63,924 bases of DNA from the NCBI GenBank assembly GCA_964598135.1, contig CAZRAK010000001.1:1-63924 (forward strand), in the 5' to 3' direction. The notes beneath the pieces are model-generated. The model was given only the letters and a program-made list of their open reading frames with translations. It was not told the DNA's origin and did not search any database. How positions within the stretch are numbered: the first letter of the stretch is position 1; every line of letters starts with the position of its first letter. The position numbers were made by a program, and so were the translations under genes. Source of the DNA: an uncultured Campylobacterales bacterium. Its GTDB lineage: Bacteria > Campylobacterota > Campylobacteria > Campylobacterales > Sulfurospirillaceae. Shown piece by piece: positions 1 through 63,924 of the stretch.

Positions 1-327
1 TTTGAAACTTTTTGTTGGGATAATTTTAGTATAAAAAATTTTGACATAATAATAAACACGACTCCAGCGGGACTAAAAGATGAAAATTTACCCTTGGAAA
101 AACAACTACTTTCAAAATTAATGGCTAGAGCAAACTATGCTTTTGATGTAATCTATGGAAAAACTACACCATTTTTAGCACTAGCAGATAAAAATAAATT
201 ATCCTACAAAGATGGGAAAGATATGCTTTTGCACCAAGCATCTATCGCCTTTAACCTCTTTTATAATAAAAAATTTGATTTAGATATAATTGAAAATTAT
301 ATGAAAAAAGCTATGGATTTATTATAA
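1..327 (+). CDS. aroE: Shikimate dehydrogenase, C-terminal part (5'-truncated by window)
   Basis: Frame open from base 1 (FDIIINTTPAGL...FDVIYGKTTPFL...DGKDMLLHQA), typical AroE motifs. Confidence 0.9.
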   Translation, partial: FETFCWDNFSIKNFDIIINTTPAGLKDENLPLEKQLLSKLMARANYAFDVIYGKTTPFLALADKNKLSYKDGKDMLLHQASIAFNLFYNKKFDLDIIENYMKKAMDLL

Positions 328-380
328 TTTCAGTACTTTTTAAATAGAATATAAAGTTAAAATTTTATTAAAGGAAAAAT

Positions 381-1451
381 ATGAAACATTTATTTAAACT
401 TATGTGGATATTTGCAGCTATCGGGCTAGCTACTAGTAACTTATATGCAGCAAAAAAAATTCATTGGAGAGTTGCTCTTAGTTGGCCAAGTACATTAACA
501 CCACTTGCAAGCCCTCCTATTAAACTAGCAAAACTAGTAAAAAAGATGACAAATGGTAACTTTATCATAAAGGTTGAAGGTGCGGAAAAGACAAAATCTG
601 CTCTTGGTGTATTTGACATGGTAAAAGGTGGAGCTTTTCAAATGGGTCATACAGGCTCATACTACTATATAGGAAAAGATATAAATACTGTATGGTTTAC
701 AACAATTCCATGGGGTATGACAAAAGCTGAACAAGATGCTTGGTACTACTATGGAAATGGAATGAAGTTCATGGAAAAAGTGTATGGAAAATATGGCATG
801 CTAGCCTTTCCAGGAGGAAATACAGGCGTTCAAATGGGTGGCTGGTTTAGAAAAGAGATTAATAGTGTTAATGATTTAAAAGGTCTTAAGATGAGAATCC
901 CTGGATTTGCAGGTAAAGTTATGGCCAAACTTGGAGTTAGTGTTGTAAACATTCCTGGTGGCGAACTCTATACTGCACTAGATCGTGGTACTCTTGATGC
1001 ACTTGAGTGGGTAGGACCTGGAATGGATATCAAAATGGGCTTTTACAAAGTTGCACCATACTACTACACAGGATGGCATGAACCTGCAAGTGAAATGACT
1101 TTTTTAATCAATAAAAAAGCATTTAATAAGCTTCCAAAAAATTATCAGGTTATACTTGTCACAGCTATGCAGGCTGTAAGTGCTAATATGTTTATGGAAA
1201 ATTTTGCCGCTAGTGCAAATGCTTGGGCTAGAATGAAAAAAGAGTACCCGAACATCAAAGTTAAAACTTTTCCAAAACCAGTTCTTAAAGCCATGAAAAA
1301 GGCAACTGATGAGATTATGCAAAGCTATGCTGATAAAAATCCTCTTTTCAAAAAAATCTGGAATGATCAAAAAGCTTTTACAAAAAAAGCTAGAAAATGG
1401 TCTTATATGTCAAGATACTATTATCTAAAAGCTTCAAAAGAAGTACAATAA
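381..1451 (+). CDS. dctP: TRAP transporter periplasmic substrate-binding protein (DctP/TakP-like)
   Basis: Signal peptide; GGNTGVQMGGWFRKEI, DLKGLKMRIPG and YYYTGWHEP motifs; SD AAGGA. Confidence 0.9.
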   Translation: MKHLFKLMWIFAAIGLATSNLYAAKKIHWRVALSWPSTLTPLASPPIKLAKLVKKMTNGNFIIKVEGAEKTKSALGVFDMVKGGAFQMGHTGSYYYIGKDINTVWFTTIPWGMTKAEQDAWYYYGNGMKFMEKVYGKYGMLAFPGGNTGVQMGGWFRKEINSVNDLKGLKMRIPGFAGKVMAKLGVSVVNIPGGELYTALDRGTLDALEWVGPGMDIKMGFYKVAPYYYTGWHEPASEMTFLINKKAFNKLPKNYQVILVTAMQAVSANMFMENFAASANAWARMKKEYPNIKVKTFPKPVLKAMKKATDEIMQSYADKNPLFKKIWNDQKAFTKKARKWSYMSRYYYLKASKEVQ

Positions 1452-1457
1452 ATTCTT

Positions 1458-1481
1458 TGACCAGCTTTAAAAGGCTGGTCA
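1458..1481 (+). other. Intercistronic stem-loop after dctP (mRNA-stabilising or partial terminator)
   Basis: TGACCAGCTT-TAAA-AGGCTGGTCA, 10-bp stem, no U-tail. Confidence 0.55.
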
Positions 1482-1502
1482 CACCTCTTAGAAAGAAAAA
1501 AG

Positions 1503-2042
1503 ATGCTAATAAAAATAGAACAAAAATTCAATAAATTTATGGACTTCGTAGGAAATATTCTTATAGTAGTACTACTGCTTATGATACTAAATGTTTTTTA
1601 TGATGTTGTTATGAGATATGCTTTTCATTCTAGCTCAATTGCAATGCAGGAGATGGAGTGGCATCTATTTGCTGTTATCATACTCTTTGGAACATCCTAC
1701 TCTCTAAAAGAGAATGCACATGTTAGGGTTGACTTCTTATATGATAGATTTAGTGAAAAAACAAAAGCAATAATTAACATAGTAGGAACGCTACTGTTTT
1801 TGCTTCCATTTACTGCACTTATTATATATGGCTCTTATGCTTTTGTAATGGACTCTTATAGTGTAAATGAAACATCAGGTGACCCTGGTGGACTTAGTCA
1901 CTTATGGATTATTAAAGCCGCAATTCCCTTGTCTTTTATAATACTTTTCTTAGAAGGGCTTAATTATATAATTAAAAATATCAATATCTACAGAGGTATA
2001 GAAAAAGCGAAAAAAATAGATCCTCAAGGGGCACTATCTTGA
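1503..2042 (+). CDS. dctQ: TRAP transporter small permease
   Basis: 4 TM segments; QEMEWHLF and HVRVDFLY motifs. Confidence 0.9.
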   Translation: MLIKIEQKFNKFMDFVGNILIVVLLLMILNVFYDVVMRYAFHSSSIAMQEMEWHLFAVIILFGTSYSLKENAHVRVDFLYDRFSEKTKAIINIVGTLLFLLPFTALIIYGSYAFVMDSYSVNETSGDPGGLSHLWIIKAAIPLSFIILFLEGLNYIIKNINIYRGIEKAKKIDPQGALS

Positions 2043-3376
2043 TTGGTCTGATAATGTTTCTAGCAGCTCTCATACTGCTAGTTGTCGGCTATCCTGTTGC
2101 ATTTACATTTGGGGCGGTATCTATGTTTTTTGGGGCACTCTCTGCTTATTTTGCAGTGATGCCAGATGGTGGAACAATGGTTGATTTTATAAATGAATTT
2201 TTACAAATGTTTTCTATGATGCCATTTAGAATTTTTTCAATCATGACAAACAAAATACTTATGGCAGTACCATTATTTATATTTATGGGTATAGTTTTAC
2301 AAAAATCAGAACTTGCAACAAAACTTTTAGAATCTATGGGGGTGCTTTTTGGCAGAGTGAGAGGAGGACTTGCTGTTAGTACTGTTCTTATTGGTGCACT
2401 ACTTGCCGCTTCAACGGGCGTTGTAGGGGCTAGTGTGGTTGCTATGGGTGTTATATCTTTGCCCGTAATGCTAAAATATGGATACTCAAAAAAATTAAGT
2501 ACAGGAACGATATGTGCCGCAGGAACTCTTGGGCAGATAATTCCACCCTCTATAGTTTTAATAGTACTAGGTGATGTTTTTCAGCTACCTGTTGGGGATC
2601 TTTTCCGATTTGCTTTCTTTCCAGGTCTTACATTAGTTGGTGCATACATAATATATATACTAATTGTGGCTTATTTTGACAAAGATGCCGCACCTGCAAT
2701 TGAATTAGATTTAACTATAACAAAAAAACAAAATATCATAAAAGCATTAATTTCTATTATACCTCCTTTGGTATTAATTATTTTAGTATTGGGTTCAATC
2801 TTTGCAGGAATTGCAACTCCAACAGAATCAGCTTCAGTAGGTTCTGTTGGAGCAATAATATTAGCTGGGATTTATAGACAACTAAACATCAAAATGATAA
2901 AAGAGGCTTCAATCGGAACCATAAAAATAACTGCTATGGTTTTTGCTATCCTAATTGGAGCAACAGCATTTTCTATGGTATTTGTTTATAGTGGAGCCGA
3001 TGATATAACTGCCAATTTTATGACACATTTACCAGGTGAAAAATGGGGATTTTTAGCTCTTTCAATGCTTATTGTCATGTTTTTGGGCTTTTTTATAGAT
3101 TTTATCGAGATTTCATATATCGTTCTTCCTATTATCTTACCAATTGCCCAAACTATAGGACTTGATCCTTTATGGTTTGCAATTTTGATGGCACTAAATC
3201 TTCAGACATCTTTTTTGACACCTCCGTTTGGATTTTCACTATTTTATCTAAAAGGGGTTGCACCACCAAGTATTAAAACAACAGACATATATAAGGGTGT
3301 AATACCTTTTATACTTATTCAAGTATTAGTGCTTTTATCGGTTATATTTTTCCCTCACTTATATGGCTTTAAATAA
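2039..3376 (+). CDS. dctM: TRAP transporter large permease
   Basis: LMAVPLFIFMG, GTLGQIIPPS and SFLTPPFG motifs; TTG start overlapping dctQ stop. Confidence 0.9.
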   Translation: MIGLIMFLAALILLVVGYPVAFTFGAVSMFFGALSAYFAVMPDGGTMVDFINEFLQMFSMMPFRIFSIMTNKILMAVPLFIFMGIVLQKSELATKLLESMGVLFGRVRGGLAVSTVLIGALLAASTGVVGASVVAMGVISLPVMLKYGYSKKLSTGTICAAGTLGQIIPPSIVLIVLGDVFQLPVGDLFRFAFFPGLTLVGAYIIYILIVAYFDKDAAPAIELDLTITKKQNIIKALISIIPPLVLIILVLGSIFAGIATPTESASVGSVGAIILAGIYRQLNIKMIKEASIGTIKITAMVFAILIGATAFSMVFVYSGADDITANFMTHLPGEKWGFLALSMLIVMFLGFFIDFIEISYIVLPIILPIAQTIGLDPLWFAILMALNLQTSFLTPPFGFSLFYLKGVAPPSIKTTDIYKGVIPFILIQVLVLLSVIFFPHLYGFK

Positions 3377-3410
3377 TTTAATCGTATATAAATAAGAAAC
3401 AAGATAAAAT

Positions 3411-3473
3411 AGGGATAAATAATTGATAAAGATTTTTAGGGGTTCGCCCCTAAAAAAAGGGATAAATAAATGA
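3411..3473 (+). repeat. Duplicated SD/spacer (AGGGATAAATAA x2) flanking a perfect UUCG hairpin upstream of der; contains a 16-codon uORF
   Basis: 12-bp direct repeat 3411-3422 / 3458-3469; hairpin TTTTTAGGGG-TTCG-CCCCTAAAAA at 3433-3456; TTG 3423 in frame to TGA 3471-3473. Confidence 0.6.
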
Positions 3474-4855
3474 AAACTATAGCAATAATTGGCAAACCAA
3501 ATGTTGGTAAAAGCTCACTTTTTAATAGGATTGCAAAACAGAGAATTGCTATAACATCTGACTTTAGCGGGACTACAAGAGATGTGAAGGAACATATAGT
3601 AGAAGTATCAGAAAAACCATGCAAGATACTAGATACTGGCGGATTAGATGACTCAAATGAAATCTTTGAAAATGTAAGAAAAAAATCCTTGCAAGCTAGT
3701 AAAATTGCAGATATTATCATCATGATGGTTGATGGCAAAACGCTTCCAGATGATGAAGATAAGAGGATATTTTACTCTTTGCAATCTCAAAACAAACCTA
3801 TAGCATTGGTTATAAACAAGATAGACAATGACAAAGAGATGCAAAGAGCTTGGGAATTTAACGAATTTGGAGCTTCAAATGTTTTTCCAATTTCTGTTTC
3901 ACACAACCGAGGGGTCACAAATCTTTTAAAATGGATATCTTCATATCTACCAGAAAACGAACCAGAACTTATTTTGGAAGTTGATGAAGATGATTTTAAT
4001 CTAAATGATTTTGAACCAAAGATTGAAGAAAAAAAAGAAGAAGTTGAAACAAATGAGATAAATGTTGCAATCATTGGCAGAGTAAATGTCGGCAAAAGCT
4101 CACTCTTAAACTCCTTGGTTGGTGAGGAGCGAGCCGTAGTCAGCTCAATTGCTGGTACCACCATAGACCCCGTTGATGAAAATATCACTTATAAAGATAA
4201 AGTCATAAATTTTGTAGATACTGCAGGTGTAAGAAGAAGAAGTAAAATTGAGGGTATAGAAAAATACGCTCTTATGCGAACAAATGCTATGCTAGAAAAT
4301 GCCGATATTGCCCTTCTTGTACTTGATTCTAGCGAACCTTTTAAAGAGCTTGATGAGAGAATTGCAAACCTAGCCGATAAAAATTATCTTGGAGTTATCA
4401 TAGTTTTGAATAAGTGGGATAAGCGACTTGAGAGTTATAAAGAGAGTATTGATGAGATTAGAGATAGATTTAAATTTTTAGCATTTGCACCAATTATCAC
4501 AGTTTCTGCTCTATCAAAACAAAGAGTATATAAGATAAAAGATTTGATTTTAAGTGTTTATGAAAACTACAAAAGAAGAATTTCAACTTCAAAGCTAAAT
4601 GAGCTTATAAAAGTAGCAACCATAAGGCATCAGCTTCCAGCGGATAAAACAAAAAGAGTGAAGATATACTTTGCTACACAATATGATATAAAACCTCCTA
4701 AAATCGCTCTTGTAATGAATAGACCAAAAGCCTTGCATTTTAGCTATAAAAGATACCTCACAAACAAACTAAGAGAAGAGTTTGAATTAGAAGGAACTCC
4801 AGTTTTAATGTATCCAAGAGCAAAAGGTGAGAAAGATGAAAGCCAGAGCAAGTAA
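3470..4855 (+). CDS. der: Ribosome biogenesis GTPase Der (EngA)
   Basis: Two tandem GTPase domains (GKPNVGKS, GRVNVGKS, DTGG/DTAG, NKID/NKWD). Confidence 0.97.
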   Translation: MKTIAIIGKPNVGKSSLFNRIAKQRIAITSDFSGTTRDVKEHIVEVSEKPCKILDTGGLDDSNEIFENVRKKSLQASKIADIIIMMVDGKTLPDDEDKRIFYSLQSQNKPIALVINKIDNDKEMQRAWEFNEFGASNVFPISVSHNRGVTNLLKWISSYLPENEPELILEVDEDDFNLNDFEPKIEEKKEEVETNEINVAIIGRVNVGKSSLLNSLVGEERAVVSSIAGTTIDPVDENITYKDKVINFVDTAGVRRRSKIEGIEKYALMRTNAMLENADIALLVLDSSEPFKELDERIANLADKNYLGVIIVLNKWDKRLESYKESIDEIRDRFKFLAFAPIITVSALSKQRVYKIKDLILSVYENYKRRISTSKLNELIKVATIRHQLPADKTKRVKIYFATQYDIKPPKIALVMNRPKALHFSYKRYLTNKLREEFELEGTPVLMYPRAKGEKDESQSK

Positions 4856-5348
4856 AAATATAGTTCTTATTGGTTTCATGGGTGTTGGAAAAGGCACAAT
4901 CGCTAGAGAATTGAGCCGACAAAGTAAACTTTTTGCCATAGATTGTGATGATTTGATAGAGAGCTTGGAAAATAAAAAAATAGATAAGATATTTGAGGAA
5001 AATGGAGAAAGATATTTTAGAGAATTAGAGAAAAAAACAGCAAAATGGCTAGAAAAAAATACAAAAAATACGATCATATCAACAGGTGGAGGTTTTTATA
5101 AAGTGGAAAATCTGAAAAAGATAGGTATTATTATATATCTTAAATCCTCATTTGATGCCATCTTTGAGAGAATTTTACATCATCCAAATGCAAAACACAA
5201 ATTAGCAAAAAGACCCCTTTTAAAAGATTTAAAAAAAGCTCAAACTCTTTTTAACAATAGAATAAAAGAGTATAAAAAATGTGCCGATATAACGATAAGT
5301 GTAGAAAATAAAACCCCAAAAGAGATAGCAAAGGAGATATTGTCATGA
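4836..5348 (+). CDS. aroK: Shikimate kinase
   Basis: IGFMGVGKG P-loop, GERYFRELE, STGGG and RPLL; ATG 4836 preferred to GTG 4827. Confidence 0.93.
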   Translation: MKARASKNIVLIGFMGVGKGTIARELSRQSKLFAIDCDDLIESLENKKIDKIFEENGERYFRELEKKTAKWLEKNTKNTIISTGGGFYKVENLKKIGIIIYLKSSFDAIFERILHHPNAKHKLAKRPLLKDLKKAQTLFNNRIKEYKKCADITISVENKTPKEIAKEILS

Positions 5349-7009
5349 CTCTAGGTGATTTAATTATAGATGTTGTAGAAAAATTAAAAGTAAAACACAT
5401 ATTTGGTGTCCCAGGTGACTATAATTTAAGGTTTCTAGATTATATCGTTGATGATGACAAACTAGAGTGGATTGGAAATTGCAATGAATTAAATGGTGCT
5501 TATGCAGCAGATGGATATGCCAGAGAAAATGGTGTTGGGGTGCTTGTTACAACACTTGGCGTTGGTGAATTAAGTGCGGCAAATGGAATAGCGGGAAGTT
5601 ATGCTCACAATATACCTGTCTTGCATATCGTAGGATATCCAAGCAGTAAAGTCATAGACCAAGATATACCAGTACATCATACACTAGCAAATTTTCAAAA
5701 AAACAGTTTCCAAGAATCATTCAGATCAATTTGTGGAGCTACTACAATATTAACAGAGACAAACTACATAGAAGAGATCCAAAGAGTGATCTCAAATATG
5801 CTAATAACTAAAAAACCTTGTTATTTGGGAATTCCAACTGATTTAGTTGATATGGATATTTCTCAAACTATAGAAGATATCTCTTTTTACTACAAAAATG
5901 GTGACAATCATATGATACATGAGGTAGGGAATATCATTATCCAAAATTATCTAAAAGCCAAAAAACCACTATTTTTATTAGGTGTAAATATTGCAAGATT
6001 TGGCTGGAGAGAGAAAATGACAAAGATACTGAAAAAAACTCAAGCAAAATTCATCACAACCCTAATGGGAAAATCAATCATAAATGAAACAAGTGTTGCA
6101 AAACCAAATTATCTAGGGATTTATGCCGCTGATTATAGCACAGAGGGTATGGTCAAACTAGTGCAAAACTCTGATTGTATCATATCAATTGGCACGGTGG
6201 AAACTGACTTAAATAGCGGAGGTTTTAGTGAAGATGGTATAGATTATGACCGCGTAATCACAATTCGACCAAATAGTATCAAAATTGGTAAAAAACTTTA
6301 CTCTGGCATAAGTGTAGATATGCTACTTGAGTATATCATAGAAAATATCTCACCAAACAATCACACAAATATAGAATTTACTCCAAAGATTCCAAAAGTT
6401 GACATACAAAATCTAAAAAATAGCAACAAAAAACTAAGCCAAAAAGAGTTTTGGCCATTAGTTGCAGGCACCATTATAAAAGACGGAGACATTGTGGTTG
6501 CCGAAGCTGGGTCTTCTCTATTTGGGCTAGTACAGCAAAACTTACCATCTAAAATTGATTTTGTTTCTCAACTTTTATGGGCTTCAATCGGATACACGCT
6601 GCCATCTTCCATAGGCTCGGCCATAGCATCACCAAACAGAAGAGTAGTCTTGTTTATAGGAGATGGCTCCTTTCAACTTACAGCCCAAGAGCTAAGCTTA
6701 ATAGCAAGATATAATTTAAATATAACTGTTTTTTTAATAAATAATCAGGGCTATACAATTGAGCGAGCCATACACGGAGCAAATCAAAAATATAACGACA
6801 TAGCAAAATGGAAATACCTTGACCTAGCAAAAGCATTAGGAATCAATAAAACTATAAGTATTAATAGTTTTAAAGAGTTTATAAATCAGATAGATGAGAT
6901 AAATAAAAAAGGTGCAAAAATGGTAGAACTTTTCTTTGATAAACTAGATTTTCCGCCTTTATTAAAGCAAATTTCAGATAAGCTTGAAGCAGCAAATAAG
7001 CAGGGATAA
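5345..7009 (+). CDS. ThDP-dependent 2-keto-acid decarboxylase (PDC/IpdC/KdcA family)
   Basis: FGVPGDYNL, GNCNELN, VHHTL, GDGSFQLTAQE and NNQGYTIERAIHG motifs. Confidence 0.9.
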   Translation: MTLGDLIIDVVEKLKVKHIFGVPGDYNLRFLDYIVDDDKLEWIGNCNELNGAYAADGYARENGVGVLVTTLGVGELSAANGIAGSYAHNIPVLHIVGYPSSKVIDQDIPVHHTLANFQKNSFQESFRSICGATTILTETNYIEEIQRVISNMLITKKPCYLGIPTDLVDMDISQTIEDISFYYKNGDNHMIHEVGNIIIQNYLKAKKPLFLLGVNIARFGWREKMTKILKKTQAKFITTLMGKSIINETSVAKPNYLGIYAADYSTEGMVKLVQNSDCIISIGTVETDLNSGGFSEDGIDYDRVITIRPNSIKIGKKLYSGISVDMLLEYIIENISPNNHTNIEFTPKIPKVDIQNLKNSNKKLSQKEFWPLVAGTIIKDGDIVVAEAGSSLFGLVQQNLPSKIDFVSQLLWASIGYTLPSSIGSAIASPNRRVVLFIGDGSFQLTAQELSLIARYNLNITVFLINNQGYTIERAIHGANQKYNDIAKWKYLDLAKALGINKTISINSFKEFINQIDEINKKGAKMVELFFDKLDFPPLLKQISDKLEAANKQG

Positions 7010-7063
7010 AAATAGTTTTAGATATAATCCAAAATTAAAATAACTAATAAACAAGAGGTTTTA

Positions 7064-8029
7064 ATGAGAGTTTTAACAGGACTTCAGCCTTCAGGTACCC
7101 TGCATATTGGGAACTATTTTGGCTCTATCAGACAAATGAAGATGCTACAAGACAGTAGTAATCTTTTTATATTTATCGCAAATTATCATGCACTAACATC
7201 ACTAAAAGATGGCAAGGCACTAAAAGAAAATACCTTAGATGCAGCTATTAATTTTCTCTCTTTAGGGATAGACCCAAACAAAAGCACATTTTGGCTTCAA
7301 TCTGATATTAAAGAAGTTTTGGAACTATACTGGATACTTTCATCCTTTACCCCCATGGGACTACTTGAGAGAGCTCACAGCTATAAAGATAAAATTGCAA
7401 AAGGAATTACGGCAAATCATGCCCTCTTCTCCTATCCTGTTTTGATGGCTGCTGATATCTTGCTTTATGACTCGCAAATAGTACCCGTAGGTAAAGATCA
7501 AATCCAACATGTTGAAATAACAAGAGATATAGCTATAAAATTTAATAATATTTTTGGCGATATACTTACCATACCAGAATTCAAGATTGATGAAGTTGTA
7601 TCAACTGTACCTGGCGTTGACGGAGCAAAGATGAGCAAGAGTTACGGAAATACCATAGATATATTTTGCACACAAAAACAGCTCAAAAAAGCAACAAGAA
7701 AGATAGTGACTGACTCTACTGCTCTTGAAGATCCAAAAGATTATGAAAGTTGCAATGTATTTGCGCTAGCAAAACTCTTTTTAGATGAAAATGGTATCAA
7801 AGAGTTAAAGCAGAGATACAAAAAAGGCGGTGAAGGATATGGGCACTTTAAAATATACCTACAAGAGTTGATTTGGGACTACTTTGAGCCAGCAAGGACA
7901 AAAAGAGAGTACTATCTAAACCATAAAGATGAAGTAAGAGATATACTGCACGAGGGTGCAAAAAAAGCAAGAAAAATAGCAGTTAAAAAAATAGAAATTA
8001 TAAAAGATAAAGTTGGTATTTTATGCTAG
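7064..8029 (+). CDS. trpS: Tryptophanyl-tRNA synthetase
   Basis: [21 protein letters not shown] and KMSKS; own -10 TATAAT at 7023-7028. Confidence 0.97.
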
Positions 8030-9267
8030 ATATAAAACTAATACAAAATGATTTTGAAAATATTTGTGAAAAATTAAGAAAGAAAAAAGTCGGTGAAGAT
8101 ACTATAGAAAAACTTCGCCTTATATCAATTGAATTGAAAAACGAAAGAGCATTGCTTGAGCCTTTGCAAGCCGAACAAAATGCTAGTAGCAAACTTTTTG
8201 GAGTATGGGCAAAAGAGGGCAAAGATATAAATGAATTAAAAACGAAACTAAGCATAAACAAACAGAAGATTTCAACCCTTACTAAAGAGGTGAAAAACCT
8301 AGAGGAAAAACTCTCGCATCTTGCCTTAAATGTGCCAAATTTACCTGATGATAGTGTACCAAATGGGGAAGATGAAAGTGATAATATAGAGATAAAAAAA
8401 GTTCTTACGCCTCCTATATTTAATTTTACACCAAAAGAACATTGGGAGATTAGCGAAAATTTAATAGACTTTGAAAGAGGTGTAAAACTCTCAAAAAGCA
8501 GATTTTCTGTTCTTAAAAATAAGGCTGCAAAGCTTGAAAGAGCTTTAATAAACTATATGTTAGATTTTAATACCAAAAGAGGATTTGATGAAGTTGGGGT
8601 TCCTTATATAGTCAATAGGGAGACTCTTATTGGAACGGGGCAACTTCCAAAATTTGAAGATGACTTATTTAAGATAGAAGATGAAGAGCTTTTTCTTATT
8701 CCAACTGCGGAAGTACCTTTGACAAATCTTTTTAGAGATGAGATTATATCTGAGTCCAAACTCCCTATTAAAATGACTTCATATACCGCTTGTTTTAGAA
8801 AAGAAGCTGGAAGTGCAGGACGCGACACAAGAGGCATGATACGACAACATCAATTTGACAAAGTAGAACTTGTTTGTATTACAAAACCTGAAAATAGTGA
8901 CAAAATTTTTAATGAAATGATAGAGTGTGCAAGTGATCTTTTATCCTCTCTTGGACTTGCCCACAGATATTTGATGCTTTGCGGTGGAGATTTGGGATTT
9001 GGAGCCGCAAAAACTATAGATTTAGAAGTTTGGTTTCCAGGACAAAATAGATATAGAGAGATAAGTTCCATATCAAACACGAGAGATTTTCAAGCAAGAC
9101 GAGCAAAAATAAGATATAAAAATGGCAAAAAAAACAGATTAGTAAACACACTAAATGGCTCCTCTTTAGCCGTTGGAAGAACCATGATTGCTATCATGGA
9201 AAACTATCAAAAAGAAGATGGAAGTTTTGATATACCAGAGGTTTTAAAGAGCTATATGCAGAGATAA
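8023..9267 (+). CDS. serS: Seryl-tRNA synthetase
   Basis: [25 protein letters not shown] and TLNGSSLA motifs. Confidence 0.97.
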
Positions 9268-9279
9268 AAAAGGTAAAAA

Positions 9280-11607
9280 GTGGCTGATGAATTAGAAGAA
9301 GAGATAATAATACTTGAATCAGATGACGAAACTAGTGAACTTGAATCAAAAAAGAGAGCCACTAGTGAAGCTGATGATAAATTAATACAAAAAAATAGGA
9401 TAAATAAAACATTACTACTCGCCATAGTAGCTATTTTCTCTCTTTTGTTAATCATCATTATAGCTATTATTGTCATTTTAAAAACAAAACATGTCGAAAA
9501 ACCAAAACTGATAAATACACAAGAGATAGTTCAAAAGCTGATAAAAAAGGAGAGGGTAAGCCTTTTTTCTCCATCGAAAATTGATAAAATGATACAAAAG
9601 GCAAACCTTCTTTATGAGCAAGGTGATAAACCAAAAGCATTAAAAATCTATGGACAAATAGCTACATTTAATGAAGCTCTTTCATATTATAATATTGGTG
9701 TGGCCAAAATGAAAGAGAAGAGCTATGCCCAAGCTATTGAAGCATTTAAAAAAGCTATACGAAACCGCCAACAAAAGTGCATTAGCTCTATAAATGCAGC
9801 TGTCAGCGCTCTAAATCTTGGCAAAAGTGACCTTTTTAAATACTACCTTGACCTAGCTTATGCCTATCTTCCTGATGATGTCAATTCTCCACTATATTCT
9901 TACGAAATGAGCTTGATAAACTATTATAAGAATTTTTATTACGAGGCTCTCTCATCACTAGAGCATCCTAGCAATAAATTTAATATTAATACCCAACGAT
10001 ATATCTCCTCAAAAATTTTAGCCTATATAGGACACAATAAAGAGGCAATTGATATGCTTTTGAAGATAAATTCTGTTGATATAAACTTTCCATTAGGACT
10101 ATTATATGCAAGGATACAAGAGTATGATATAGCCAAAAGATATCTACTAAAAGCACAATCTTTTACCAATGATCCTATAAAAGTCAAAATGGCACTTGCT
10201 TTAGTTGAGAATAAACTTGGGCAACTAAAAGATAGTGCAATACTTATGAGTGATGCAGTAAAATTAAATGAAAAAAAGGCACTTGTAGCTTATCCAATAA
10301 AAACCATACTAAAATATGCACTTTTTAATGTAAATATTGCACAAAAAGAGTTTGTTAAAAACTTATATTTTGATAATGAAAATGTATATAGTTTAATTTT
10401 TTACTTTGCACCATATAAAGTCTTTGATGCAACTCAAAGTGTTGAGTATATTAGAAAAGGAGGGATGAATCTTTTTCTTGACAAATTAGGTCCTGCGTTA
10501 AATTATCTAAAAGCAAGTTCAACCATATCAAAAGTAAATATTTCCATAGCAAAAGGTATTAAGAAAGCTCTTGAAAACCATGTTTTTCAAGCAAATAAAA
10601 TTTTTAAATCTATGATAAAAAAATATCCCTCTCACTCTATATTACACTATGATTTAGGTTTAACATACGCACAAATTGGTGATTACAAACAAGCTTATAA
10701 ACACTTTTCTACAAGTTATCATCTTGATAATACAAACTATCTAGCTGGGATTTTTGCCATATTTACAGCAAAACTAATCAATAAAGATGTAGCAAGATTA
10801 GCACAAGATGTAAAATCAAGTATATCCATGGATAAAAATATACCTGCTACTAATCTATATATGTCACTCATAAATTTAAGTGAAAATAATCAATTTTCAC
10901 TCTCAAGATGGGTGGAGGAAGACAAAAAAAATAACCCTCTAAATCTTGTTTTTGATGTAATAATTTCACAAAAGATTTCAAACAGAAAGTTTTTTAGAAA
11001 TAAAGCCACTCTCTTGCAAGCTCTTTTGCCAAAAGATTTGTTGAGCAATATTATATATTTCAATATGAAAAATGGAAAAGAAAATATAAAAGAGTATGCA
11101 AAAAATATACAGTTATCTTTTAAGGATAATTTACTAGATTTTAGTAGTTTTTATTATGGAGCAAAAATTGCAAGAGTACAGTACACAAAATTATTGCAAA
11201 TCTCTGGGTTACTTTATCATGAAAGAGATAGACTAAAAAAAAGACTTCCACTAGAGACAAAAGATACTATGGCACTGACTTATACGCTCGCCTACTTAGA
11301 TATTTATACAAATAATTTTGAAGAATCGTATGTACTATACAACAAACTCATAGATGATTATGACCAAAAAGACACTAAAACAATTTTTTTAGCAGCAACT
11401 GCGGCGATAGGTTCAAAACATATTGAAAATGCCATAGCTTTACTAGAATTATCAAAAATAATAGATAGAACCAACAACGAAAGTAGATATGCTCTTGGAC
11501 TTTTATACCAAGAAACGAAAAATTTCAAGGGTGCTATTATACAATACAAAAAAATTGGCAACATTGGTTTTAAATCTAAATATTTTAGTTTTAAAATAGA
11601 TAAATAG
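9280..11607 (+). CDS. pflB: Single-pass membrane TPR protein, likely flagellar motor disk protein PflB (Cj0390-like)
   Basis: Acidic N-terminus, one TM, multiple TPR repeats; position after trpS-serS as in C. jejuni. Confidence 0.7.
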   Translation: MADELEEEIIILESDDETSELESKKRATSEADDKLIQKNRINKTLLLAIVAIFSLLLIIIIAIIVILKTKHVEKPKLINTQEIVQKLIKKERVSLFSPSKIDKMIQKANLLYEQGDKPKALKIYGQIATFNEALSYYNIGVAKMKEKSYAQAIEAFKKAIRNRQQKCISSINAAVSALNLGKSDLFKYYLDLAYAYLPDDVNSPLYSYEMSLINYYKNFYYEALSSLEHPSNKFNINTQRYISSKILAYIGHNKEAIDMLLKINSVDINFPLGLLYARIQEYDIAKRYLLKAQSFTNDPIKVKMALALVENKLGQLKDSAILMSDAVKLNEKKALVAYPIKTILKYALFNVNIAQKEFVKNLYFDNENVYSLIFYFAPYKVFDATQSVEYIRKGGMNLFLDKLGPALNYLKASSTISKVNISIAKGIKKALENHVFQANKIFKSMIKKYPSHSILHYDLGLTYAQIGDYKQAYKHFSTSYHLDNTNYLAGIFAIFTAKLINKDVARLAQDVKSSISMDKNIPATNLYMSLINLSENNQFSLSRWVEEDKKNNPLNLVFDVIISQKISNRKFFRNKATLLQALLPKDLLSNIIYFNMKNGKENIKEYAKNIQLSFKDNLLDFSSFYYGAKIARVQYTKLLQISGLLYHERDRLKKRLPLETKDTMALTYTLAYLDIYTNNFEESYVLYNKLIDDYDQKDTKTIFLAATAAIGSKHIENAIALLELSKIIDRTNNESRYALGLLYQETKNFKGAIIQYKKIGNIGFKSKYFSFKIDK

Positions 11608-11631
11608 TCTAACTCATATGGAAAAAAGTAA

Positions 11632-14136
11632 ATGAAATACCAAAAAATGCTAAATGGCACAAAAGAGTATATCAAAAATATTGACTTTTTAACTATATTT
11701 TTCTTCATTCTTTTAGGTTTTCTTGCTATTTTATTCACTTATACTATGCAAATCAATACAAAAGAAAAAGAGTACAAAGAGTATCATGACAATCTATATA
11801 AGCTAGAGATTTTAGACAAAAGCTTTGACTCTTTTTTATTAAACCAAAGAAAAATTGTTAACTTTAATAAAATTATTTCTGAGATAGGCGAGTTTAAAAA
11901 TATAACAAATCAACTACTTAACAGTAAAATTTATAAAGAGTATGGAAATGATATATATAATAAACTCATCCAAATAAAAAAACTTTTTTTGAAAAAAATA
12001 GTATTACTGCAAAGATTTGAATTATACAATGAATCAAGCGTATACAATCTAGTCTCTCTACTAAATCTATCAAATATAATCAAGCAAAACAATAACTTTC
12101 AAGATACAGATAAGTTCATTGATAACTCTTTATTTGGGCTAATAAAAATATATTTAAATTTTGAAATAGATAATGAAAAATTAAATACTAACCTTGCTAA
12201 ATTAAAAAAAATAAAAAATAAGTCAAATAATCTTTCCTATTTTTATGTAACTATCAAATCAGCAATAAAAAAATTGAGAATAATTACGCATATAAAACAA
12301 GAAGCTTTTAAAATTCCTCTATTTAGTAAAATAGTAACCTTACACAATAGTATAGATATAAAACATACAAATATAGTTAAACGGCAAGAAAATATAACTA
12401 TCTATATGTTTATTTTTACTTTTTCTCTTTTGATTTTTCTAATATATATCTATATGAAATCTATAAAAACCACAAAAGAGCTATTTTCTTTTAAGTATGC
12501 GGTGCAAAATAGTGATGACACCATAGTTATAACTGATGAGCAAAGGCATATCACCTATGTAAACGAGGCTTTTACAAAAAACACGGGCTACAGTTGGGAT
12601 GAGGCAATGGGTCAAAATCCAAGTATTTTAAAATCTGGGAAAATGTCTGAAGAATTTTATATAAATATGAATAAAACTTTAAGTAAGGGAGAAAAATGGA
12701 ATGGCGAATTCATAAACAAAAATAAAAATGGCATCCTCTACTATGAAAAAGCCTCTATAATGCCTATGTTTACAAATAAAAAACCTATTGGATACTTAGG
12801 AATTAAACTAAATATAACCAACTACATAAAAGAGCAAGAAAAAGTAAAATTTTTGGCATATCATGATAACTTAACTCGCTTGCCAAACAGAAGACTGATG
12901 AAAAAGATTATTTCGTCAGAATTGGCAAAGAAAAAAAATAGATATATATCTCTATTTTTTTTAGATTTAGATGGTTTTAAAAATATAAATGACACATTAG
13001 GTCATGATATAGGCGATATATTACTTGTTAAACTATCAAAAAAACTAAAAAACTACATGGGAGAAGAAGATAGGGTATTTAGAACGGGTGGCGATGAATT
13101 TGCTATTTTAAACTATTTTGATATCAAAGATAATAGTAAAGTTATCGCGGAAAATATTCTAAAACTTATAAATGAGCCAATTTTTACCCATACTCACACA
13201 TTAAGGGTAGGAGCCAGCATAGGAATTGCCAAATTCAATAAAGATAAAGATAATATAATTACCCTTCTAAAACATGCTGATATCGCAATGTATGAAGCAA
13301 AACAAAATGGCAAAAATAGATATAAATTTTATACAAAAGAACTATCTCAAACCACAAATAAGAAAATGAAAACAGAGCAAAAATTATCAAAGGCTTTAGA
13401 AAACAATGATTTATATGTTGTATATCAACCAAAATACTATCTTAAGACACAAAAAATCAGATCAATAGAGGCTCTTATTAGATGGAGGGATGATGAATTG
13501 GGACTTATATCTCCTGATTATTTTATTCCTCTTGCTGAAGAGATGGATACGATAAATGAAATAGGAGAATTTGTTTTTAAAAAAGCTTGCGAGGATTTTA
13601 TAATTTTTAATAAAAAATATCCAAATCTCAAATCCGTGTCTATAAATGTATCTCCTGCTCAATTTTTAGATAACAATCTTGCAAAAAGGTTAAAAAATAT
13701 TATAAAAAAAGTAGGAATTTCACCAAAAAATATTGGTATAGAGATAACAGAAACTCATTTAATGCAAAATATGAAGGAAAACTCGAAATTATTAAATGAA
13801 TTAAAAGAGCTTGGCTGTGAAATTATCATAGATGATTTTGGAACAGGTTATTCATCTTTAAATTATTTAAAAAATCTACCTATTAGTAACTTAAAAATTG
13901 ATAAATCTTTTATAGATGATATTTGTACTAATTTTAACGATATAAAAATTACAAAGGCTATTATTGGTATCTCAAACAGTTTTAATTATACAACAGTTGC
14001 TGAGGGCATTGAGACTAAGGAGCAAGAAGAGATTCTTATAGATTTAGGAGTTGAAGTTGGGCAAGGATTCCTCTTTAGCAAACCAAAAACTAAAGAGGAA
14101 TTGTTAAAATTTTTAGATACCACAAAGGATGTTTAA
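11632..14136 (+). CDS. Membrane sensor PAS-GGDEF-EAL diguanylate cyclase/phosphodiesterase
   Basis: 2 TM with periplasmic domain, PAS ([16 protein letters not shown]), RTGGDEF, IEALIRW and [10 protein letters not shown]. Confidence 0.92.
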
Positions 14137-15680
14137 ATCAAATTTTCATTGATATCTCTAAGTCCTTCTTTCATAGATACATAACTATTTAATGCTGCAA
14201 TATAAGCTTTTGCAGTTGCAAGCATTGTATCAACACTTAATCCATGCCCCATAATAGCAGGCTTACTCGCATCAAATACAACTTTTACCACTACTCTAGC
14301 TAAGGCATCTTTGCCCTGTGTTACAGAATCTACCTTATACTCTTTTAACTTTCCATGCACTCTACAAACCCTATCTATAACTTTAAATATAGCGTCCATC
14401 GTTCCATTTCCTATAGCAGCGTCTGTAACCTCTTTATCATCAAATCTAATAGTAACCGCCGCACTTGGCACACCACCAGGATTACAATCAGATAATTGCA
14501 AAGTAACTAGCTTGTAAACCTCAGAAATCTTAGTGATTTCAGCCGCAACTAATGCCCTGATATCATCATCAAAAATCTCCTTCTTGGCATCAGCTAGAAT
14601 TTTAAATCTTGTAAATGCTTTTTTAATCTCTTCTTCTTTAATATTAAATCCTAAAGTTTTTAGTTTTTCACTAAAAGCATGGCGACCAGAGTGCTTGCCC
14701 ATGACTAATGAATTTTTATCAAGTCCTATATCTTTTGCACTCATTATTTCATATGTTTGAATATTCTTTAAAATACCGTCTTGATGAATCCCACTCTCGT
14801 GTGCAAAAGCATTTTTGCCAACAATTGCTTTATTTGGTTGAGGCTGTAAGCCTGTTATTGTCGAAACAAGTCTACTTGTCGGATAAATTTCTTTTATATT
14901 TATATTGGTGCTATATCTTTCAAATATATCTTTTCTAGTTCTTAAAATCATCACTATCTCTTCAAGGGCTGCATTTCCAGCTCTCTCTCCCAAACCATTT
15001 ATAGTACACTCAACTTGCCTAGCACCATTTTGTATAGAGGCAATTGAACTAGCAGTTGCTAAACCCAAATCATTGTGACAATGCACAGAGAGTATAGCTC
15101 GCTCTTCTACACTGTCATGTAAAGTTTTTATGATTACACCCATCTCACTAGGCATTCTGTATCCTACGGTATCAGGGATATTTAAAGTACTTGCCCCTGC
15201 ATTTATAACTGCATCAAGTATCTCTTTTAAAAATCCGATATCACTTCTACCAGCATCTTCGCAGCTAAATTCAACATCTTCACAAAAAGTCTTGGCATAA
15301 GTCACAGCATCAACTGCCTTTTTTATCACTTGTGCTGGAGTCATTTTAAGTTTATACTCCATATGAATGGGGCTTGTTGCTATAAAAGTATGGATTCTTC
15401 TTCTATTTGCTTTTGCAATAGCTTCACCAGCAGCCTTTATATCGCCATCCAATGCTCTTGAAAGTGAACAAATGGTAGAGTTTTTAACTTGCTCACTTAT
15501 TTTTGCAATTGCATCAAAATCGCCAGGGCTTGCAGCTGCAAAACCCGCCTCTATAATATCTACACCTAACTTTTCTAATTGAAGTGCTATCTGTATTTTT
15601 TCTTCTGTATTCATGGATGCACCAGGACTTTGCTCACCATCTCTTAAAGTTGTATCAAATATTATTATATTATTATTCAT
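14133..15680 (-). CDS. leuA: 2-isopropylmalate synthase
   Basis: [29 protein letters not shown] and HESGIHQDG. Confidence 0.97.
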
Positions 15681-15731
15681 GTTAGTTTCCTTATATTTTT
15701 TGTTTTTACTATTTATTATTTAAAAAAATTG

Positions 15732-15830
15732 TTATGAGAGAAAGAGTAGATTTTGCAGGAGAGCGTTTTTGGTTTCTATTTTGGGTAAAAATTTTATAGA
15801 TTTTGCTATACCGATATAGACACTATTCAT
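15732..15830 (-). CDS. Putative leucine leader peptide, 32 aa (MNSVYIGIAKSIKFLPKIETKNALLQNLLFLS)
   Basis: -10 TATAAT at 15854-15859, SD AAGGAG, ATG 15830; five Leu codons (CTC CTG CTA CTC CTC) in the last nine sense codons; directly upstream of leuA. Confidence 0.7.
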   Translation of the reverse strand: MNSVYIGIAKSIKFLPKIETKNALLQNLLFLS

Positions 15831-15859
15831 AACGACTCCTTAAGATTTTCAACATTATA

Positions 15860-16585
15860 CTAACTTTTTCGATATTTTGCAATTGTAAAGTTATAAATTC
15901 CACGACTCAAACCATAAAAAAGGTAAATTGTTATGATTATCGTAATGCTTTCAATTGGGAAAATATAGACTAAAGAGAAGACCATTATAAGATAGATAAG
16001 CACTTTTAAAATATTCTGTTTCTCTAAATCAATCTTTTTAAAACTTGGATATCTAATGTTACTTACCATCAAAAATGACAAGATGGCAATACCAAATAAA
16101 ATAATAAAATCATACTGCTGAAAAAAATTATATTTTTCATGAATCAAAATCCACATAGCAAGCACAACTGCCGCAGTTGGTATGGGAACTCCTATAAAAA
16201 CAGATGGCTCACTAACTCCCACCATAACATTGAACCTGGCTAATCTAATTGCACCAAATACCACATACATTGCAGTCAATAATGAACCAACTTTACCATA
16301 ATTAATACCAACACTATAATAAAAAAGTATAGCAGGAGCCACTCCAAAAGCAACTATGTCAGCTAGTGAATCAAACTCTGCGCCAAATTTACTTGTAGTT
16401 TTTGTCAATCTAGCAACTCTGCCATCAAGCCCGTCAAAAACCAAAGATAAAAGTATAAATATAGCTGCCTTTTCAAAATCACCTTTTATTGAAGTCAATA
16501 TGCTAATGACCCCAACAAATATACTTGCAGCTGTAAAAAGATTTGGAATTATATATATAAGCTGGAGTTTATTGTTATTTATCAC
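15860..16585 (-). CDS. pssA: CDP-diacylglycerol--serine O-phosphatidyltransferase
   Basis: DGLDGRVAR..GAEFDSLAD CDP-alcohol phosphatidyltransferase motif; RLARFN. Confidence 0.93.
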   Translation of the reverse strand: MINNNKLQLIYIIPNLFTAASIFVGVISILTSIKGDFEKAAIFILLSLVFDGLDGRVARLTKTTSKFGAEFDSLADIVAFGVAPAILFYYSVGINYGKVGSLLTAMYVVFGAIRLARFNVMVGVSEPSVFIGVPIPTAAVVLAMWILIHEKYNFFQQYDFIILFGIAILSFLMVSNIRYPSFKKIDLEKQNILKVLIYLIMVFSLVYIFPIESITIIITIYLFYGLSRGIYNFTIAKYRKS

Positions 16586-17231
16586 TATTTATCTCATACG
16601 AAAAATATCCCAAAACACTCTCTCCGCCACGAACACTATCATCTATTCGAACTTTAACTCTAGTATCTATTGGTAATAGTAATTCGACACTACCGTCTAA
16701 TAAAATTCCAAATCTCTGAGCAAATTTCAATGGTCCTACACTCTTAAAAAGTTCTATATTTTTATTAAAAAAACCTGTTTTCAGAATTAGCACTATAGTA
16801 GCAAAATTTGATTTTAATGTAAGCATTGCTCGTTCGTTTAGTAATTTTGATAACTTATCTTCGCAATGCAAAAAAAGCCCATGTACTCTTTTTGTTTCCA
16901 AGATTGTTGCGGATACTGGTGATCTTAAAAGTGAAACATTTAGAATACTCTTTCTAATTTCAAGTTTCAGATACTCTGAGCCATCAGAAGAGATAACTTT
17001 TGAAATATCTTTAATTTTTCCATCTATTGGTGATAAAAGTGCCATCTTATCATCTTCTGCTGGTATTCGTTCAAAATTCCTAAAAGCAAACATTGAGCCT
17101 AAAAATAGAAAGAAAAATACCCAAGGTAAAAAATCCAACACACACGCAAATATAAACAACACAAGATAAAATCCCACAAAACCCCAACCCTCTTTTGCTA
17201 TAAGTTCAGTTGTTGTATGCGAGCGAAGCAT
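16575..17231 (-). CDS. psd: Phosphatidylserine decarboxylase-related protein (Cj1115c-like)
   Basis: N-terminal TM, SPIDG, NER and DGSVEL at the cleavage-motif position; adjacent to pssA. Confidence 0.7.
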   Translation of the reverse strand: MLRSHTTTELIAKEGWGFVGFYLVLFIFACVLDFLPWVFFFLFLGSMFAFRNFERIPAEDDKMALLSPIDGKIKDISKVISSDGSEYLKLEIRKSILNVSLLRSPVSATILETKRVHGLFLHCEDKLSKLLNERAMLTLKSNFATIVLILKTGFFNKNIELFKSVGPLKFAQRFGILLDGSVELLLPIDTRVKVRIDDSVRGGESVLGYFSYEINSDK

Positions 17232-19190
17232 CTAGCTTTCATCCTTCTTTATTTCAGTTTTATCTTTTTTATCTTCTTGAGCAATCTTCATAAGGCTTGG
17301 CATATCAAACTCTTTCTCATATGCTGATATAATTTCTCTTAGCTTGTCTCCATTTATAGTCTCATACTCTCGCAACACAACTACAATTCTTTCTATACAC
17401 TCAGAGTAAGCTTCTAGTCTCTTTTTGACAATTTCATATCTCTCATTTAGCATAGATTTTATATAAGCATCTAAATTTTCAGCCATCTTTTCACTATAAT
17501 CTTTTGTGCTTCCACCCATCAAAAAAGTATTTCTTTGTTTTTCTAGGACCATTAATCCCGCAACATCACTCATACCGTAGATACCAACCATAGATTTTAC
17601 GATATCAGTTGCTCTCTCCAAGTCATTTCCAGCACCAGTAGAAATCTCTTTGATAAATACCTCTTCAGCTGCTCTTCCTCCAAGAAGCGTATCAATCTCA
17701 GCAATAAGCTCATGTTTTTGCATAAGAAATTTGTTCTCTTCTGGAGTATTTAGTGTGTAACCAAGTGCGGCTAGACCTCTTGGGATGATAGAAACTTTTG
17801 AAACGCTTTTAGCCCCTTTTGTAGTTTCAGCAATTAGCGCATGACCACTCTCATGATAGGCTACTATTTTCTTCTCTTTTGGATTTATTCTTCTGCTTTT
17901 TTTCTCGAGTCCAGCTATAGCTCTCTCAACTGCTTCTACCATGTCCTTTTGTTCAACATACTCTTTACTTTTTCTTCCAGCCAATAAAGCAGCCTCATTT
18001 ATAATGTTTGCTAAATCAGCACCAGCAAGTCCTGCTGTAAGTCTTGCCACCTCTTTTAAGTCTATATCTTTTGAGAGTTTTATATCAGTAATGTGCACTT
18101 TTAATATGTCAATTCTTCCTTGAAAATCAGGTTTATCCACAAGTACTTGCCTATCAAATCTTCCAGGTCGCAAAAGTGCAGCGTCTAAGACTTCAGGTCT
18201 ATTGGTAGCAGCTAGTACAATAACGGGTGATTTGTCCGAATTAAAGCCATCCATCTCTGCTAAAAGCTGATTTAGAGTCTGCTCTCTCTCGTCATTTCCG
18301 CCCATCTGTCCATTTGCGGCTCTACTCTTTCCAATAGCATCTATCTCATCTATAAAAACAATAGCTGGAGCCTCTTTTTTTGCATTTTCAAACAAATCTC
18401 GCACTCGACTTGCTCCAACTCCAACAAACATCTCTATAAAAGATGAGCCAGAAACCGAGAAAAATGGAACATCAGCCTCACCAGCAACTGCCTTTGCAAG
18501 AAGTGTTTTTCCAGTTCCTGGAGGTCCAACTAAAAGCACACCTTTTGGGATTTTTGCCCCTAAATTCATATATCTACCTGGATACTTTAAGAAATCAACT
18601 ATCTCTTTGACCTCTTCTTTTGCCTCGAGTACACCTGCAACATCTTCAAATTTTACTTTTGGTTTTTCAGAGTTGACGAGTTTTTTGCTGCTCCCCATAC
18701 CAAGAATTCCGCCGCCCATATTTTTTTGCATCCTATTTGCCAAAAGCATCCAGATACCAAAAAATATAAAAATCGGCAATACCCAAGAGAAGAGAATTTC
18801 TGTAAAAATATTTGTCTCATTATACCCACCATATGGTATTTTCTTAGCTTCAAGCTGTGCTACAAGGTTATTATCACCTGCAACTTTTTTTATAATGTAT
18901 ATATCTTTTACAACTCCTTTTTTCACATAAGCTCGTATTATTGTCTGCCCAATAGCTACATAGCTTAGTTTACCCTCTTTCACTAACTCTTTAAATTGGT
19001 AGTAGTTTATATTTTTTGTAACTGAATTTCGAGATGGTCCGACAGAATTATTCACCATTCCATCATCAGGACTCAAGAAATTTTTAAATACAATTATAAT
19101 CACAATCGAAAAGATTGCAAAAACCAAAAGAGGATTTTGGTTGAAGAAATTGTTGTTGTTTAAACCTTTTTTATTATCATTTTGTGCCAT
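17232..19190 (-). CDS. ftsH: ATP-dependent zinc metalloprotease FtsH
   Basis: [19 protein letters not shown] and HESGH. Confidence 0.97.
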
Positions 19191-20018
19191 TTATCGCCTT
19201 TGTAAAACTAATGTAAACCATTCATTTTTTTTGTATTTTTTTTGTATTTTCATATTTGAAAATCTATTTTCTACTCTATCTATGTATTTGTCTAGGATAC
19301 CAGATAATATTAAATATCCACCATCTTTTACTCTTTTTGTTAAATCATCTGCTATCATTATCAAAATATCCGCTATTATATTTGCTACTACTATATCATA
19401 TTTTTTATCTGTTCCTTGTACTGAACCCGTCCAAGAATTTGCTATTTTCTCGCCATTTAATTTAAAATTTTCTTTTGCACTCCTGATTGCTAGTTCATCA
19501 GTATCACAAATATCAACTTTAGCACCTAGTTTTGCCCCCACTATCGACAAAATACCACTTCCACATCCAACATCCAAAAAAGTATTGCCTTTTTGCAAAT
19601 ACTTCTGTATCTGTAAAATGCAGCCATAAGTACTCTCATGATGTCCTGAACCAAAAGCAAGGGCTGGATTTATAATGATATCAATCTTACCGCTTTTTGA
19701 TTTTCCCCAATCAGGTCTAATATAAAATCTTCCAACATCTATGGGTTGGATAGAAATTTGATATTTTTTTACCCAATTTTCATTTTTTTTGATATCCCTC
19801 TTTGTTCTTAAGGTGATTTTTTTACCTAATATTTTTGAGAGTTCTGTAGAGTATTTTTGGAGTGCAAATTCTACAATCTCAAGATCATCCTCACTTCTTA
19901 ATATAATATTACCATCTTTTTCTTCAATAGCTTCATAGCCTAAATCAAAAATAAAATCTATAAAATATGAGTGATAAACATCGGGAGTAACGAAAAGCTC
20001 GTTATAAGTTTTATCCAT
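19191..20018 (-). CDS. prmA: Ribosomal protein L11 methyltransferase
   Basis: PALAFGSGHHEST, LDVGCGSGILS and ANIIA. Confidence 0.95.
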   Translation of the reverse strand: MDKTYNELFVTPDVYHSYFIDFIFDLGYEAIEEKDGNIILRSEDDLEIVEFALQKYSTELSKILGKKITLRTKRDIKKNENWVKKYQISIQPIDVGRFYIRPDWGKSKSGKIDIIINPALAFGSGHHESTYGCILQIQKYLQKGNTFLDVGCGSGILSIVGAKLGAKVDICDTDELAIRSAKENFKLNGEKIANSWTGSVQGTDKKYDIVVANIIADILIMIADDLTKRVKDGGYLILSGILDKYIDRVENRFSNMKIQKKYKKNEWFTLVLQRR

Positions 20019-20021
20019 TTA

Positions 20022-20387
20022 TTAACCTAGAACATCCTCTAATTTTTCTTTTAAAACTTGTGGTGTGAACGGTTTGACTATATAATTATTTACGCCAGCT
20101 CTTAGCGCGGCAATTACTTCAGTCTTTCCGCCTTCTGTTGTAACCATTATTATAGGCATATCTTCGTACTTTGATTCAGCTCTTACTTTTTTGACGAGTT
20201 CAAGTCCATTCATCTCTGGCATATTCCAGTCAGTTATCAGTACATCTATATCGTTATGTTGTTGCATAACTTGCCAAGCAGCCACGCCATGTTCAGCTTC
20301 TAAGACATCTTTGTAATCTAGCCTTGCTAGAGTGTTTTTTATGATTCTTCGCATAGTTGAGCTATCATCTACTACCAATAATCTCAA
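20022..20387 (-). CDS. cheY: Chemotaxis response regulator CheY
   Basis: VDDSSTMRRII, TDWNMPEMNG and YIVKPF; TTG start; cheY-prmA-ftsH synteny. Confidence 0.93.
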   Translation of the reverse strand: MRLLVVDDSSTMRRIIKNTLARLDYKDVLEAEHGVAAWQVMQQHNDIDVLITDWNMPEMNGLELVKKVRAESKYEDMPIIMVTTEGGKTEVIAALRAGVNNYIVKPFTPQVLKEKLEDVLG

Positions 20388-20456
20388 TGTATATCCTTTT
20401 TCATTGATTTTTAATTCTAATAGCTACATTTTAACTAAATTTACTTTGAAGTTACT

Positions 20457-21182
20457 TTAATTTCTTAAAACACTTACTAGCCCGAATGCTCTTGCGATAT
20501 CCAATGTTCCTTCATAATACGCTTTACCAACTATAACACCAGATACCTCGCCAGTATATGCCAAAATTTTTATATCCTCTATATCTTTAACCCCACCACT
20601 TGCTATTGTGTTAACTTGTGAAGCTCTTGCAATATCCAATGTAAAGCCAATATTTACACCCTCAAGCATCCCATCTTTGGCAACATCTGTACATATAATA
20701 GCCTCTACTCCAGCATTTGCAAACTCTTTTGCCAAATCTGTTGCTTTTATTGTTGATTTTTGGGCCCATCCTTCAACTGCTACAAATCCATCTATAGCAT
20801 CTATACCCACAACTACCCTATACTTTTGAGACATTTTTTTCACAAAATCAGGATTTTTAAGAGCGATAGAGCCTAAAATAACCCTATCTATCCCTAAGTC
20901 AATGTATCTTTTTATAGTATCTTCATCTCTTATGCCACCGCCAAGTTCAAGTTGAAGGTTGCAATTTTTTCTTATTTTTTCTATCTGTTCCAAGTTCTTT
21001 GGTTCACCCGCAAATGCACCGTTTAAATCCACCAAATGAAGCCATTTTGAGCCTAACTCTTCGAAATGTTTTGCCACTTGCCAAGGCTCACTTGAGTAAA
21101 TCTTCGCACTATCCATCTGCCCTTTTGTAAGCCTAACAGCTTGTCCATCTTTTAAATCAATCGCTGGTAAAATATCCATCAT
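20457..21182 (-). CDS. hisA: ProFAR isomerase HisA
   Basis: [25 protein letters not shown] and IASGGV. Confidence 0.95.
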
Positions 21183-21790
21183 AACTCCACAAAATTTTTT
21201 AGTATCTTTAATCCATTATCATGTGATTTTTCAGGATGAGGCTGAAAGCCAAAGATATTGTCTTTTTGAACTACACTTGGAAAAGCATATCCGTAATTTG
21301 TCTTCGCTACTATATATTTATCCTCACAAGTTGCGTGAAAACTATGTACAAAATAGAGATAAGTCTCATCCTTGATATCTTGCAAAAGAAGTGAGTTTTT
21401 TTGGATAAAAATCTCATTCCAACCCATATGAGGAACTTTTAGTTTTTTTTGAAATTTTGTCTTATCAAACCCTATAATCTCTCCTGGAATCAAACCCAAA
21501 CCCTTTGTTTCGCCAAATTCATAACTCTTATCAAATAAAAGTTGCATACCTAAACAGACGCCAAGAAGAGGCTTGCCACTACTTGCAAAGCTAACAACCG
21601 CATCTCTCATTCCTGTCTCGTCCAAGTAATTCACGGCATCACCAAATGCTCCAACACCAGGCAAGAAAATCTTATCATAGAATTTTAGTTTGTCTGCATC
21701 TTTTACAATATCAACTTTTTTACCAATCTTCTCAAAAGCGTTATAAACACTCCTAAGATTTCCCATATTGTAGTCGATAATCCCTATCAT
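21179..21790 (-). CDS. hisH: Imidazole glycerol phosphate synthase amidotransferase subunit
   Basis: DYNMGNL, PGVG, GVCLGMQ and QPHPEKS. Confidence 0.95.
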
Positions 21791-23157
21791 TTTATAGTCT
21801 CTTTTGCTTTTAAAATCAAATCATTCATCTTTTCTTTATACTCTTTTGCTTTTTCTTTGCTGGTTGATTCAAACCTTGTGACTAACACAGGCGTTGTGTT
21901 ACTTGCTCGCACTAAGCCCCAACCATCGTCAAAAACTACTCTTACGCCATCAACTTCTATGATTTCTTTGATATTTGGAAAGTTTTTTGGCGGATTTTTG
22001 AGTAACTCTTTTACTTTGGACACTAACTTAAATTTTTCACTTTCACTTGTTTTAACTTTTATCTCTTGAGTTGAGTAAACTTTTGGTAAAGTATCAATTT
22101 TCTCATCTACACACAAACCATTTTTTATAAGCTCTATCATCCTTAAAGTCGCATACAAAGCATCATCATAACCAAAATATCTATCATTAAAAAAGAGATG
22201 CCCACTAACCTCGGCTGCAAAATCAGCATCAAGTTCGGCAATTTTTACCTTCAAGTTGCTATGACCTGTTTTATACATCACAGCTTTTCCATAAGAGTTA
22301 ATAGTATCATACATAATTTGCGAACATTTTACTTCACCGATAACGACTGGATTTTTCATAGCTTGCGAATACAAAATAGCCATGATATCACCCTTGACAT
22401 TATATTTTTGCGTTAAAAATGCAAGCCTATCCGCATCTCCATCATAAGCAAATCCATAACAACAGTCACCTTTGAGTTCTTTTTTTATGTCTATTAAATT
22501 TTCTTCAACTGTAGGGTCAGGATGATGATTTGGAAATGTGCCATCTGGTTTAGCAAATAGAGCTTTATAGTCAAATCCTAGTCTATCTAAAATATCAATT
22601 ATTGCAACTCCAGCCACTCCATTTCCACAATCTATCACAAACTTTTCATCAAACCCTTTTAAATGTTCAAACTCTTTTACTATAAAATCTATATATCTGC
22701 TTTTTACATCAATTTGCTTGCTTGCTATATTATCTTCAATCTTCAAATCAAAATTATCTAAAATTTGCTTTCTAATTGCATATATATCTTCACCAAAAAA
22801 CGGCTTTTTATCTATTGTGATTTTAAAGCCATTGTATTGACTTGGATTGTGTGAGCCTGTTATCATCACAGAGGCATTTGGAGTTATTTCATCAAAGCTT
22901 TGATAATTTGAAAAATAGTTCACAGGAGTTGGAACTAAACCCATATTTAAAACTTTACAACTAGCTTTATTAAAACCGCTTGTCAAATACTCACATAGTA
23001 GCGGTGAGTGACTTCTAGCATCATATCCAATAGCTACAACACCACCGATTTTACTTACTTGTAAGCCTAAAAAATACCCAATTAATTTAACACTTTTTTC
23101 ATTTAACTCTTTTTCAAAAATCCCTCGAATATCATACTCTCTAAAGATTGATTTCAT
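21787..23157 (-). CDS. Phosphomannomutase/phosphoglucomutase
   Basis: FREYDIRG, ITGSHNP, DGDADR and RASNT. Confidence 0.93.
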   Translation of the reverse strand: MKSIFREYDIRGIFEKELNEKSVKLIGYFLGLQVSKIGGVVAIGYDARSHSPLLCEYLTSGFNKASCKVLNMGLVPTPVNYFSNYQSFDEITPNASVMITGSHNPSQYNGFKITIDKKPFFGEDIYAIRKQILDNFDLKIEDNIASKQIDVKSRYIDFIVKEFEHLKGFDEKFVIDCGNGVAGVAIIDILDRLGFDYKALFAKPDGTFPNHHPDPTVEENLIDIKKELKGDCCYGFAYDGDADRLAFLTQKYNVKGDIMAILYSQAMKNPVVIGEVKCSQIMYDTINSYGKAVMYKTGHSNLKVKIAELDADFAAEVSGHLFFNDRYFGYDDALYATLRMIELIKNGLCVDEKIDTLPKVYSTQEIKVKTSESEKFKLVSKVKELLKNPPKNFPNIKEIIEVDGVRVVFDDGWGLVRASNTTPVLVTRFESTSKEKAKEYKEKMNDLILKAKETIK

Positions 23158-23920
23158 TATTTATAGCTTCCTTAAATGCTTTTGCATAAGATTTTTTATC
23201 ATCTAATTTGGAGCCCATTATATCTAAGCTCCGTTTAAAATCTTCTATTATCAAATGTCCTTTGAGCAGTTCATACTTTAGATAAAGCCAATATGTATTT
23301 AAGACATCACTTTCACAATACTCTTTTATCTTTTTTAGCTCATCTGCATAAAAAAGATCCATCACTTGGTCACCTTTGACATCAAATTTTCCTGGAGCCT
23401 CAATAAGCGAACATAAAACATCTAATTTTAAGCCTCTAGTCGCTCCAAATTCGCTGATATGATCCATCAAATCTACATGAAATTTATCAGAAAATCTATA
23501 TCTATAATTATCCCATTTGCTCTTGCCAAGTTCCCGATTTTCCACCTCAAAATAAGCCTCGCAGGTTAAATTGTACTTCATAGCTCGTATCATCAAAAGA
23601 GGCATATCAAAACTTCTTCCATTGAAACTTATAAGTTTTGGATTGTGAGTATCCAAAAATTTTAAAAAATCCCGAATCATTCCCTCTTCACTCTCTCCCT
23701 CCATAGAGCTAACCTTTTTAAAAACCCCAAAATCATCAGCAATAACAGCAGAAATTGCCACAATCTTATGGTAAGGCAAAGGCAAAAAACTACTCCCGTT
23801 TTTTGCCTCTTGCTCACTCATAGCAAGATTTGAAACTTCTACATCACTACCCTCAAAATGCAAAGTTTTTCGAATCAAATAAACATCAGGAATCGTCTCT
23901 ATATCAAATACACAAATCAT
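23141..23920 (-). CDS. PolB-related 3'-5' exonuclease-family protein (WlaX/Cj1132c-like)
   Basis: FDIETIPD, SFNGRSFD and YCESDV DEDD motifs; divergent from waaC. Confidence 0.8.
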   Translation of the reverse strand: MICVFDIETIPDVYLIRKTLHFEGSDVEVSNLAMSEQEAKNGSSFLPLPYHKIVAISAVIADDFGVFKKVSSMEGESEEGMIRDFLKFLDTHNPKLISFNGRSFDMPLLMIRAMKYNLTCEAYFEVENRELGKSKWDNYRYRFSDKFHVDLMDHISEFGATRGLKLDVLCSLIEAPGKFDVKGDQVMDLFYADELKKIKEYCESDVLNTYWLYLKYELLKGHLIIEDFKRSLDIMGSKLDDKKSYAKAFKEAINNEINL

Positions 23921-23981
23921 TTTAACCCTTTTTTAGTCTTCTTTTTGTATAATTATACCCTAATACTTTGCAAGGATATGA

Positions 23982-24935
23982 ATGAAACTAGCTATTGTAA
24001 AACTCTCTGCTCTTGGTGATATAGTTCATGCTATGATAGTTTTACAATATATAAAAAAAAATATGCCCAATATCAATATAGATTGGTTTACAGAAGAGAA
24101 ATTTGCTGAAGTTTTACAAAACAATCCAGATATAAACAGAATCTACAAAGTAAGGCTGAAGAGTAATAAATTGGGCTTTTTGAAAGAGTATAAAAAACTT
24201 AAAAAACTACCAACCTATGATTTGGCTATTGACTTGCAAGGTCTTATCAAATCTGCTGTAGTTTCTAAAATACTAAGCAAAAATGTCATAGGATTTGATA
24301 AAAATTCACTCCGTGAGTCTTTGGCTTCTGTTTTTTACACAAAATCATTTGCAATTGCTTATGAAGAGAATATCATGATAAGAAATATGTCGCTCATATG
24401 CATGGCTCTAAATTTTAACATGCCAAATATACGAGATAAAAAAGCATTTTTATATGCAAACTCAAATATTGATATAAAACCAATTCTTCTTATTTGCATC
24501 GGTTCATCTTGGGAGAGTAAAGTTTACCCCAAAGAGTCATATATAAAAATTATCAACTCTTTAAATGTAAAAACTTTCATAGCTTGGGGAAATGAGAGTG
24601 AAAAACAAAGTGCCAAGCTTGTTTGTAAACAAACAAAGGCAAAAATACTTCCAAAACTAAACTTAGATGAGTTGAAAAAAGTGGTACAAAATAGCAATTT
24701 AGTAATCGGCAGCGATAGTGGTCCCACCCATATGGCATGGGCTCTAAATACTCCAAGCATTACCATATATGGACCAACACCTAGTCAAAGAAACACATTT
24801 GAGACAGATATAAATTTAACTGTAGATTGTGGTAAAATAGTAGATGTAAAAGCTTTAAATAAAAACGATTTTTGCATAAAAAACATAAAACCTGAAAAAA
24901 TCGTAAACTTGGCAAAGGAACTCTTGAAATGTTAG
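23982..24935 (+). CDS. waaC: Heptosyltransferase I
   Basis: KLSALGDIVH, DLQGLIKS and DSGPTHMA. Confidence 0.9.
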   Translation: MKLAIVKLSALGDIVHAMIVLQYIKKNMPNINIDWFTEEKFAEVLQNNPDINRIYKVRLKSNKLGFLKEYKKLKKLPTYDLAIDLQGLIKSAVVSKILSKNVIGFDKNSLRESLASVFYTKSFAIAYEENIMIRNMSLICMALNFNMPNIRDKKAFLYANSNIDIKPILLICIGSSWESKVYPKESYIKIINSLNVKTFIAWGNESEKQSAKLVCKQTKAKILPKLNLDELKKVVQNSNLVIGSDSGPTHMAWALNTPSITIYGPTPSQRNTFETDINLTVDCGKIVDVKALNKNDFCIKNIKPEKIVNLAKELLKC

Positions 24936-25822
24936 ATTATATCTATCTTTTTTTCTTTAAACTATTTGTTTTGCTAGTCAAATATATACCTAGATTTATA
25001 ACTAATGGCATACTTAATTTTTTTGCCTACATTGCCTACAAGATAGATCTTCGCCACAAAAGAATTGCTAGAGTAAACCTTGATTTGGCTTATGAAAGTG
25101 AGATGAAAGAGGATGAAAAAAGAAGAATCATAAAAAAATGCTATAAAAACTTACTTTATAATGTGAGAGATTTTGTAGAAAATCAAAATACAACCAAAGA
25201 GAATCTTTTAAGTAAAGTAACTATTCACAATGAACACTTTTACACAGATATCAAAAAAGATGGTAAAGGAGTTATATTTTTAACAGCTCATTATGGGAAC
25301 TGGGAACTTTTGCCACTTTGTATGGGTGCTCTTTACGGTAATCTTTGGGGAGTTGGACGAAATCTGGACTCACAAAAAATGAATGAAGTCTTACAAAAAA
25401 ATAGAAATCAATTTAATGTCCGCATGTTGGAAAAAACAGGCGCAATTAGAGGCTTACTACAAGCACTCAAAAAAGGAGAAAATGTAGGTCTTTTAACCGA
25501 CCAAAATACAAGTGAGAAAGAGGGAATACTTATAAACTTTTTTGGAAAGCTTGCACGGCATACTCCTTCTGCTGCTCTAATTGCTAGAAAAACAGAAACT
25601 CCAATAATTCCAGCTTTTATAACCACAAATAATTATAAAAGCTACGATATAACTTTTTATAAACCAATTATAACCTCAAAAACCGATAATAGCGAAGAAG
25701 ACATAAGACAAAGTGTGCAAGCACAAGCCGATATAACAGAATTTGCCATAAGAAAAAAATCTGATGAGTGGTTTTGGCTTCACAGAAGATGGAAAAATCA
25801 GTATGAAGAGATATATAAATGA
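24929..25822 (+). CDS. htrB: Lipid A late acyltransferase (HtrB/LpxL)
   Basis: TAHYGNWE, DQN and WFWLHRRWK. Confidence 0.9.
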   Translation: MLDYIYLFFFKLFVLLVKYIPRFITNGILNFFAYIAYKIDLRHKRIARVNLDLAYESEMKEDEKRRIIKKCYKNLLYNVRDFVENQNTTKENLLSKVTIHNEHFYTDIKKDGKGVIFLTAHYGNWELLPLCMGALYGNLWGVGRNLDSQKMNEVLQKNRNQFNVRMLEKTGAIRGLLQALKKGENVGLLTDQNTSEKEGILINFFGKLARHTPSAALIARKTETPIIPAFITTNNYKSYDITFYKPIITSKTDNSEEDIRQSVQAQADITEFAIRKKSDEWFWLHRRWKNQYEEIYK

Positions 25823-26517
25823 ACAAATTGTCTATTACAATTATCACCAAAAATAGTGAAAAAACTATCAAAAAAGCTATAAATTCCGCTAAGTTTGCCG
25901 ATGAGATAGTAGTCATAGATAGTGGCTCTACAGATAGCACCGTAAATATATGCAAAGAGTTTGGATGCAAGGTTATAAAAAAAGAGTGGATGGGTTTTGG
26001 CAAACAAAAACAGTATGCGGTCGATAACTGTAAAAATGAATGGGTTTTCGTGCTTGATAGTGATGAAGTAATCACAAAAGAGTTGCAAAATGAGATAGCA
26101 AATACCCTTAAAAAACCAAAATATAACGGCTATAAAGTAGCAAGATTAAACTACTTTTTCGGCAAAGCTATAAAACATTGTGGTTTATATCCTGATTATA
26201 CGATTAGGCTCTTTAATAAAAAAATGGGAAAATTTAGTGACGATAAAGTGCACGAAAAAATTATCATAAACACAGAAATCGGAACTTTAAAAAATCATAT
26301 GCTCCATTTTGCCTATGACAGCATAGAGGAGTTTATAAGCAAACAAAATAGATACTCGAGCTTAAATGCCAAAACAAACAAAATCAAAGCCATCCTAAAT
26401 CCACCTTGGACTTTCTTCAGGATATTTGTGTTAAAATCGGGCTTTCTTGATGGATGGAGGGGGTACATCATAGCAAAACTATATGCACAATACACTTTTT
26501 GGAAATATATAAAATGA
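25819..26517 (+). CDS. GT2 glycosyltransferase (LPS core glucosyltransferase-like)
   Basis: DSGSTD, LDSDE, YPDY, VHE and GFLDG. Confidence 0.9.
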   Translation: MNKLSITIITKNSEKTIKKAINSAKFADEIVVIDSGSTDSTVNICKEFGCKVIKKEWMGFGKQKQYAVDNCKNEWVFVLDSDEVITKELQNEIANTLKKPKYNGYKVARLNYFFGKAIKHCGLYPDYTIRLFNKKMGKFSDDKVHEKIIINTEIGTLKNHMLHFAYDSIEEFISKQNRYSSLNAKTNKIKAILNPPWTFFRIFVLKSGFLDGWRGYIIAKLYAQYTFWKYIK

Positions 26518-27587
26518 AAATTCTCATAATGAAATTTAGAAATATAGGCGATGTTCTTTTAACTACCCCTTTGATTAAAAATTTGAAGCTCAATTACCCC
26601 AATGCTATTATAGATTTTGCACTCAACAAGGGCACCGAAGAGATGCTTACTCTAAATCCAAATATAAATAAAATTCATATCTATAATCGAGAGAAAATAA
26701 AAAAATTGCCTCTAATAAAAAAGATATTGCAAGAGATAAAATTTGTAAATAAAATAAGAAAAAACAAGTATGATATAGTTATAAATACAACTGAAGGGGA
26801 CAGGGGTGCTATTATCTCTTGGTTTAGCAAAGCAACCAAAAAATTTGGATATCCAAATATAAAAAATAAATTTCTTAAAAATATATATACTCAAGAGTTA
26901 CCGTCTCAAGAGTTAAGGCACACCATAGAAACAAATCTTGATGTACTAAGAGTTTTAAATCTTCCCGTCAAAGAAAAAAAAGTAGAAATTTTTTGGGATA
27001 AAAAAGATGAAGAAAAAATAAATTCTATAGTAAAAACAAAAGAATTTCTACATATTCATCCTGTTTCAAGATGGCTTTTTAAATGTATTAACGATATTAC
27101 AATGGCAAAGATTATTGATTTTTGCAAAGATGAGCTTAAAATTGAAGTTTTTTTAACTGCTGCACCACAAAAGCAGGAGTTGGAAAAAATAAATTCCATC
27201 TTAAAATTATGCAAAAGCAAACCCCTTAATCTCTCTGGAAAATTAACACTAAAGCAAACCGCGGCCTTAAATAAACAAGCAAAATTTTTTATAGGTGTAG
27301 ATACGGCCATTATGCATATATCAGCAGCCAATAATACACCTGTTTTAGCTTTTTTTGGACCAAGTGGAGCAGACCATTGGGGGCCTTGGGATAATAATAT
27401 GATAAAATCTGGATATATAAGTAGAAGGGGTTTTAGAGGCATGGGGAGACATAGAGTTATTCAAAAAAACTGGGATTGTGTTCCTTGTGGAGAAGATGGA
27501 TGCAATGGTACTAAAATAAGTGATTGTTTAACGAATTTAAATTTTGAATTCATTAAAAAAAATATAAAAGAGATGGTAAGTGAATAA
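26514..27587 (+). CDS. GT9 heptosyltransferase (WaaQ/RfaQ-like)
   Basis: FRNIGDVLLTTP, HPVSRW and GVDTAIMH; ATG 26514 overlaps upstream TGA. Confidence 0.85.
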   Translation: MKILIMKFRNIGDVLLTTPLIKNLKLNYPNAIIDFALNKGTEEMLTLNPNINKIHIYNREKIKKLPLIKKILQEIKFVNKIRKNKYDIVINTTEGDRGAIISWFSKATKKFGYPNIKNKFLKNIYTQELPSQELRHTIETNLDVLRVLNLPVKEKKVEIFWDKKDEEKINSIVKTKEFLHIHPVSRWLFKCINDITMAKIIDFCKDELKIEVFLTAAPQKQELEKINSILKLCKSKPLNLSGKLTLKQTAALNKQAKFFIGVDTAIMHISAANNTPVLAFFGPSGADHWGPWDNNMIKSGYISRRGFRGMGRHRVIQKNWDCVPCGEDGCNGTKISDCLTNLNFEFIKKNIKEMVSE

Positions 27588-28674
27588 GAAAATAAGAGTT
27601 TTACATACAGAGTGGTCGGATGGTTGGGGCGGACAAGAGATAAGAATTATCAATGAAATGATTGCTGTAAGAGAAAAAGGTGTGGAAGTTTTTTTAGCCT
27701 GCAGAGACCATGCTAAAATAAAACAAAAAGCTATAGAAAACAATATCAAAGTATTTACTCTTCCATTTAGAGGAAGTCTTGATATAACTACAATAATGAA
27801 ATTATATAAAATTATAAAAAATTATAATATCAACATCGTAAATACACACAGCGGGAAAGATACATGGGTTGGAGGATTTGCAGCGAAGCTTGCCAAAGTT
27901 AAATTCATAAGAACGAGACATCTTTCAAATATGATAAATCCATCGAGACTGAATTTTATCAATGAATTAGCCGACTTTATCTTTACTACTGGTGAAAGTG
28001 TAAAAGAAAATATGATTAAATATAATCGCATTAACCCTAAAAAAATACTATCTGTTCCTACTGGCATAGATGAAAATATTTTTGATCCTCAAAAGTATGA
28101 TAAAAAAGTATGTAGAAAATTATTTGGTATAAAAGATGACGAAATTGCCATCGGAATAGTTGCGGTTTTAAGATCTTTTAAGAGACATGATCTATTTATT
28201 GAAGCGGCTGAGGCACTTTCAAAGAAATATGATAATCTAAAGTTTTTCATAGCAGGAGACGGTCCAAAGAAAAAAGAGATGGAAACATTGGTGTGTTTAA
28301 AAAAGCTTCAAAACAGAGTTATATTTTTGGGGCATACCCATGAACCTAGCAAAATACTCTGTGCACTAGATATATTTGCTTTAACTTCAGACTCAAAAGA
28401 GGGCGTCCCACAATCTGTCATGCAAGCTCTTTTAATGAATAAAAAAGTTCTTGCCACAAATGCAGGAAGCACAGAAGATTTATACAAAAATGATAATTTT
28501 CTAATTGTAAAAAGAGGCAGTCTAAACGCTATAATTAATGGGCTTGACAAACTTATAAATGATAATACAAAAATCAAAAAAAATCCAAGAGATTTTATAA
28601 CTAAAAATTTTTCACAAAGTGTTATGGTAGGAAAAGTTATAAAAATATATAAAAATATGGTAATGAATGATTGA
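27580..28674 (+). CDS. GT4 glycosyltransferase
   Basis: WGGQE, NTHS, KRHD and EGVPQS. Confidence 0.88.
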   Translation: MNKKIRVLHTEWSDGWGGQEIRIINEMIAVREKGVEVFLACRDHAKIKQKAIENNIKVFTLPFRGSLDITTIMKLYKIIKNYNINIVNTHSGKDTWVGGFAAKLAKVKFIRTRHLSNMINPSRLNFINELADFIFTTGESVKENMIKYNRINPKKILSVPTGIDENIFDPQKYDKKVCRKLFGIKDDEIAIGIVAVLRSFKRHDLFIEAAEALSKKYDNLKFFIAGDGPKKKEMETLVCLKKLQNRVIFLGHTHEPSKILCALDIFALTSDSKEGVPQSVMQALLMNKKVLATNAGSTEDLYKNDNFLIVKRGSLNAIINGLDKLINDNTKIKKNPRDFITKNFSQSVMVGKVIKIYKNMVMND

Positions 28675-29620
28675 TTTAAACAATAAAAAAATTCTTCTTG
28701 TAAGAAATGATAATATGGGAGATCTTATCTGTACAACCCCCGTCATAGAGGCGATAAGGAAAAGATATCCTCATGCACAGATAGATATAGTTGTTAACAG
28801 CTATAACTATATTGCCATCAATTATAATCCATTTATAGATAATATATTTTGCTATACAAAGCCAAAACATAAAGGTACCTTACTAGCAAAAATAAAAGCT
28901 AGTATAGGAAAACTAAAAATACTCTACAAAATCATAAGAGAAAAATATGATGTAGTTATAGTTTTTAGAAGTGGATACTCAAAATCAGCTGAACTTTTTT
29001 CAAATATTACAAATGCAAAATATAGAGTAGGAGTAAAAAACCCAAATGGTAAAGATAATTTTAATATACATATTAAAACCGATAACTCAATTCATGAGGT
29101 TGATTTTTGCTATGATTGCTTAAATGAGTTTGGAGTGAAAGCAGATAAGGAAAAAACATTTTTTTACCTAGAAGAAAAATTCCGTAAAAAATATAACAGT
29201 TTTAATGATATAGTTCTTTTCCATATTTCCGCCAGAATGAAAAAGAACCAAATGAGTTTTAGAAAATTAAAAAAGATTTTAAAAAGATTAAATTTTCCGA
29301 TTTATTTATCAGCTGAACCAAAAGATTTTGAAATAGCTTCAAAACTCGAACAAGAAACTGGTGCAATTTTTATAAAAACTGACTCTTTTTTAGATCTTGG
29401 CGATCTTATCTCAAGATCAAAACTATTCGTAACACTTGAAGGAGGAGCGATGCACCTTGCGCCTGCTTTAGGTATTAAAACTTTAGCTCTTTTTGGTGTT
29501 TCAAATATATCAAAATGGCATCCTTGGGGTTATGAAGATTTGGTGCTACAAGATAAAAACAAAGTTGCTGAAAATATTAATGAGAATTTTGTAGTAAAAA
29601 AAATTATGGAAAATATATGA
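28667..29620 (+). CDS. GT9 glycosyltransferase
   Basis: RNDNMGDLICTTP and EGGAMHLA. Confidence 0.85.
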   Translation: MIDLNNKKILLVRNDNMGDLICTTPVIEAIRKRYPHAQIDIVVNSYNYIAINYNPFIDNIFCYTKPKHKGTLLAKIKASIGKLKILYKIIREKYDVVIVFRSGYSKSAELFSNITNAKYRVGVKNPNGKDNFNIHIKTDNSIHEVDFCYDCLNEFGVKADKEKTFFYLEEKFRKKYNSFNDIVLFHISARMKKNQMSFRKLKKILKRLNFPIYLSAEPKDFEIASKLEQETGAIFIKTDSFLDLGDLISRSKLFVTLEGGAMHLAPALGIKTLALFGVSNISKWHPWGYEDLVLQDKNKVAENINENFVVKKIMENI

Positions 29621-30690
29621 GAATAAGAGTAAGCGATATTTTTTTCAAACCCTATCTATTTTTTTATCTCAAAAAATATTCAAATCAATTAAAAAATATA
29701 AAGTATCTAAAAAATATTCCAAAAACATTTTTAGTCATTTCAAATACCGCCCTAGGTGATGCAATCCTTTCCACGCCAGCAATTAAATCATTAAAAAAAT
29801 CTTTCCCTAATTCAAAGATAGTTGCTCTTATACATAAAAGTTATATACCACTATTTGAAAATTTCAAATATATAGACACTATCATTCCTTTTTATGGAAA
29901 ATATAAAAAAATTTTTCAAACCATAAAAGAGATAAAAAAATATCATCCTCAAATGGCTTTGATATTTCATGGAAATGGTCCTCAAGATATTCAAATAGCC
30001 ATATATAGCGGATGTGAATATATATTAAAACATCCGAATAACTCTCCTTTTAAAAAATATTTATCTTATAACTTTAAAAAAAAAGATAAACACATAATTG
30101 AAGAAAGGGTAGATCTTGTGAGAAAGATAGGAGGAAAAGAGATTGACTTAACTCTTGAAATAGGTAAACTTTCAGATAACAAATTACTAAAAAAATATAA
30201 AAAATATAAAAATTACATAGGATTTCAAGTAGGGGCTTCCGAAACATATAGAATGTGGCCTATTGAAAACTACATAAGTTTAGCAAAGAAATTTTTACAA
30301 AATGATGAAAAGATACTTATAACTGGGGTTGGGAATGAATCAGTTTATGCTGAGCAAATTATTGCTTCTTGCAACAATGAGATAAAAAATATGTGTGGGA
30401 AAACTTCTGTAAAAGAGTTGCCTTATCTAATAGACAATTTAAAATTTTTAGTTACAAGCGATACTGGAACACTACACTTATCAATAGCTTTAAAAACTCC
30501 TACCATATCACTTTTTTCTCCTTCTAGCCCAAAATATACGGGGCCATATCAAGACTTTCATATTCATAAAGTTATAAAAAAACCAGGAGAGTTTGTAAAT
30601 AACAAACCAAAGAAAAAGAGAAGTCCAGAAGCTATGAAACTCATAACCACAGATGATGTATTTAGAGAATATAAAAACATCACAAAGTAG
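29617..30690 (+). CDS. GT9 glycosyltransferase
   Basis: NTALGDAILSTP and DTGTLHL. Confidence 0.85.
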   Translation: MRIRVSDIFFKPYLFFYLKKYSNQLKNIKYLKNIPKTFLVISNTALGDAILSTPAIKSLKKSFPNSKIVALIHKSYIPLFENFKYIDTIIPFYGKYKKIFQTIKEIKKYHPQMALIFHGNGPQDIQIAIYSGCEYILKHPNNSPFKKYLSYNFKKKDKHIIEERVDLVRKIGGKEIDLTLEIGKLSDNKLLKKYKKYKNYIGFQVGASETYRMWPIENYISLAKKFLQNDEKILITGVGNESVYAEQIIASCNNEIKNMCGKTSVKELPYLIDNLKFLVTSDTGTLHLSIALKTPTISLFSPSSPKYTGPYQDFHIHKVIKKPGEFVNNKPKKKRSPEAMKLITTDDVFREYKNITK

Positions 30691-30759
30691 TCTTTAGTGA
30701 ACCCTTAAGCAACTTAATGATAAACTTATATTACTAAAAGTTTTAACAAAGATTGCATA

Positions 30760-31338
30760 ATGAATCACATTTTTTATTTTATTTACTCTTTATCATCAAA
30801 AATACCTGATAAATTGCTTTTTGGTTTTTGGTTTAAATTTGTCACAAAACTAAGGGCAAAAATATTAAATTTAATGCCAAATATGTCCATAGAAAAAAAT
30901 GTTAGAATTTATAGAAGTATGAAAATTACAAAAAAATCAAAATTAAAGATAGGAGAGAATAGTACGATAAAAGAGAACTGTGTTCTCATTGGAAATATAG
31001 AAATAGGGAAAAACTGCAATATTTTAAACAATACAAAAATAGATGGAAGTGGTATGGTTATTATAGGAAATAACTCTCATGTTGGAAGGGAAAACGATAT
31101 CTTTTCCCATTATCACGACATAAGCAAAAAAGAGATATTGGTTAATAAATCAAAAGAGATTCTTCAAACAACTATCATTGGAGAAAATGTTATGCTCTTT
31201 AGCCGTGTTGGAATAATGGGGGGTCTTGATATCCAAGATGGTGTTATAATAGGTTATGGGAGTGTAATAACTAAAAACTGTAAAAAAAATGGCATATATG
31301 CTGGAATTCCTGCAAGAAAAATTGGACAAAGAGAATAA
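30760..31338 (+). CDS. Hexapeptide-repeat (LbH) O-acyltransferase
   Basis: IGENS/IGKNC/IGNNS repeats; YAGIPARKIG C-terminus. Confidence 0.85.
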   Translation: MNHIFYFIYSLSSKIPDKLLFGFWFKFVTKLRAKILNLMPNMSIEKNVRIYRSMKITKKSKLKIGENSTIKENCVLIGNIEIGKNCNILNNTKIDGSGMVIIGNNSHVGRENDIFSHYHDISKKEILVNKSKEILQTTIIGENVMLFSRVGIMGGLDIQDGVIIGYGSVITKNCKKNGIYAGIPARKIGQRE

Positions 31339-32625
31339 ATGTATTCAGATCTTTTTTCTAAAAAAATAGTAAAAAAATACATAGATACAATTTTTCTTTC
31401 AATGTATTTTTTTTTTCTTCCTATCTCTCACTTTACCACTGCACAATCAATATCAAGTGTACTCTTTATAGTCGTAGCTTTTATTGGATACAAAAACAAA
31501 ATCTCTTTCTCCTCAATTTTTAGATATAAAAATATACTTATTGTATTTTTTAGCTTTCTTACCTTGTCACTAATTTCTCTGTTCTACACTCCAGATATTA
31601 TAGGAAGTCTTAAAGAGATAAAAAGTGAACTTGTTAGAAATTTTATTTTGATGCTGATATTTTTTTATTACTTTAGTGTCATAGAAAGTAATAAACTTGA
31701 AAAAACTATTTTTATCATTTTCTTTATACTGTTTGTCCATTCTGTTATAAATATATTTATTTGGCTTAATCATGGGGGTTGGCCTTACAGAGCTGGGGGA
31801 TTGCTTGATTCAGGGGGGGGAGAAAGATTTGGCATATGGATTACATATGCTCTTTCAGCATCAATCGCACTTTTTTTTACTAAGTGCAAAAAAAGTGCTT
31901 TTTTATTCTTTGCTATTTCAATTGTATCTGTTGCAGCAAACCAAACTAGAGCAACTTTTGTTTCAATAGTTTTGATAGGTATACTATTTTTTATATTATT
32001 CGAAAAAAATAGAAAAATCCAACTATCTTTTTTTGCAATGTTGATATTGCTAGGTCTATTTTTTTACCAATTCTCCTCAAATTTTTCATATAGATATAAC
32101 CTTAGGCATATATTTTCAAAAACTGAACAAATCATCAAAACACCACCCTCTAAATTTAATACTATTGGTATAGAAAATTCAACAGCAGCAAGGCTGAGTA
32201 TGTGGAAATCTGTCATTATTTATAGATTAAAAAATCCTTTTATTCCACAAGAATACGGTAGATTTTTATATGGAAAAAGCATAAAGAAAAACTTTAAAAA
32301 AACTCCCAAAAATTTACCTTTTGCAATCTTTGCACAAACACATAATGAATTTGTAGGAATGTTATATTCTCTTGGCATAATTGGGTTATTGATATTTATA
32401 TATTTTTTATATTACAATTTAAAAATATCATATATTTTATTTCACCACTGTGATAAAAATACAATAAAAGTATATGCCATATTTATATTTTTAGGCACTA
32501 CAGGCTTTATAGGTTCAATGATGTTTGGAAGTTTTTTTGGTGATAGTGAGGCAAAATTCTTTTACCCGCTATATGGAATGTTACTTGGAATTTACTATAA
32601 ATATGAAAAAAATATACTTTATTAG
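31339..32625 (+). CDS. O-antigen ligase family protein (WaaL-like)
   Basis: Many TMs; TRA motif, RLSMW and HNEFVGMLYSLGIIG. Confidence 0.82.
   Translation: MYSDLFSKKIVKKYIDTIFLSMYFFFLPISHFTTAQSISSVLFIVVAFIGYKNKISFSSIFRYKNILIVFFSFLTLSLISLFYTPDIIGSLKEIKSELVRNFILMLIFFYYFSVIESNKLEKTIFIIFFILFVHSVINIFIWLNHGGWPYRAGGLLDSGGGERFGIWITYALSASIALFFTKCKKSAFLFFAISIVSVAANQTRATFVSIVLIGILFFILFEKNRKIQLSFFAMLILLGLFFYQFSSNFSYRYNLRHIFSKTEQIIKTPPSKFNTIGIENSTAARLSMWKSVIIYRLKNPFIPQEYGRFLYGKSIKKNFKKTPKNLPFAIFAQTHNEFVGMLYSLGIIGLLIFIYFLYYNLKISYILFHHCDKNTIKVYAIFIFLGTTGFIGSMMFGSFFGDSEAKFFYPLYGMLLGIYYKYEKNILY
31813..31820 (+). repeat. G8 homopolymer inside O-antigen ligase
   Basis: TCA GGG GGG GGA GAA; eight consecutive G. 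Confidence 0.8.
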
Positions 32626-33637
32626 AGCCAATAAAACAAAATTTGGTGGAGCAGAAAATTATCTCTCTAGATTGTCTAAAAAACTAGAAGAAAACAATAT
32701 AGACCATCAAGTTGTAAACTCTATATTTCCAAAACTCCTCTCTTCATGGCTAAGAGCAATACTTTTTAATCTGTATGTATGTATAAGCAAAAAAGATAAA
32801 TTTTATTTTTCATTGGAAAGAGTAACCTGTCCAGACATTTATAGAGCTGGAGATGGAGTTCACAAGGTATATATGAAAATTGAAAACAAATCCGTCTTAA
32901 ATCCTCTAAATTTAGTATATCTTTATATTGAAAAAAGGGTGTTTAAAAATGCAAAAAAGATAATTGCTATATCGAATATGGTTAAAAATAATATTATATC
33001 AAGCTATAAAATTGAACCGAAAAAAATTGAAGTTATTTACAATGGCATTAAAATAACAAAATTTGACTATAAAAGATCGTATCAAAAAATCACTAACGAA
33101 TTTGGACAAATATTAGATGAAACGATATTTTTATTTGTAGGAAGTGGCTATAAAAGAAAAGGTGTCGAGGAGTTTTTACAAATTTTATCAAAGATAAGCG
33201 ATAAAAATTTTAAAGCTTTTATTATAGGTAAAGATAAAAATATCGAGCATTATAAATATTTTGCAAAAAATTTGAATATTGCAGAAAAAATTATTTTTAC
33301 AGGCTCAAGAAAAGATGTAAATGATTTTTATACCATTGCTGATATATTTCTTTTTCCTACAAAATATGAACCTTTCGGAAATGTTATACTTGAAGCCATG
33401 AATTTTCATAATGTAGTTATCACAACAAAATTGTGTGGAGGAGGAGAAATTCTTGATAAAAATCTTATTATGGAAACTCCTGATGATTTTTCAATAGTGC
33501 AAAAGATAGATGAACTTTTAAACAACCAAGTTAGAATGGAAGAGATAAAAAAGAAAAACTTTAAAATAGTGCAAAATTTTACCATAGAAAAAAATGCAAA
33601 AAAGACAATGGATGTGATATATGAATATCTTGATTGA
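32603..33637 (+). CDS. GT4 glycosyltransferase (WaaG/RfaG-like)
   Basis: FGGAENY, YRAGDGVH, RKG and EPFGNVILEAM; ATG 32603 preferred. Confidence 0.87.
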   Translation: MKKIYFIRANKTKFGGAENYLSRLSKKLEENNIDHQVVNSIFPKLLSSWLRAILFNLYVCISKKDKFYFSLERVTCPDIYRAGDGVHKVYMKIENKSVLNPLNLVYLYIEKRVFKNAKKIIAISNMVKNNIISSYKIEPKKIEVIYNGIKITKFDYKRSYQKITNEFGQILDETIFLFVGSGYKRKGVEEFLQILSKISDKNFKAFIIGKDKNIEHYKYFAKNLNIAEKIIFTGSRKDVNDFYTIADIFLFPTKYEPFGNVILEAMNFHNVVITTKLCGGGEILDKNLIMETPDDFSIVQKIDELLNNQVRMEEIKKKNFKIVQNFTIEKNAKKTMDVIYEYLD

Positions 33638-34562
33638 GCTTCCTTCTTGGTTGGGTGATGGTATTATGACTACTCCATCTATTGAAGAGATTGTTAAACT
33701 ATATCCTGATATAAAGATAACTTTCTTCGGCTCATTCGTATCTTGTGAAGCTTTCAAAGCTCATCCTAATTGCCATCAAACGATTTATGATGACAGCAAA
33801 AAGTCAATCTTAAGACTCTTTTGGCTATACAAGAGTGCAAAAAAACTTGGTAAATTTAATATGGCAATTAGCTTTAGAGGCTCCTTATACTCAAATTTGT
33901 TTTTAAAATTTTTAAAAACAAAAAAGATATTTCAGTACAAAAAAAAGCTATACAGTGGTCATCAAGTTGAAAAATATGCAAAATTCGTCTCGGATTCTTT
34001 AAATATCAGCTTTAAACCAAACAGATTAAAACTTCACCAAAATCCTTTCAAATATTCTAAAAAAACAGTCGGATTAAACCCAGGGGCTACTTACGGAAGT
34101 GCAAAAAGATGGTATCCTAAAGAGTTTGCCAAAGTTGCAAATACTCTCTCAAAAGATTATGGATACGATATCATAATTTTTGGAGGCTACAGTGAAATAG
34201 ATATGGCAAAAGAGATAGAAGATAGTTTGTCCATAAAAAATTATCAAAATTTAGCTAGAAAAACTTCAGTGCAAGAGTTGATACAAAAAATAGCTGGACT
34301 TGATTTGTTTATCACTAATGATAGTGGTCCCATGCATATAGCAGCTGCTTATCAAGTACCAACTATTACTCTTTTTGGGTCAACAAAACAAGATGAAACA
34401 GACCAATGGCACAATCCAAATAGCTACATTATAAACCACAATTTAAGTTGTGCACCATGTATGAAACGAATATGCCCTTTAAAGCATCACGATTGCATGA
34501 AGGGCATAAAGGCACAAGAGGTTGTCAAGACTTTAGAGCATCATCTATTGCTTGGCAAATAA
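33621..34562 (+). CDS. waaF: Heptosyltransferase II
   Basis: [24 protein letters not shown] and [13 protein letters not shown]. Confidence 0.92.
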
Positions 34563-35094
34563 TATGCCCTATCATGATGTGCATCTCTTGAATTCTTGGG
34601 GTGTCATCACTTGGAACTACTATATTTACATCGCAAAAGTCATGCATGGCTCCACCATCTTTTCCGCTTAAACCTATAGTTTTACAGCCTATATTTTGTC
34701 CCAAACTAAGAGCTCTTAGAACATTTTTGCTATTTCCGCTTGTTGAGATACCTATTAGTACATCACCTCTATTTGCTAAGGCTTCTACTTGTCTATCAAA
34801 AATCCTATCATATCCATAGTCATTTCCAACTGCTGTTAAAACCGAAGTATCAGTTGTAAGTGCGATACCTGGCAAACCTCTTCTCTCGCTCTTATATCTG
34901 CCACTTAACTCTGCTGCGATGTGTTGGGCATCTGCGGCACTTCCGCCATTGCCAAAGAGTAGAATTTTCCCACCCTTATTTATCGTTTCTGTTGTTATTA
35001 TACAAGCGGTGTATATATAACTTTGTAGCTCTTCTACTGTTTTTTCTACTGTTTTTTTATGAGAATCCATCTCGTTTTTAATCATATCCATCAT
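34525..35094 (-). CDS. gmhA: Sedoheptulose-7-phosphate isomerase
   Basis: [17 protein letters not shown] and RIQEMH. Confidence 0.96.
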
Positions 35095-35102
35095 ATCAAT
35101 TA

Positions 35103-35153
35103 TCTCCTTTTTTGAGCAAAATTCAATAAAATAAAGCTTGTGCTTTTACGCAA
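35103..35153 (-). repeat. Degenerate copy of the SD-associated hairpin element upstream of gmhA
   Basis: Minus strand AAAAGCACAAGCTTTA...TTGAAT-TTT-GCTCAA AAAAGGAG, sharing AAAGCAC-N-AGCTTTA, TTTGCT and AAAGGAG with the ccoS copy. Confidence 0.45.
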
Positions 35154-35158
35154 AATTT

Positions 35159-36574
35159 TTACAACTGTGCCTTTTTTATTATATTTGTTGTACTTTTTCC
35201 ATCTATAAATTCTACTAACTTTACCTCTTTAGCGATATCACTTCCCACAACTTTTTTATCCTTATAATCTCCACCTTTTACCAAAACATCTGGTTTTATA
35301 GCGCTTATAAGTTTATGAGGTGTATCTTCATTAAATTCAACCACAAAGCTGACTGATTCTAGTGAACTTAACACATATGCTCTGTCATCATTACTGTTTA
35401 TAGGTCTATTTTTGCCTTTCAATCTCCTGACTGAATCATCTGAATTTAACCCGACAATAAGCATATCACCAAAACTTTTAGCAACCTCAAGATACTTTAC
35501 ATGTCCTACATGTAAGATATCAAAACAGCCATTTGTAAACACTATCTTTTTATCTCTAAATTTTTTTAATATTGATATTATCTCTTCTTTTGTTTTTATC
35601 TTACTACTAGCTTTTGCACTTCTTAGGCTTTGTTCATACATATCAATCTCATCTAAGCTAACAGTCGCGCTTCCAAGTTTTCCAACCACAACTGCGGCTG
35701 CACTTGTTGCAAAAAGGGCTGATTTTTCTATATCCAAACCTGCTGATAGGGCATAACCAAATGAAGCTAACACAGTATCTCCAGCACCCGTTACATCAAA
35801 AACTTCTCTTGCAACTGTTGGTATCTTTAAAATCTCATCACCAAATATAGCCATACCATCTTCGCTCAAAGTGATAACTACATAATCTAACTCCAAAGAT
35901 TTTTTTAAAAATTCTCCAGCTTTTTGCAAACTTTTTTCATCTTTTATATCTATCTTGGTAGCTTCACTTGCCTCTTTTTTATTTGGAGTTATAAGCGTAG
36001 CACCTCTATATTTACTATAATCATCCCCTTTTGGGTCTACTAAAACAAATTTATCAGCTCTTTTTGCCTCTTTAATTATTTGACATGTAAGATCTTTTGT
36101 AAGCACTCCTTTGCCGTAATCAGACAAAAGAATAGCGTCAAAACTACCAACAATCTTCTCAAATCTTCTGTAAAGCTCCTCTTCATTTTCAAAACTAATA
36201 TCATCTTTAGACTCTCTATCATATCTTATAATTTGCTGATGAGCCGCTATGACTCTGCTTTTTTTACTAGTAAACCTCTTCTTTTGTTTTATAAGATTTT
36301 TCGTATCTACTCCAGAATTTTTAAGCATATCAAAAAGTTCTTCACCATTTTTATCTTCACCAACCACACTCAAGACGGCAACATTAGCACCCATAGTTAT
36401 AAGATTATTTATAACATTTCCTGCTCCGCCTAAAACAACTGTCTCTTTTTTTATATTAACAACTTGAACAGGAGCTTCAGGAGAAATTCTCTCGCAATCT
36501 CCCCATAAATAATGATCAAGCATCAAATCACCAATTACTAAAATATTTGGCCTATACTCTTTTAATCTATCCAT
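35159..36574 (-). CDS. hldE: Bifunctional heptose 7-phosphate kinase / heptose 1-phosphate adenylyltransferase
   Basis: RISPEAPV, DVTGAGDT and FTNGCFDILHVGH. Confidence 0.96.
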   Translation of the reverse strand: MDRLKEYRPNILVIGDLMLDHYLWGDCERISPEAPVQVVNIKKETVVLGGAGNVINNLITMGANVAVLSVVGEDKNGEELFDMLKNSGVDTKNLIKQKKRFTSKKSRVIAAHQQIIRYDRESKDDISFENEEELYRRFEKIVGSFDAILLSDYGKGVLTKDLTCQIIKEAKRADKFVLVDPKGDDYSKYRGATLITPNKKEASEATKIDIKDEKSLQKAGEFLKKSLELDYVVITLSEDGMAIFGDEILKIPTVAREVFDVTGAGDTVLASFGYALSAGLDIEKSALFATSAAAVVVGKLGSATVSLDEIDMYEQSLRSAKASSKIKTKEEIISILKKFRDKKIVFTNGCFDILHVGHVKYLEVAKSFGDMLIVGLNSDDSVRRLKGKNRPINSNDDRAYVLSSLESVSFVVEFNEDTPHKLISAIKPDVLVKGGDYKDKKVVGSDIAKEVKLVEFIDGKSTTNIIKKAQL

Positions 36575-37559
36575 GGATTCTCTTTATATCATCTATGTAT
36601 AATTTTATGCCAGCTTCAAGTGAAAACTGTGGCTTATAGCTTAAAAACTCTTCGCTCAAACTTATATCTGCTTCAGTAAAAAATTGATATTGACCCACAA
36701 ATGGATTTGGTATATACTCATCTTTTCTCTTGATTTGTAACTCTTTTTTTAAGATATCAACTATATCTTGAAAACTTCTTGCCTTCCCCGTTCCTACATT
36801 ATAGATACCGCTTTTTTTAGGTTTGCATGCTTTTATATTTGCGGCAATTACATCTTGTATATATATAAAATCTCTTTTTATCTTATCACTACCTTTAAAG
36901 AGTTTTGCATTTTCACCCCTTAAGAGCTGAAGTCCAAATTGAAGCACCATAGAAGCGGTTTTATTTTTGAAAAATTCCCTTTGCCCATAAACATTAAAAT
37001 ACCTTAATCCCACGATAGATATAGGAACCTCTTTCATGTATGCTCTAGCGATATTATCCATCATTTGTTTACTAAAGCCATATACATTATTTGGACTCTC
37101 AAATCCGATACTAAACTTATCACTATCGCCGTAAGTTGCCGCACTTGAGGCATAAATCATATTTGCACCCATATTTACTGCGATATCTAGCAAGTTTTTA
37201 AAAGCATTTACATTTGTATCTATCATAATCTTTTGATCAAGCACAGTAGTATCGCTGATAGCAGCTTCATGAAAGATGAAATCAAATTTATACTCTTTTA
37301 ATTTTGCCAAATCCTCTGTATTGTTCAAATCGCCGCTTATCACAATCCCTTTAAAGCCAAGTAAGTTTTTAAAATGCCCAAAACTTTTTAAATTTCCATT
37401 GCCAAAAGTTTCTTCACTTCTAAATTTATCAAAAACTATCACCTTACAACCAGGATAATTTTCTTGAAAATAAAAAGCTAAATTACTTCCTATAAATCCA
37501 GCTCCACCTGTAATCAAAATAGTTTTTTCATTAAAGTTTATATCACTATATGCCATCAA
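36567..37559 (-). CDS. hldD: ADP-L-glycero-D-manno-heptose 6-epimerase
   Basis: TGGAGFIGSN, YASSAATYG, YGFSK and RYFNVYG. Confidence 0.93.
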   Translation of the reverse strand: MMAYSDINFNEKTILITGGAGFIGSNLAFYFQENYPGCKVIVFDKFRSEETFGNGNLKSFGHFKNLLGFKGIVISGDLNNTEDLAKLKEYKFDFIFHEAAISDTTVLDQKIMIDTNVNAFKNLLDIAVNMGANMIYASSAATYGDSDKFSIGFESPNNVYGFSKQMMDNIARAYMKEVPISIVGLRYFNVYGQREFFKNKTASMVLQFGLQLLRGENAKLFKGSDKIKRDFIYIQDVIAANIKACKPKKSGIYNVGTGKARSFQDIVDILKKELQIKRKDEYIPNPFVGQYQFFTEADISLSEEFLSYKPQFSLEAGIKLYIDDIKRIHG

Positions 37560-37564
37560 TATTC

Positions 37565-38074
37565 CTATATTTTTATGATACTTATTGTATCTAAAATTGA
37601 TTTAACACTATATTTAGCCTCTTTACAAGTGAAGCTATTTATAAAAATTGTATTAGTGATGCCTACATTTAAGCCAGCTTTTATATCGCTTAGTTTATCG
37701 CCTATCATCCAAGAGTTTTTTGGCTCAATTTGAAACTCTTTTATAGCTTGTTTTAACATATAAGGTTTTGGTTTTCTACACTTACAATTATCTTGTGGAG
37801 TATGAGGGCAATGATAAACTTTCTGGATTTTGATACCATTTTTTTTTAGCTCTTCTAGCATCCATAAAGTTAGTTTTTCAAAATCTTCTTCCCCGTAGTA
37901 ACCTCGTCCAATGCCTGATTGATTAGTAACAACAATAAGCAAATATCCTAAATTTTGAAGATATTTAAAAGTCTCAAAAACTCCATCACAAAACTCAAAA
38001 TCTTCTATTTTATGCAGGTAAGTTTTATCAACATTTATTATGCCATCGCGATCAAGAAATATAGCTTTATTCAT
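37565..38074 (-). CDS. gmhB: D,D-heptose 1,7-bisphosphate phosphatase
   Basis: FLDRDG, TNQSGIGRG and CPH..C.CRKP. Confidence 0.94.
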   Translation of the reverse strand: MNKAIFLDRDGIINVDKTYLHKIEDFEFCDGVFETFKYLQNLGYLLIVVTNQSGIGRGYYGEEDFEKLTLWMLEELKKNGIKIQKVYHCPHTPQDNCKCRKPKPYMLKQAIKEFQIEPKNSWMIGDKLSDIKAGLNVGITNTIFINSFTCKEAKYSVKSILDTISIIKI

Positions 38075-38188
38075 TTTATTTTTCTCCTTATGGTATAATA
38101 TTATAGCTATACTTAAAATACCAAATTTATAAGGAATTTTAAAGCTCTTTGTGATAAAATGCTGTAAAATTTTTTAAAAGGAAGAAAA

Positions 38189-38470
38189 ATGAAAAAAATC
38201 GTCTTAACATCAATAGTTGCCTTAGCGGCTAGCACAGCTTTGATGGCTGGTGTAAATGCAAATATATGTAAAGGTTGTCATGGTCATAACTTTGAGAAAA
38301 AAGCTCTTGGTAGATCAGATATTGTCGCAAATATGACTCATAAAGAGATTGCAAGTGCTCTTGTAGCATACAAGACAACAACAGAATCAGATGAACTTAT
38401 CATGAAGCCTCAAGTTTCTAGATATTCTGATGCTGACCTAAAAGCATTTGCACAAACAATAGGTAAATAA
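38189..38470 (+). CDS. Periplasmic monoheme cytochrome c553-like (copy 1)
   Basis: Signal peptide, CKGCH and distal Met (LIMKPQV). Confidence 0.9.
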   Translation: MKKIVLTSIVALAASTALMAGVNANICKGCHGHNFEKKALGRSDIVANMTHKEIASALVAYKTTTESDELIMKPQVSRYSDADLKAFAQTIGK

Positions 38471-38477
38471 TTTTACT

Positions 38478-38506
38478 AAAAAGACGGATGTTACATCTGT
38501 CTTTTT
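38478..38506 (+). terminator. Intrinsic terminator
   Basis: AAAAAGACGGATG-TTA-CATCTGTCTTTTT. Confidence 0.75.
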
Positions 38507-38603
38507 CTCTTTCATCTTAATTTTCTCTTAAATTTTCATATAGTAAATAGTTTTAAAAGCAATTTGTGATAAAATAGTGTCAAATTAAAATAAAGGAAGA
38601 GAG

Positions 38604-38888
38604 ATGAAAAAAATTATCTTAACATCAATAGTTGCCTTAGCGGCCAGCACAGCTTTGATGGCTGCAATTAATACTAATGTTTGCAAAGGTTGTCATGGTC
38701 AAAACTTTGAAAAAAGAGCTCTTGGCAAGTCTAGAGTTGTAGCAAATTTAACTCATGATGAAATTGAAGATGCACTCAAAGGTTATAAAGTTGGCAAAGG
38801 TGGATCTATGAAAAGTATCATGAAGGGTCAAATAGGTAAATACTCTGATGCCGAAATAGAAGCATTTTCAAAAACTGTAGGTAAATAA
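38604..38888 (+). CDS. Periplasmic monoheme cytochrome c553-like (copy 2)
   Basis: Signal peptide, CKGCH and GGSMKSIMKGQ. Confidence 0.9.
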   Translation: MKKIILTSIVALAASTALMAAINTNVCKGCHGQNFEKRALGKSRVVANLTHDEIEDALKGYKVGKGGSMKSIMKGQIGKYSDAEIEAFSKTVGK

Positions 38889-38906
38889 TCTTTTAAGCCA
38901 TCAGTT

Positions 38907-39146
38907 TTAATCTGGTGGCTTATACCCTTTCTCTTTTCTTCTTTTTTCTTCTACTATTTTTTTCTTCTTATTTTCCATCATAACTGCATCTCTTAAAGCT
39001 TCTTCACTATCAAGCAAAGCTCCATCTAAAAACTTATTTTTATCATCAAATTGTCCCGTTCTTACACCCCACAAAAGTGCCCATAAACCAAAACCACCTA
39101 GCAAAAGAGAGGCTCCTAACATCATAGCAATTATCCAGCTACTCAT
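38907..39146 (-). CDS. ccoS: cbb3-type oxidase assembly protein CcoS
   Basis: TM followed by WGVRTGQFDD. Confidence 0.88.
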   Translation of the reverse strand: MSSWIIAMMLGASLLLGGFGLWALLWGVRTGQFDDKNKFLDGALLDSEEALRDAVMMENKKKKIVEEKRRKEKGYKPPD

Positions 39147-39241
39147 ATTAATTTCTCCTTTACCAGAAGCAAAGCTCCTGATAAATTCCTCTCACTAAAG
39201 CTAGTGCTTTGCACAGAGTTTTTCATATTAATTTCTCCTTT
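39143..39241 (-). mobile_element. ~80-bp hairpin element with 19-bp direct repeat of SD-spacer-ATGA; encodes 27-aa linker ORF 39226-39143
   Basis: TCATATTAATTTCTCCTTT at 39143-39161 and 39223-39241; interior homologous to 45643-45779 and 63883-63924; mobility is inferred. Confidence 0.7.
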
Positions 39242-41631
39242 GAGATGAAGTTTATTCTCATTGAGTTTCCTATCACTAATAGCGAACTTAGAGACATGGA
39301 TAGTGCCGCAAAAAGGGGTATAACAAATCCTACCATTGCCAATGGAATTGTAATGGAGTTATATAAAAACGATAAAAACAGATTTTCTTTGATGATTCGA
39401 TAAGTTTTTTTTGATATCTTAAATGCAAAATACAAAGAGTCAAATGTATCATTCATTAAAACTACATCACTCACACTTAGTGCTATGTCAGTTCCACTTC
39501 CTAATGTGATTGCAATTTCACTTTTTGCCAAAGCTAAAGCATCATTTATACCATCTCCCACCATCACTACTTTTTTACCATCTTTTTGCGATTTTTCAAC
39601 TATATTTGCCTTATCACTTGGCAAAAGTAGAGCATAAAAATCTTCAATACCAACTTCTTTTGCGATTTTTTTAGCTACTGCTTCATTGTCTCCTGTTAAC
39701 ATAGCAACTTTGATACCAAGTTTTTTTATCGCTTCAATTCCTTCTTTTGCATCAATCCTAGGAGTATCTTCAAGAGCAAATACTGCTACAACTTCACCAT
39801 TTACAGCAAAATAAAATGTACTAAAATTCCTAAAATACTCTTGTGCTTTAATACCCTCATCTTTTAGCAAATTTAAGTTTCCGCCCACTAAAACATCATC
39901 TCCTCTTCTTGCTTTTATTCCTTTTGCCTCTATGGTTTTGATCTCTTGCAACTCTTCTATATCTTGCATTTTAAAAAACGATGCTACTGCCTTGCTTATA
40001 GGATGAGTAGAGTTTTTTACAAGCGAGTATAGAAGTGATTTATCAAACTCTTTTAGATATAAACTATCCACGATTTCTGGTTTTCCAACTGTTATGGTTC
40101 CTGTCTTATCAAGCATTAAAACATCACATTTTGCCATAGTTTCCAAAAAAGCTGCTTCTTTAAAAAGTATCCCTTTTTTGGCTCCAAGCCCCAAGCCAAC
40201 AAGAGTTGAAACAGGCGTTGCCAAACCTAAGGCACAAGGACATGCGATAACTATAACAGAAATCGCAACTATTAATGACCTCTCAAATGAATTGCCACCA
40301 AAAAACCAAAACAAAAATGTTCCCGCACACAGAAGCAAAATAACAGTTGAAAAATATCCAGACACCACATCTGCTAGCTTTTGAATTTTTGGTTTTTTAT
40401 TCATGGAGTCTTCAAGCAAAGAAGTTATTTTACTAAGCACAGAAGAGTTTATATCCTTTAGTGCTCTATATCTTATAACTGTATCAAGACACACATATCC
40501 ACTTAAAATTTTATCATTTTTTTTCAAAAACAGAGGTGCAGATTCTCCTGTGAGACTAGCTGTGTCAAATGAACCTTCTCCTGAAGTTATCACTCCATCT
40601 ATGACTATCTTTTCACTTGCTTTTATCTCTAAAATATCACCTATTTTAACCTCTTGTGTTCCTAAAAGAATCTTTTCATTATCTCTTAGTACTAAAACCT
40701 CAGTAGGAATTGAGCCATTAAAACTATCTAATCTATCTACTGCTTTTTTCTTGCTTAAAACCTCAAGATATTTTCCAGCAAACACAAAAGTGATAATCAT
40801 CGTAACAGAATCAAAATAGACTTCGCCTTTTTGCGAAAACATGGCATATATAGAGTAAATATAAGCAAGCGATGCCCCAGTAGCTACTAAAATATCCATA
40901 TTTATATATCTATTTTTTATACCATAATATGCACCCTTAAAATAGACTGAACCTGTATAAAAAAGAGTTGGGGTTGCTAGAACAAACTCTGCAAAATTTA
41001 AAATACTTTTAACATCACTCTTCATACCAGTAAAGTACCCAGCATATTGAGCGATTGCAATCCACATAATATTCATAGTTGTAAAAACGCCAACTAAGAG
41101 TTTGGAGTAGTACTCTCTTCTAGTAGCATTTGCTTGGACTTCTTGCATACTTGGGTCATATGGATAGGCATTGTACCCTATACTTCTGATAGCCAGGATA
41201 ATTTGGGAGAGTTTTATGGTATCATTATCCCATACGATTTTTGCTTTACTGTTTGTTTGATTGATGCTAGCTTCTACAATTCCGTTTTTTTGATGCAGAA
41301 TCTTCTCATTTAACCAAACACAAGCTTGGCAGTGAATACCCTCAATAATAAGATAAATCTCATTAAATCCCTCTTTTTGTTTTATATACTTTTGTCTAAA
41401 GCCCTCTAAATCAAACTTTTGAACATCTCCCAAATCTTCTTTTGCAGGGTCTAGCTTTGTATTGCCAAGTTTTTCATAAAAATTATCCAATCCTTCACTT
41501 TTTAAAAGATGGTAAACCCCTTGACACCCCTTGCAACAAAAATATTTCACTCCATTTTTAAAACTGTTGTCTTTAACTAATACTTTTTCATCAAACTCGA
41601 GATGACAATGACTACATCGTCTTTTTTGCAT
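39223..41631 (-). CDS. ccoI: P1B-type copper ATPase for cbb3 assembly (CcoI/FixI)
   Basis: N-terminal CSHC..FCCKGCQGVY, CQAC, CPCALG, DKTGT and GDGIND; upstream of ccoS. Confidence 0.9.
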   Translation of the reverse strand: MQKRRCSHCHLEFDEKVLVKDNSFKNGVKYFCCKGCQGVYHLLKSEGLDNFYEKLGNTKLDPAKEDLGDVQKFDLEGFRQKYIKQKEGFNEIYLIIEGIHCQACVWLNEKILHQKNGIVEASINQTNSKAKIVWDNDTIKLSQIILAIRSIGYNAYPYDPSMQEVQANATRREYYSKLLVGVFTTMNIMWIAIAQYAGYFTGMKSDVKSILNFAEFVLATPTLFYTGSVYFKGAYYGIKNRYINMDILVATGASLAYIYSIYAMFSQKGEVYFDSVTMIITFVFAGKYLEVLSKKKAVDRLDSFNGSIPTEVLVLRDNEKILLGTQEVKIGDILEIKASEKIVIDGVITSGEGSFDTASLTGESAPLFLKKNDKILSGYVCLDTVIRYRALKDINSSVLSKITSLLEDSMNKKPKIQKLADVVSGYFSTVILLLCAGTFLFWFFGGNSFERSLIVAISVIVIACPCALGLATPVSTLVGLGLGAKKGILFKEAAFLETMAKCDVLMLDKTGTITVGKPEIVDSLYLKEFDKSLLYSLVKNSTHPISKAVASFFKMQDIEELQEIKTIEAKGIKARRGDDVLVGGNLNLLKDEGIKAQEYFRNFSTFYFAVNGEVVAVFALEDTPRIDAKEGIEAIKKLGIKVAMLTGDNEAVAKKIAKEVGIEDFYALLLPSDKANIVEKSQKDGKKVVMVGDGINDALALAKSEIAITLGSGTDIALSVSDVVLMNDTFDSLYFAFKISKKTYRIIKENLFLSFLYNSITIPLAMVGFVIPLFAALSMSLSSLLVIGNSMRINFISKEKLI

Positions 41632-41690
41632 AAAAAATACCCCACATATGAAACTAAGAGTGTTATTATATCGTTACTTTCTTATATTTC

Positions 41691-41719
41691 TTGACAAAAG
41701 CCTCTCTTTATTATAGAAT
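41691..41719 (+). promoter_or_regulatory. Sigma70 promoter of rho
   Basis: TTGACA (41691-41696), 17-bp spacer, TAGAAT (41714-41719). Confidence 0.75.
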
Positions 41720-41924
41720 TACACTCGAATTATAAAATCTTTGAATAAAAACTACAAAATTAACAAACTTCTATATTTCGTTATATACAGATACAGAAAT
41801 ATGTTTAACATATAGATTTCTTGCAAAACTATTCCGTTGAGAGCAAATCCTCCCATTGGTTCGAGTCTCTCGTCACAGTTTTACGAAAAATCTGATAAAA
41901 AACTTACAAAAAAAAGAAGGCAAA

Positions 41925-43253
41925 ATGAGCACGAATCAATCGTCGCAAAACAACAAACCAAACAATCACCACAGAAAAACAAGAACGCATGTACCAGTAG
42001 AAGGTTATAAGATAGAAAACCTAAGGGGCATGGGGCTTGAAAAATTAATCGAAATTGCAACTAAACTAAATGTTGAAAATCCAAATGAGCTAAAAAGACA
42101 AGATTTGATGTTTGAGATACTAAAATCTCAAGTCAGCAAAGGTGGTTTTATACTATTTACTGGTATTTTGGAAATTACTCATGATGGATACGGCTTTTTA
42201 AGAACAACTGATACAAATCTCAGTGATAGTACAAATGATGCTTATGTAAGTGCCACACAGGTCAAAAAATTTGCCCTAAGAAATGGTGATATAGTTACAG
42301 GGCAAGTTAGACCTCCAAAAGACCAAGAGAGATACTACGCTCTTCTTAAGATAGAGGCTATCAACTATCTGCCTATGCTTGACAGCAAGAAAAGACCACT
42401 TTTTGAAAACTTAACTCCTGTTTATCCAACCGAACAAATCAAACTAGAATATAATCCTATGAAAATAACAGGTAGAGTCTTAGATCTTTTTACGCCTATT
42501 GGAAAAGGGCAAAGAGGTTTGATAGTTGCACCTCCACGAAGTGGGAAAACTGAACTTATGAAAGAGTTGGCTCACGGCATTGCACAAAATCACCCAGAGG
42601 TCGAATTAATAGTTTTACTCGTGGACGAACGCCCCGAAGAGGTAACTGACATGCAAAGATGCGTAAAAGGTGAAGTATATAGTTCAACATTTGACATGCC
42701 AGCAACTAACCATGTAAGAGTAGCAAATTTAGTAATAGAAAAAGCAAAAAGACGGGTTGAAATGGGCAAAGACATAGTGATACTGCTTGATTCTATCACT
42801 AGACTAGCACGAGCTTACAATACAGTAACCCCCTCAAGCGGAAAGATACTTAGTGGTGGTGTTGATGCAAATGCTCTTCATAAACCAAAAAGATTTTTTG
42901 GAGCGGCTAGAAATATAGAAAACGGTGGAAGTCTCACTATTATTTCAACTGCACTTATCGAAACAGGTAGTAGGATGGATGAAGTAATTTTTGAAGAGTT
43001 TAAGGGTACGGGAAATAGTGAAGTCGTTCTTGATAGAAATATTTCGGATAGAAGAATATACCCAGCTATAAACATAATGAAATCAGCTACAAGAAAAGAG
43101 GAGTTGCTACTAAGTCCAGATAATTTACAAAAGATTTGGGCTATTAGAGCAGCTATTGCTCAGATGGAAGATATAGAAGCTCTAAAATTTTTATATGCAA
43201 AAATGCTGAAAACAAAAGACAATGAAGAGTTGCTTTCTACTCTAAATGACTAA
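41925..43253 (+). CDS. rho: Transcription termination factor Rho
   Basis: [32 protein letters not shown] and DSITRLARA; ATG 41925 after SD GAAGG. Confidence 0.97.
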
Positions 43254-43278
43254 AATAGTGGGAGTTTTTCCACTATTT
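43253..43278. terminator. Hairpin between convergent rho and small lipoprotein gene
   Basis: AAATAGTGGGAG / TTTCCACTATTT inverted repeat. Confidence 0.6.
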
Positions 43279-43389
43279 ACTTTTTGATGCTCTATGAAAT
43301 GGGTTTTGATAATCTGTTTTTTCGCAACCAGCAGAAAAAGCCACTACAATAATCATCAACAATAAAAAAACAAAATTTTTTTTTATCAT
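43273..43389 (-). CDS. Small putative lipoprotein, 38 aa (MIKKNFVFLLLMIIVVAFSAGCEKTDYQNPFHRASKSK)
   Basis: SD GAGGT, basic n-region, hydrophobic h-region, lipobox-like FSAG-C; candidate TGcTATTAT -10 upstream. Confidence 0.7.
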   Translation of the reverse strand: MIKKNFVFLLLMIIVVAFSAGCEKTDYQNPFHRASKSK

Positions 43390-43449
43390 AACTACCTCTA
43401 ATTTTTTTTAAGATATAATAGCATAAAAATCTAAAGATAAGGTTTTAAT

Positions 43450-45066
43450 TTGTCACAAGTACTTGCTCTAAAATATCGACCAAAATCATTTGATGGAATT
43501 ATTGGTCAAAATTCTGTCACTCAAACTCTATCATTAGCATTAAATCAAGACAGGCTATCTCATGCTTATCTATTTTCTGGGCTAAGAGGGAGTGGGAAAA
43601 CTTCTACTGCTAGGATTTTTTCAAAAGCTCTTATATGTGAAAAAGGTCCTACTGCCACGCCTTGTGAAGAGTGTGAAAATTGCAAAATGGCAAATGAAAA
43701 TCGTCACATAGACATAATAGAGATGGACGCAGCAAGTAGCAGAAAAATTGATGACATAAGAGAGCTTATAGAACACACAAAGTACAAACCAAATAGTGCA
43801 AGATATAAGATTTTTATCATAGATGAAGTGCATATGCTTACAAAAGAGGCCTTTAATGCCCTTTTAAAAACATTAGAAGAACCTCCTAGTTATGTAAAAT
43901 TTATATTAGCAACTACTGATCCATTAAAACTTCCACCAACAATACTATCAAGAACTCAACATTTTAGATTTAAACAAATTGGACAAAAAGATGTAGTAAA
44001 CCACCTATCTCATATACTAAATTTAGAAAACATGAAGTATGAGATAGAGGCTTTAGAAATGCTTAGTCGTGCAGGCAATGGCTCTCTTCGAGATACCCTA
44101 ACCCTACTTGACCAAGCTATGATATTTTCCAAAGGAGACATAACAGCTCCAAGTGTTGCCTCTATGCTAGGACTACTAGATCCCAAAGAGTTGGATTTGA
44201 TATTTGAAACCATACTCAATAAAGACAAAATAAAGATGCTTGAAATCCTAAAAAAGCTTGAAACATATGAGTGTGAAGTAGTTTTAGATGAAATTATAGC
44301 TTATCTAAAATCTGCTTTTTTTAAGAGTGAGAGTAGATTTTCCACACTTTTATATGAGAGATTTTTTAGAATTCTAAGTGAAGCAAAGAATCTTCTTTAC
44401 ATAAACGCTGACAACTCTTTTGTATTGTCTTTGGTGTTTTTTAAGATGATTGAAGCTACTAATATAAAAACTATAGAAGAGATAATAGAAAATTTAGAAA
44501 ATGAAAAATTTAGAGTTGGACAAAACGAAGTGTCACCTATGACAAATACAAATCAAGGAGCCCCAACTCTAAAGAAAGAGATCATGATACAAGAAAAAAG
44601 AGTTCCGATATATGAGAGTGAATTTAGCAAATTGATTACACTTCTTAAAGATAGAAATATTGATGTTGGCAACTGCTTTGAGCAATCCATCTCTTTTATC
44701 GGCTTTGAAAACAAAACTCTTACTATGAACTCACATGCCAATGAAAATTGCAAAAAAATACTTCGTCATGCCTCAAGTATCATCAAGCATTTCGTACAAG
44801 AAGTATTTGGAATTGAGACAATCATCAAAATGCAAAAAAGCTCACCAAAACATATAGAAAAGAAAAATGAGTCAAAAGAAGTTCAAGCAAAATTAAAACC
44901 CGAAACACCCAATCATGAGGGTGAAAATTGCGGAAGCTGCGTTGCAGAGCATTTAGCAAAAGATGTAAAAGAGATAGACGCAAACGAAATTTTAAGCGCT
45001 CCTTTTATAAAAAAAGCAACAGAGCTGTTTGATGTAAAAAAAATAGAGATACATCCTAAAGTTTAA
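43450..45066 (+). CDS. dnaX: DNA polymerase III gamma/tau subunit
   Basis: LALKYRP, HAYLFSGLRGSGKT, DEVHML and FNALLKTLEEP; TTG start. Confidence 0.96.
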   Translation: MSQVLALKYRPKSFDGIIGQNSVTQTLSLALNQDRLSHAYLFSGLRGSGKTSTARIFSKALICEKGPTATPCEECENCKMANENRHIDIIEMDAASSRKIDDIRELIEHTKYKPNSARYKIFIIDEVHMLTKEAFNALLKTLEEPPSYVKFILATTDPLKLPPTILSRTQHFRFKQIGQKDVVNHLSHILNLENMKYEIEALEMLSRAGNGSLRDTLTLLDQAMIFSKGDITAPSVASMLGLLDPKELDLIFETILNKDKIKMLEILKKLETYECEVVLDEIIAYLKSAFFKSESRFSTLLYERFFRILSEAKNLLYINADNSFVLSLVFFKMIEATNIKTIEEIIENLENEKFRVGQNEVSPMTNTNQGAPTLKKEIMIQEKRVPIYESEFSKLITLLKDRNIDVGNCFEQSISFIGFENKTLTMNSHANENCKKILRHASSIIKHFVQEVFGIETIIKMQKSSPKHIEKKNESKEVQAKLKPETPNHEGENCGSCVAEHLAKDVKEIDANEILSAPFIKKATELFDVKKIEIHPKV

Positions 45067-45075
45067 TACACTGTA

Positions 45076-45642
45076 TTAAACTTGAACTCTAGCGTTCATT
45101 GCTTTTGAAAGAGAAAGCATATCTACATTTTCCAGATGTACACCTGTCGGAACTCCTTGAGCTATTTTTGTAAATTTTATGTCTAAATCTTTTAGATTTT
45201 CCTCTACAAAAAATATAACAGCATCATTTGATATGGAAGGTGTAAGCGCAAAAATCATCTCTTTTACTCCCTTGTCTGCTCTATCCTTTAAATTTTCCAT
45301 ACTCTTTTTTTCTAAATTTACTAGCACAAAGTATTTCCCATCAAAAAGACTATTCTCCTCCAAAATAAAGATATCCTTTGCATTTTCCACAATGCAAAGC
45401 TTTTTATCATCTCTTTGTTCATCTAAACAAATCTCACATATCTCATTTTCACTCAAGCCCCCACAAGTATGGCATTTTTTGATGGATTTTACTGCACTTT
45501 CTATTGAATTTGACAATTTCATCGCTAAAAAAGTATCATTTAGTATAAGATGATAAGCAAATCTAAGAGCTGATTTTTTTCCGATAGTAGGTATAGACTC
45601 AAATGCTTCAACTAAATTATTGAATTTTTCTAAGCGTTTCAT
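45076..45642 (-). CDS. recR: Recombination mediator RecR
   Basis: IPTIGKKSALR, C4 zinc finger and Toprim domain (IAQGVPTG). Confidence 0.93.
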   Translation of the reverse strand: MKRLEKFNNLVEAFESIPTIGKKSALRFAYHLILNDTFLAMKLSNSIESAVKSIKKCHTCGGLSENEICEICLDEQRDDKKLCIVENAKDIFILEENSLFDGKYFVLVNLEKKSMENLKDRADKGVKEMIFALTPSISNDAVIFFVEENLKDLDIKFTKIAQGVPTGVHLENVDMLSLSKAMNARVQV

Positions 45643-45803
45643 TCAACTGTTTCCTTTATCAAAAGCAAAGCTCTTGATAAATTCCTTGCACTAAAGCTTC
45701 GTCTTACGACGAGAAAAAAACTATCAACTGTTTCCTTTATCAAAAGCAAAGCTCTTGATAAATTCCTTGCACTAAAGCTACTCATAATCTCTTCTTTTTT
45801 CAT
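45639..45803 (-). mobile_element. Tandem pair of the SD-associated hairpin element (81-bp period); encodes 54-aa linker ORF between racS and recR
   Basis: 56-bp identical direct repeat 45643-45698 / 45724-45779; stop-free frame from ATG 45803 to TGA 45641-45639; mobility is inferred. Confidence 0.7.
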
Positions 45804-47026
45804 ATTATAATCTTAAATTGATGGATTTTTTTATCTTCAAAATATCGATACTCTAGTACAAAATTATGAAACTGTATTATATTGTTTACTATATACAATC
45901 CTAACCCTAAACCTTTTTTCAGGTTTCCCGAAACAAAAGGTTTGAAATACTCCTCTATATCCAAAGGTAATTTCTCACCTATATTTTTAAAAATTATAGC
46001 ATTATTTTCAGTTTTTACCTCGACACTATTGTTACTGCTGTGTTTTATAGCATTATCCATCAAATTTTTTATAGCTAATGCCATCAATTCAAAATCTGCC
46101 AATATTATGCATTCGCTATCAATATCAACTTGAACTACCTCATCTCTTCTTTCTGATTCTAACATCAACAAATCAATGCTGTGTTCCATTATATAAACTA
46201 GGTTATACTCTTCAAAATTTGGAGTGTAGCTTTTGGCAACTAGTTGTTCTATTTTGGAAAACTCTCTTATTAGGATATCTAACCTTTCAAATATAGTTAT
46301 AAGCCTATTTTTGGCTTTTTCATCCTCAAGCATTTCAGAGACAATCCTACCCTTGCCTATTGGAGTTTTTAATTCATGCATAATAGTTCTTAGAAAAAGT
46401 TGTCTTGAATTCATAAGTGCTGCAATCTTTTTTACAGCCCCGTCAAATTCATTTGCTACTTCCGCTATCTCATCATCTTGGTCACTTTTGCAATCTATAT
46501 CCATATTGCCGCTAGCAAATTCTCTTATCTTGTCTTGGAGCTCCTTTAAAGGCGAAATACTTCGTAAAATTGAGATATACATGGATATAAAAACAATCAA
46601 AGCTATCACAAAACCCAGCCATAATTGCCTATTATTTTTGCTTGGTGCCGTACTTTCAAGCAAAACACTTGCCATCATATTATCAACCATCAAATAGTAT
46701 TTTTCATTATATATTATAGAGGAAAAACGATTAAAATTTATAGTTTTTTGGTAAAGTACTGTTCCTTGTGTTAAAACTGCAGTTTTAAGAGTTGGATTTT
46801 CTACTTTTTTAAGACCAAAAGTGTGAAAATATTCCTCGATATTTCTTGGTGTATAATTATTTTTATAAAGAGTAAAAAGATAATTTATAGATTGAAATTG
46901 GCTCTTTTTCATACTCTCTATATTATTCTCTTCTTGATACTTAAAAAGCAAAATAAAAAACATTCCTAAAAGTATCAAAGAAAAAACAAAGATAATAGTA
47001 ATTTTGGTACTTAATGATTGCTTCAT
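45800..47026 (-). CDS. racS: Sensor histidine kinase (RacS/ArsS-like)
   Basis: 2 TM, HAMP, MHELKTP, NLMDNAIKH and GLGLGL; between racR-like gene and recR. Confidence 0.75.
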   Translation of the reverse strand: MKQSLSTKITIIFVFSLILLGMFFILLFKYQEENNIESMKKSQFQSINYLFTLYKNNYTPRNIEEYFHTFGLKKVENPTLKTAVLTQGTVLYQKTINFNRFSSIIYNEKYYLMVDNMMASVLLESTAPSKNNRQLWLGFVIALIVFISMYISILRSISPLKELQDKIREFASGNMDIDCKSDQDDEIAEVANEFDGAVKKIAALMNSRQLFLRTIMHELKTPIGKGRIVSEMLEDEKAKNRLITIFERLDILIREFSKIEQLVAKSYTPNFEEYNLVYIMEHSIDLLMLESERRDEVVQVDIDSECIILADFELMALAIKNLMDNAIKHSSNNSVEVKTENNAIIFKNIGEKLPLDIEEYFKPFVSGNLKKGLGLGLYIVNNIIQFHNFVLEYRYFEDKKIHQFKIII

Positions 47027-47703
47027 CCGATTAATTTATATCCTATTCCTCTTACCGAATGTATATATTTTGGATTTTTTGAGCTATCACCTATCTTACT
47101 TCTTAGCCTCCCCATAATTACATCTAAACTTTTGCTCCCTTTATCTTTCAAAGAGCTACAGTTGTAAACGAGCTGTTCTCTTGATATTGAATATCCTATC
47201 TGTTTAATCATATATGACAAAATCTCGTACTCTGCAGGGGTAAGATTTAATGGTTCATTTTTTAAGAAAATTTGATGTCTCTTTTCATCAACTCTAAAGT
47301 CACTATCGCTGTTAGCTCCACTATTTTCATTTAAGGCATTAGTTTTTTTATATCTTCTTATGAGGCTTTGAATACGGGCATACATCTCTTTTGGATCATA
47401 CGGTTTTGGTAGATAGTCATCAGCTCCAATTTGAAGCCCTATAACCTTATCGCTTATGTCGCTTCTAGCTGAAGATATGATTATGGGTATATTGTATTTT
47501 TCAACTACTTCTTTACAAACATCTAGACCATCTATACCTGGAAGTGTGAGGTCAAGTATCAAAAGATCATAATTTTTTATACCTGCGCTAAGCCCAAGAT
47601 ATGGGTCTTCGTAGTTTGTTATCTTTATATTATATTTTGCTAAATATTCACCTAAAATCTCTGCAAATTCTGTATCATCTTCAATCATTAGTACATTTAT
47701 CAT
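47023..47703 (-). CDS. racR: OmpR-family response regulator (RacR-like)
   Basis: MINVLMIEDD, DLTLPGIDG, GADDYLPKPYDPKEMYARI and winged helix; start at second Met after SD AAGGG. Confidence 0.8.
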   Translation of the reverse strand: MINVLMIEDDTEFAEILGEYLAKYNIKITNYEDPYLGLSAGIKNYDLLILDLTLPGIDGLDVCKEVVEKYNIPIIISSARSDISDKVIGLQIGADDYLPKPYDPKEMYARIQSLIRRYKKTNALNENSGANSDSDFRVDEKRHQIFLKNEPLNLTPAEYEILSYMIKQIGYSISREQLVYNCSSLKDKGSKSLDVIMGRLRSKIGDSSKNPKYIHSVRGIGYKLIG

Positions 47704-47750
47704 GTATAAACCCTTAGAATTTTTATACATTATTATACCATTTTAGTTTT

Positions 47751-47779
47751 AAAAAAGGCAGAAAAATCCTGCCTTTTTT
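47751..47779 (-). terminator. Intrinsic terminator after Spy/CpxP-like gene
   Basis: AAAAAAGGCAG...CTGCCTTTTTT. Confidence 0.75.
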
Positions 47780-47781
47780 AC

Positions 47782-48345
47782 TTATTTAGTTATATTTTTT
47801 TTGAGTTGAGCTATTTGCTCTTTTGTAAGTACTTTGAACATTTTTTCCAAATTATCCGCTTTCAAATTTAGTATCTTGTCATGCATCTTTTCCATTTGCT
47901 TTTTAAATGCTGCCTTATTGAATCCTTTGTTGGTTATAAAATTAAACATATTTTTTCTTTGATTTGGTCCCATTTGCTTTCTCATCTCAAGTCTCATCTC
48001 ATCTCTTAAAATTGAGATTTTATACTTTTGGGTTTCATTTAGATTGAGGTTTTGGAACATATTCATCATCTTGGCTTGAGACCCCATCATAGACATCATT
48101 CCACGCTTTGACATCATTCCTTGTTGACTTCCCATCATGCCTTGTCGACCTTGACTTAACATCTTGCCTCTTTGATTCATTCTACCTTGTTGCGTTTGCA
48201 TATAACCTCTTTGGTTCATATATTGACCACTTTGTTGTTGACCCATCATCATACCACCATTTTGGTCATTATCTCCACCGTGTGCAAATCCTGTTACAGT
48301 TAATACGCTTACCAATAATCCTGTTGCTAAAATTTTCTTGTTCAT
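47782..48345 (-). CDS. Periplasmic Spy/CpxP-like protein with Met/Gln/Gly-rich region
   Basis: Signal peptide; LNLNETQK and VLTKEQ (LTXXQ-type) motifs. Confidence 0.75.
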   Translation of the reverse strand: MNKKILATGLLVSVLTVTGFAHGGDNDQNGGMMMGQQQSGQYMNQRGYMQTQQGRMNQRGKMLSQGRQGMMGSQQGMMSKRGMMSMMGSQAKMMNMFQNLNLNETQKYKISILRDEMRLEMRKQMGPNQRKNMFNFITNKGFNKAAFKKQMEKMHDKILNLKADNLEKMFKVLTKEQIAQLKKNITK

Positions 48346-48355
48346 CTTGTTTTCC

Positions 48356-48595
48356 TTATTTTAAAGTTTTTTTTATATTAAGAAATTCCTCTTTGGAAAT
48401 TTCACCTCTTACTAACCTCTCTCCCAATATCCCCAATGCATTGTTATTTTTTTTTATGCTTACGCCATCTTTTTTGAAGTAGTTTACAAGTAAAAATATT
48501 ACAATTGCAACTACTATCCAAAAGATAAGTCCTGCTCCTGAAAAATACCCCATTGAACCCATCTGTCCCATATATCCGTATCCTTGTCCAAACAT
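48356..48595 (-). CDS. Small SHOCT-domain membrane protein
   Basis: Gly/Met-rich N-terminus, 1 TM and ILGERLVRGEISKEEF; ATG 48595 after SD AAGGA. Confidence 0.8.
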   Translation of the reverse strand: MFGQGYGYMGQMGSMGYFSGAGLIFWIVVAIVIFLLVNYFKKDGVSIKKNNNALGILGERLVRGEISKEEFLNIKKTLK

Positions 48596-48750
48596 TTTGG
48601 CTTCCTTTTTTTTGTTTCGATATTGAAAGTATAAAACTTTACCCGTAACCATATTTGAATGATTTGTTAATGCATCTTAACAAGCATTGAAAAATAATCA
48701 TAATTTTGGTAGAATTGCATACTTACAATTCTACAAGAAAGAGAAACAAA

Positions 48751-49881
48751 TTGGATTTAGAATATTATGAAATACTTAAAATCGATAGAGATGCGGATAG
48801 TGGTGCTATAAAAAAAGCATATAGAAAGCAAGCCTTAAAATATCATCCAGACAGAAATCAGGGTGATAAAAAAGCAGAAGAAAAATTTAAAATAGTAAAC
48901 GAGGCTTATCAAGTGCTAAGTGACCCTCAGAAAAAAGCTACTTATGACAGATATGGTAAGGCTGGGCTTGATTCACAAGGCTTTAGTCACTTTTCTGATA
49001 TGGATTATGGAGATATTATGGGTGATCTTGGCTCAATATTTGAGTCAGTTTTTGGTGGAGGATTTAGTGGTGGTTTTAGCAGGAGCAATAACCAAAAAAA
49101 TCAAAAATACCAACTAGACCTAGAATCTAGCATAACACTAAAATTTAACGAAGCTGCATTTGGCTGTAAAAAAGAGATTAAATTTACCTATAAGAAACCA
49201 TGTTTAGCATGTGATGGAACGGGGAGTGAAGACAAGACAACACATAGCTGTCCTAATTGTCACGGTAAGGGTCAAGTATTTTATAGACAAGGCTTCATGA
49301 CATACTCTCAAACATGTCCAACTTGCGATGGAAGTGGACAAAGTATCCAAAATAGATGTTCTATTTGTAGTGGAAAAGGCTATGATGATGTAAATGAAAA
49401 AGTTGATATTGATATACCTGAGGGTATCGACAATGACAACCGTATAAGAGTAGCAAATAAGGGTAATATTGACGATTTAAGCAGAAGAGGAGATTTGTAT
49501 ATACTTGTTAAAGTCAAAGAAGATGAGCATTTTGTCAGACACAATGATGATGTTTATATAGAAGTCCCTATCTTTTTTACTCAAATTGCACTAGGTCAAA
49601 GTATCACAATACCAACACTAAGAGGTGAAACCATACTAGAATTACCAATGGGAGCAAAAGACAAACAACAATTTATCTTTAAAAACGAGGGTATAAAAAA
49701 TGTTCACTCTCTAAAATTAGGTAGTCTAATAGCCCAGATAAGAATCAAATACCCTAAAAAACTCACAAGCGAACAACAAGAGTTATTAGAAAAACTCCAA
49801 ACAAACTTCGGTGTGAAAAATATACCTCAAGAAGAGACATTTGGAGGAGTATTTGAAAAGATAAAAGGCTGGTTCAATTAA
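48751..49881 (+). CDS. dnaJ: Chaperone DnaJ
   Basis: J domain HPD, G/F region and four CxxCxGxG; probable TTG start 48751. Confidence 0.96.
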   Translation: MDLEYYEILKIDRDADSGAIKKAYRKQALKYHPDRNQGDKKAEEKFKIVNEAYQVLSDPQKKATYDRYGKAGLDSQGFSHFSDMDYGDIMGDLGSIFESVFGGGFSGGFSRSNNQKNQKYQLDLESSITLKFNEAAFGCKKEIKFTYKKPCLACDGTGSEDKTTHSCPNCHGKGQVFYRQGFMTYSQTCPTCDGSGQSIQNRCSICSGKGYDDVNEKVDIDIPEGIDNDNRIRVANKGNIDDLSRRGDLYILVKVKEDEHFVRHNDDVYIEVPIFFTQIALGQSITIPTLRGETILELPMGAKDKQQFIFKNEGIKNVHSLKLGSLIAQIRIKYPKKLTSEQQELLEKLQTNFGVKNIPQEETFGGVFEKIKGWFN

Positions 49882-50497
49882 ATACTCATTTTTTTATAAT
49901 GGTGAAAAAATAGATTATACGATAATCACAAATAAAAAATTAAAAAACTTATACATTACGATAAACCCCACAAAAGGGGTTCTCGTAAAAAATCCAAACT
50001 ATCCACTTGTAAAAATCCAAGAAATTGTAAACTTAAAAGCTAAATGGATATACACTAAAGTCAAAAAAATAGATCAAAAATTAAGTATACAAAAGATATA
50101 TAAAACCAAAGGAGAAATCTTATTTCTTGGTTCAAGCAAAACAATACTGTCAAAAAACCTAAAAGATTTTTACACAAAAGAGACGAAAGAAATAGTCCTT
50201 AAAGAGATAAAAAGCATCTCTTTAAAAATGAGACTAAATCCCACAAAAATATCATTTAGAAAAACAAAAAACAGATGGGGAAGTTGTAATTATAAAAATG
50301 AACTAAGCTTTACTATAACCTTAGCTCAACTACCAATTGATTGCATAAGATACATCATAATCCACGAACTAGCTCACATAGCACATAAAAACCATAAAAG
50401 AGAGTTTTACAACACTATAAAAAAATTTATGCCTAATTTCAAAATTCAAGAAAAAATCTTAAAAGACTATTCCCCTAATTTAGAATATTTTAGCTAG
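49877..50497 (+). CDS. YgjP/M48 (DUF45) family zinc metalloprotein, probable ATT start
   Basis: RWGSC and HELAH..HKNH motifs; frame open from 49865 with no ATG/GTG/TTG before 50228. Confidence 0.7.
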
Positions 50498-52070
50498 TTT
50501 TAAATTGGTTTAATTTATTATTTAAATCATTGGCTAAACTTATAAGATGTTGTGCTGCATCTGAAATTTCACCAACACTTATTGTATTTTTTACTGAAAT
50601 TTTATTTATATCTTCAACCATTGTTATAATTTGGCTTAAATCATCTCCTGTTTTTATATAGTCTTCAACACTTTTTTCATTTACATTTGATGCTTGATGC
50701 ATTGTATTTGAAATAATATTTATTCTACTTTGTGTAGCCTCTGCCATTTTTGAAATTTTTTGATTTTTTTTCGCACTTGCGCTCATCTGCTCACTAGACT
50801 CATTGATTGATCGTGTAATTATATTTATTGTTGTATTTATTTCTACAAGACTTTTTTGTGTTCGTTCAGCCAAATTTCTAACTTCATCAGCAACAACTGC
50901 AAAACCTCTTCCGTGTTCGCCTGCTCTTGCTGCTTCTATTGCTGCATTTAGAGCTAAAAGATTTGTTTGATCTGCAATATCATCTATAATTTCCAATACA
51001 TTTTGCACATCATTAGCAGCCATACTCAACCCTTTAATTTTTTTAGCTAATTCTATCTCTTCTGCAGCATTTTCTTCTATAATTTCCGTTAACTTTATAA
51101 TTTCCTCTCTAGAGAGATTAAGACTTTCATTTGCTTCCATAATCTCTTTTTTATTATTTTCTACCTCCTTGATTGATTTAAGCATATTATCTTTAGATGC
51201 ATTTGCTTTTTTGGTAGTATTTTCTACTATATTCATTGATGTTTTAGCCATTCCTCTTAATTCTATAGATGCAGATGAAAGTTGATTTGCAATTGCAACA
51301 TTTTCGGAAGAAGACAATTTAGCATTTTGAACTAAATCACCTGTTTTTGAGATAAAACAGTTAATTTGCGTAAGAATTTCACCTATTTCATCATTTATAT
51401 TTACTTTCAATGTTTTTGTATAGTCCTGTGTTTGAGCCACATTTTTAGCAAATTTTTCAACATTTTCTAATCTTTGTAAAATAATTTTCTTAAATGCATA
51501 TAAAATTATAAGCATTACAATAATATTGACAATAATATTTATATAAGAGAGGGTATTTATCGTAGCCATTATTTTTTCAGAATTTTTATCATATATTTTT
51601 ACTGCATCATTGCTAAGCTTTAAAAGCTGAGTATTTTCTCTAAATTCATCACGACTCGACAAATTAGTCTCTTTTGTACTTGTAATTTTCTGAATTCTCT
51701 TATAAAAAGGGGTCCAAAGAGAGAGTATTTCACCTGTTTTCTTTCTGAAGCTATCACTCATTTTTATTTTAATTGTTTTGCCATTAATTAACATTTTACC
51801 GCTATTTTGATTACTAATAGTTTCATTAAATGCCGAAGCTGTTTTTGTTAGAAGAGAAAGATCTCCTGCTTTTCTAGTTTTATAATAGGTCAAGATTTCT
51901 TTAGTCATTTTTTGACTTAGCATTCTTTGCTTACCTAGGACATCAGCAATATAAGTCACTCTTCTACTAGAATTAACGAGAGAGCTTATATACAGATTCA
52001 TCGCTATAAATATTACTATGGATACAGATAATAACAAATATATTTTATTTTTAATACTAACACTTTTCAT
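50490..52070 (-). CDS. Methyl-accepting chemotaxis protein with PilJ/NarX-like sensor
   Basis: 2 [13 protein letters not shown]-box-like motif, HAMP and [27 protein letters not shown]. Confidence 0.92.
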
Positions 52071-52143
52071 ATCTAATCCTTATTACCAACGCTTTTATTT
52101 CTTAAAAACTTATTCTAACATCATTTAGTTAAAACTTTCGTTA

Positions 52144-52965
52144 TCATCCTTTTGAATTGTGAAACTTAAAGCCTTTTTCCATCTCTATGGACTCATCTCT
52201 ACCATATACAATAATCTCTTTATCTACCTCTATCTCTTCGGTATCAATTTTATTTGGATAATCTACAAAATTTAATATATGTTTTATGGTGTTTATCCTT
52301 GCTTTTTTCTTATCATCACTCTTTACTATTGTCCAAGGAGCATACTGTGTATGAGTAGAACTTAGCATCATAAACTTAGCCAAAGTGTATTCATTCCACA
52401 ATTTTTGAGACTCTTTATCTACACTTGAAAATTTATACTGCTTAAGAGGGTCTGTTTCTCTAGCTTTAAATCTTCTAGCTTGTTCATCTTTTGATACTGA
52501 AAAATAAAATTTAAATATCTTTGTACCACTCTCAACTATCATTCTCTCAAAATCAGGTGCATCTTTTAAAAATTTATGGTGTTCTCTCTCTGTACAAAAT
52601 CCCATCACTGGTTCAACCATAGCACGGTTATACCAACTTCTATCAAAAAGTACAATCTCTCCTGCACTTGGAAGATGTTTCGTGTATCTTTGAAAGTACC
52701 ATTGAGTACCCTCTTTTTCATTTGGCTTTTCAAGAGCCACTACTCTAGCACCTCTAGGATTTAGATGCTCAGTAACTCTTTTGATAGTTCCACCTTTACC
52801 AGCAGCATCTCTGCCTTCAAAAATTAGCAGATATTTTAAGCCTTTTTCTTTTACATAATTTTGAAACTTAAGAAGTTCAACTTGTAATTTTATCAACTCT
52901 TTTTCATATTTTAAACTCTCTTCTTTTACCCAAATTTGTACTTTCCCCTTATACTTATCAGACAT
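52144..52965 (-). CDS. ppk2: Polyphosphate kinase 2
   Basis: FEGRDAAGKGGTIK, QWYFQRY and FDRSWYNR. Confidence 0.95.
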   Translation of the reverse strand: MSDKYKGKVQIWVKEESLKYEKELIKLQVELLKFQNYVKEKGLKYLLIFEGRDAAGKGGTIKRVTEHLNPRGARVVALEKPNEKEGTQWYFQRYTKHLPSAGEIVLFDRSWYNRAMVEPVMGFCTEREHHKFLKDAPDFERMIVESGTKIFKFYFSVSKDEQARRFKARETDPLKQYKFSSVDKESQKLWNEYTLAKFMMLSSTHTQYAPWTIVKSDDKKKARINTIKHILNFVDYPNKIDTEEIEVDKEIIVYGRDESIEMEKGFKFHNSKG

Positions 52966-53035
52966 CGCCTCATCTCCTTTTGTTTAATTTTAGCATAAAA
53001 ACTCCATAAATTCAAAAATTTGGTATAATGCTCCT

Positions 53036-53761
53036 ATGAATATTAAGTTTTTAGGAACGGCTGATAGTGGCGGAATTCCATCACATAATTGTACCTGTAG
53101 CATTTGCAATATATACAGAAAAAAAGGTTTTATAAATCTTGCAACTTGTGCTTATTTAGAGTGTGAAAATGGTGAAATTATCCTACTTGATGCGGGAATT
53201 GAAAATATATCCACTATCTTTGATGGCAAAAATATAAAAGCAGTTCTTTTAACTCATTTTCATGCCGACCACTGCCTTGGATTACTGCGACTTAGATATA
53301 GTAGCGATAAAATAGATTGCTACCATCCAAAAAGTGATGGATTTTTAAATCTTTTTAAATTCAAAAAAGCTATAAGTTATATACAAAATACCCCTTTCGT
53401 GCCTATACATATAAATGAATTTACTTTTTATCCAATTCCTCTAGAGCACTCTGTAAATACAACAGGCTATCTCATCACAAACAAAAATAAAACTGTAGCT
53501 TATCTAACTGATTGTGCAGGAATAGACAAGGAAAGTATGGATTTTTTACTATCAAAAAAAATTGACATCTGCTATTTAGATGCTTGCTTGGCACCAAATT
53601 TTAATAATGGAAATCATTTAAACTATGAACAAGCTACTCTTATATTAGATAAAATCCAAGCTAAAAATTCATCCTTTATCCACGCTAGCCACTATACTTT
53701 AGAGTATATAAAACAAAACAAAATTTGTCTAAAGTATAATTATGAAAATATTACTGCTTGA
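53036..53761 (+). CDS. Metallo-beta-lactamase-fold hydrolase, PhnP-like
   Basis: LGTADSGGIP.HNCTCSIC and THFHADH. Confidence 0.8.
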   Translation: MNIKFLGTADSGGIPSHNCTCSICNIYRKKGFINLATCAYLECENGEIILLDAGIENISTIFDGKNIKAVLLTHFHADHCLGLLRLRYSSDKIDCYHPKSDGFLNLFKFKKAISYIQNTPFVPIHINEFTFYPIPLEHSVNTTGYLITNKNKTVAYLTDCAGIDKESMDFLLSKKIDICYLDACLAPNFNNGNHLNYEQATLILDKIQAKNSSFIHASHYTLEYIKQNKICLKYNYENITA

Positions 53762-54371
53762 AGACGACAAAAACCTTCATGCGAGCCTGAAGGCTTACTT
53801 TGAACTTGAAAACTTTGAAGTTGTAAGCGCTTATGATAGTGAGGATGTCTATAATCTTAGCTTTAAAGAGAACTTTGATTTATATATTTTTGATGTAAAT
53901 GTTCCTGGTGACAATGGCTTTGAAATTTTAAAATCTTTAAAAAATGCAAAAGATTATACACCTACTATTTACATAACCGCACTAACCGATATAGCTTCGA
54001 TAGGACTAGGTTTTGATGCTGGTGCTGATGATTATATCAAAAAGCCATTTGACCCCGAAGAGTTAGTTCTTCGTATAAAAAATAGATACCAAAAAGATAA
54101 AATTCTAAATTATAAGAATATATCCTACAATATCAACTCCAAAGAGATAATAAAAGAGGGAAAGATTATATTGCTAGGTGAAGTATTATCCAACCTTTTT
54201 CATACACTTTTTATCAATAAAAATAAAATAGTGCCAACTCAGATCTTGTATGATTTACTAGAGAATCCAAATCCAAACGCCCTTCGTGTAAATCTTAGTA
54301 AATTAAAATCTAAACTAAATTTAGATATAAAAAATATCAGAAATGTAGGATATATGCTTGAAGAATCATGA
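53742..54371 (+). CDS. OmpR-family response regulator (CrdR-like)
   Basis: LLEDD, DVNVP, GADDYIKKPF and winged helix. Confidence 0.88.
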   Translation: MKILLLEDDKNLHASLKAYFELENFEVVSAYDSEDVYNLSFKENFDLYIFDVNVPGDNGFEILKSLKNAKDYTPTIYITALTDIASIGLGFDAGADDYIKKPFDPEELVLRIKNRYQKDKILNYKNISYNINSKEIIKEGKIILLGEVLSNLFHTLFINKNKIVPTQILYDLLENPNPNALRVNLSKLKSKLNLDIKNIRNVGYMLEES

Positions 54372-55395
54372 AAAAGAGGCTTTTTTAAAGAGTTTTATAC
54401 TCTTTTTTATAGTTGGATTAGTTTTTCTCTTTGTTGCTATGTATCAACACTACTATAAAAAACTCCACGATTATGATATGCAAGTTGAGTCTAATATCAT
54501 ACAATGTCATTTAAACTCTTCTTGCAAAACTTTTAAAATTAGTCAAGTTTTTAATATTAAAAACAAAAAACTTCATCAACTATATAAAGACAAAAGCATA
54601 TATATACTTTTTAAAAAAAAGATTGGTTTTAAAAAAATTGAACTCCCAGTAAAAACTTATATACGCAATAGAAAAAATATCGTTTGGTTTTTAACAAAAG
54701 AGCTTTTTATATATTTTATACTACTTATTATAGTCTCAATCTTTTTTGCTTACTATACAATTGGACCATATAAAAAAGCTCTTTTGTTAAATGAAGAGTT
54801 TGTTAAAGATGTTTTACATGATTTTAACACTCCTTTGTCTTCACTTAAAATTAACCTTAAGATTTTAAAGAAAAAATTTGGTGAAGATGAAGCGATAAAT
54901 AGGAGTGATGATGCTATTAAAAATATACTATACCTACAAGATAATTTACGATATTTTTTAAACAAAAGTCAATTACAAAGTGAGATAATAAACTTAAAAC
55001 TTCTTATAAATGAAAGATTTGAATATTTTCACTCCATGTATCCTACTATCAAATTTAAAAATAGTGTAAAGAGTATTAATATCCATACAAATAAAATAAT
55101 TTTTTTAAGGATAATAGACAATATAATAGGCAATGCTTGCAAATACAACAGACAAAATGGCACTATACAAATATCATTTATCAAAAATTCACTCTACATT
55201 GAAGATAGTGGTATTGGCATCAGTAATTCCAAAAGAATTTTTGATAGAGGATACAAAGAGGGGAAGATAGGTACTGGTATCGGGCTTCATATTGTCCAAA
55301 AACTCTGCCATGATTTAAGCATCCCTATAAAAGTAAAAAGCACCATAAATATAGGTTCTGTTTTTATATTAAACATAAAAAACATCATAAAGTAA
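54358..55395 (+). CDS. Sensor histidine kinase (CrdS-like)
   Basis: 2 TM, LHDFNTPL, NACKYN, DSGIGI and GIGL. Confidence 0.87.
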   Translation: MKNHEKEAFLKSFILFFIVGLVFLFVAMYQHYYKKLHDYDMQVESNIIQCHLNSSCKTFKISQVFNIKNKKLHQLYKDKSIYILFKKKIGFKKIELPVKTYIRNRKNIVWFLTKELFIYFILLIIVSIFFAYYTIGPYKKALLLNEEFVKDVLHDFNTPLSSLKINLKILKKKFGEDEAINRSDDAIKNILYLQDNLRYFLNKSQLQSEIINLKLLINERFEYFHSMYPTIKFKNSVKSINIHTNKIIFLRIIDNIIGNACKYNRQNGTIQISFIKNSLYIEDSGIGISNSKRIFDRGYKEGKIGTGIGLHIVQKLCHDLSIPIKVKSTINIGSVFILNIKNIIK

Positions 55396-55423
55396 TGTTC
55401 AAGTAATACTCAAATGTTATGAT
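55390..55423 (+). promoter_or_regulatory. Tandem direct-repeat regulator site plus extended -10 for SHOCT-copA
   Basis: AAGTAATGTTC / AAGTAATACTC (11-bp period), then TGtTATGAT. Confidence 0.5.
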
Positions 55424-55482
55424 TTTATATCAAAACATTGAATGACTTCATTGGTTTGTATTAACTAAAGAAAGGATATAAA

Positions 55483-55692
55483 ATGATGGAAGGATTTAGC
55501 ATGGGAGGATGGGAGTTTGGTATGGGTCTTATGTGGCTAGTGCCAATACTATTTATCGTCGCTTTAGTCTATTTTTTAAAAAGTAGCGATAAGCAAGAGT
55601 GGCTATCAGTCAATGATATCTTAGATATAAGATTCGCAAATGGCGAGATAGGCGAAGAAGAGTATAAAAGAAAAAAAGAGATAATCAAATAA
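55483..55692 (+). CDS. Small SHOCT-domain membrane protein
   Basis: Met/Gly N-terminus, 1 TM and ILDIRFANGEIGEEEY. Confidence 0.82.
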   Translation: MMEGFSMGGWEFGMGLMWLVPILFIVALVYFLKSSDKQEWLSVNDILDIRFANGEIGEEEYKRKKEIIK

Positions 55693-55705
55693 TAGGAGGT
55701 GTGAG

Positions 55706-58021
55706 ATGCATAAACACGAACACAAACAAAAACATGAGCATGAACATAAAGAAAATGAATATTGCGTAGACGATTCTTGCGATATAGTTGGACACAAATT
55801 TTATACTTGCCCTATGCATCCAGAGATTCACCAAAAGAGTCCTGGAAACTGTCCAAAATGCGGTATGACATTGGAAAAAGAGGTAGAAGCACTACCAACA
55901 GTATCGACAAAATACACTTGCCCAATGCACCCAGAAATCATAGAAGATAGTCCTGGAAACTGTCCAAAATGCGGTATGTCACTAGAGCCTATCACCGTTG
56001 AGGCAGAGGATGAAAATGAAGAATTAGTTTATATGACCAAGAGATTTTGGGTTAGTGTTATACTAGCATTTCCAGTTTTTTTGATAGCCATGGTTGCTGA
56101 TTTAGCTCCAAGCTACTTGCCCACAAATTTTACACATCAGGGTATACAATGGTTTGAATTTATACTTGCTTCACCTGTTGTGCTTTGGGCTGGATGGCCA
56201 TTTTTTGTACGAGGATACAACTCTATTAAAACTTGGAATTTAAATATGTTTACTCTTATCGCCATTGGCGTAGGAGCGGCTTATATTTATAGTCTAATCG
56301 CACTATTTTTACCTGAAATTTTTCCTCCTCTAATGCAAGGGAAAGAGGGCTTAGTAGCAGTATATTTTGAAGCAGCAGCAGTTATCACAACACTTGTTCT
56401 TTTAGGTCAGGTTTTAGAATTAAGAGCTAGAAGCAAAACAAATACAGCTATAAAAACCCTGTTAAATCTAGCACCAAAGATAGCTCATCGTATCGTAGAT
56501 GATAATGGAAATGAAGAGGATGTTAATTTAGAGCAAATAGTAGTCGGTGATAAACTAAGAATCAAACCAGGTGAAAAGATACCCATTGATGGAGTTGTGG
56601 TAGATGGAAATAGCAACATTGATGAATCTATGATAACGGGTGAGCCTTTGGTAGTGACAAAATTAAAAGGTGATTTGGTAATAGGGGCCACTTTAAATAA
56701 AAATGGAACCATAATAGTAGAAGCCAAAAAAGTTGGAAGCGACACAATGCTCTCTCAAATAGTTCAAATGGTATCACAAGCACAACGCTCAAGAGCCCCA
56801 ATTCAACAACTAGCAGATACGGTTTCAAGCTTTTTTGTACCAGCTGTTGTGATATCTTCCGTCTTAGCATTTATCGGCTGGTGGTTTTTAGGACCAACAC
56901 CTCAATTAGCCTATGCAGTAGTTGCTGCCGTTGCTGTTCTCATCATCGCTTGTCCTTGTGCACTTGGTCTCGCAACTCCTATTTCTATAATGGTAGGAAC
57001 TGGTAGAGCTGCACTTTCAGGTATATTGATAAAAGATGCAAAAACACTAGAGAGGATGGAAAAAGTAGATACCTTGGTTGTTGATAAAACAGGAACTCTT
57101 ACAGAGGGAAAACCAAAAGTTACGAGTCTACATATAGAAGATGGTTTTAGCCAAAATGATATCTTGTTGTACGCAGGAAGCCTAGAGCGAGCAAGCGAAC
57201 ATCCCTTGGCTGAAGCAATTATTGAGTATACCAAAGAAAAAGGTATTGCTTTAGTTAATGTAGAAAATTTTGAAGCGGTGATTGGTAAAGGCATAATTGG
57301 AAATATCAATGAAAAACAAGTAGTTATCGGTAGTGAAAGTTTTCTAGAAAGCTTAGATACTTCTGTTGAGAATATAAAAGAAAAAGCCAACATCTTACGA
57401 AAAGAGGGTAAAGGTGTTGTTTTTATGGCTGTTGATGGAAAATTTAGTGCGATTATCGGCATTGAAGACCCTATTAAAAAAACTTCAGCACAAGCTGTTA
57501 AAAAATTGCAAGCTGAGGGCATAAAAGTGGTTATGTTAAGTGGGGATAACGAGACTACTGCAAAGGCTGTAGCTTCAAAATTAAATATTGATGAAGTTTA
57601 TGCAAATGTTCTACCTGATGGCAAAGCAAATGTCGTAAACAGATTAAAAGATTCTGGCGCTATTGTCGCTATGGCAGGAGATGGCATCAATGATGCACCC
57701 GCTCTTGCTGCGGCAGATGTCGGAATTGCTATGGGAACAGGTACGGATGTCGCCATACAAAGTGCTGGAGTCACTTTAATCAAAGGCGATTTATTGGGGA
57801 TTTTAAAAGTGATAAAACTTAGCCGTGCTACTATGAAAAATATAAGACAAAATCTATTTTTTGCCTTTATTTATAATAGTGCGGGTGTTCCTATTGCAGC
57901 AGGGGTTTTATACCCTGTTTTTGGAATACTTTTATCTCCTGTTATCGCAGCAGCAGCTATGAGTTTTAGCTCAGTTTCTGTTATTGCAAATGCTCTTCGC
58001 TTAAAAAATGTAAAAATTTAA
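55706..58021 (+). CDS. copA: Copper-exporting P1B ATPase with His-rich tail and two YTCPMHP domains
   Basis: CPCALG, DKTGT, SEHP, GDGIND, YN..P and MSFSS. Confidence 0.9.
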   Translation: MHKHEHKQKHEHEHKENEYCVDDSCDIVGHKFYTCPMHPEIHQKSPGNCPKCGMTLEKEVEALPTVSTKYTCPMHPEIIEDSPGNCPKCGMSLEPITVEAEDENEELVYMTKRFWVSVILAFPVFLIAMVADLAPSYLPTNFTHQGIQWFEFILASPVVLWAGWPFFVRGYNSIKTWNLNMFTLIAIGVGAAYIYSLIALFLPEIFPPLMQGKEGLVAVYFEAAAVITTLVLLGQVLELRARSKTNTAIKTLLNLAPKIAHRIVDDNGNEEDVNLEQIVVGDKLRIKPGEKIPIDGVVVDGNSNIDESMITGEPLVVTKLKGDLVIGATLNKNGTIIVEAKKVGSDTMLSQIVQMVSQAQRSRAPIQQLADTVSSFFVPAVVISSVLAFIGWWFLGPTPQLAYAVVAAVAVLIIACPCALGLATPISIMVGTGRAALSGILIKDAKTLERMEKVDTLVVDKTGTLTEGKPKVTSLHIEDGFSQNDILLYAGSLERASEHPLAEAIIEYTKEKGIALVNVENFEAVIGKGIIGNINEKQVVIGSESFLESLDTSVENIKEKANILRKEGKGVVFMAVDGKFSAIIGIEDPIKKTSAQAVKKLQAEGIKVVMLSGDNETTAKAVASKLNIDEVYANVLPDGKANVVNRLKDSGAIVAMAGDGINDAPALAAADVGIAMGTGTDVAIQSAGVTLIKGDLLGILKVIKLSRATMKNIRQNLFFAFIYNSAGVPIAAGVLYPVFGILLSPVIAAAAMSFSSVSVIANALRLKNVKI

Positions 58022-58032
58022 ACACTAATATT

Positions 58033-58071
58033 TTAACTCACTTTATTGTTTTTTACAATAGAGTGAGTTAA
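58033..58071. terminator. Long hairpin downstream of copA
   Basis: TTAACTCACTTTATTGT-TTTTT-ACAATAGAGTGAGTTAA. Confidence 0.6.
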
Positions 58072-58236
58072 CCGTTGGTTTACCTTAACTTCATATACTT
58101 TCATCAGCTAATATATTTCTCTTTGAAAAATATATGGTAAAGGTATTGCCAAGCATCTTTCCCATATATTTTTCCAAACCTCTATCTTAAAACTTTCATC
58201 TTATCTTTATCTAAAAAGAGTTATCATCCTTGTATC

Positions 58237-59226
58237 ATGAAGTATTTTATAAAATTACTGAATAAAAAGATAAAATGTCTGCTATGTCGGCACTATTGCA
58301 AATTAAGAGATAAACAAATTGGAATTTGCGGTGTAAATGAAAATAAAAATGGCAAACTAAAAACCCTTGTTTATGCTCACCCTAGTGCACTTAATCTTGA
58401 CCCAATCGAAAAAAAACCTATCTATCACATCCTTCCAAACTCTACCTCTTTGTCTTTTGGGACAGTTGGGTGTAATTTCAAGTGCCCTTTTTGTCAAAAT
58501 TGGGAAATATCTCAAGAAAGAGCAATAAATAAAGAGATGAAAATAAGCCCTGAACAGATGGTAGATTTGGCAATCAAAAATAGTGCTGAATCTATCGCTT
58601 ACACATATAATGAACCAACTATTTTTTATCCATATGCAAAGGATATTGGTTTGATTGCCAAAGAAAAAGGAATCAAAAATATATTTGTCACAAATGGATT
58701 TGAGTCCGAAGAGCTCATACAAGATATGCAAAGTTGGCTTGATGGTGCAAATATTGATTTAAAAAGTTGGGACGAAAATTATTATAAAAAATTCTTAAAA
58801 GGTGGACTAACTGCTGTAAAGGAGACAATTAAAAGTATGGTCAAACTTGGCATTTGGGTAGAAATCACCACTCTTATCATAGAGGGTAAAAATGATAGTG
58901 ACGAAGATTTGAAGGGAATGGCTGATTTTATAGCAAACGAATTAGGTAGACATGTGCCTTGGCATCTAAGTGCTTTTCATCCTAGTTATAAGATGCAAAA
59001 TCACCAAAGAACAAGCACAAAAACACTTAAAAGAGCCTACAAAATAGCAAAAGATGCTGGACTTTGGTATATCTATCTTGGCAATACAAATATAGATACC
59101 AATACCATTTGTCCAAAATGTGGTACAATTTTAATTCAAAGAGGTGGCTACGGAATGAACAAGGTTGATATAATCAATGGAGTTTGCCCAAAATGCAGTA
59201 GAAAAATAGAAGGTATATGGCAATGA
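58237..59226 (+). CDS. amrS: AmmeMemoRadiSam system radical SAM enzyme
   Basis: DPIEKKP, CNFKCPFCQNW and YTYNEP; adjacent to MEMO1 homolog. Confidence 0.9.
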   Translation: MKYFIKLLNKKIKCLLCRHYCKLRDKQIGICGVNENKNGKLKTLVYAHPSALNLDPIEKKPIYHILPNSTSLSFGTVGCNFKCPFCQNWEISQERAINKEMKISPEQMVDLAIKNSAESIAYTYNEPTIFYPYAKDIGLIAKEKGIKNIFVTNGFESEELIQDMQSWLDGANIDLKSWDENYYKKFLKGGLTAVKETIKSMVKLGIWVEITTLIIEGKNDSDEDLKGMADFIANELGRHVPWHLSAFHPSYKMQNHQRTSTKTLKRAYKIAKDAGLWYIYLGNTNIDTNTICPKCGTILIQRGGYGMNKVDIINGVCPKCSRKIEGIWQ

Positions 59227-60020
59227 GTACAAGAAAAACTATTGTTGCGGGACAGTTTTATCCGCAAAAACCAAAAGAATTAAAAGAGACTTTTTTAGCA
59301 TTTGAAAAAATCATCAATGAAAATATCAAAGATAAAGATACTCTAAGTATAAAATCAAATGTTATTATAGTTCCACACGCAGGCTACATCTATTCTGGGC
59401 TCACAGCTGACATCGCTTTTAGACTTTTAAAAAATTATAAACCAAAAACTATTGTTGTCATAGGTCCTAGTCACCGTGTTTATCTTGATGGCACAAGTGT
59501 TTCTTTGCATGATACATACGAAACACCACTTGGCTTGGTTCGTATTGATAAAAACTTAGCAAAAACTCTTATAGAAGAATTTGATATGCAGTTTCTTAAA
59601 GATGCTCACAGTGAACACAGCACAGAAGTGCAAATGCCTTTCATAAAAAATTATCTACCAAATGCCTCTGTAGTAGAGCTAGTATATGGAAAAGAGAGAC
59701 CAAAAAATCTCGCCCTTGCAATCAAATTAATCTTGCAAAACCCAGATAATGCAGTAGTAATTAGCACAGATTTAAGTCACTATTATAGCCTTAATAAAGC
59801 AAATGCACTAGATAGCTTATGCCTAAAAGCCATACAAGACTTAGATTCCAAAAAACTACACAACAATTGTGAGGCCTGTGGGAAAATAGGTCTAGAAGCC
59901 ATATTGATATATGCAAAAAATACAAACTTAAAGCCAAAACTACTAGATTACAGAACAAGTGCTGACACAAATGGCGATAAAACACAAGTAGTAGGATATA
60001 CAAGTATAGCATTTGTCTAA
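59223..60020 (+). CDS. amrB: AmmeMemoRadiSam system protein B (MEMO1 family)
   Basis: VAGQFYP, PHAGYIYSG, GPSH, EHSTEVQMPF, STDLSHY and ACG. Confidence 0.9.
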   Translation: MSTRKTIVAGQFYPQKPKELKETFLAFEKIINENIKDKDTLSIKSNVIIVPHAGYIYSGLTADIAFRLLKNYKPKTIVVIGPSHRVYLDGTSVSLHDTYETPLGLVRIDKNLAKTLIEEFDMQFLKDAHSEHSTEVQMPFIKNYLPNASVVELVYGKERPKNLALAIKLILQNPDNAVVISTDLSHYYSLNKANALDSLCLKAIQDLDSKKLHNNCEACGKIGLEAILIYAKNTNLKPKLLDYRTSADTNGDKTQVVGYTSIAFV

Positions 60021-60050
60021 TATTTAATATATTTATGTTAGAATATCACT

Positions 60051-60554
60051 ATGAAATTTTTAGAAAACACAAAACTCAAAGATAAGATATTAAAATTTGT
60101 ATTTAAAACCTCAAATCAACCTATAAGATTTAAGGATTTACTAGTTGCAAATGCCTACCATAATGAGGGCATGCATGTAGACCCTGAAAAGCTAGGTTTT
60201 AGAATGATAATTAAAAATGCTTATATAATTTATGCAATAGTTTGTACTATTGTTTTTATACCACTACTCGCTTTAACCCACAAACTCTTTGAAAATATAG
60301 ATTTTCATGCTTCAATTATAAGTACAGCGGTAATAACTTCTGCTTTTTTTATAGGTTTTCAATATTTTCATGCTTGCATAAAAGATAAAATGGCAAAAAG
60401 TAGAATCAAGGAAGCTTGGTCCATACATTTTCCATATTTTAGCTACGAGAAATATAGTAAAAAAGTGGAAGATATTTTTAATACTGCTATGAAGAAAGAG
60501 ATTAAAAAAAATGATCTACAATCTTATGTGATGAGCAAATTAGCCGAAGAATAG
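60051..60554 (+). CDS. Hypothetical 2-TM membrane protein
   Basis: Clean ORF, two hydrophobic segments, own promoter. Confidence 0.7.
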   Translation: MKFLENTKLKDKILKFVFKTSNQPIRFKDLLVANAYHNEGMHVDPEKLGFRMIIKNAYIIYAIVCTIVFIPLLALTHKLFENIDFHASIISTAVITSAFFIGFQYFHACIKDKMAKSRIKEAWSIHFPYFSYEKYSKKVEDIFNTAMKKEIKKNDLQSYVMSKLAEE

Positions 60555-60848
60555 CGGGTTTGCAACTCTTTTTTATTTTTATCTATTTCTAAATAATTTT
60601 TTTAATTAAAGTTACTCTTATTTTTTTTATAATTTTTAAAAAATCTTTTTTGCCCTATAATTTGTTTCACATATTTTTATCTATTCAAACAAAAAAATAA
60701 CAGTTTAAATCCTATTAAATAAGAATTATAAAATAAAAAATAAAAGTTATAAACACTATTTAACATACTTTTTTGCCCCTTTTTTCATTTACTTTGCATT
60801 TATATTTCAGGGGTAGAATTCTCTCGAAATAAAAAAAAAGGAATAAAA

Positions 60849-61169
60849 ATGAAAAAAATTTCATTGTCATTAGCATTTCTAGTTATTAGTTCTACTTATG
60901 TATTTGCAAGTAGTCCTATCTCAAATGGTGAGAAAATATACAAATCTAACCAGTGTGCAAGTTGTCATGGTGTAAATGCAGAGAAACATGCATTAAATTC
61001 ATCCAAGATTATTAAAAATATGTCTCTTGATAGTCTAATTGATGAACTTAAAGAGCATAGAGAACAAAAATCTACAGAAGTTTTAGCAAAGGCTATGGAT
61101 ATTCAAGTAAAAGGCTTCACTGACGAACAGATAGAAGATGTATCAAAATACATTAAAACATTAAAATAA
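60849..61169 (+). CDS. Periplasmic monoheme cytochrome c (c553-like)
   Basis: Signal peptide, CASCH and distal Met (AKAMDIQV). Confidence 0.88.
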   Translation: MKKISLSLAFLVISSTYVFASSPISNGEKIYKSNQCASCHGVNAEKHALNSSKIIKNMSLDSLIDELKEHREQKSTEVLAKAMDIQVKGFTDEQIEDVSKYIKTLK

Positions 61170-61185
61170 TATACCATTATTAAAA

Positions 61186-61213
61186 CAAGATAAGAAATAC
61201 TTTTCTTATCTTG
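61186..61213. terminator. Hairpin between convergent cytochrome c and polA
   Basis: CAAGATAAGAAA-TACT-TTTCTTATCTTG. Confidence 0.65.
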
Positions 61214-61225
61214 CCAACTTATTAT

Positions 61226-63874
61226 TTACTTGAGCGCTCCCCAATTCTCTCCTATCTCAACAGATACTTTTAAAGGCACTTTTAACTTATAGATATTTTC
61301 CATAATCTCTTTTGCTTTTTGTGAAAAATCTTTAGCAAACTCGGTTTTCACTTCAAATATAAGCTCATCATGAATTTGCAATAGAAGTTTTGCTTTATCA
61401 TCTATGATTGTATCCATAATTTTATTCATAGCCATCTTAATCAAATCTGCTGCACTTCCTTGGAAAAGTGTGTTTACAGCCTCTCTTAGATATGAGGCAT
61501 GAAGCATAGCATTTGCATTTTCAAAATCAAAATACCGTCTTCGCTCCAAAAGTGTTTGAGAGTAGCCTTTTTCAAGTGCAGTTTTTCCTACTTGATGCAA
61601 AAACTCTTTGACTGTTGGAAATGAAGCAAAATAACTCTCTATATACTCTTTTGCCTCTTTTGTACTCACATGTATAGTTTGTGAAAGTTTTCTTGAGCCC
61701 ATGCCATATAAAAGTCCAAAGTTGATGCTTTTTGCAACTCCTCTTTTGGCTTTAGCTTTAGCTTCACCAAATATCTTCAAAGCTGTTTCATAATGTATAT
61801 CTTTTCCTTCATTAAAGGCATTCAACAAAGCTGTATCTCCACTAAAATGAGCCAATAATCTCAACTCTATTTGTGAATAGTCAATCCCTACCAAAGAGTA
61901 ATCTTTTTTAGCTACGAAACCAACTCTTACCTCTCGCCCAAGCTCAGTTTTTACTGGTATATTTTGAAGATTTGGATTTTTTGAACTAAGCCTTCCTGTT
62001 GCAGTACCAGTTTGTAAAAATGAGGTGTGAATTCTACTATTTTTGTCTTTTAGCCCAAGCTTTAACAATGGCTCTATATAAGTTGATTTTAATTTATATA
62101 TCTCTCTGTATTCGAGTAATTTTGGGATTATTGGATGCTCATCTAAAAGCTCATTTAACACTTTTTCATCTGTACTATATCCCGTCTTGGTTTTTCTTAC
62201 AACTCTCAATCCCAAACCCTCAAAAAGTACCTTTCCTAATTGCTGAGTAGAATTTACATTGAACTCTAAACTACTTAAATCATATATATCTTGCTTCAGA
62301 TTTTCTATAGTTATTAAACTTTTTTTAAGCATAACTTCAAGATACCTTACATCTATCTTTATACCCTCTTTTTCCATCTTCATAAGTGTTTTTATAAATG
62401 GAAATTCTAAATTTCTGGCAAGTTCAAGTAAATCTGGTTCTAAGAAATCCACTATCTTATTGTAAACCCTCAAAGTCATCCATGCATCTTCACTAGCATA
62501 TTTGCAAGCTGACTCTATATCTACTGTATCAAATGTTTCACCTTTTTTTACTGTATCTTTAAATTTTATCATAGGATGATTAAAAAATCTCAAAGACAAG
62601 GTATCAAGTCCTATATTTTTTTCTGGATTTAAAAGCCAAGCTAAAATCATCGTATCAGCATATATAGGTAAATCAGAAAAAACAAAATTGTTTTTTACTA
62701 CTGCTAAATCATATTTCAAATTTTGTCCAACAACTTTACATGTGAATATTTTTCTTATTGCCTCTTTTGCAATATCTAATCCAACCTGTTCACCAACACC
62801 CAAGTAACTGTGGGCAATAGGAACATAATATGCCTCTTGTGCATTTGAGGCAAATGAAAAACCAACTATCTTTGCATTGTAAGCATCTAGTGAGTTTGTT
62901 TCTGTATCAAATGCTATAAGTGAGTTTGGTTTTAGACTTTCTAAAACATCAAAAAGTTTCTGTTTTGTATTTAATAAAATTGCTCTAAAAGTATCTGTTG
63001 CCTCTATCTTTTGCTTGGATTCAACATTTAACTTTTTAAGTATATTTTTAAGTTCATATTTTTGCAACTCTTCAGCTATATGAATTAGTGGTTGTCCACT
63101 TGGGAAATAAAAACTCTCAAACTTATCGGATATATCCAAGTTATTATATAAAACCACAAGCTTTTTACTTAAAAATGCATTTTCTTTACTTTCAATGAGA
63201 AGTTTTTGTGCTCTTTGATTTCTTATTTTATCAATATTTTCATATATATTTTCGAGTGAGCCAAACTCATCCAAAAGAGTTTTTGCTCCTTTTGCTCCGA
63301 TACCTTTAACTCCAGGGATATTATCAGCACTATCACCGACAATACTTAAATAATCCCCTATAATACAAGGATGAACTCCAAACTTTTCAAGACATCTTTG
63401 CTCATTTATATCTGATTTTTTGATAGGGTCATATAGGGTTACTACATCATCATCTATAAGCTGATAAAGGTCTTTATCGTGACTTACAATTCGCACCTTT
63501 ATATTATTTTTTTTGGCAAACTCTACTGCTGAGGCTATCACATCATCTGCTTCATAACCCATCTTAAAATAGCACTTAAAGCCCATCTTTTCTATCCAAG
63601 ATATCGCAATAGGGAGTTGTTTTTTCAAATCTTCTGGAGTTTGGGGTCTTGTTGCTTTGTAGTTGTTGTCGATATCATGCCTAAAAGTTTTGCCTTTTGC
63701 ATCAAGTGCAAAAAGTATATAATCACTTCCTAGCTCACTCCTTAATGAGTATATAAAATTTGCAAACCCAGTCAAAAGACCTGTTGGGAAGCCATCCTTA
63801 TTTCTTAAATTTGGCAAAGCAAAATAGTTCCTAAAAAAAAATCCGAATGTATCTATAATGGTTAATGTTTTCAT
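61226..63874 (-). CDS. polA: DNA polymerase I
   Basis: 5'-3' exo (YEADD, DKD, GDSADNIPGV), 3'-5' exo (DTET), TGRLSS..PNLQNIP, DYSQIELR and QIHDEL. Confidence 0.97.
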   Translation of the reverse strand: MKTLTIIDTFGFFFRNYFALPNLRNKDGFPTGLLTGFANFIYSLRSELGSDYILFALDAKGKTFRHDIDNNYKATRPQTPEDLKKQLPIAISWIEKMGFKCYFKMGYEADDVIASAVEFAKKNNIKVRIVSHDKDLYQLIDDDVVTLYDPIKKSDINEQRCLEKFGVHPCIIGDYLSIVGDSADNIPGVKGIGAKGAKTLLDEFGSLENIYENIDKIRNQRAQKLLIESKENAFLSKKLVVLYNNLDISDKFESFYFPSGQPLIHIAEELQKYELKNILKKLNVESKQKIEATDTFRAILLNTKQKLFDVLESLKPNSLIAFDTETNSLDAYNAKIVGFSFASNAQEAYYVPIAHSYLGVGEQVGLDIAKEAIRKIFTCKVVGQNLKYDLAVVKNNFVFSDLPIYADTMILAWLLNPEKNIGLDTLSLRFFNHPMIKFKDTVKKGETFDTVDIESACKYASEDAWMTLRVYNKIVDFLEPDLLELARNLEFPFIKTLMKMEKEGIKIDVRYLEVMLKKSLITIENLKQDIYDLSSLEFNVNSTQQLGKVLFEGLGLRVVRKTKTGYSTDEKVLNELLDEHPIIPKLLEYREIYKLKSTYIEPLLKLGLKDKNSRIHTSFLQTGTATGRLSSKNPNLQNIPVKTELGREVRVGFVAKKDYSLVGIDYSQIELRLLAHFSGDTALLNAFNEGKDIHYETALKIFGEAKAKAKRGVAKSINFGLLYGMGSRKLSQTIHVSTKEAKEYIESYFASFPTVKEFLHQVGKTALEKGYSQTLLERRRYFDFENANAMLHASYLREAVNTLFQGSAADLIKMAMNKIMDTIIDDKAKLLLQIHDELIFEVKTEFAKDFSQKAKEIMENIYKLKVPLKVSVEIGENWGALK

Positions 63875-63882
63875 TTAATGTC

Positions 63883-63924
63883 CCCTTTAGCAGGAGCAAA
63901 GCCCCTCCTAAATTCCTCGCGACT
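63883..63924 (-). repeat. Copy of the SD-associated hairpin element upstream of polA (cut by window end)
   Basis: Minus strand GCGAGGAATTTAGGAGGGGC-TTT-GCTCCTGCTAAAGG(GG)acattaaATG. Confidence 0.7.

Follow-up and report, generated by a model that had tools for sequence, protein, structure and literature searches.

An approximately 80-base hairpin repeat at start codons in Campylobacterota, a likely non-autonomous mobile element

Closely similar hairpin-bearing repeats of about 80 bases stand before ccoS, recR and polA in the window (the whole 63,924-nt stretch analysed here), and the question is how one sequence came to occupy the translation starts of several genes. An earlier note on this DNA had proposed either a non-autonomous element or a spreading cis-regulatory RNA module. 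We put the probability at about 0.7 that the repeat is a non-autonomous mobile element, probably made harmless by a Shine–Dalgarno (SD) sequence of its own and, at roughly half of its sites, by a short reading frame that relays ribosomes.

Copies in the window and across the genome

A covariance model (CM) recovered all four copies described in the window at the positions claimed for them, on the minus, gene-sense strand (85, 73, 48 and 37 bits; Table 1). The short hairpins, the core, the three long stems and the SD position were as reported for the ccoS, recR and polA copies, as were the spacings of 80 nt (ccoS) and 81 nt (recR) and the absence of the small hairpin from the upstream recR copy. 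For polA two details were corrected: the core is the variant AGTCGCGAGGAA, and the cut-off is caused by an assembly gap, a run of N after base 63924 that interrupts the copy, with a further tandem copy beyond it. In keeping with the earlier note, no transposase family was reported for the window ORFs scanned (65 of a list of 87, 26 against NCBIfam and 39 against Pfam; those outside the scan are mostly short overlapping frames).

Table 1. Features of the repeat and its neighbouring genes in the window
Feature	Position	Strand	Remarks
ccoS relay mini-ORF, 27 codons	39143..39226	-	ATG overlaps ccoI stop (-4), TGA overlaps ccoS ATG (-4)
ccoS copy, small hairpin GTGC-AAA-GCAC	39204..39214	-	
ccoS copy, conserved core AGCTTTAGTGAGAGGAA	39186..39202	-	
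ccoS copy, long hairpin	39159..39185	-	27 nt, 12 bp, TTT loop
ccoS copy, tail	39147..39160	-	SD AAGGAG + spacer, directly 5' of ccoS ATG (39146-39144)
19-nt direct repeat SD-spacer-ATGA	39223..39241	-	5' of ccoS element
ccoS, downstream gene	38907..39146	-	FixS family, PF03597
recR relay mini-ORF, 54 codons	45639..45803	-	spans both copies; overlaps ArsS-family kinase stop (-4) and recR ATG (-4)
Downstream recR copy	45643..45722	-	small hairpin 45712-45699, core 45698-45682, long hairpin 45681-45655, tail GGAAAC
Upstream recR copy, without small hairpin	45723..45779	-	long hairpin 45762-45736, identical to that of downstream copy
recR, downstream gene	45076..45642	-	TIGR00615
polA copy, interrupted by assembly gap	63875..63924	-	partial core, long hairpin 63912-63886, tail GGGGAC, then ATG 63874-63872
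polA, downstream gene	61226..63874	-	NCBIfam scan
Possible decayed copy (weak), before EngA/Der GTPase start	3416..3471	+	long hairpin and tail only; CM E 0.022
Possible decayed copy (weak), before SIS-domain gene start	35094..35160	-	CM E 0.05

Across the genome the CM gave 77 matches at 50 sites (E<0.05), against 0 matches at E<=1 in the reversed genome. At six of the 50 sites a contig end or gap truncates the 3' side. The 44 assessable sites all lie in sense orientation 5' of a gene, and at 41 of them the start codon of a real ORF falls within -6..+12 nt of the match end, compared with 8.2% for random intergenic positions; the other three are also 5' of a gene. None of the 46 convergent spacers of at least 40 bp held a site. 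The tabulation of orientation and distance thus bears out the proposal of a non-autonomous element at translation starts, with two parts of it loosened. A location inside operons describes most sites, but of 34 sites that have a gene upstream, 5 stand before a divergent gene, and the specificity for translation starts seen at the 41 sites is broken by further copies within RNase P RNA.

Units are mostly 77-84 nt long, arrays run head-to-tail, identical stems are present at separate loci of the same genome, and no inverted dimers were seen in the genome's site listing. An ATGA opening was found in 82 of 93 genes downstream of the element and in 322 of 693 SD-bearing genes, and the element makes essentially no use of 855 intergenic ATGA words at which no ORF begins. 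A plain ATGA target is therefore insufficient for the specificity, and a longer target or a ratchet would be needed.

Fold, Shine–Dalgarno tail and relay frame

The long hairpin covaries strongly: 91% of alignment cells were paired (75.5% after shuffling), and 7 of the 12 pairs of the long stem had double-sided change. Among 211 distinct stems, related members of which are not independent, G-T pairs numbered 148 and A-C pairs 42. Covariation and G-T excess favour the sense strand, as the earlier note had argued in proposing selection as RNA or ssDNA; strand-biased mutation in transcribed DNA could yield part of such an excess. Helix P1 and the 2-bp hairpin lacked double-sided change in the alignment. 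The SD core had a mean predicted unpaired probability of 0.66 over 217 units, and for the ccoS copy, folding predicts pairing between the 3' part of the conserved core and the pyrimidine tract that precedes the small hairpin. Purine words flanking the fixed 27-nt hairpin also covary: at one pair of positions, 24 of 292 units have T-A and 256 have G-G. This covariation tracks subfamilies and so is not independent evidence; readings of these words as a K-turn, a triplex or a repressor site were dropped on the same ground.

The SD and spacer had been taken for a duplicate of the native SD. As a general rule this was ruled out by the rarity of GGGGAC at element-free genes, where it lies 5' of 2 of 1234, and GGGGACA occurs 28 times inside arrays. 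The tail is mostly element-borne instead, and the usual duplication is ATG(A). The 19-nt repeat upstream of the ccoS element could be either the native SD or a tail remaining from an earlier copy. A gene follows 208 of 241 units with GGAG or GGGG tails and 1 of 33 with GAAG, GATG or GAAA tails.

The short relay reading frame is absent from the earlier note. At 20 of 40 sites, ccoS and recR among them, a mini-ORF terminates at the start codon of the gene, with a -4 overlap in 16 cases; the shuffle null for this coupling, 9.5%, is lenient because shuffling destroys the duplicated ATG. One subtype has a frame-preserving length in 39 of 48 units and is coupled in 35 of 48, the other carries a relay ORF in 18 of 53 and has no 5' ATG in 127 of its 213 units; in a wider taxon sample the relay ORF was found in 9 of 27. 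Relay units are 80 and 83 nt long and use two different reading frames.

One explanation for the sense-strand covariation, for the fixed 27-nt hairpin with its covarying purine flanks and for the repeated filling of the same genes is that the repeat is a domesticated cis-regulatory RNA module, a translation enhancer or RNA-binding-protein site, that spread by tuning initiation. However, the 40 downstream genes scanned (about 45 overall) are of unrelated function, the repeat is absent at the same genes in close relatives, and copy number runs from 0 to 101 within one family. Tandem arrays, copies in RNase P RNA and the lack of an Rfam match (0 in the window above the gathering threshold; best E 0.6, at the ccoS copy) also speak against it. 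The module reading of the earlier note is weak, since the downstream genes share no function and occupancy is patchy, and we consider it improbable.

Filled and empty junctions

The recR junction is filled in 3 of 30 relatives, the ccoS junction in 6 of 30 loci and the ccoI–ccoS junction in 10 of 86 sequences. Empty alleles, for which the earlier note had suggested a comparison, therefore exist at the same junctions in relatives, and it is this absence from the same spots in many relatives that makes the start-codon repeat likely to be mobile. On an 82-row ccoI–ccoS tree with 9 filled rows, at least 7 gains or losses are needed, all forced by well-supported branches. An ancient insertion lost many times could also explain the scattered presence.

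An empty ortholog was available for 61 filled sites; the flanks could be aligned in 31 of these pairs and not in 30. The alignment reaches to 8 nt or less from the ATG in 28 of the 31 alignable pairs, and on sequence comparison the insertion point is shown to be the ATG. ATG(A) is retained 5' of the element in 12 of the 31 (by reading, and among distant relatives), and 19 have no clear duplication. Where orthologous genes are filled in two genomes, stems and modules differ, and lone tails stand at argF-like and ccoS sites.

One genus has 0-2 copies. Pattern matches in other genomes were followed by ATG or GTG and an ORF in 68 of the 78 with enough flank (control, 0 of 68), and the 80 matches listed all bear Campylobacterota titles; Sulfurospirillum arcachonense DSM 9755 is a cultured host. 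A phylum-wide CM search under strict filters, with 38 candidates scored per genome, found the repeat in at least 7 of 121 genomes. Phage and plasmid collections gave only short chance-level matches, and no empty allele was seen in contigs of four DNA or unlabelled sequencing runs, which break at the repeat. The sequencing runs listed as containing it include no RNA run, which does not bear on its expression.

We propose that the top strand folds into a branched structure and that a factor acting in trans, at a first guess an HUH (Y1) enzyme, recognises its ssDNA or RNA form. The unit would join at an A-rich ATG(A), leaving the native SD and ATG upstream and recreating the target downstream, so that tandem arrays could grow. 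With its native SD displaced, the gene would depend on the element's tail; copies at start codons would then be retained, as by a ratchet, and deletions would leave lone tails. Recombination between tandem units and between loci may renew the interior while the site stays occupied. It is a tentative possibility that the structure-defined element itself reads the translation-start context, either the SD and ATG together or a ribosome initiating on nascent mRNA, and is moved by a host factor with no known transposase, becoming undeletable by taking over the ribosome-binding sites of housekeeping genes. If this were true, the repeat and the mycobacterial MIRUs would belong to a general, unnamed class of 'start-codon parasites' that rewrite initiation regions and RNase P RNA.

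The element also lies in P12 of 8 of 27 aligned rnpB genes, where an ATG follows all 8 copies compared with 1 of 16 insert-free P12 helices. These variants lack the SD tail. Seven of the eight share a stem and may represent one event, and some are closed by TGTC...GACA pairing; among 213 subtype-A units a 5' GTC motif was found in 3, each of them an RNase P copy. In the complete genome G013, four copies form an array 5' of a ribosomal-protein leader region, and another, weak copy lies between tRNAs. Such non-SD variants off start codons would fit loosely targeted insertion at A-rich ATG words anywhere, the start-codon pattern arising by retention: copies in genes would be purged and those in neutral DNA deleted, and those that took over an SD or sat in a tolerant RNA helix would persist. 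Lone tails are in keeping with this, as is shared occupancy far above background (12 of the 15 sites of genome G010 with an ortholog are also filled here; background roughly 3-4%). We nevertheless regard retention without start-site preference as unlikely, because none of the 44 sites lacks a downstream gene despite young identical copies, of which some neutral ones would be expected, and because repeated independent gains at ccoI–ccoS suggest a preferred site.

Candidate enzymes and known repeats

None of 52 Y1 or GIY loci was flanked by the element and none held a cognate RAYT flanked by it (9 of 60 Y1 matches were left out, and the genomes are incomplete); 4 of the 52 had an element neighbour on one side. 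GIY-YIG enzymes were set aside, nearly all being UvrC-length ORFs and the one 125-aa ORF having no element nearby, as were reverse transcriptases (in 0 of 1 and 1 of 5 genomes searched) and IS110 (in 0 of 1 and 2 of 5).

A more specific candidate is TIRYT, a Y1 HUH enzyme (TnpA-Y1 subclass 2.1) with inverted repeats described as carrying a GGGGWSAS motif (PMC3733652, PMC6006769), which could have been reused as the SD-like tail. The most frequent tail, GGGGACAG/A, matches this motif fully or almost so. This genome has one TIRYT gene, whose inverted repeats contain GGGACAG, AAAGGGGACAG repeats accompany related genes in G008 and G011, and Y1 genes occur in 34 of 38 genomes. TIRYT loci, however, carry the motif in inverted form, directed towards the gene, whereas the element has a single motif directed outwards, and its tails often read GGAGA, GAAGA or GATGA. 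Moreover, no Y1 gene is flanked by the element, the genus with 0-2 copies has Y1 genes in all 9 of the genomes searched, and none was found in G034, which has 41 copies and is 90% complete. Mobilisation by TIRYT is, in our view, quite unlikely.

The integron attC consensus has RYYYAAC...GTTRRRY boxes with crossover between G and TT. The element could be an attC-like substrate of the chromosomal integron integrase IntI (TIGR02249), which this genome encodes; one tail variant has GTTAAAT, fitting the GTTRRRY core, and median copy number is 42 in 20 IntI-positive and 2 in 21 IntI-negative genomes. This correlation was rejected as confounded by lineage: once the element-poor genus is removed, median copy number is 42 against 30.5, and related genomes are not independent data points. 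Genome G035 encodes IntI and has 0 copies, attC-like sites beside resident integrases differ from the element in sequence, and the element's junctions are at ATG, so that the attC reading is highly improbable.

REP and MITE elements had been cited as known short palindromic repeats; the closest precedent is the mycobacterial MIRU, reportedly studied by Supply et al. in 1997, and start-codon targeting is therefore not new in kind. MITEs share terminal inverted repeats with an autonomous IS, and start-codon copies of our repeat have no end pairing motif. GTAG REP/REPINs with their RAYTs are likewise small hairpins in tens of copies and tandem clusters (PMC3733652, PMC6006769). They typically follow stop codons or lie in convergent spacers, often as inverted dimers; unlike them, the element has no invariant GT[AG]G foot in the alignment, no inverted dimers seen, no site between convergent genes and no flanked RAYT. 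CGTC REPs, including TGTC-tagged ones and the Rickettsia RPE-4/6 and dRS3 repeats, are described as single 8-9-bp hairpins, mostly in head-to-head dimers 3' of genes, in an account that also shows a consensus for Sulfurovum (PMC3733652). They share with our repeat a short palindromic form and the lack of a dedicated transposase, and the TGTC...GACA closure recalls them; by that description they are set apart by the rare GTC tag and head-to-tail arrays found here.

Neisseria REP2 and Borrelia IR-A/IR-B are repeats that reportedly lie immediately 5' of genes and contain two stem-loops as well as a ribosome-binding site; REP2, of 120-150 bp, is said to carry a promoter and to mark co-regulated genes (PMC3184786). 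In contrast, most of our sites are inside operons before unrelated genes, and a consensus scan of 45600-45850 (one site only) detected no sigma-70-like promoter across the recR copies.

MIRUs are described as 40-100 bp long, intergenic in operons at about 40-50 sites per genome and inserted at start codons with 4-nt direct repeats, with a small ORF coupled at -4 and, in these accounts, no known transposase (PMC12548453, PMC3184786). The likeness described here is one of features: unit size, site number, start-codon position and gene orientation agree, while a relay ORF with its overlap is seen at some sites and an ATG(A) duplication in some pairs. A similar route to harmlessness has been proposed for MIRUs. 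Unlike MIRUs, our repeat is found in another phylum, in a host of 32% GC; its SD is the constant feature, with an ORF at only about half of sites, and it has a fixed branched fold, covarying stems and non-SD RNase P variants. No paper describing this ~80-nt repeat was found in our literature search.

With this family, the route by which MIRU-type repeats arrive at start codons and the agent of their movement can be studied outside mycobacteria: hundreds of covarying copies are at hand, along with genera of 0-2 and of up to 101 copies, defined junctions that were filled repeatedly, and a host in culture. The family suggests that in these bacteria some 3-4% of genes owe their ribosome-binding site to a repeat. 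The same repeat breaks assemblies, creates spurious ORFs of 27-28 aa and may be mistaken for a riboswitch or gene-specific leader.

Position and anatomy of the repeat

The four copies that the earlier note had placed before ccoS, recR (two) and polA were recovered there on the gene-sense strand, with stems and spacings as it described, and the repeat family is real and well supported. In the host assembly (1.40 Mb, 31.8% GC, 64% complete) an iterated HMM returned 77 units in 52 arrays, and none in the reversed genome; a covariance model gave 62 matches. Looser merging left 50 sites, with one self-duplicated contig counted twice, and in 6 of these a gap or the end of a contig truncated the 3' side. 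At 41 of the 44 uncut sites the start codon of a real ORF lay at -6 to +12 nt from the end of the match, compared with 8.2% of random intergenic positions; the other three also had a gene downstream, two lying 22-24 nt ahead of its ATG and one ending in a variant hairpin whose tail abuts the ATG. The gene 5' of the element pointed the same way at 29 sites and was divergent at 5; at 7 it fell beyond the contig. The survey of the host genome found no element site in convergent spacers. The 40 downstream proteins scanned belong to unrelated families (e.g. ribulose-phosphate epimerase, P-II, FeoA, FliQ, ClpX, AIR carboxylase and GcvH). Both ends of host contig C44 bear the same element and gene start, inverted relative to each other, which probably reflects an artefact of assembly, and one short ORF of the window is possibly a gene fragment (Table).

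The unit opens at its 5' end with a variable module that includes a small hairpin. The core (GC(T/A)(T/A)YAGT..GAGGAA) comes next, then a long hairpin whose length hardly varies (27 nt), and last a tail made up of a G-rich word, a 5-7-nt spacer and ATG. The Shine-Dalgarno (SD) sequence is part of the element. In the host genome GGGGAC precedes 2 of 1234 element-free genes, and GGGGACA occurs 28 times within arrays. Among 293 units overall, a gene follows 208 of the 241 GGAG or GGGG tails and 1 of the 33 GAAG, GATG or GAAA tails, the rest of the latter being inner array units or located elsewhere. For the SD core, folding predicts a largely unpaired state (mean 0.66).

In an alignment of 52 units of one subtype, which we picked from 79 listed, 91% of pairing cells were paired against 75.5% after shuffling, and double-sided changes were seen at 7 of 12 long-stem and 3 of 4 small-stem pairs; the other two helices showed none in this alignment. 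Because G-T outnumbers A-C in 211 distinct long hairpins selected on Watson-Crick pairs only (148 vs 42; host genome 23 vs 7), the sense strand is the better folded, a conclusion weakened by relatedness and strand-biased mutation. The G-T excess fits RNA and single-stranded DNA alike and does not discriminate between them. The purine word 5' of the long hairpin and the tail 3' of it covary in a mirror-like manner across all units (G/G or T/A; G/G or A/A), which may reflect contact at a junction or simply linkage within subfamilies. Inside-out variants of the long hairpin were also seen (Table).

Distribution, insertion point and turnover

The strict pattern was present in 29 of 61 genomes and the covariance model was positive in 35 of 41 genomes of the family; copy number was 18-101 in the host's own genus and 0-2 in another. 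Titled holders among the 80 of 114 entries listed include Sulfurospirillum arcachonense DSM 9755, Sulfurovum and Sulfurimonas, and there is overlap between these samples. Of 30 relatives, 3 carry the element at the recR junction; ccoS is filled at 6 of 30 loci, or in 10 of 86 at ccoI-ccoS when metagenome contigs are included. On a ccoI-ccoS tree made without the insert, the 9 filled rows among 82 required 7 changes, a number as low in 16 of 500 shuffles. At this junction a metagenome contig from a distant relative (L349) carries an unrelated TGTC-type palindromic pair.

Empty junctions are mostly stop/start pairs that overlap or abut. Sixty-one filled sites had an empty ortholog, 31 of them with alignable flanks; in 28 of these the alignment stopped no more than 8 nt from the ATG, and by our reading ATG(A) was retained 5' of the element in 12, the cleanest filled/empty pair being locus L129 and host contig C36. 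Downstream genes open with ATGA in 82 of 93 cases, compared with 322 of 693 SD-bearing genes. In many cases a gene is filled in two genomes but the stems and modules differ (by our count, 12 of 15 G010 sites with an ortholog are also filled in the host), lone tails are left at otherwise empty sites, and copies at separate loci can have identical stems. These observations are consistent with a model in which units would insert repeatedly at a recreated ATG and recombine with one another, and whichever tail acts as SD would be retained.

RNase P RNA copies and the relay frame

Helix P12 of rnpB holds the same kind of unit, tailed by GAAGAC, in 8 of the 27 genes aligned (of 30 loci, 3 could not be parsed); relative G017 has a related P12 insert, G029 and G171 have short relics, and rnpB of the host was empty in this alignment. 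ATG follows the element in all 8 copies vs 1 of 16 insert-free helices, although RNase P RNA is untranslated, so the ATG either serves as a target sequence or belongs to the element itself, and is not explained by selection on translation alone; 7 of the 8 copies may share an origin in a single event. Some P12 copies are closed by TGTC/GACA pairs, recalling CGTC-type REPs, and a 5' TGTC-type motif was absent from the start-codon copies surveyed. Two loci of relative G013 are exceptions to the start-codon rule, and a copy in G065 lies in an integration-site-like setting, between the two copies of a duplicated gene end that we take to be lepA-like (Table).

The ccoS copy holds a 27-codon ORF running from the ccoI stop to the ccoS ATG, and a 54-codon ORF spans both recR copies from the upstream gene's stop to the recR ATG, each with -4 overlaps at both ends. 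Such relay ORFs occur at 20 of 40 sites genome-wide, tied to the upstream stop at 8; several of the 20 sites without one have their 5' flank missing. In the subtype whose 5' module opens with ATGAA..ACAGA, unit length preserves the frame in 39 of 48 cases (80 or 83 nt, the core being crossed in two different frames), and coupling is found in 35. Coupling is less frequent in the other subtype (18 of 53), where the 5' ATG is absent from 127 of 213 units, and in a wider taxon sample (9 of 27). The frame is conserved and the peptide is not, and relay ORFs are coding by prediction only. Some long-hairpin loops contain a cassette (Table), and the relay frame remains open in the C23 and C36 copies.

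Features located in the host genome (G000, contigs C), relatives (other G numbers) and individual loci (L)
Feature	Location	Orientation	Basis
P12 copies	L287:1371-1776 (G015), L390, L392, L394, L395, L399, L401, L402	sense	rnpB alignment
Four-copy array, non-SD tails, 5' of ribosomal-protein leader region	L376:5281-5566 (G013)		
Weak copy between tRNA genes	L378:1501-1550 (G013)	antisense	
Non-SD copy flanked on each side by a duplicated gene 3' end (~50 bp)	L281:1420-1640 (G065)		
Inside-out long hairpin around 35-nt insert, SD tail at ATG retained	G000 C15:5823-5894; L369, L374 (G007)		
36-nt cassette in long-hairpin loop	G000 C23:8423-8521, C36:13182-13271, C3:2701-2799; L130, L158		
TIRYT-type gene	L071:946-1605 (G000 C13)		
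Chromosomal integron integrase	L506:20-986 (G000 C24)		
89-aa ORF matching C-terminal part only of YgjP-like metallopeptidase domain	window 50228-50497		

Known repeats and candidate mobilisers

Excerpts of two papers describe mycobacterial interspersed repetitive units (MIRU) as combining start-codon insertion, 4-nt repeats and a -4-coupled mini-ORF (PMC12548453; PMC3184786), a lifestyle common to our element when compared by description. However, the SD and not the ORF is the constant feature of our element and the likeness is one of described lifestyle, and therefore the element is not filed as MIRU. Tests for membership of the GTAG REP, CGTC REP, TIRYT-end, MITE, attC and REP2 classes were each negative, and no Rfam family matched. 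We found no description of the repeat in the literature, and an earlier one is possible as a Sulfurovum consensus, in a figure of PMC3733652, lies outside this comparison. On this analysis we would place the element as a new variant among MIRU-kind start-codon elements. New here are the copies in RNase P RNA, the frame-preserving lengths, the division into SD and non-SD tails and the tally of independent changes at one junction, ccoI-ccoS.

No mobiliser was found among Y1, GIY-YIG, reverse transcriptase, IS110 and integron integrase genes. The tail resembles the GGGGWSAS motif carried, according to excerpts of PMC3733652 and PMC6006769, by inverted repeats of TIRYT (Y1 HUH transposases of subclass 2.1). 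The host has a TIRYT-type gene (219-aa Y1 HUH, ~26-bp inverted repeats), which adjoins a small gene pair and an ATPase-like ORF. The pair is presumably toxin-antitoxin-like. The element flanks no Y1 gene (0 of 51 loci), nor the one small GIY-YIG gene examined, and Y1 presence does not follow copy number. Genes for reverse transcriptase, IS110 and small GIY-YIG proteins are sporadic. Integron integrase, present in 21 of 42 family genomes, does correlate with copy number, but largely through lineage, and the element's junctions misfit attC. The attC-like sites that accompany the family's integron integrases are long and branched, and some stand at attI with no gene before them.
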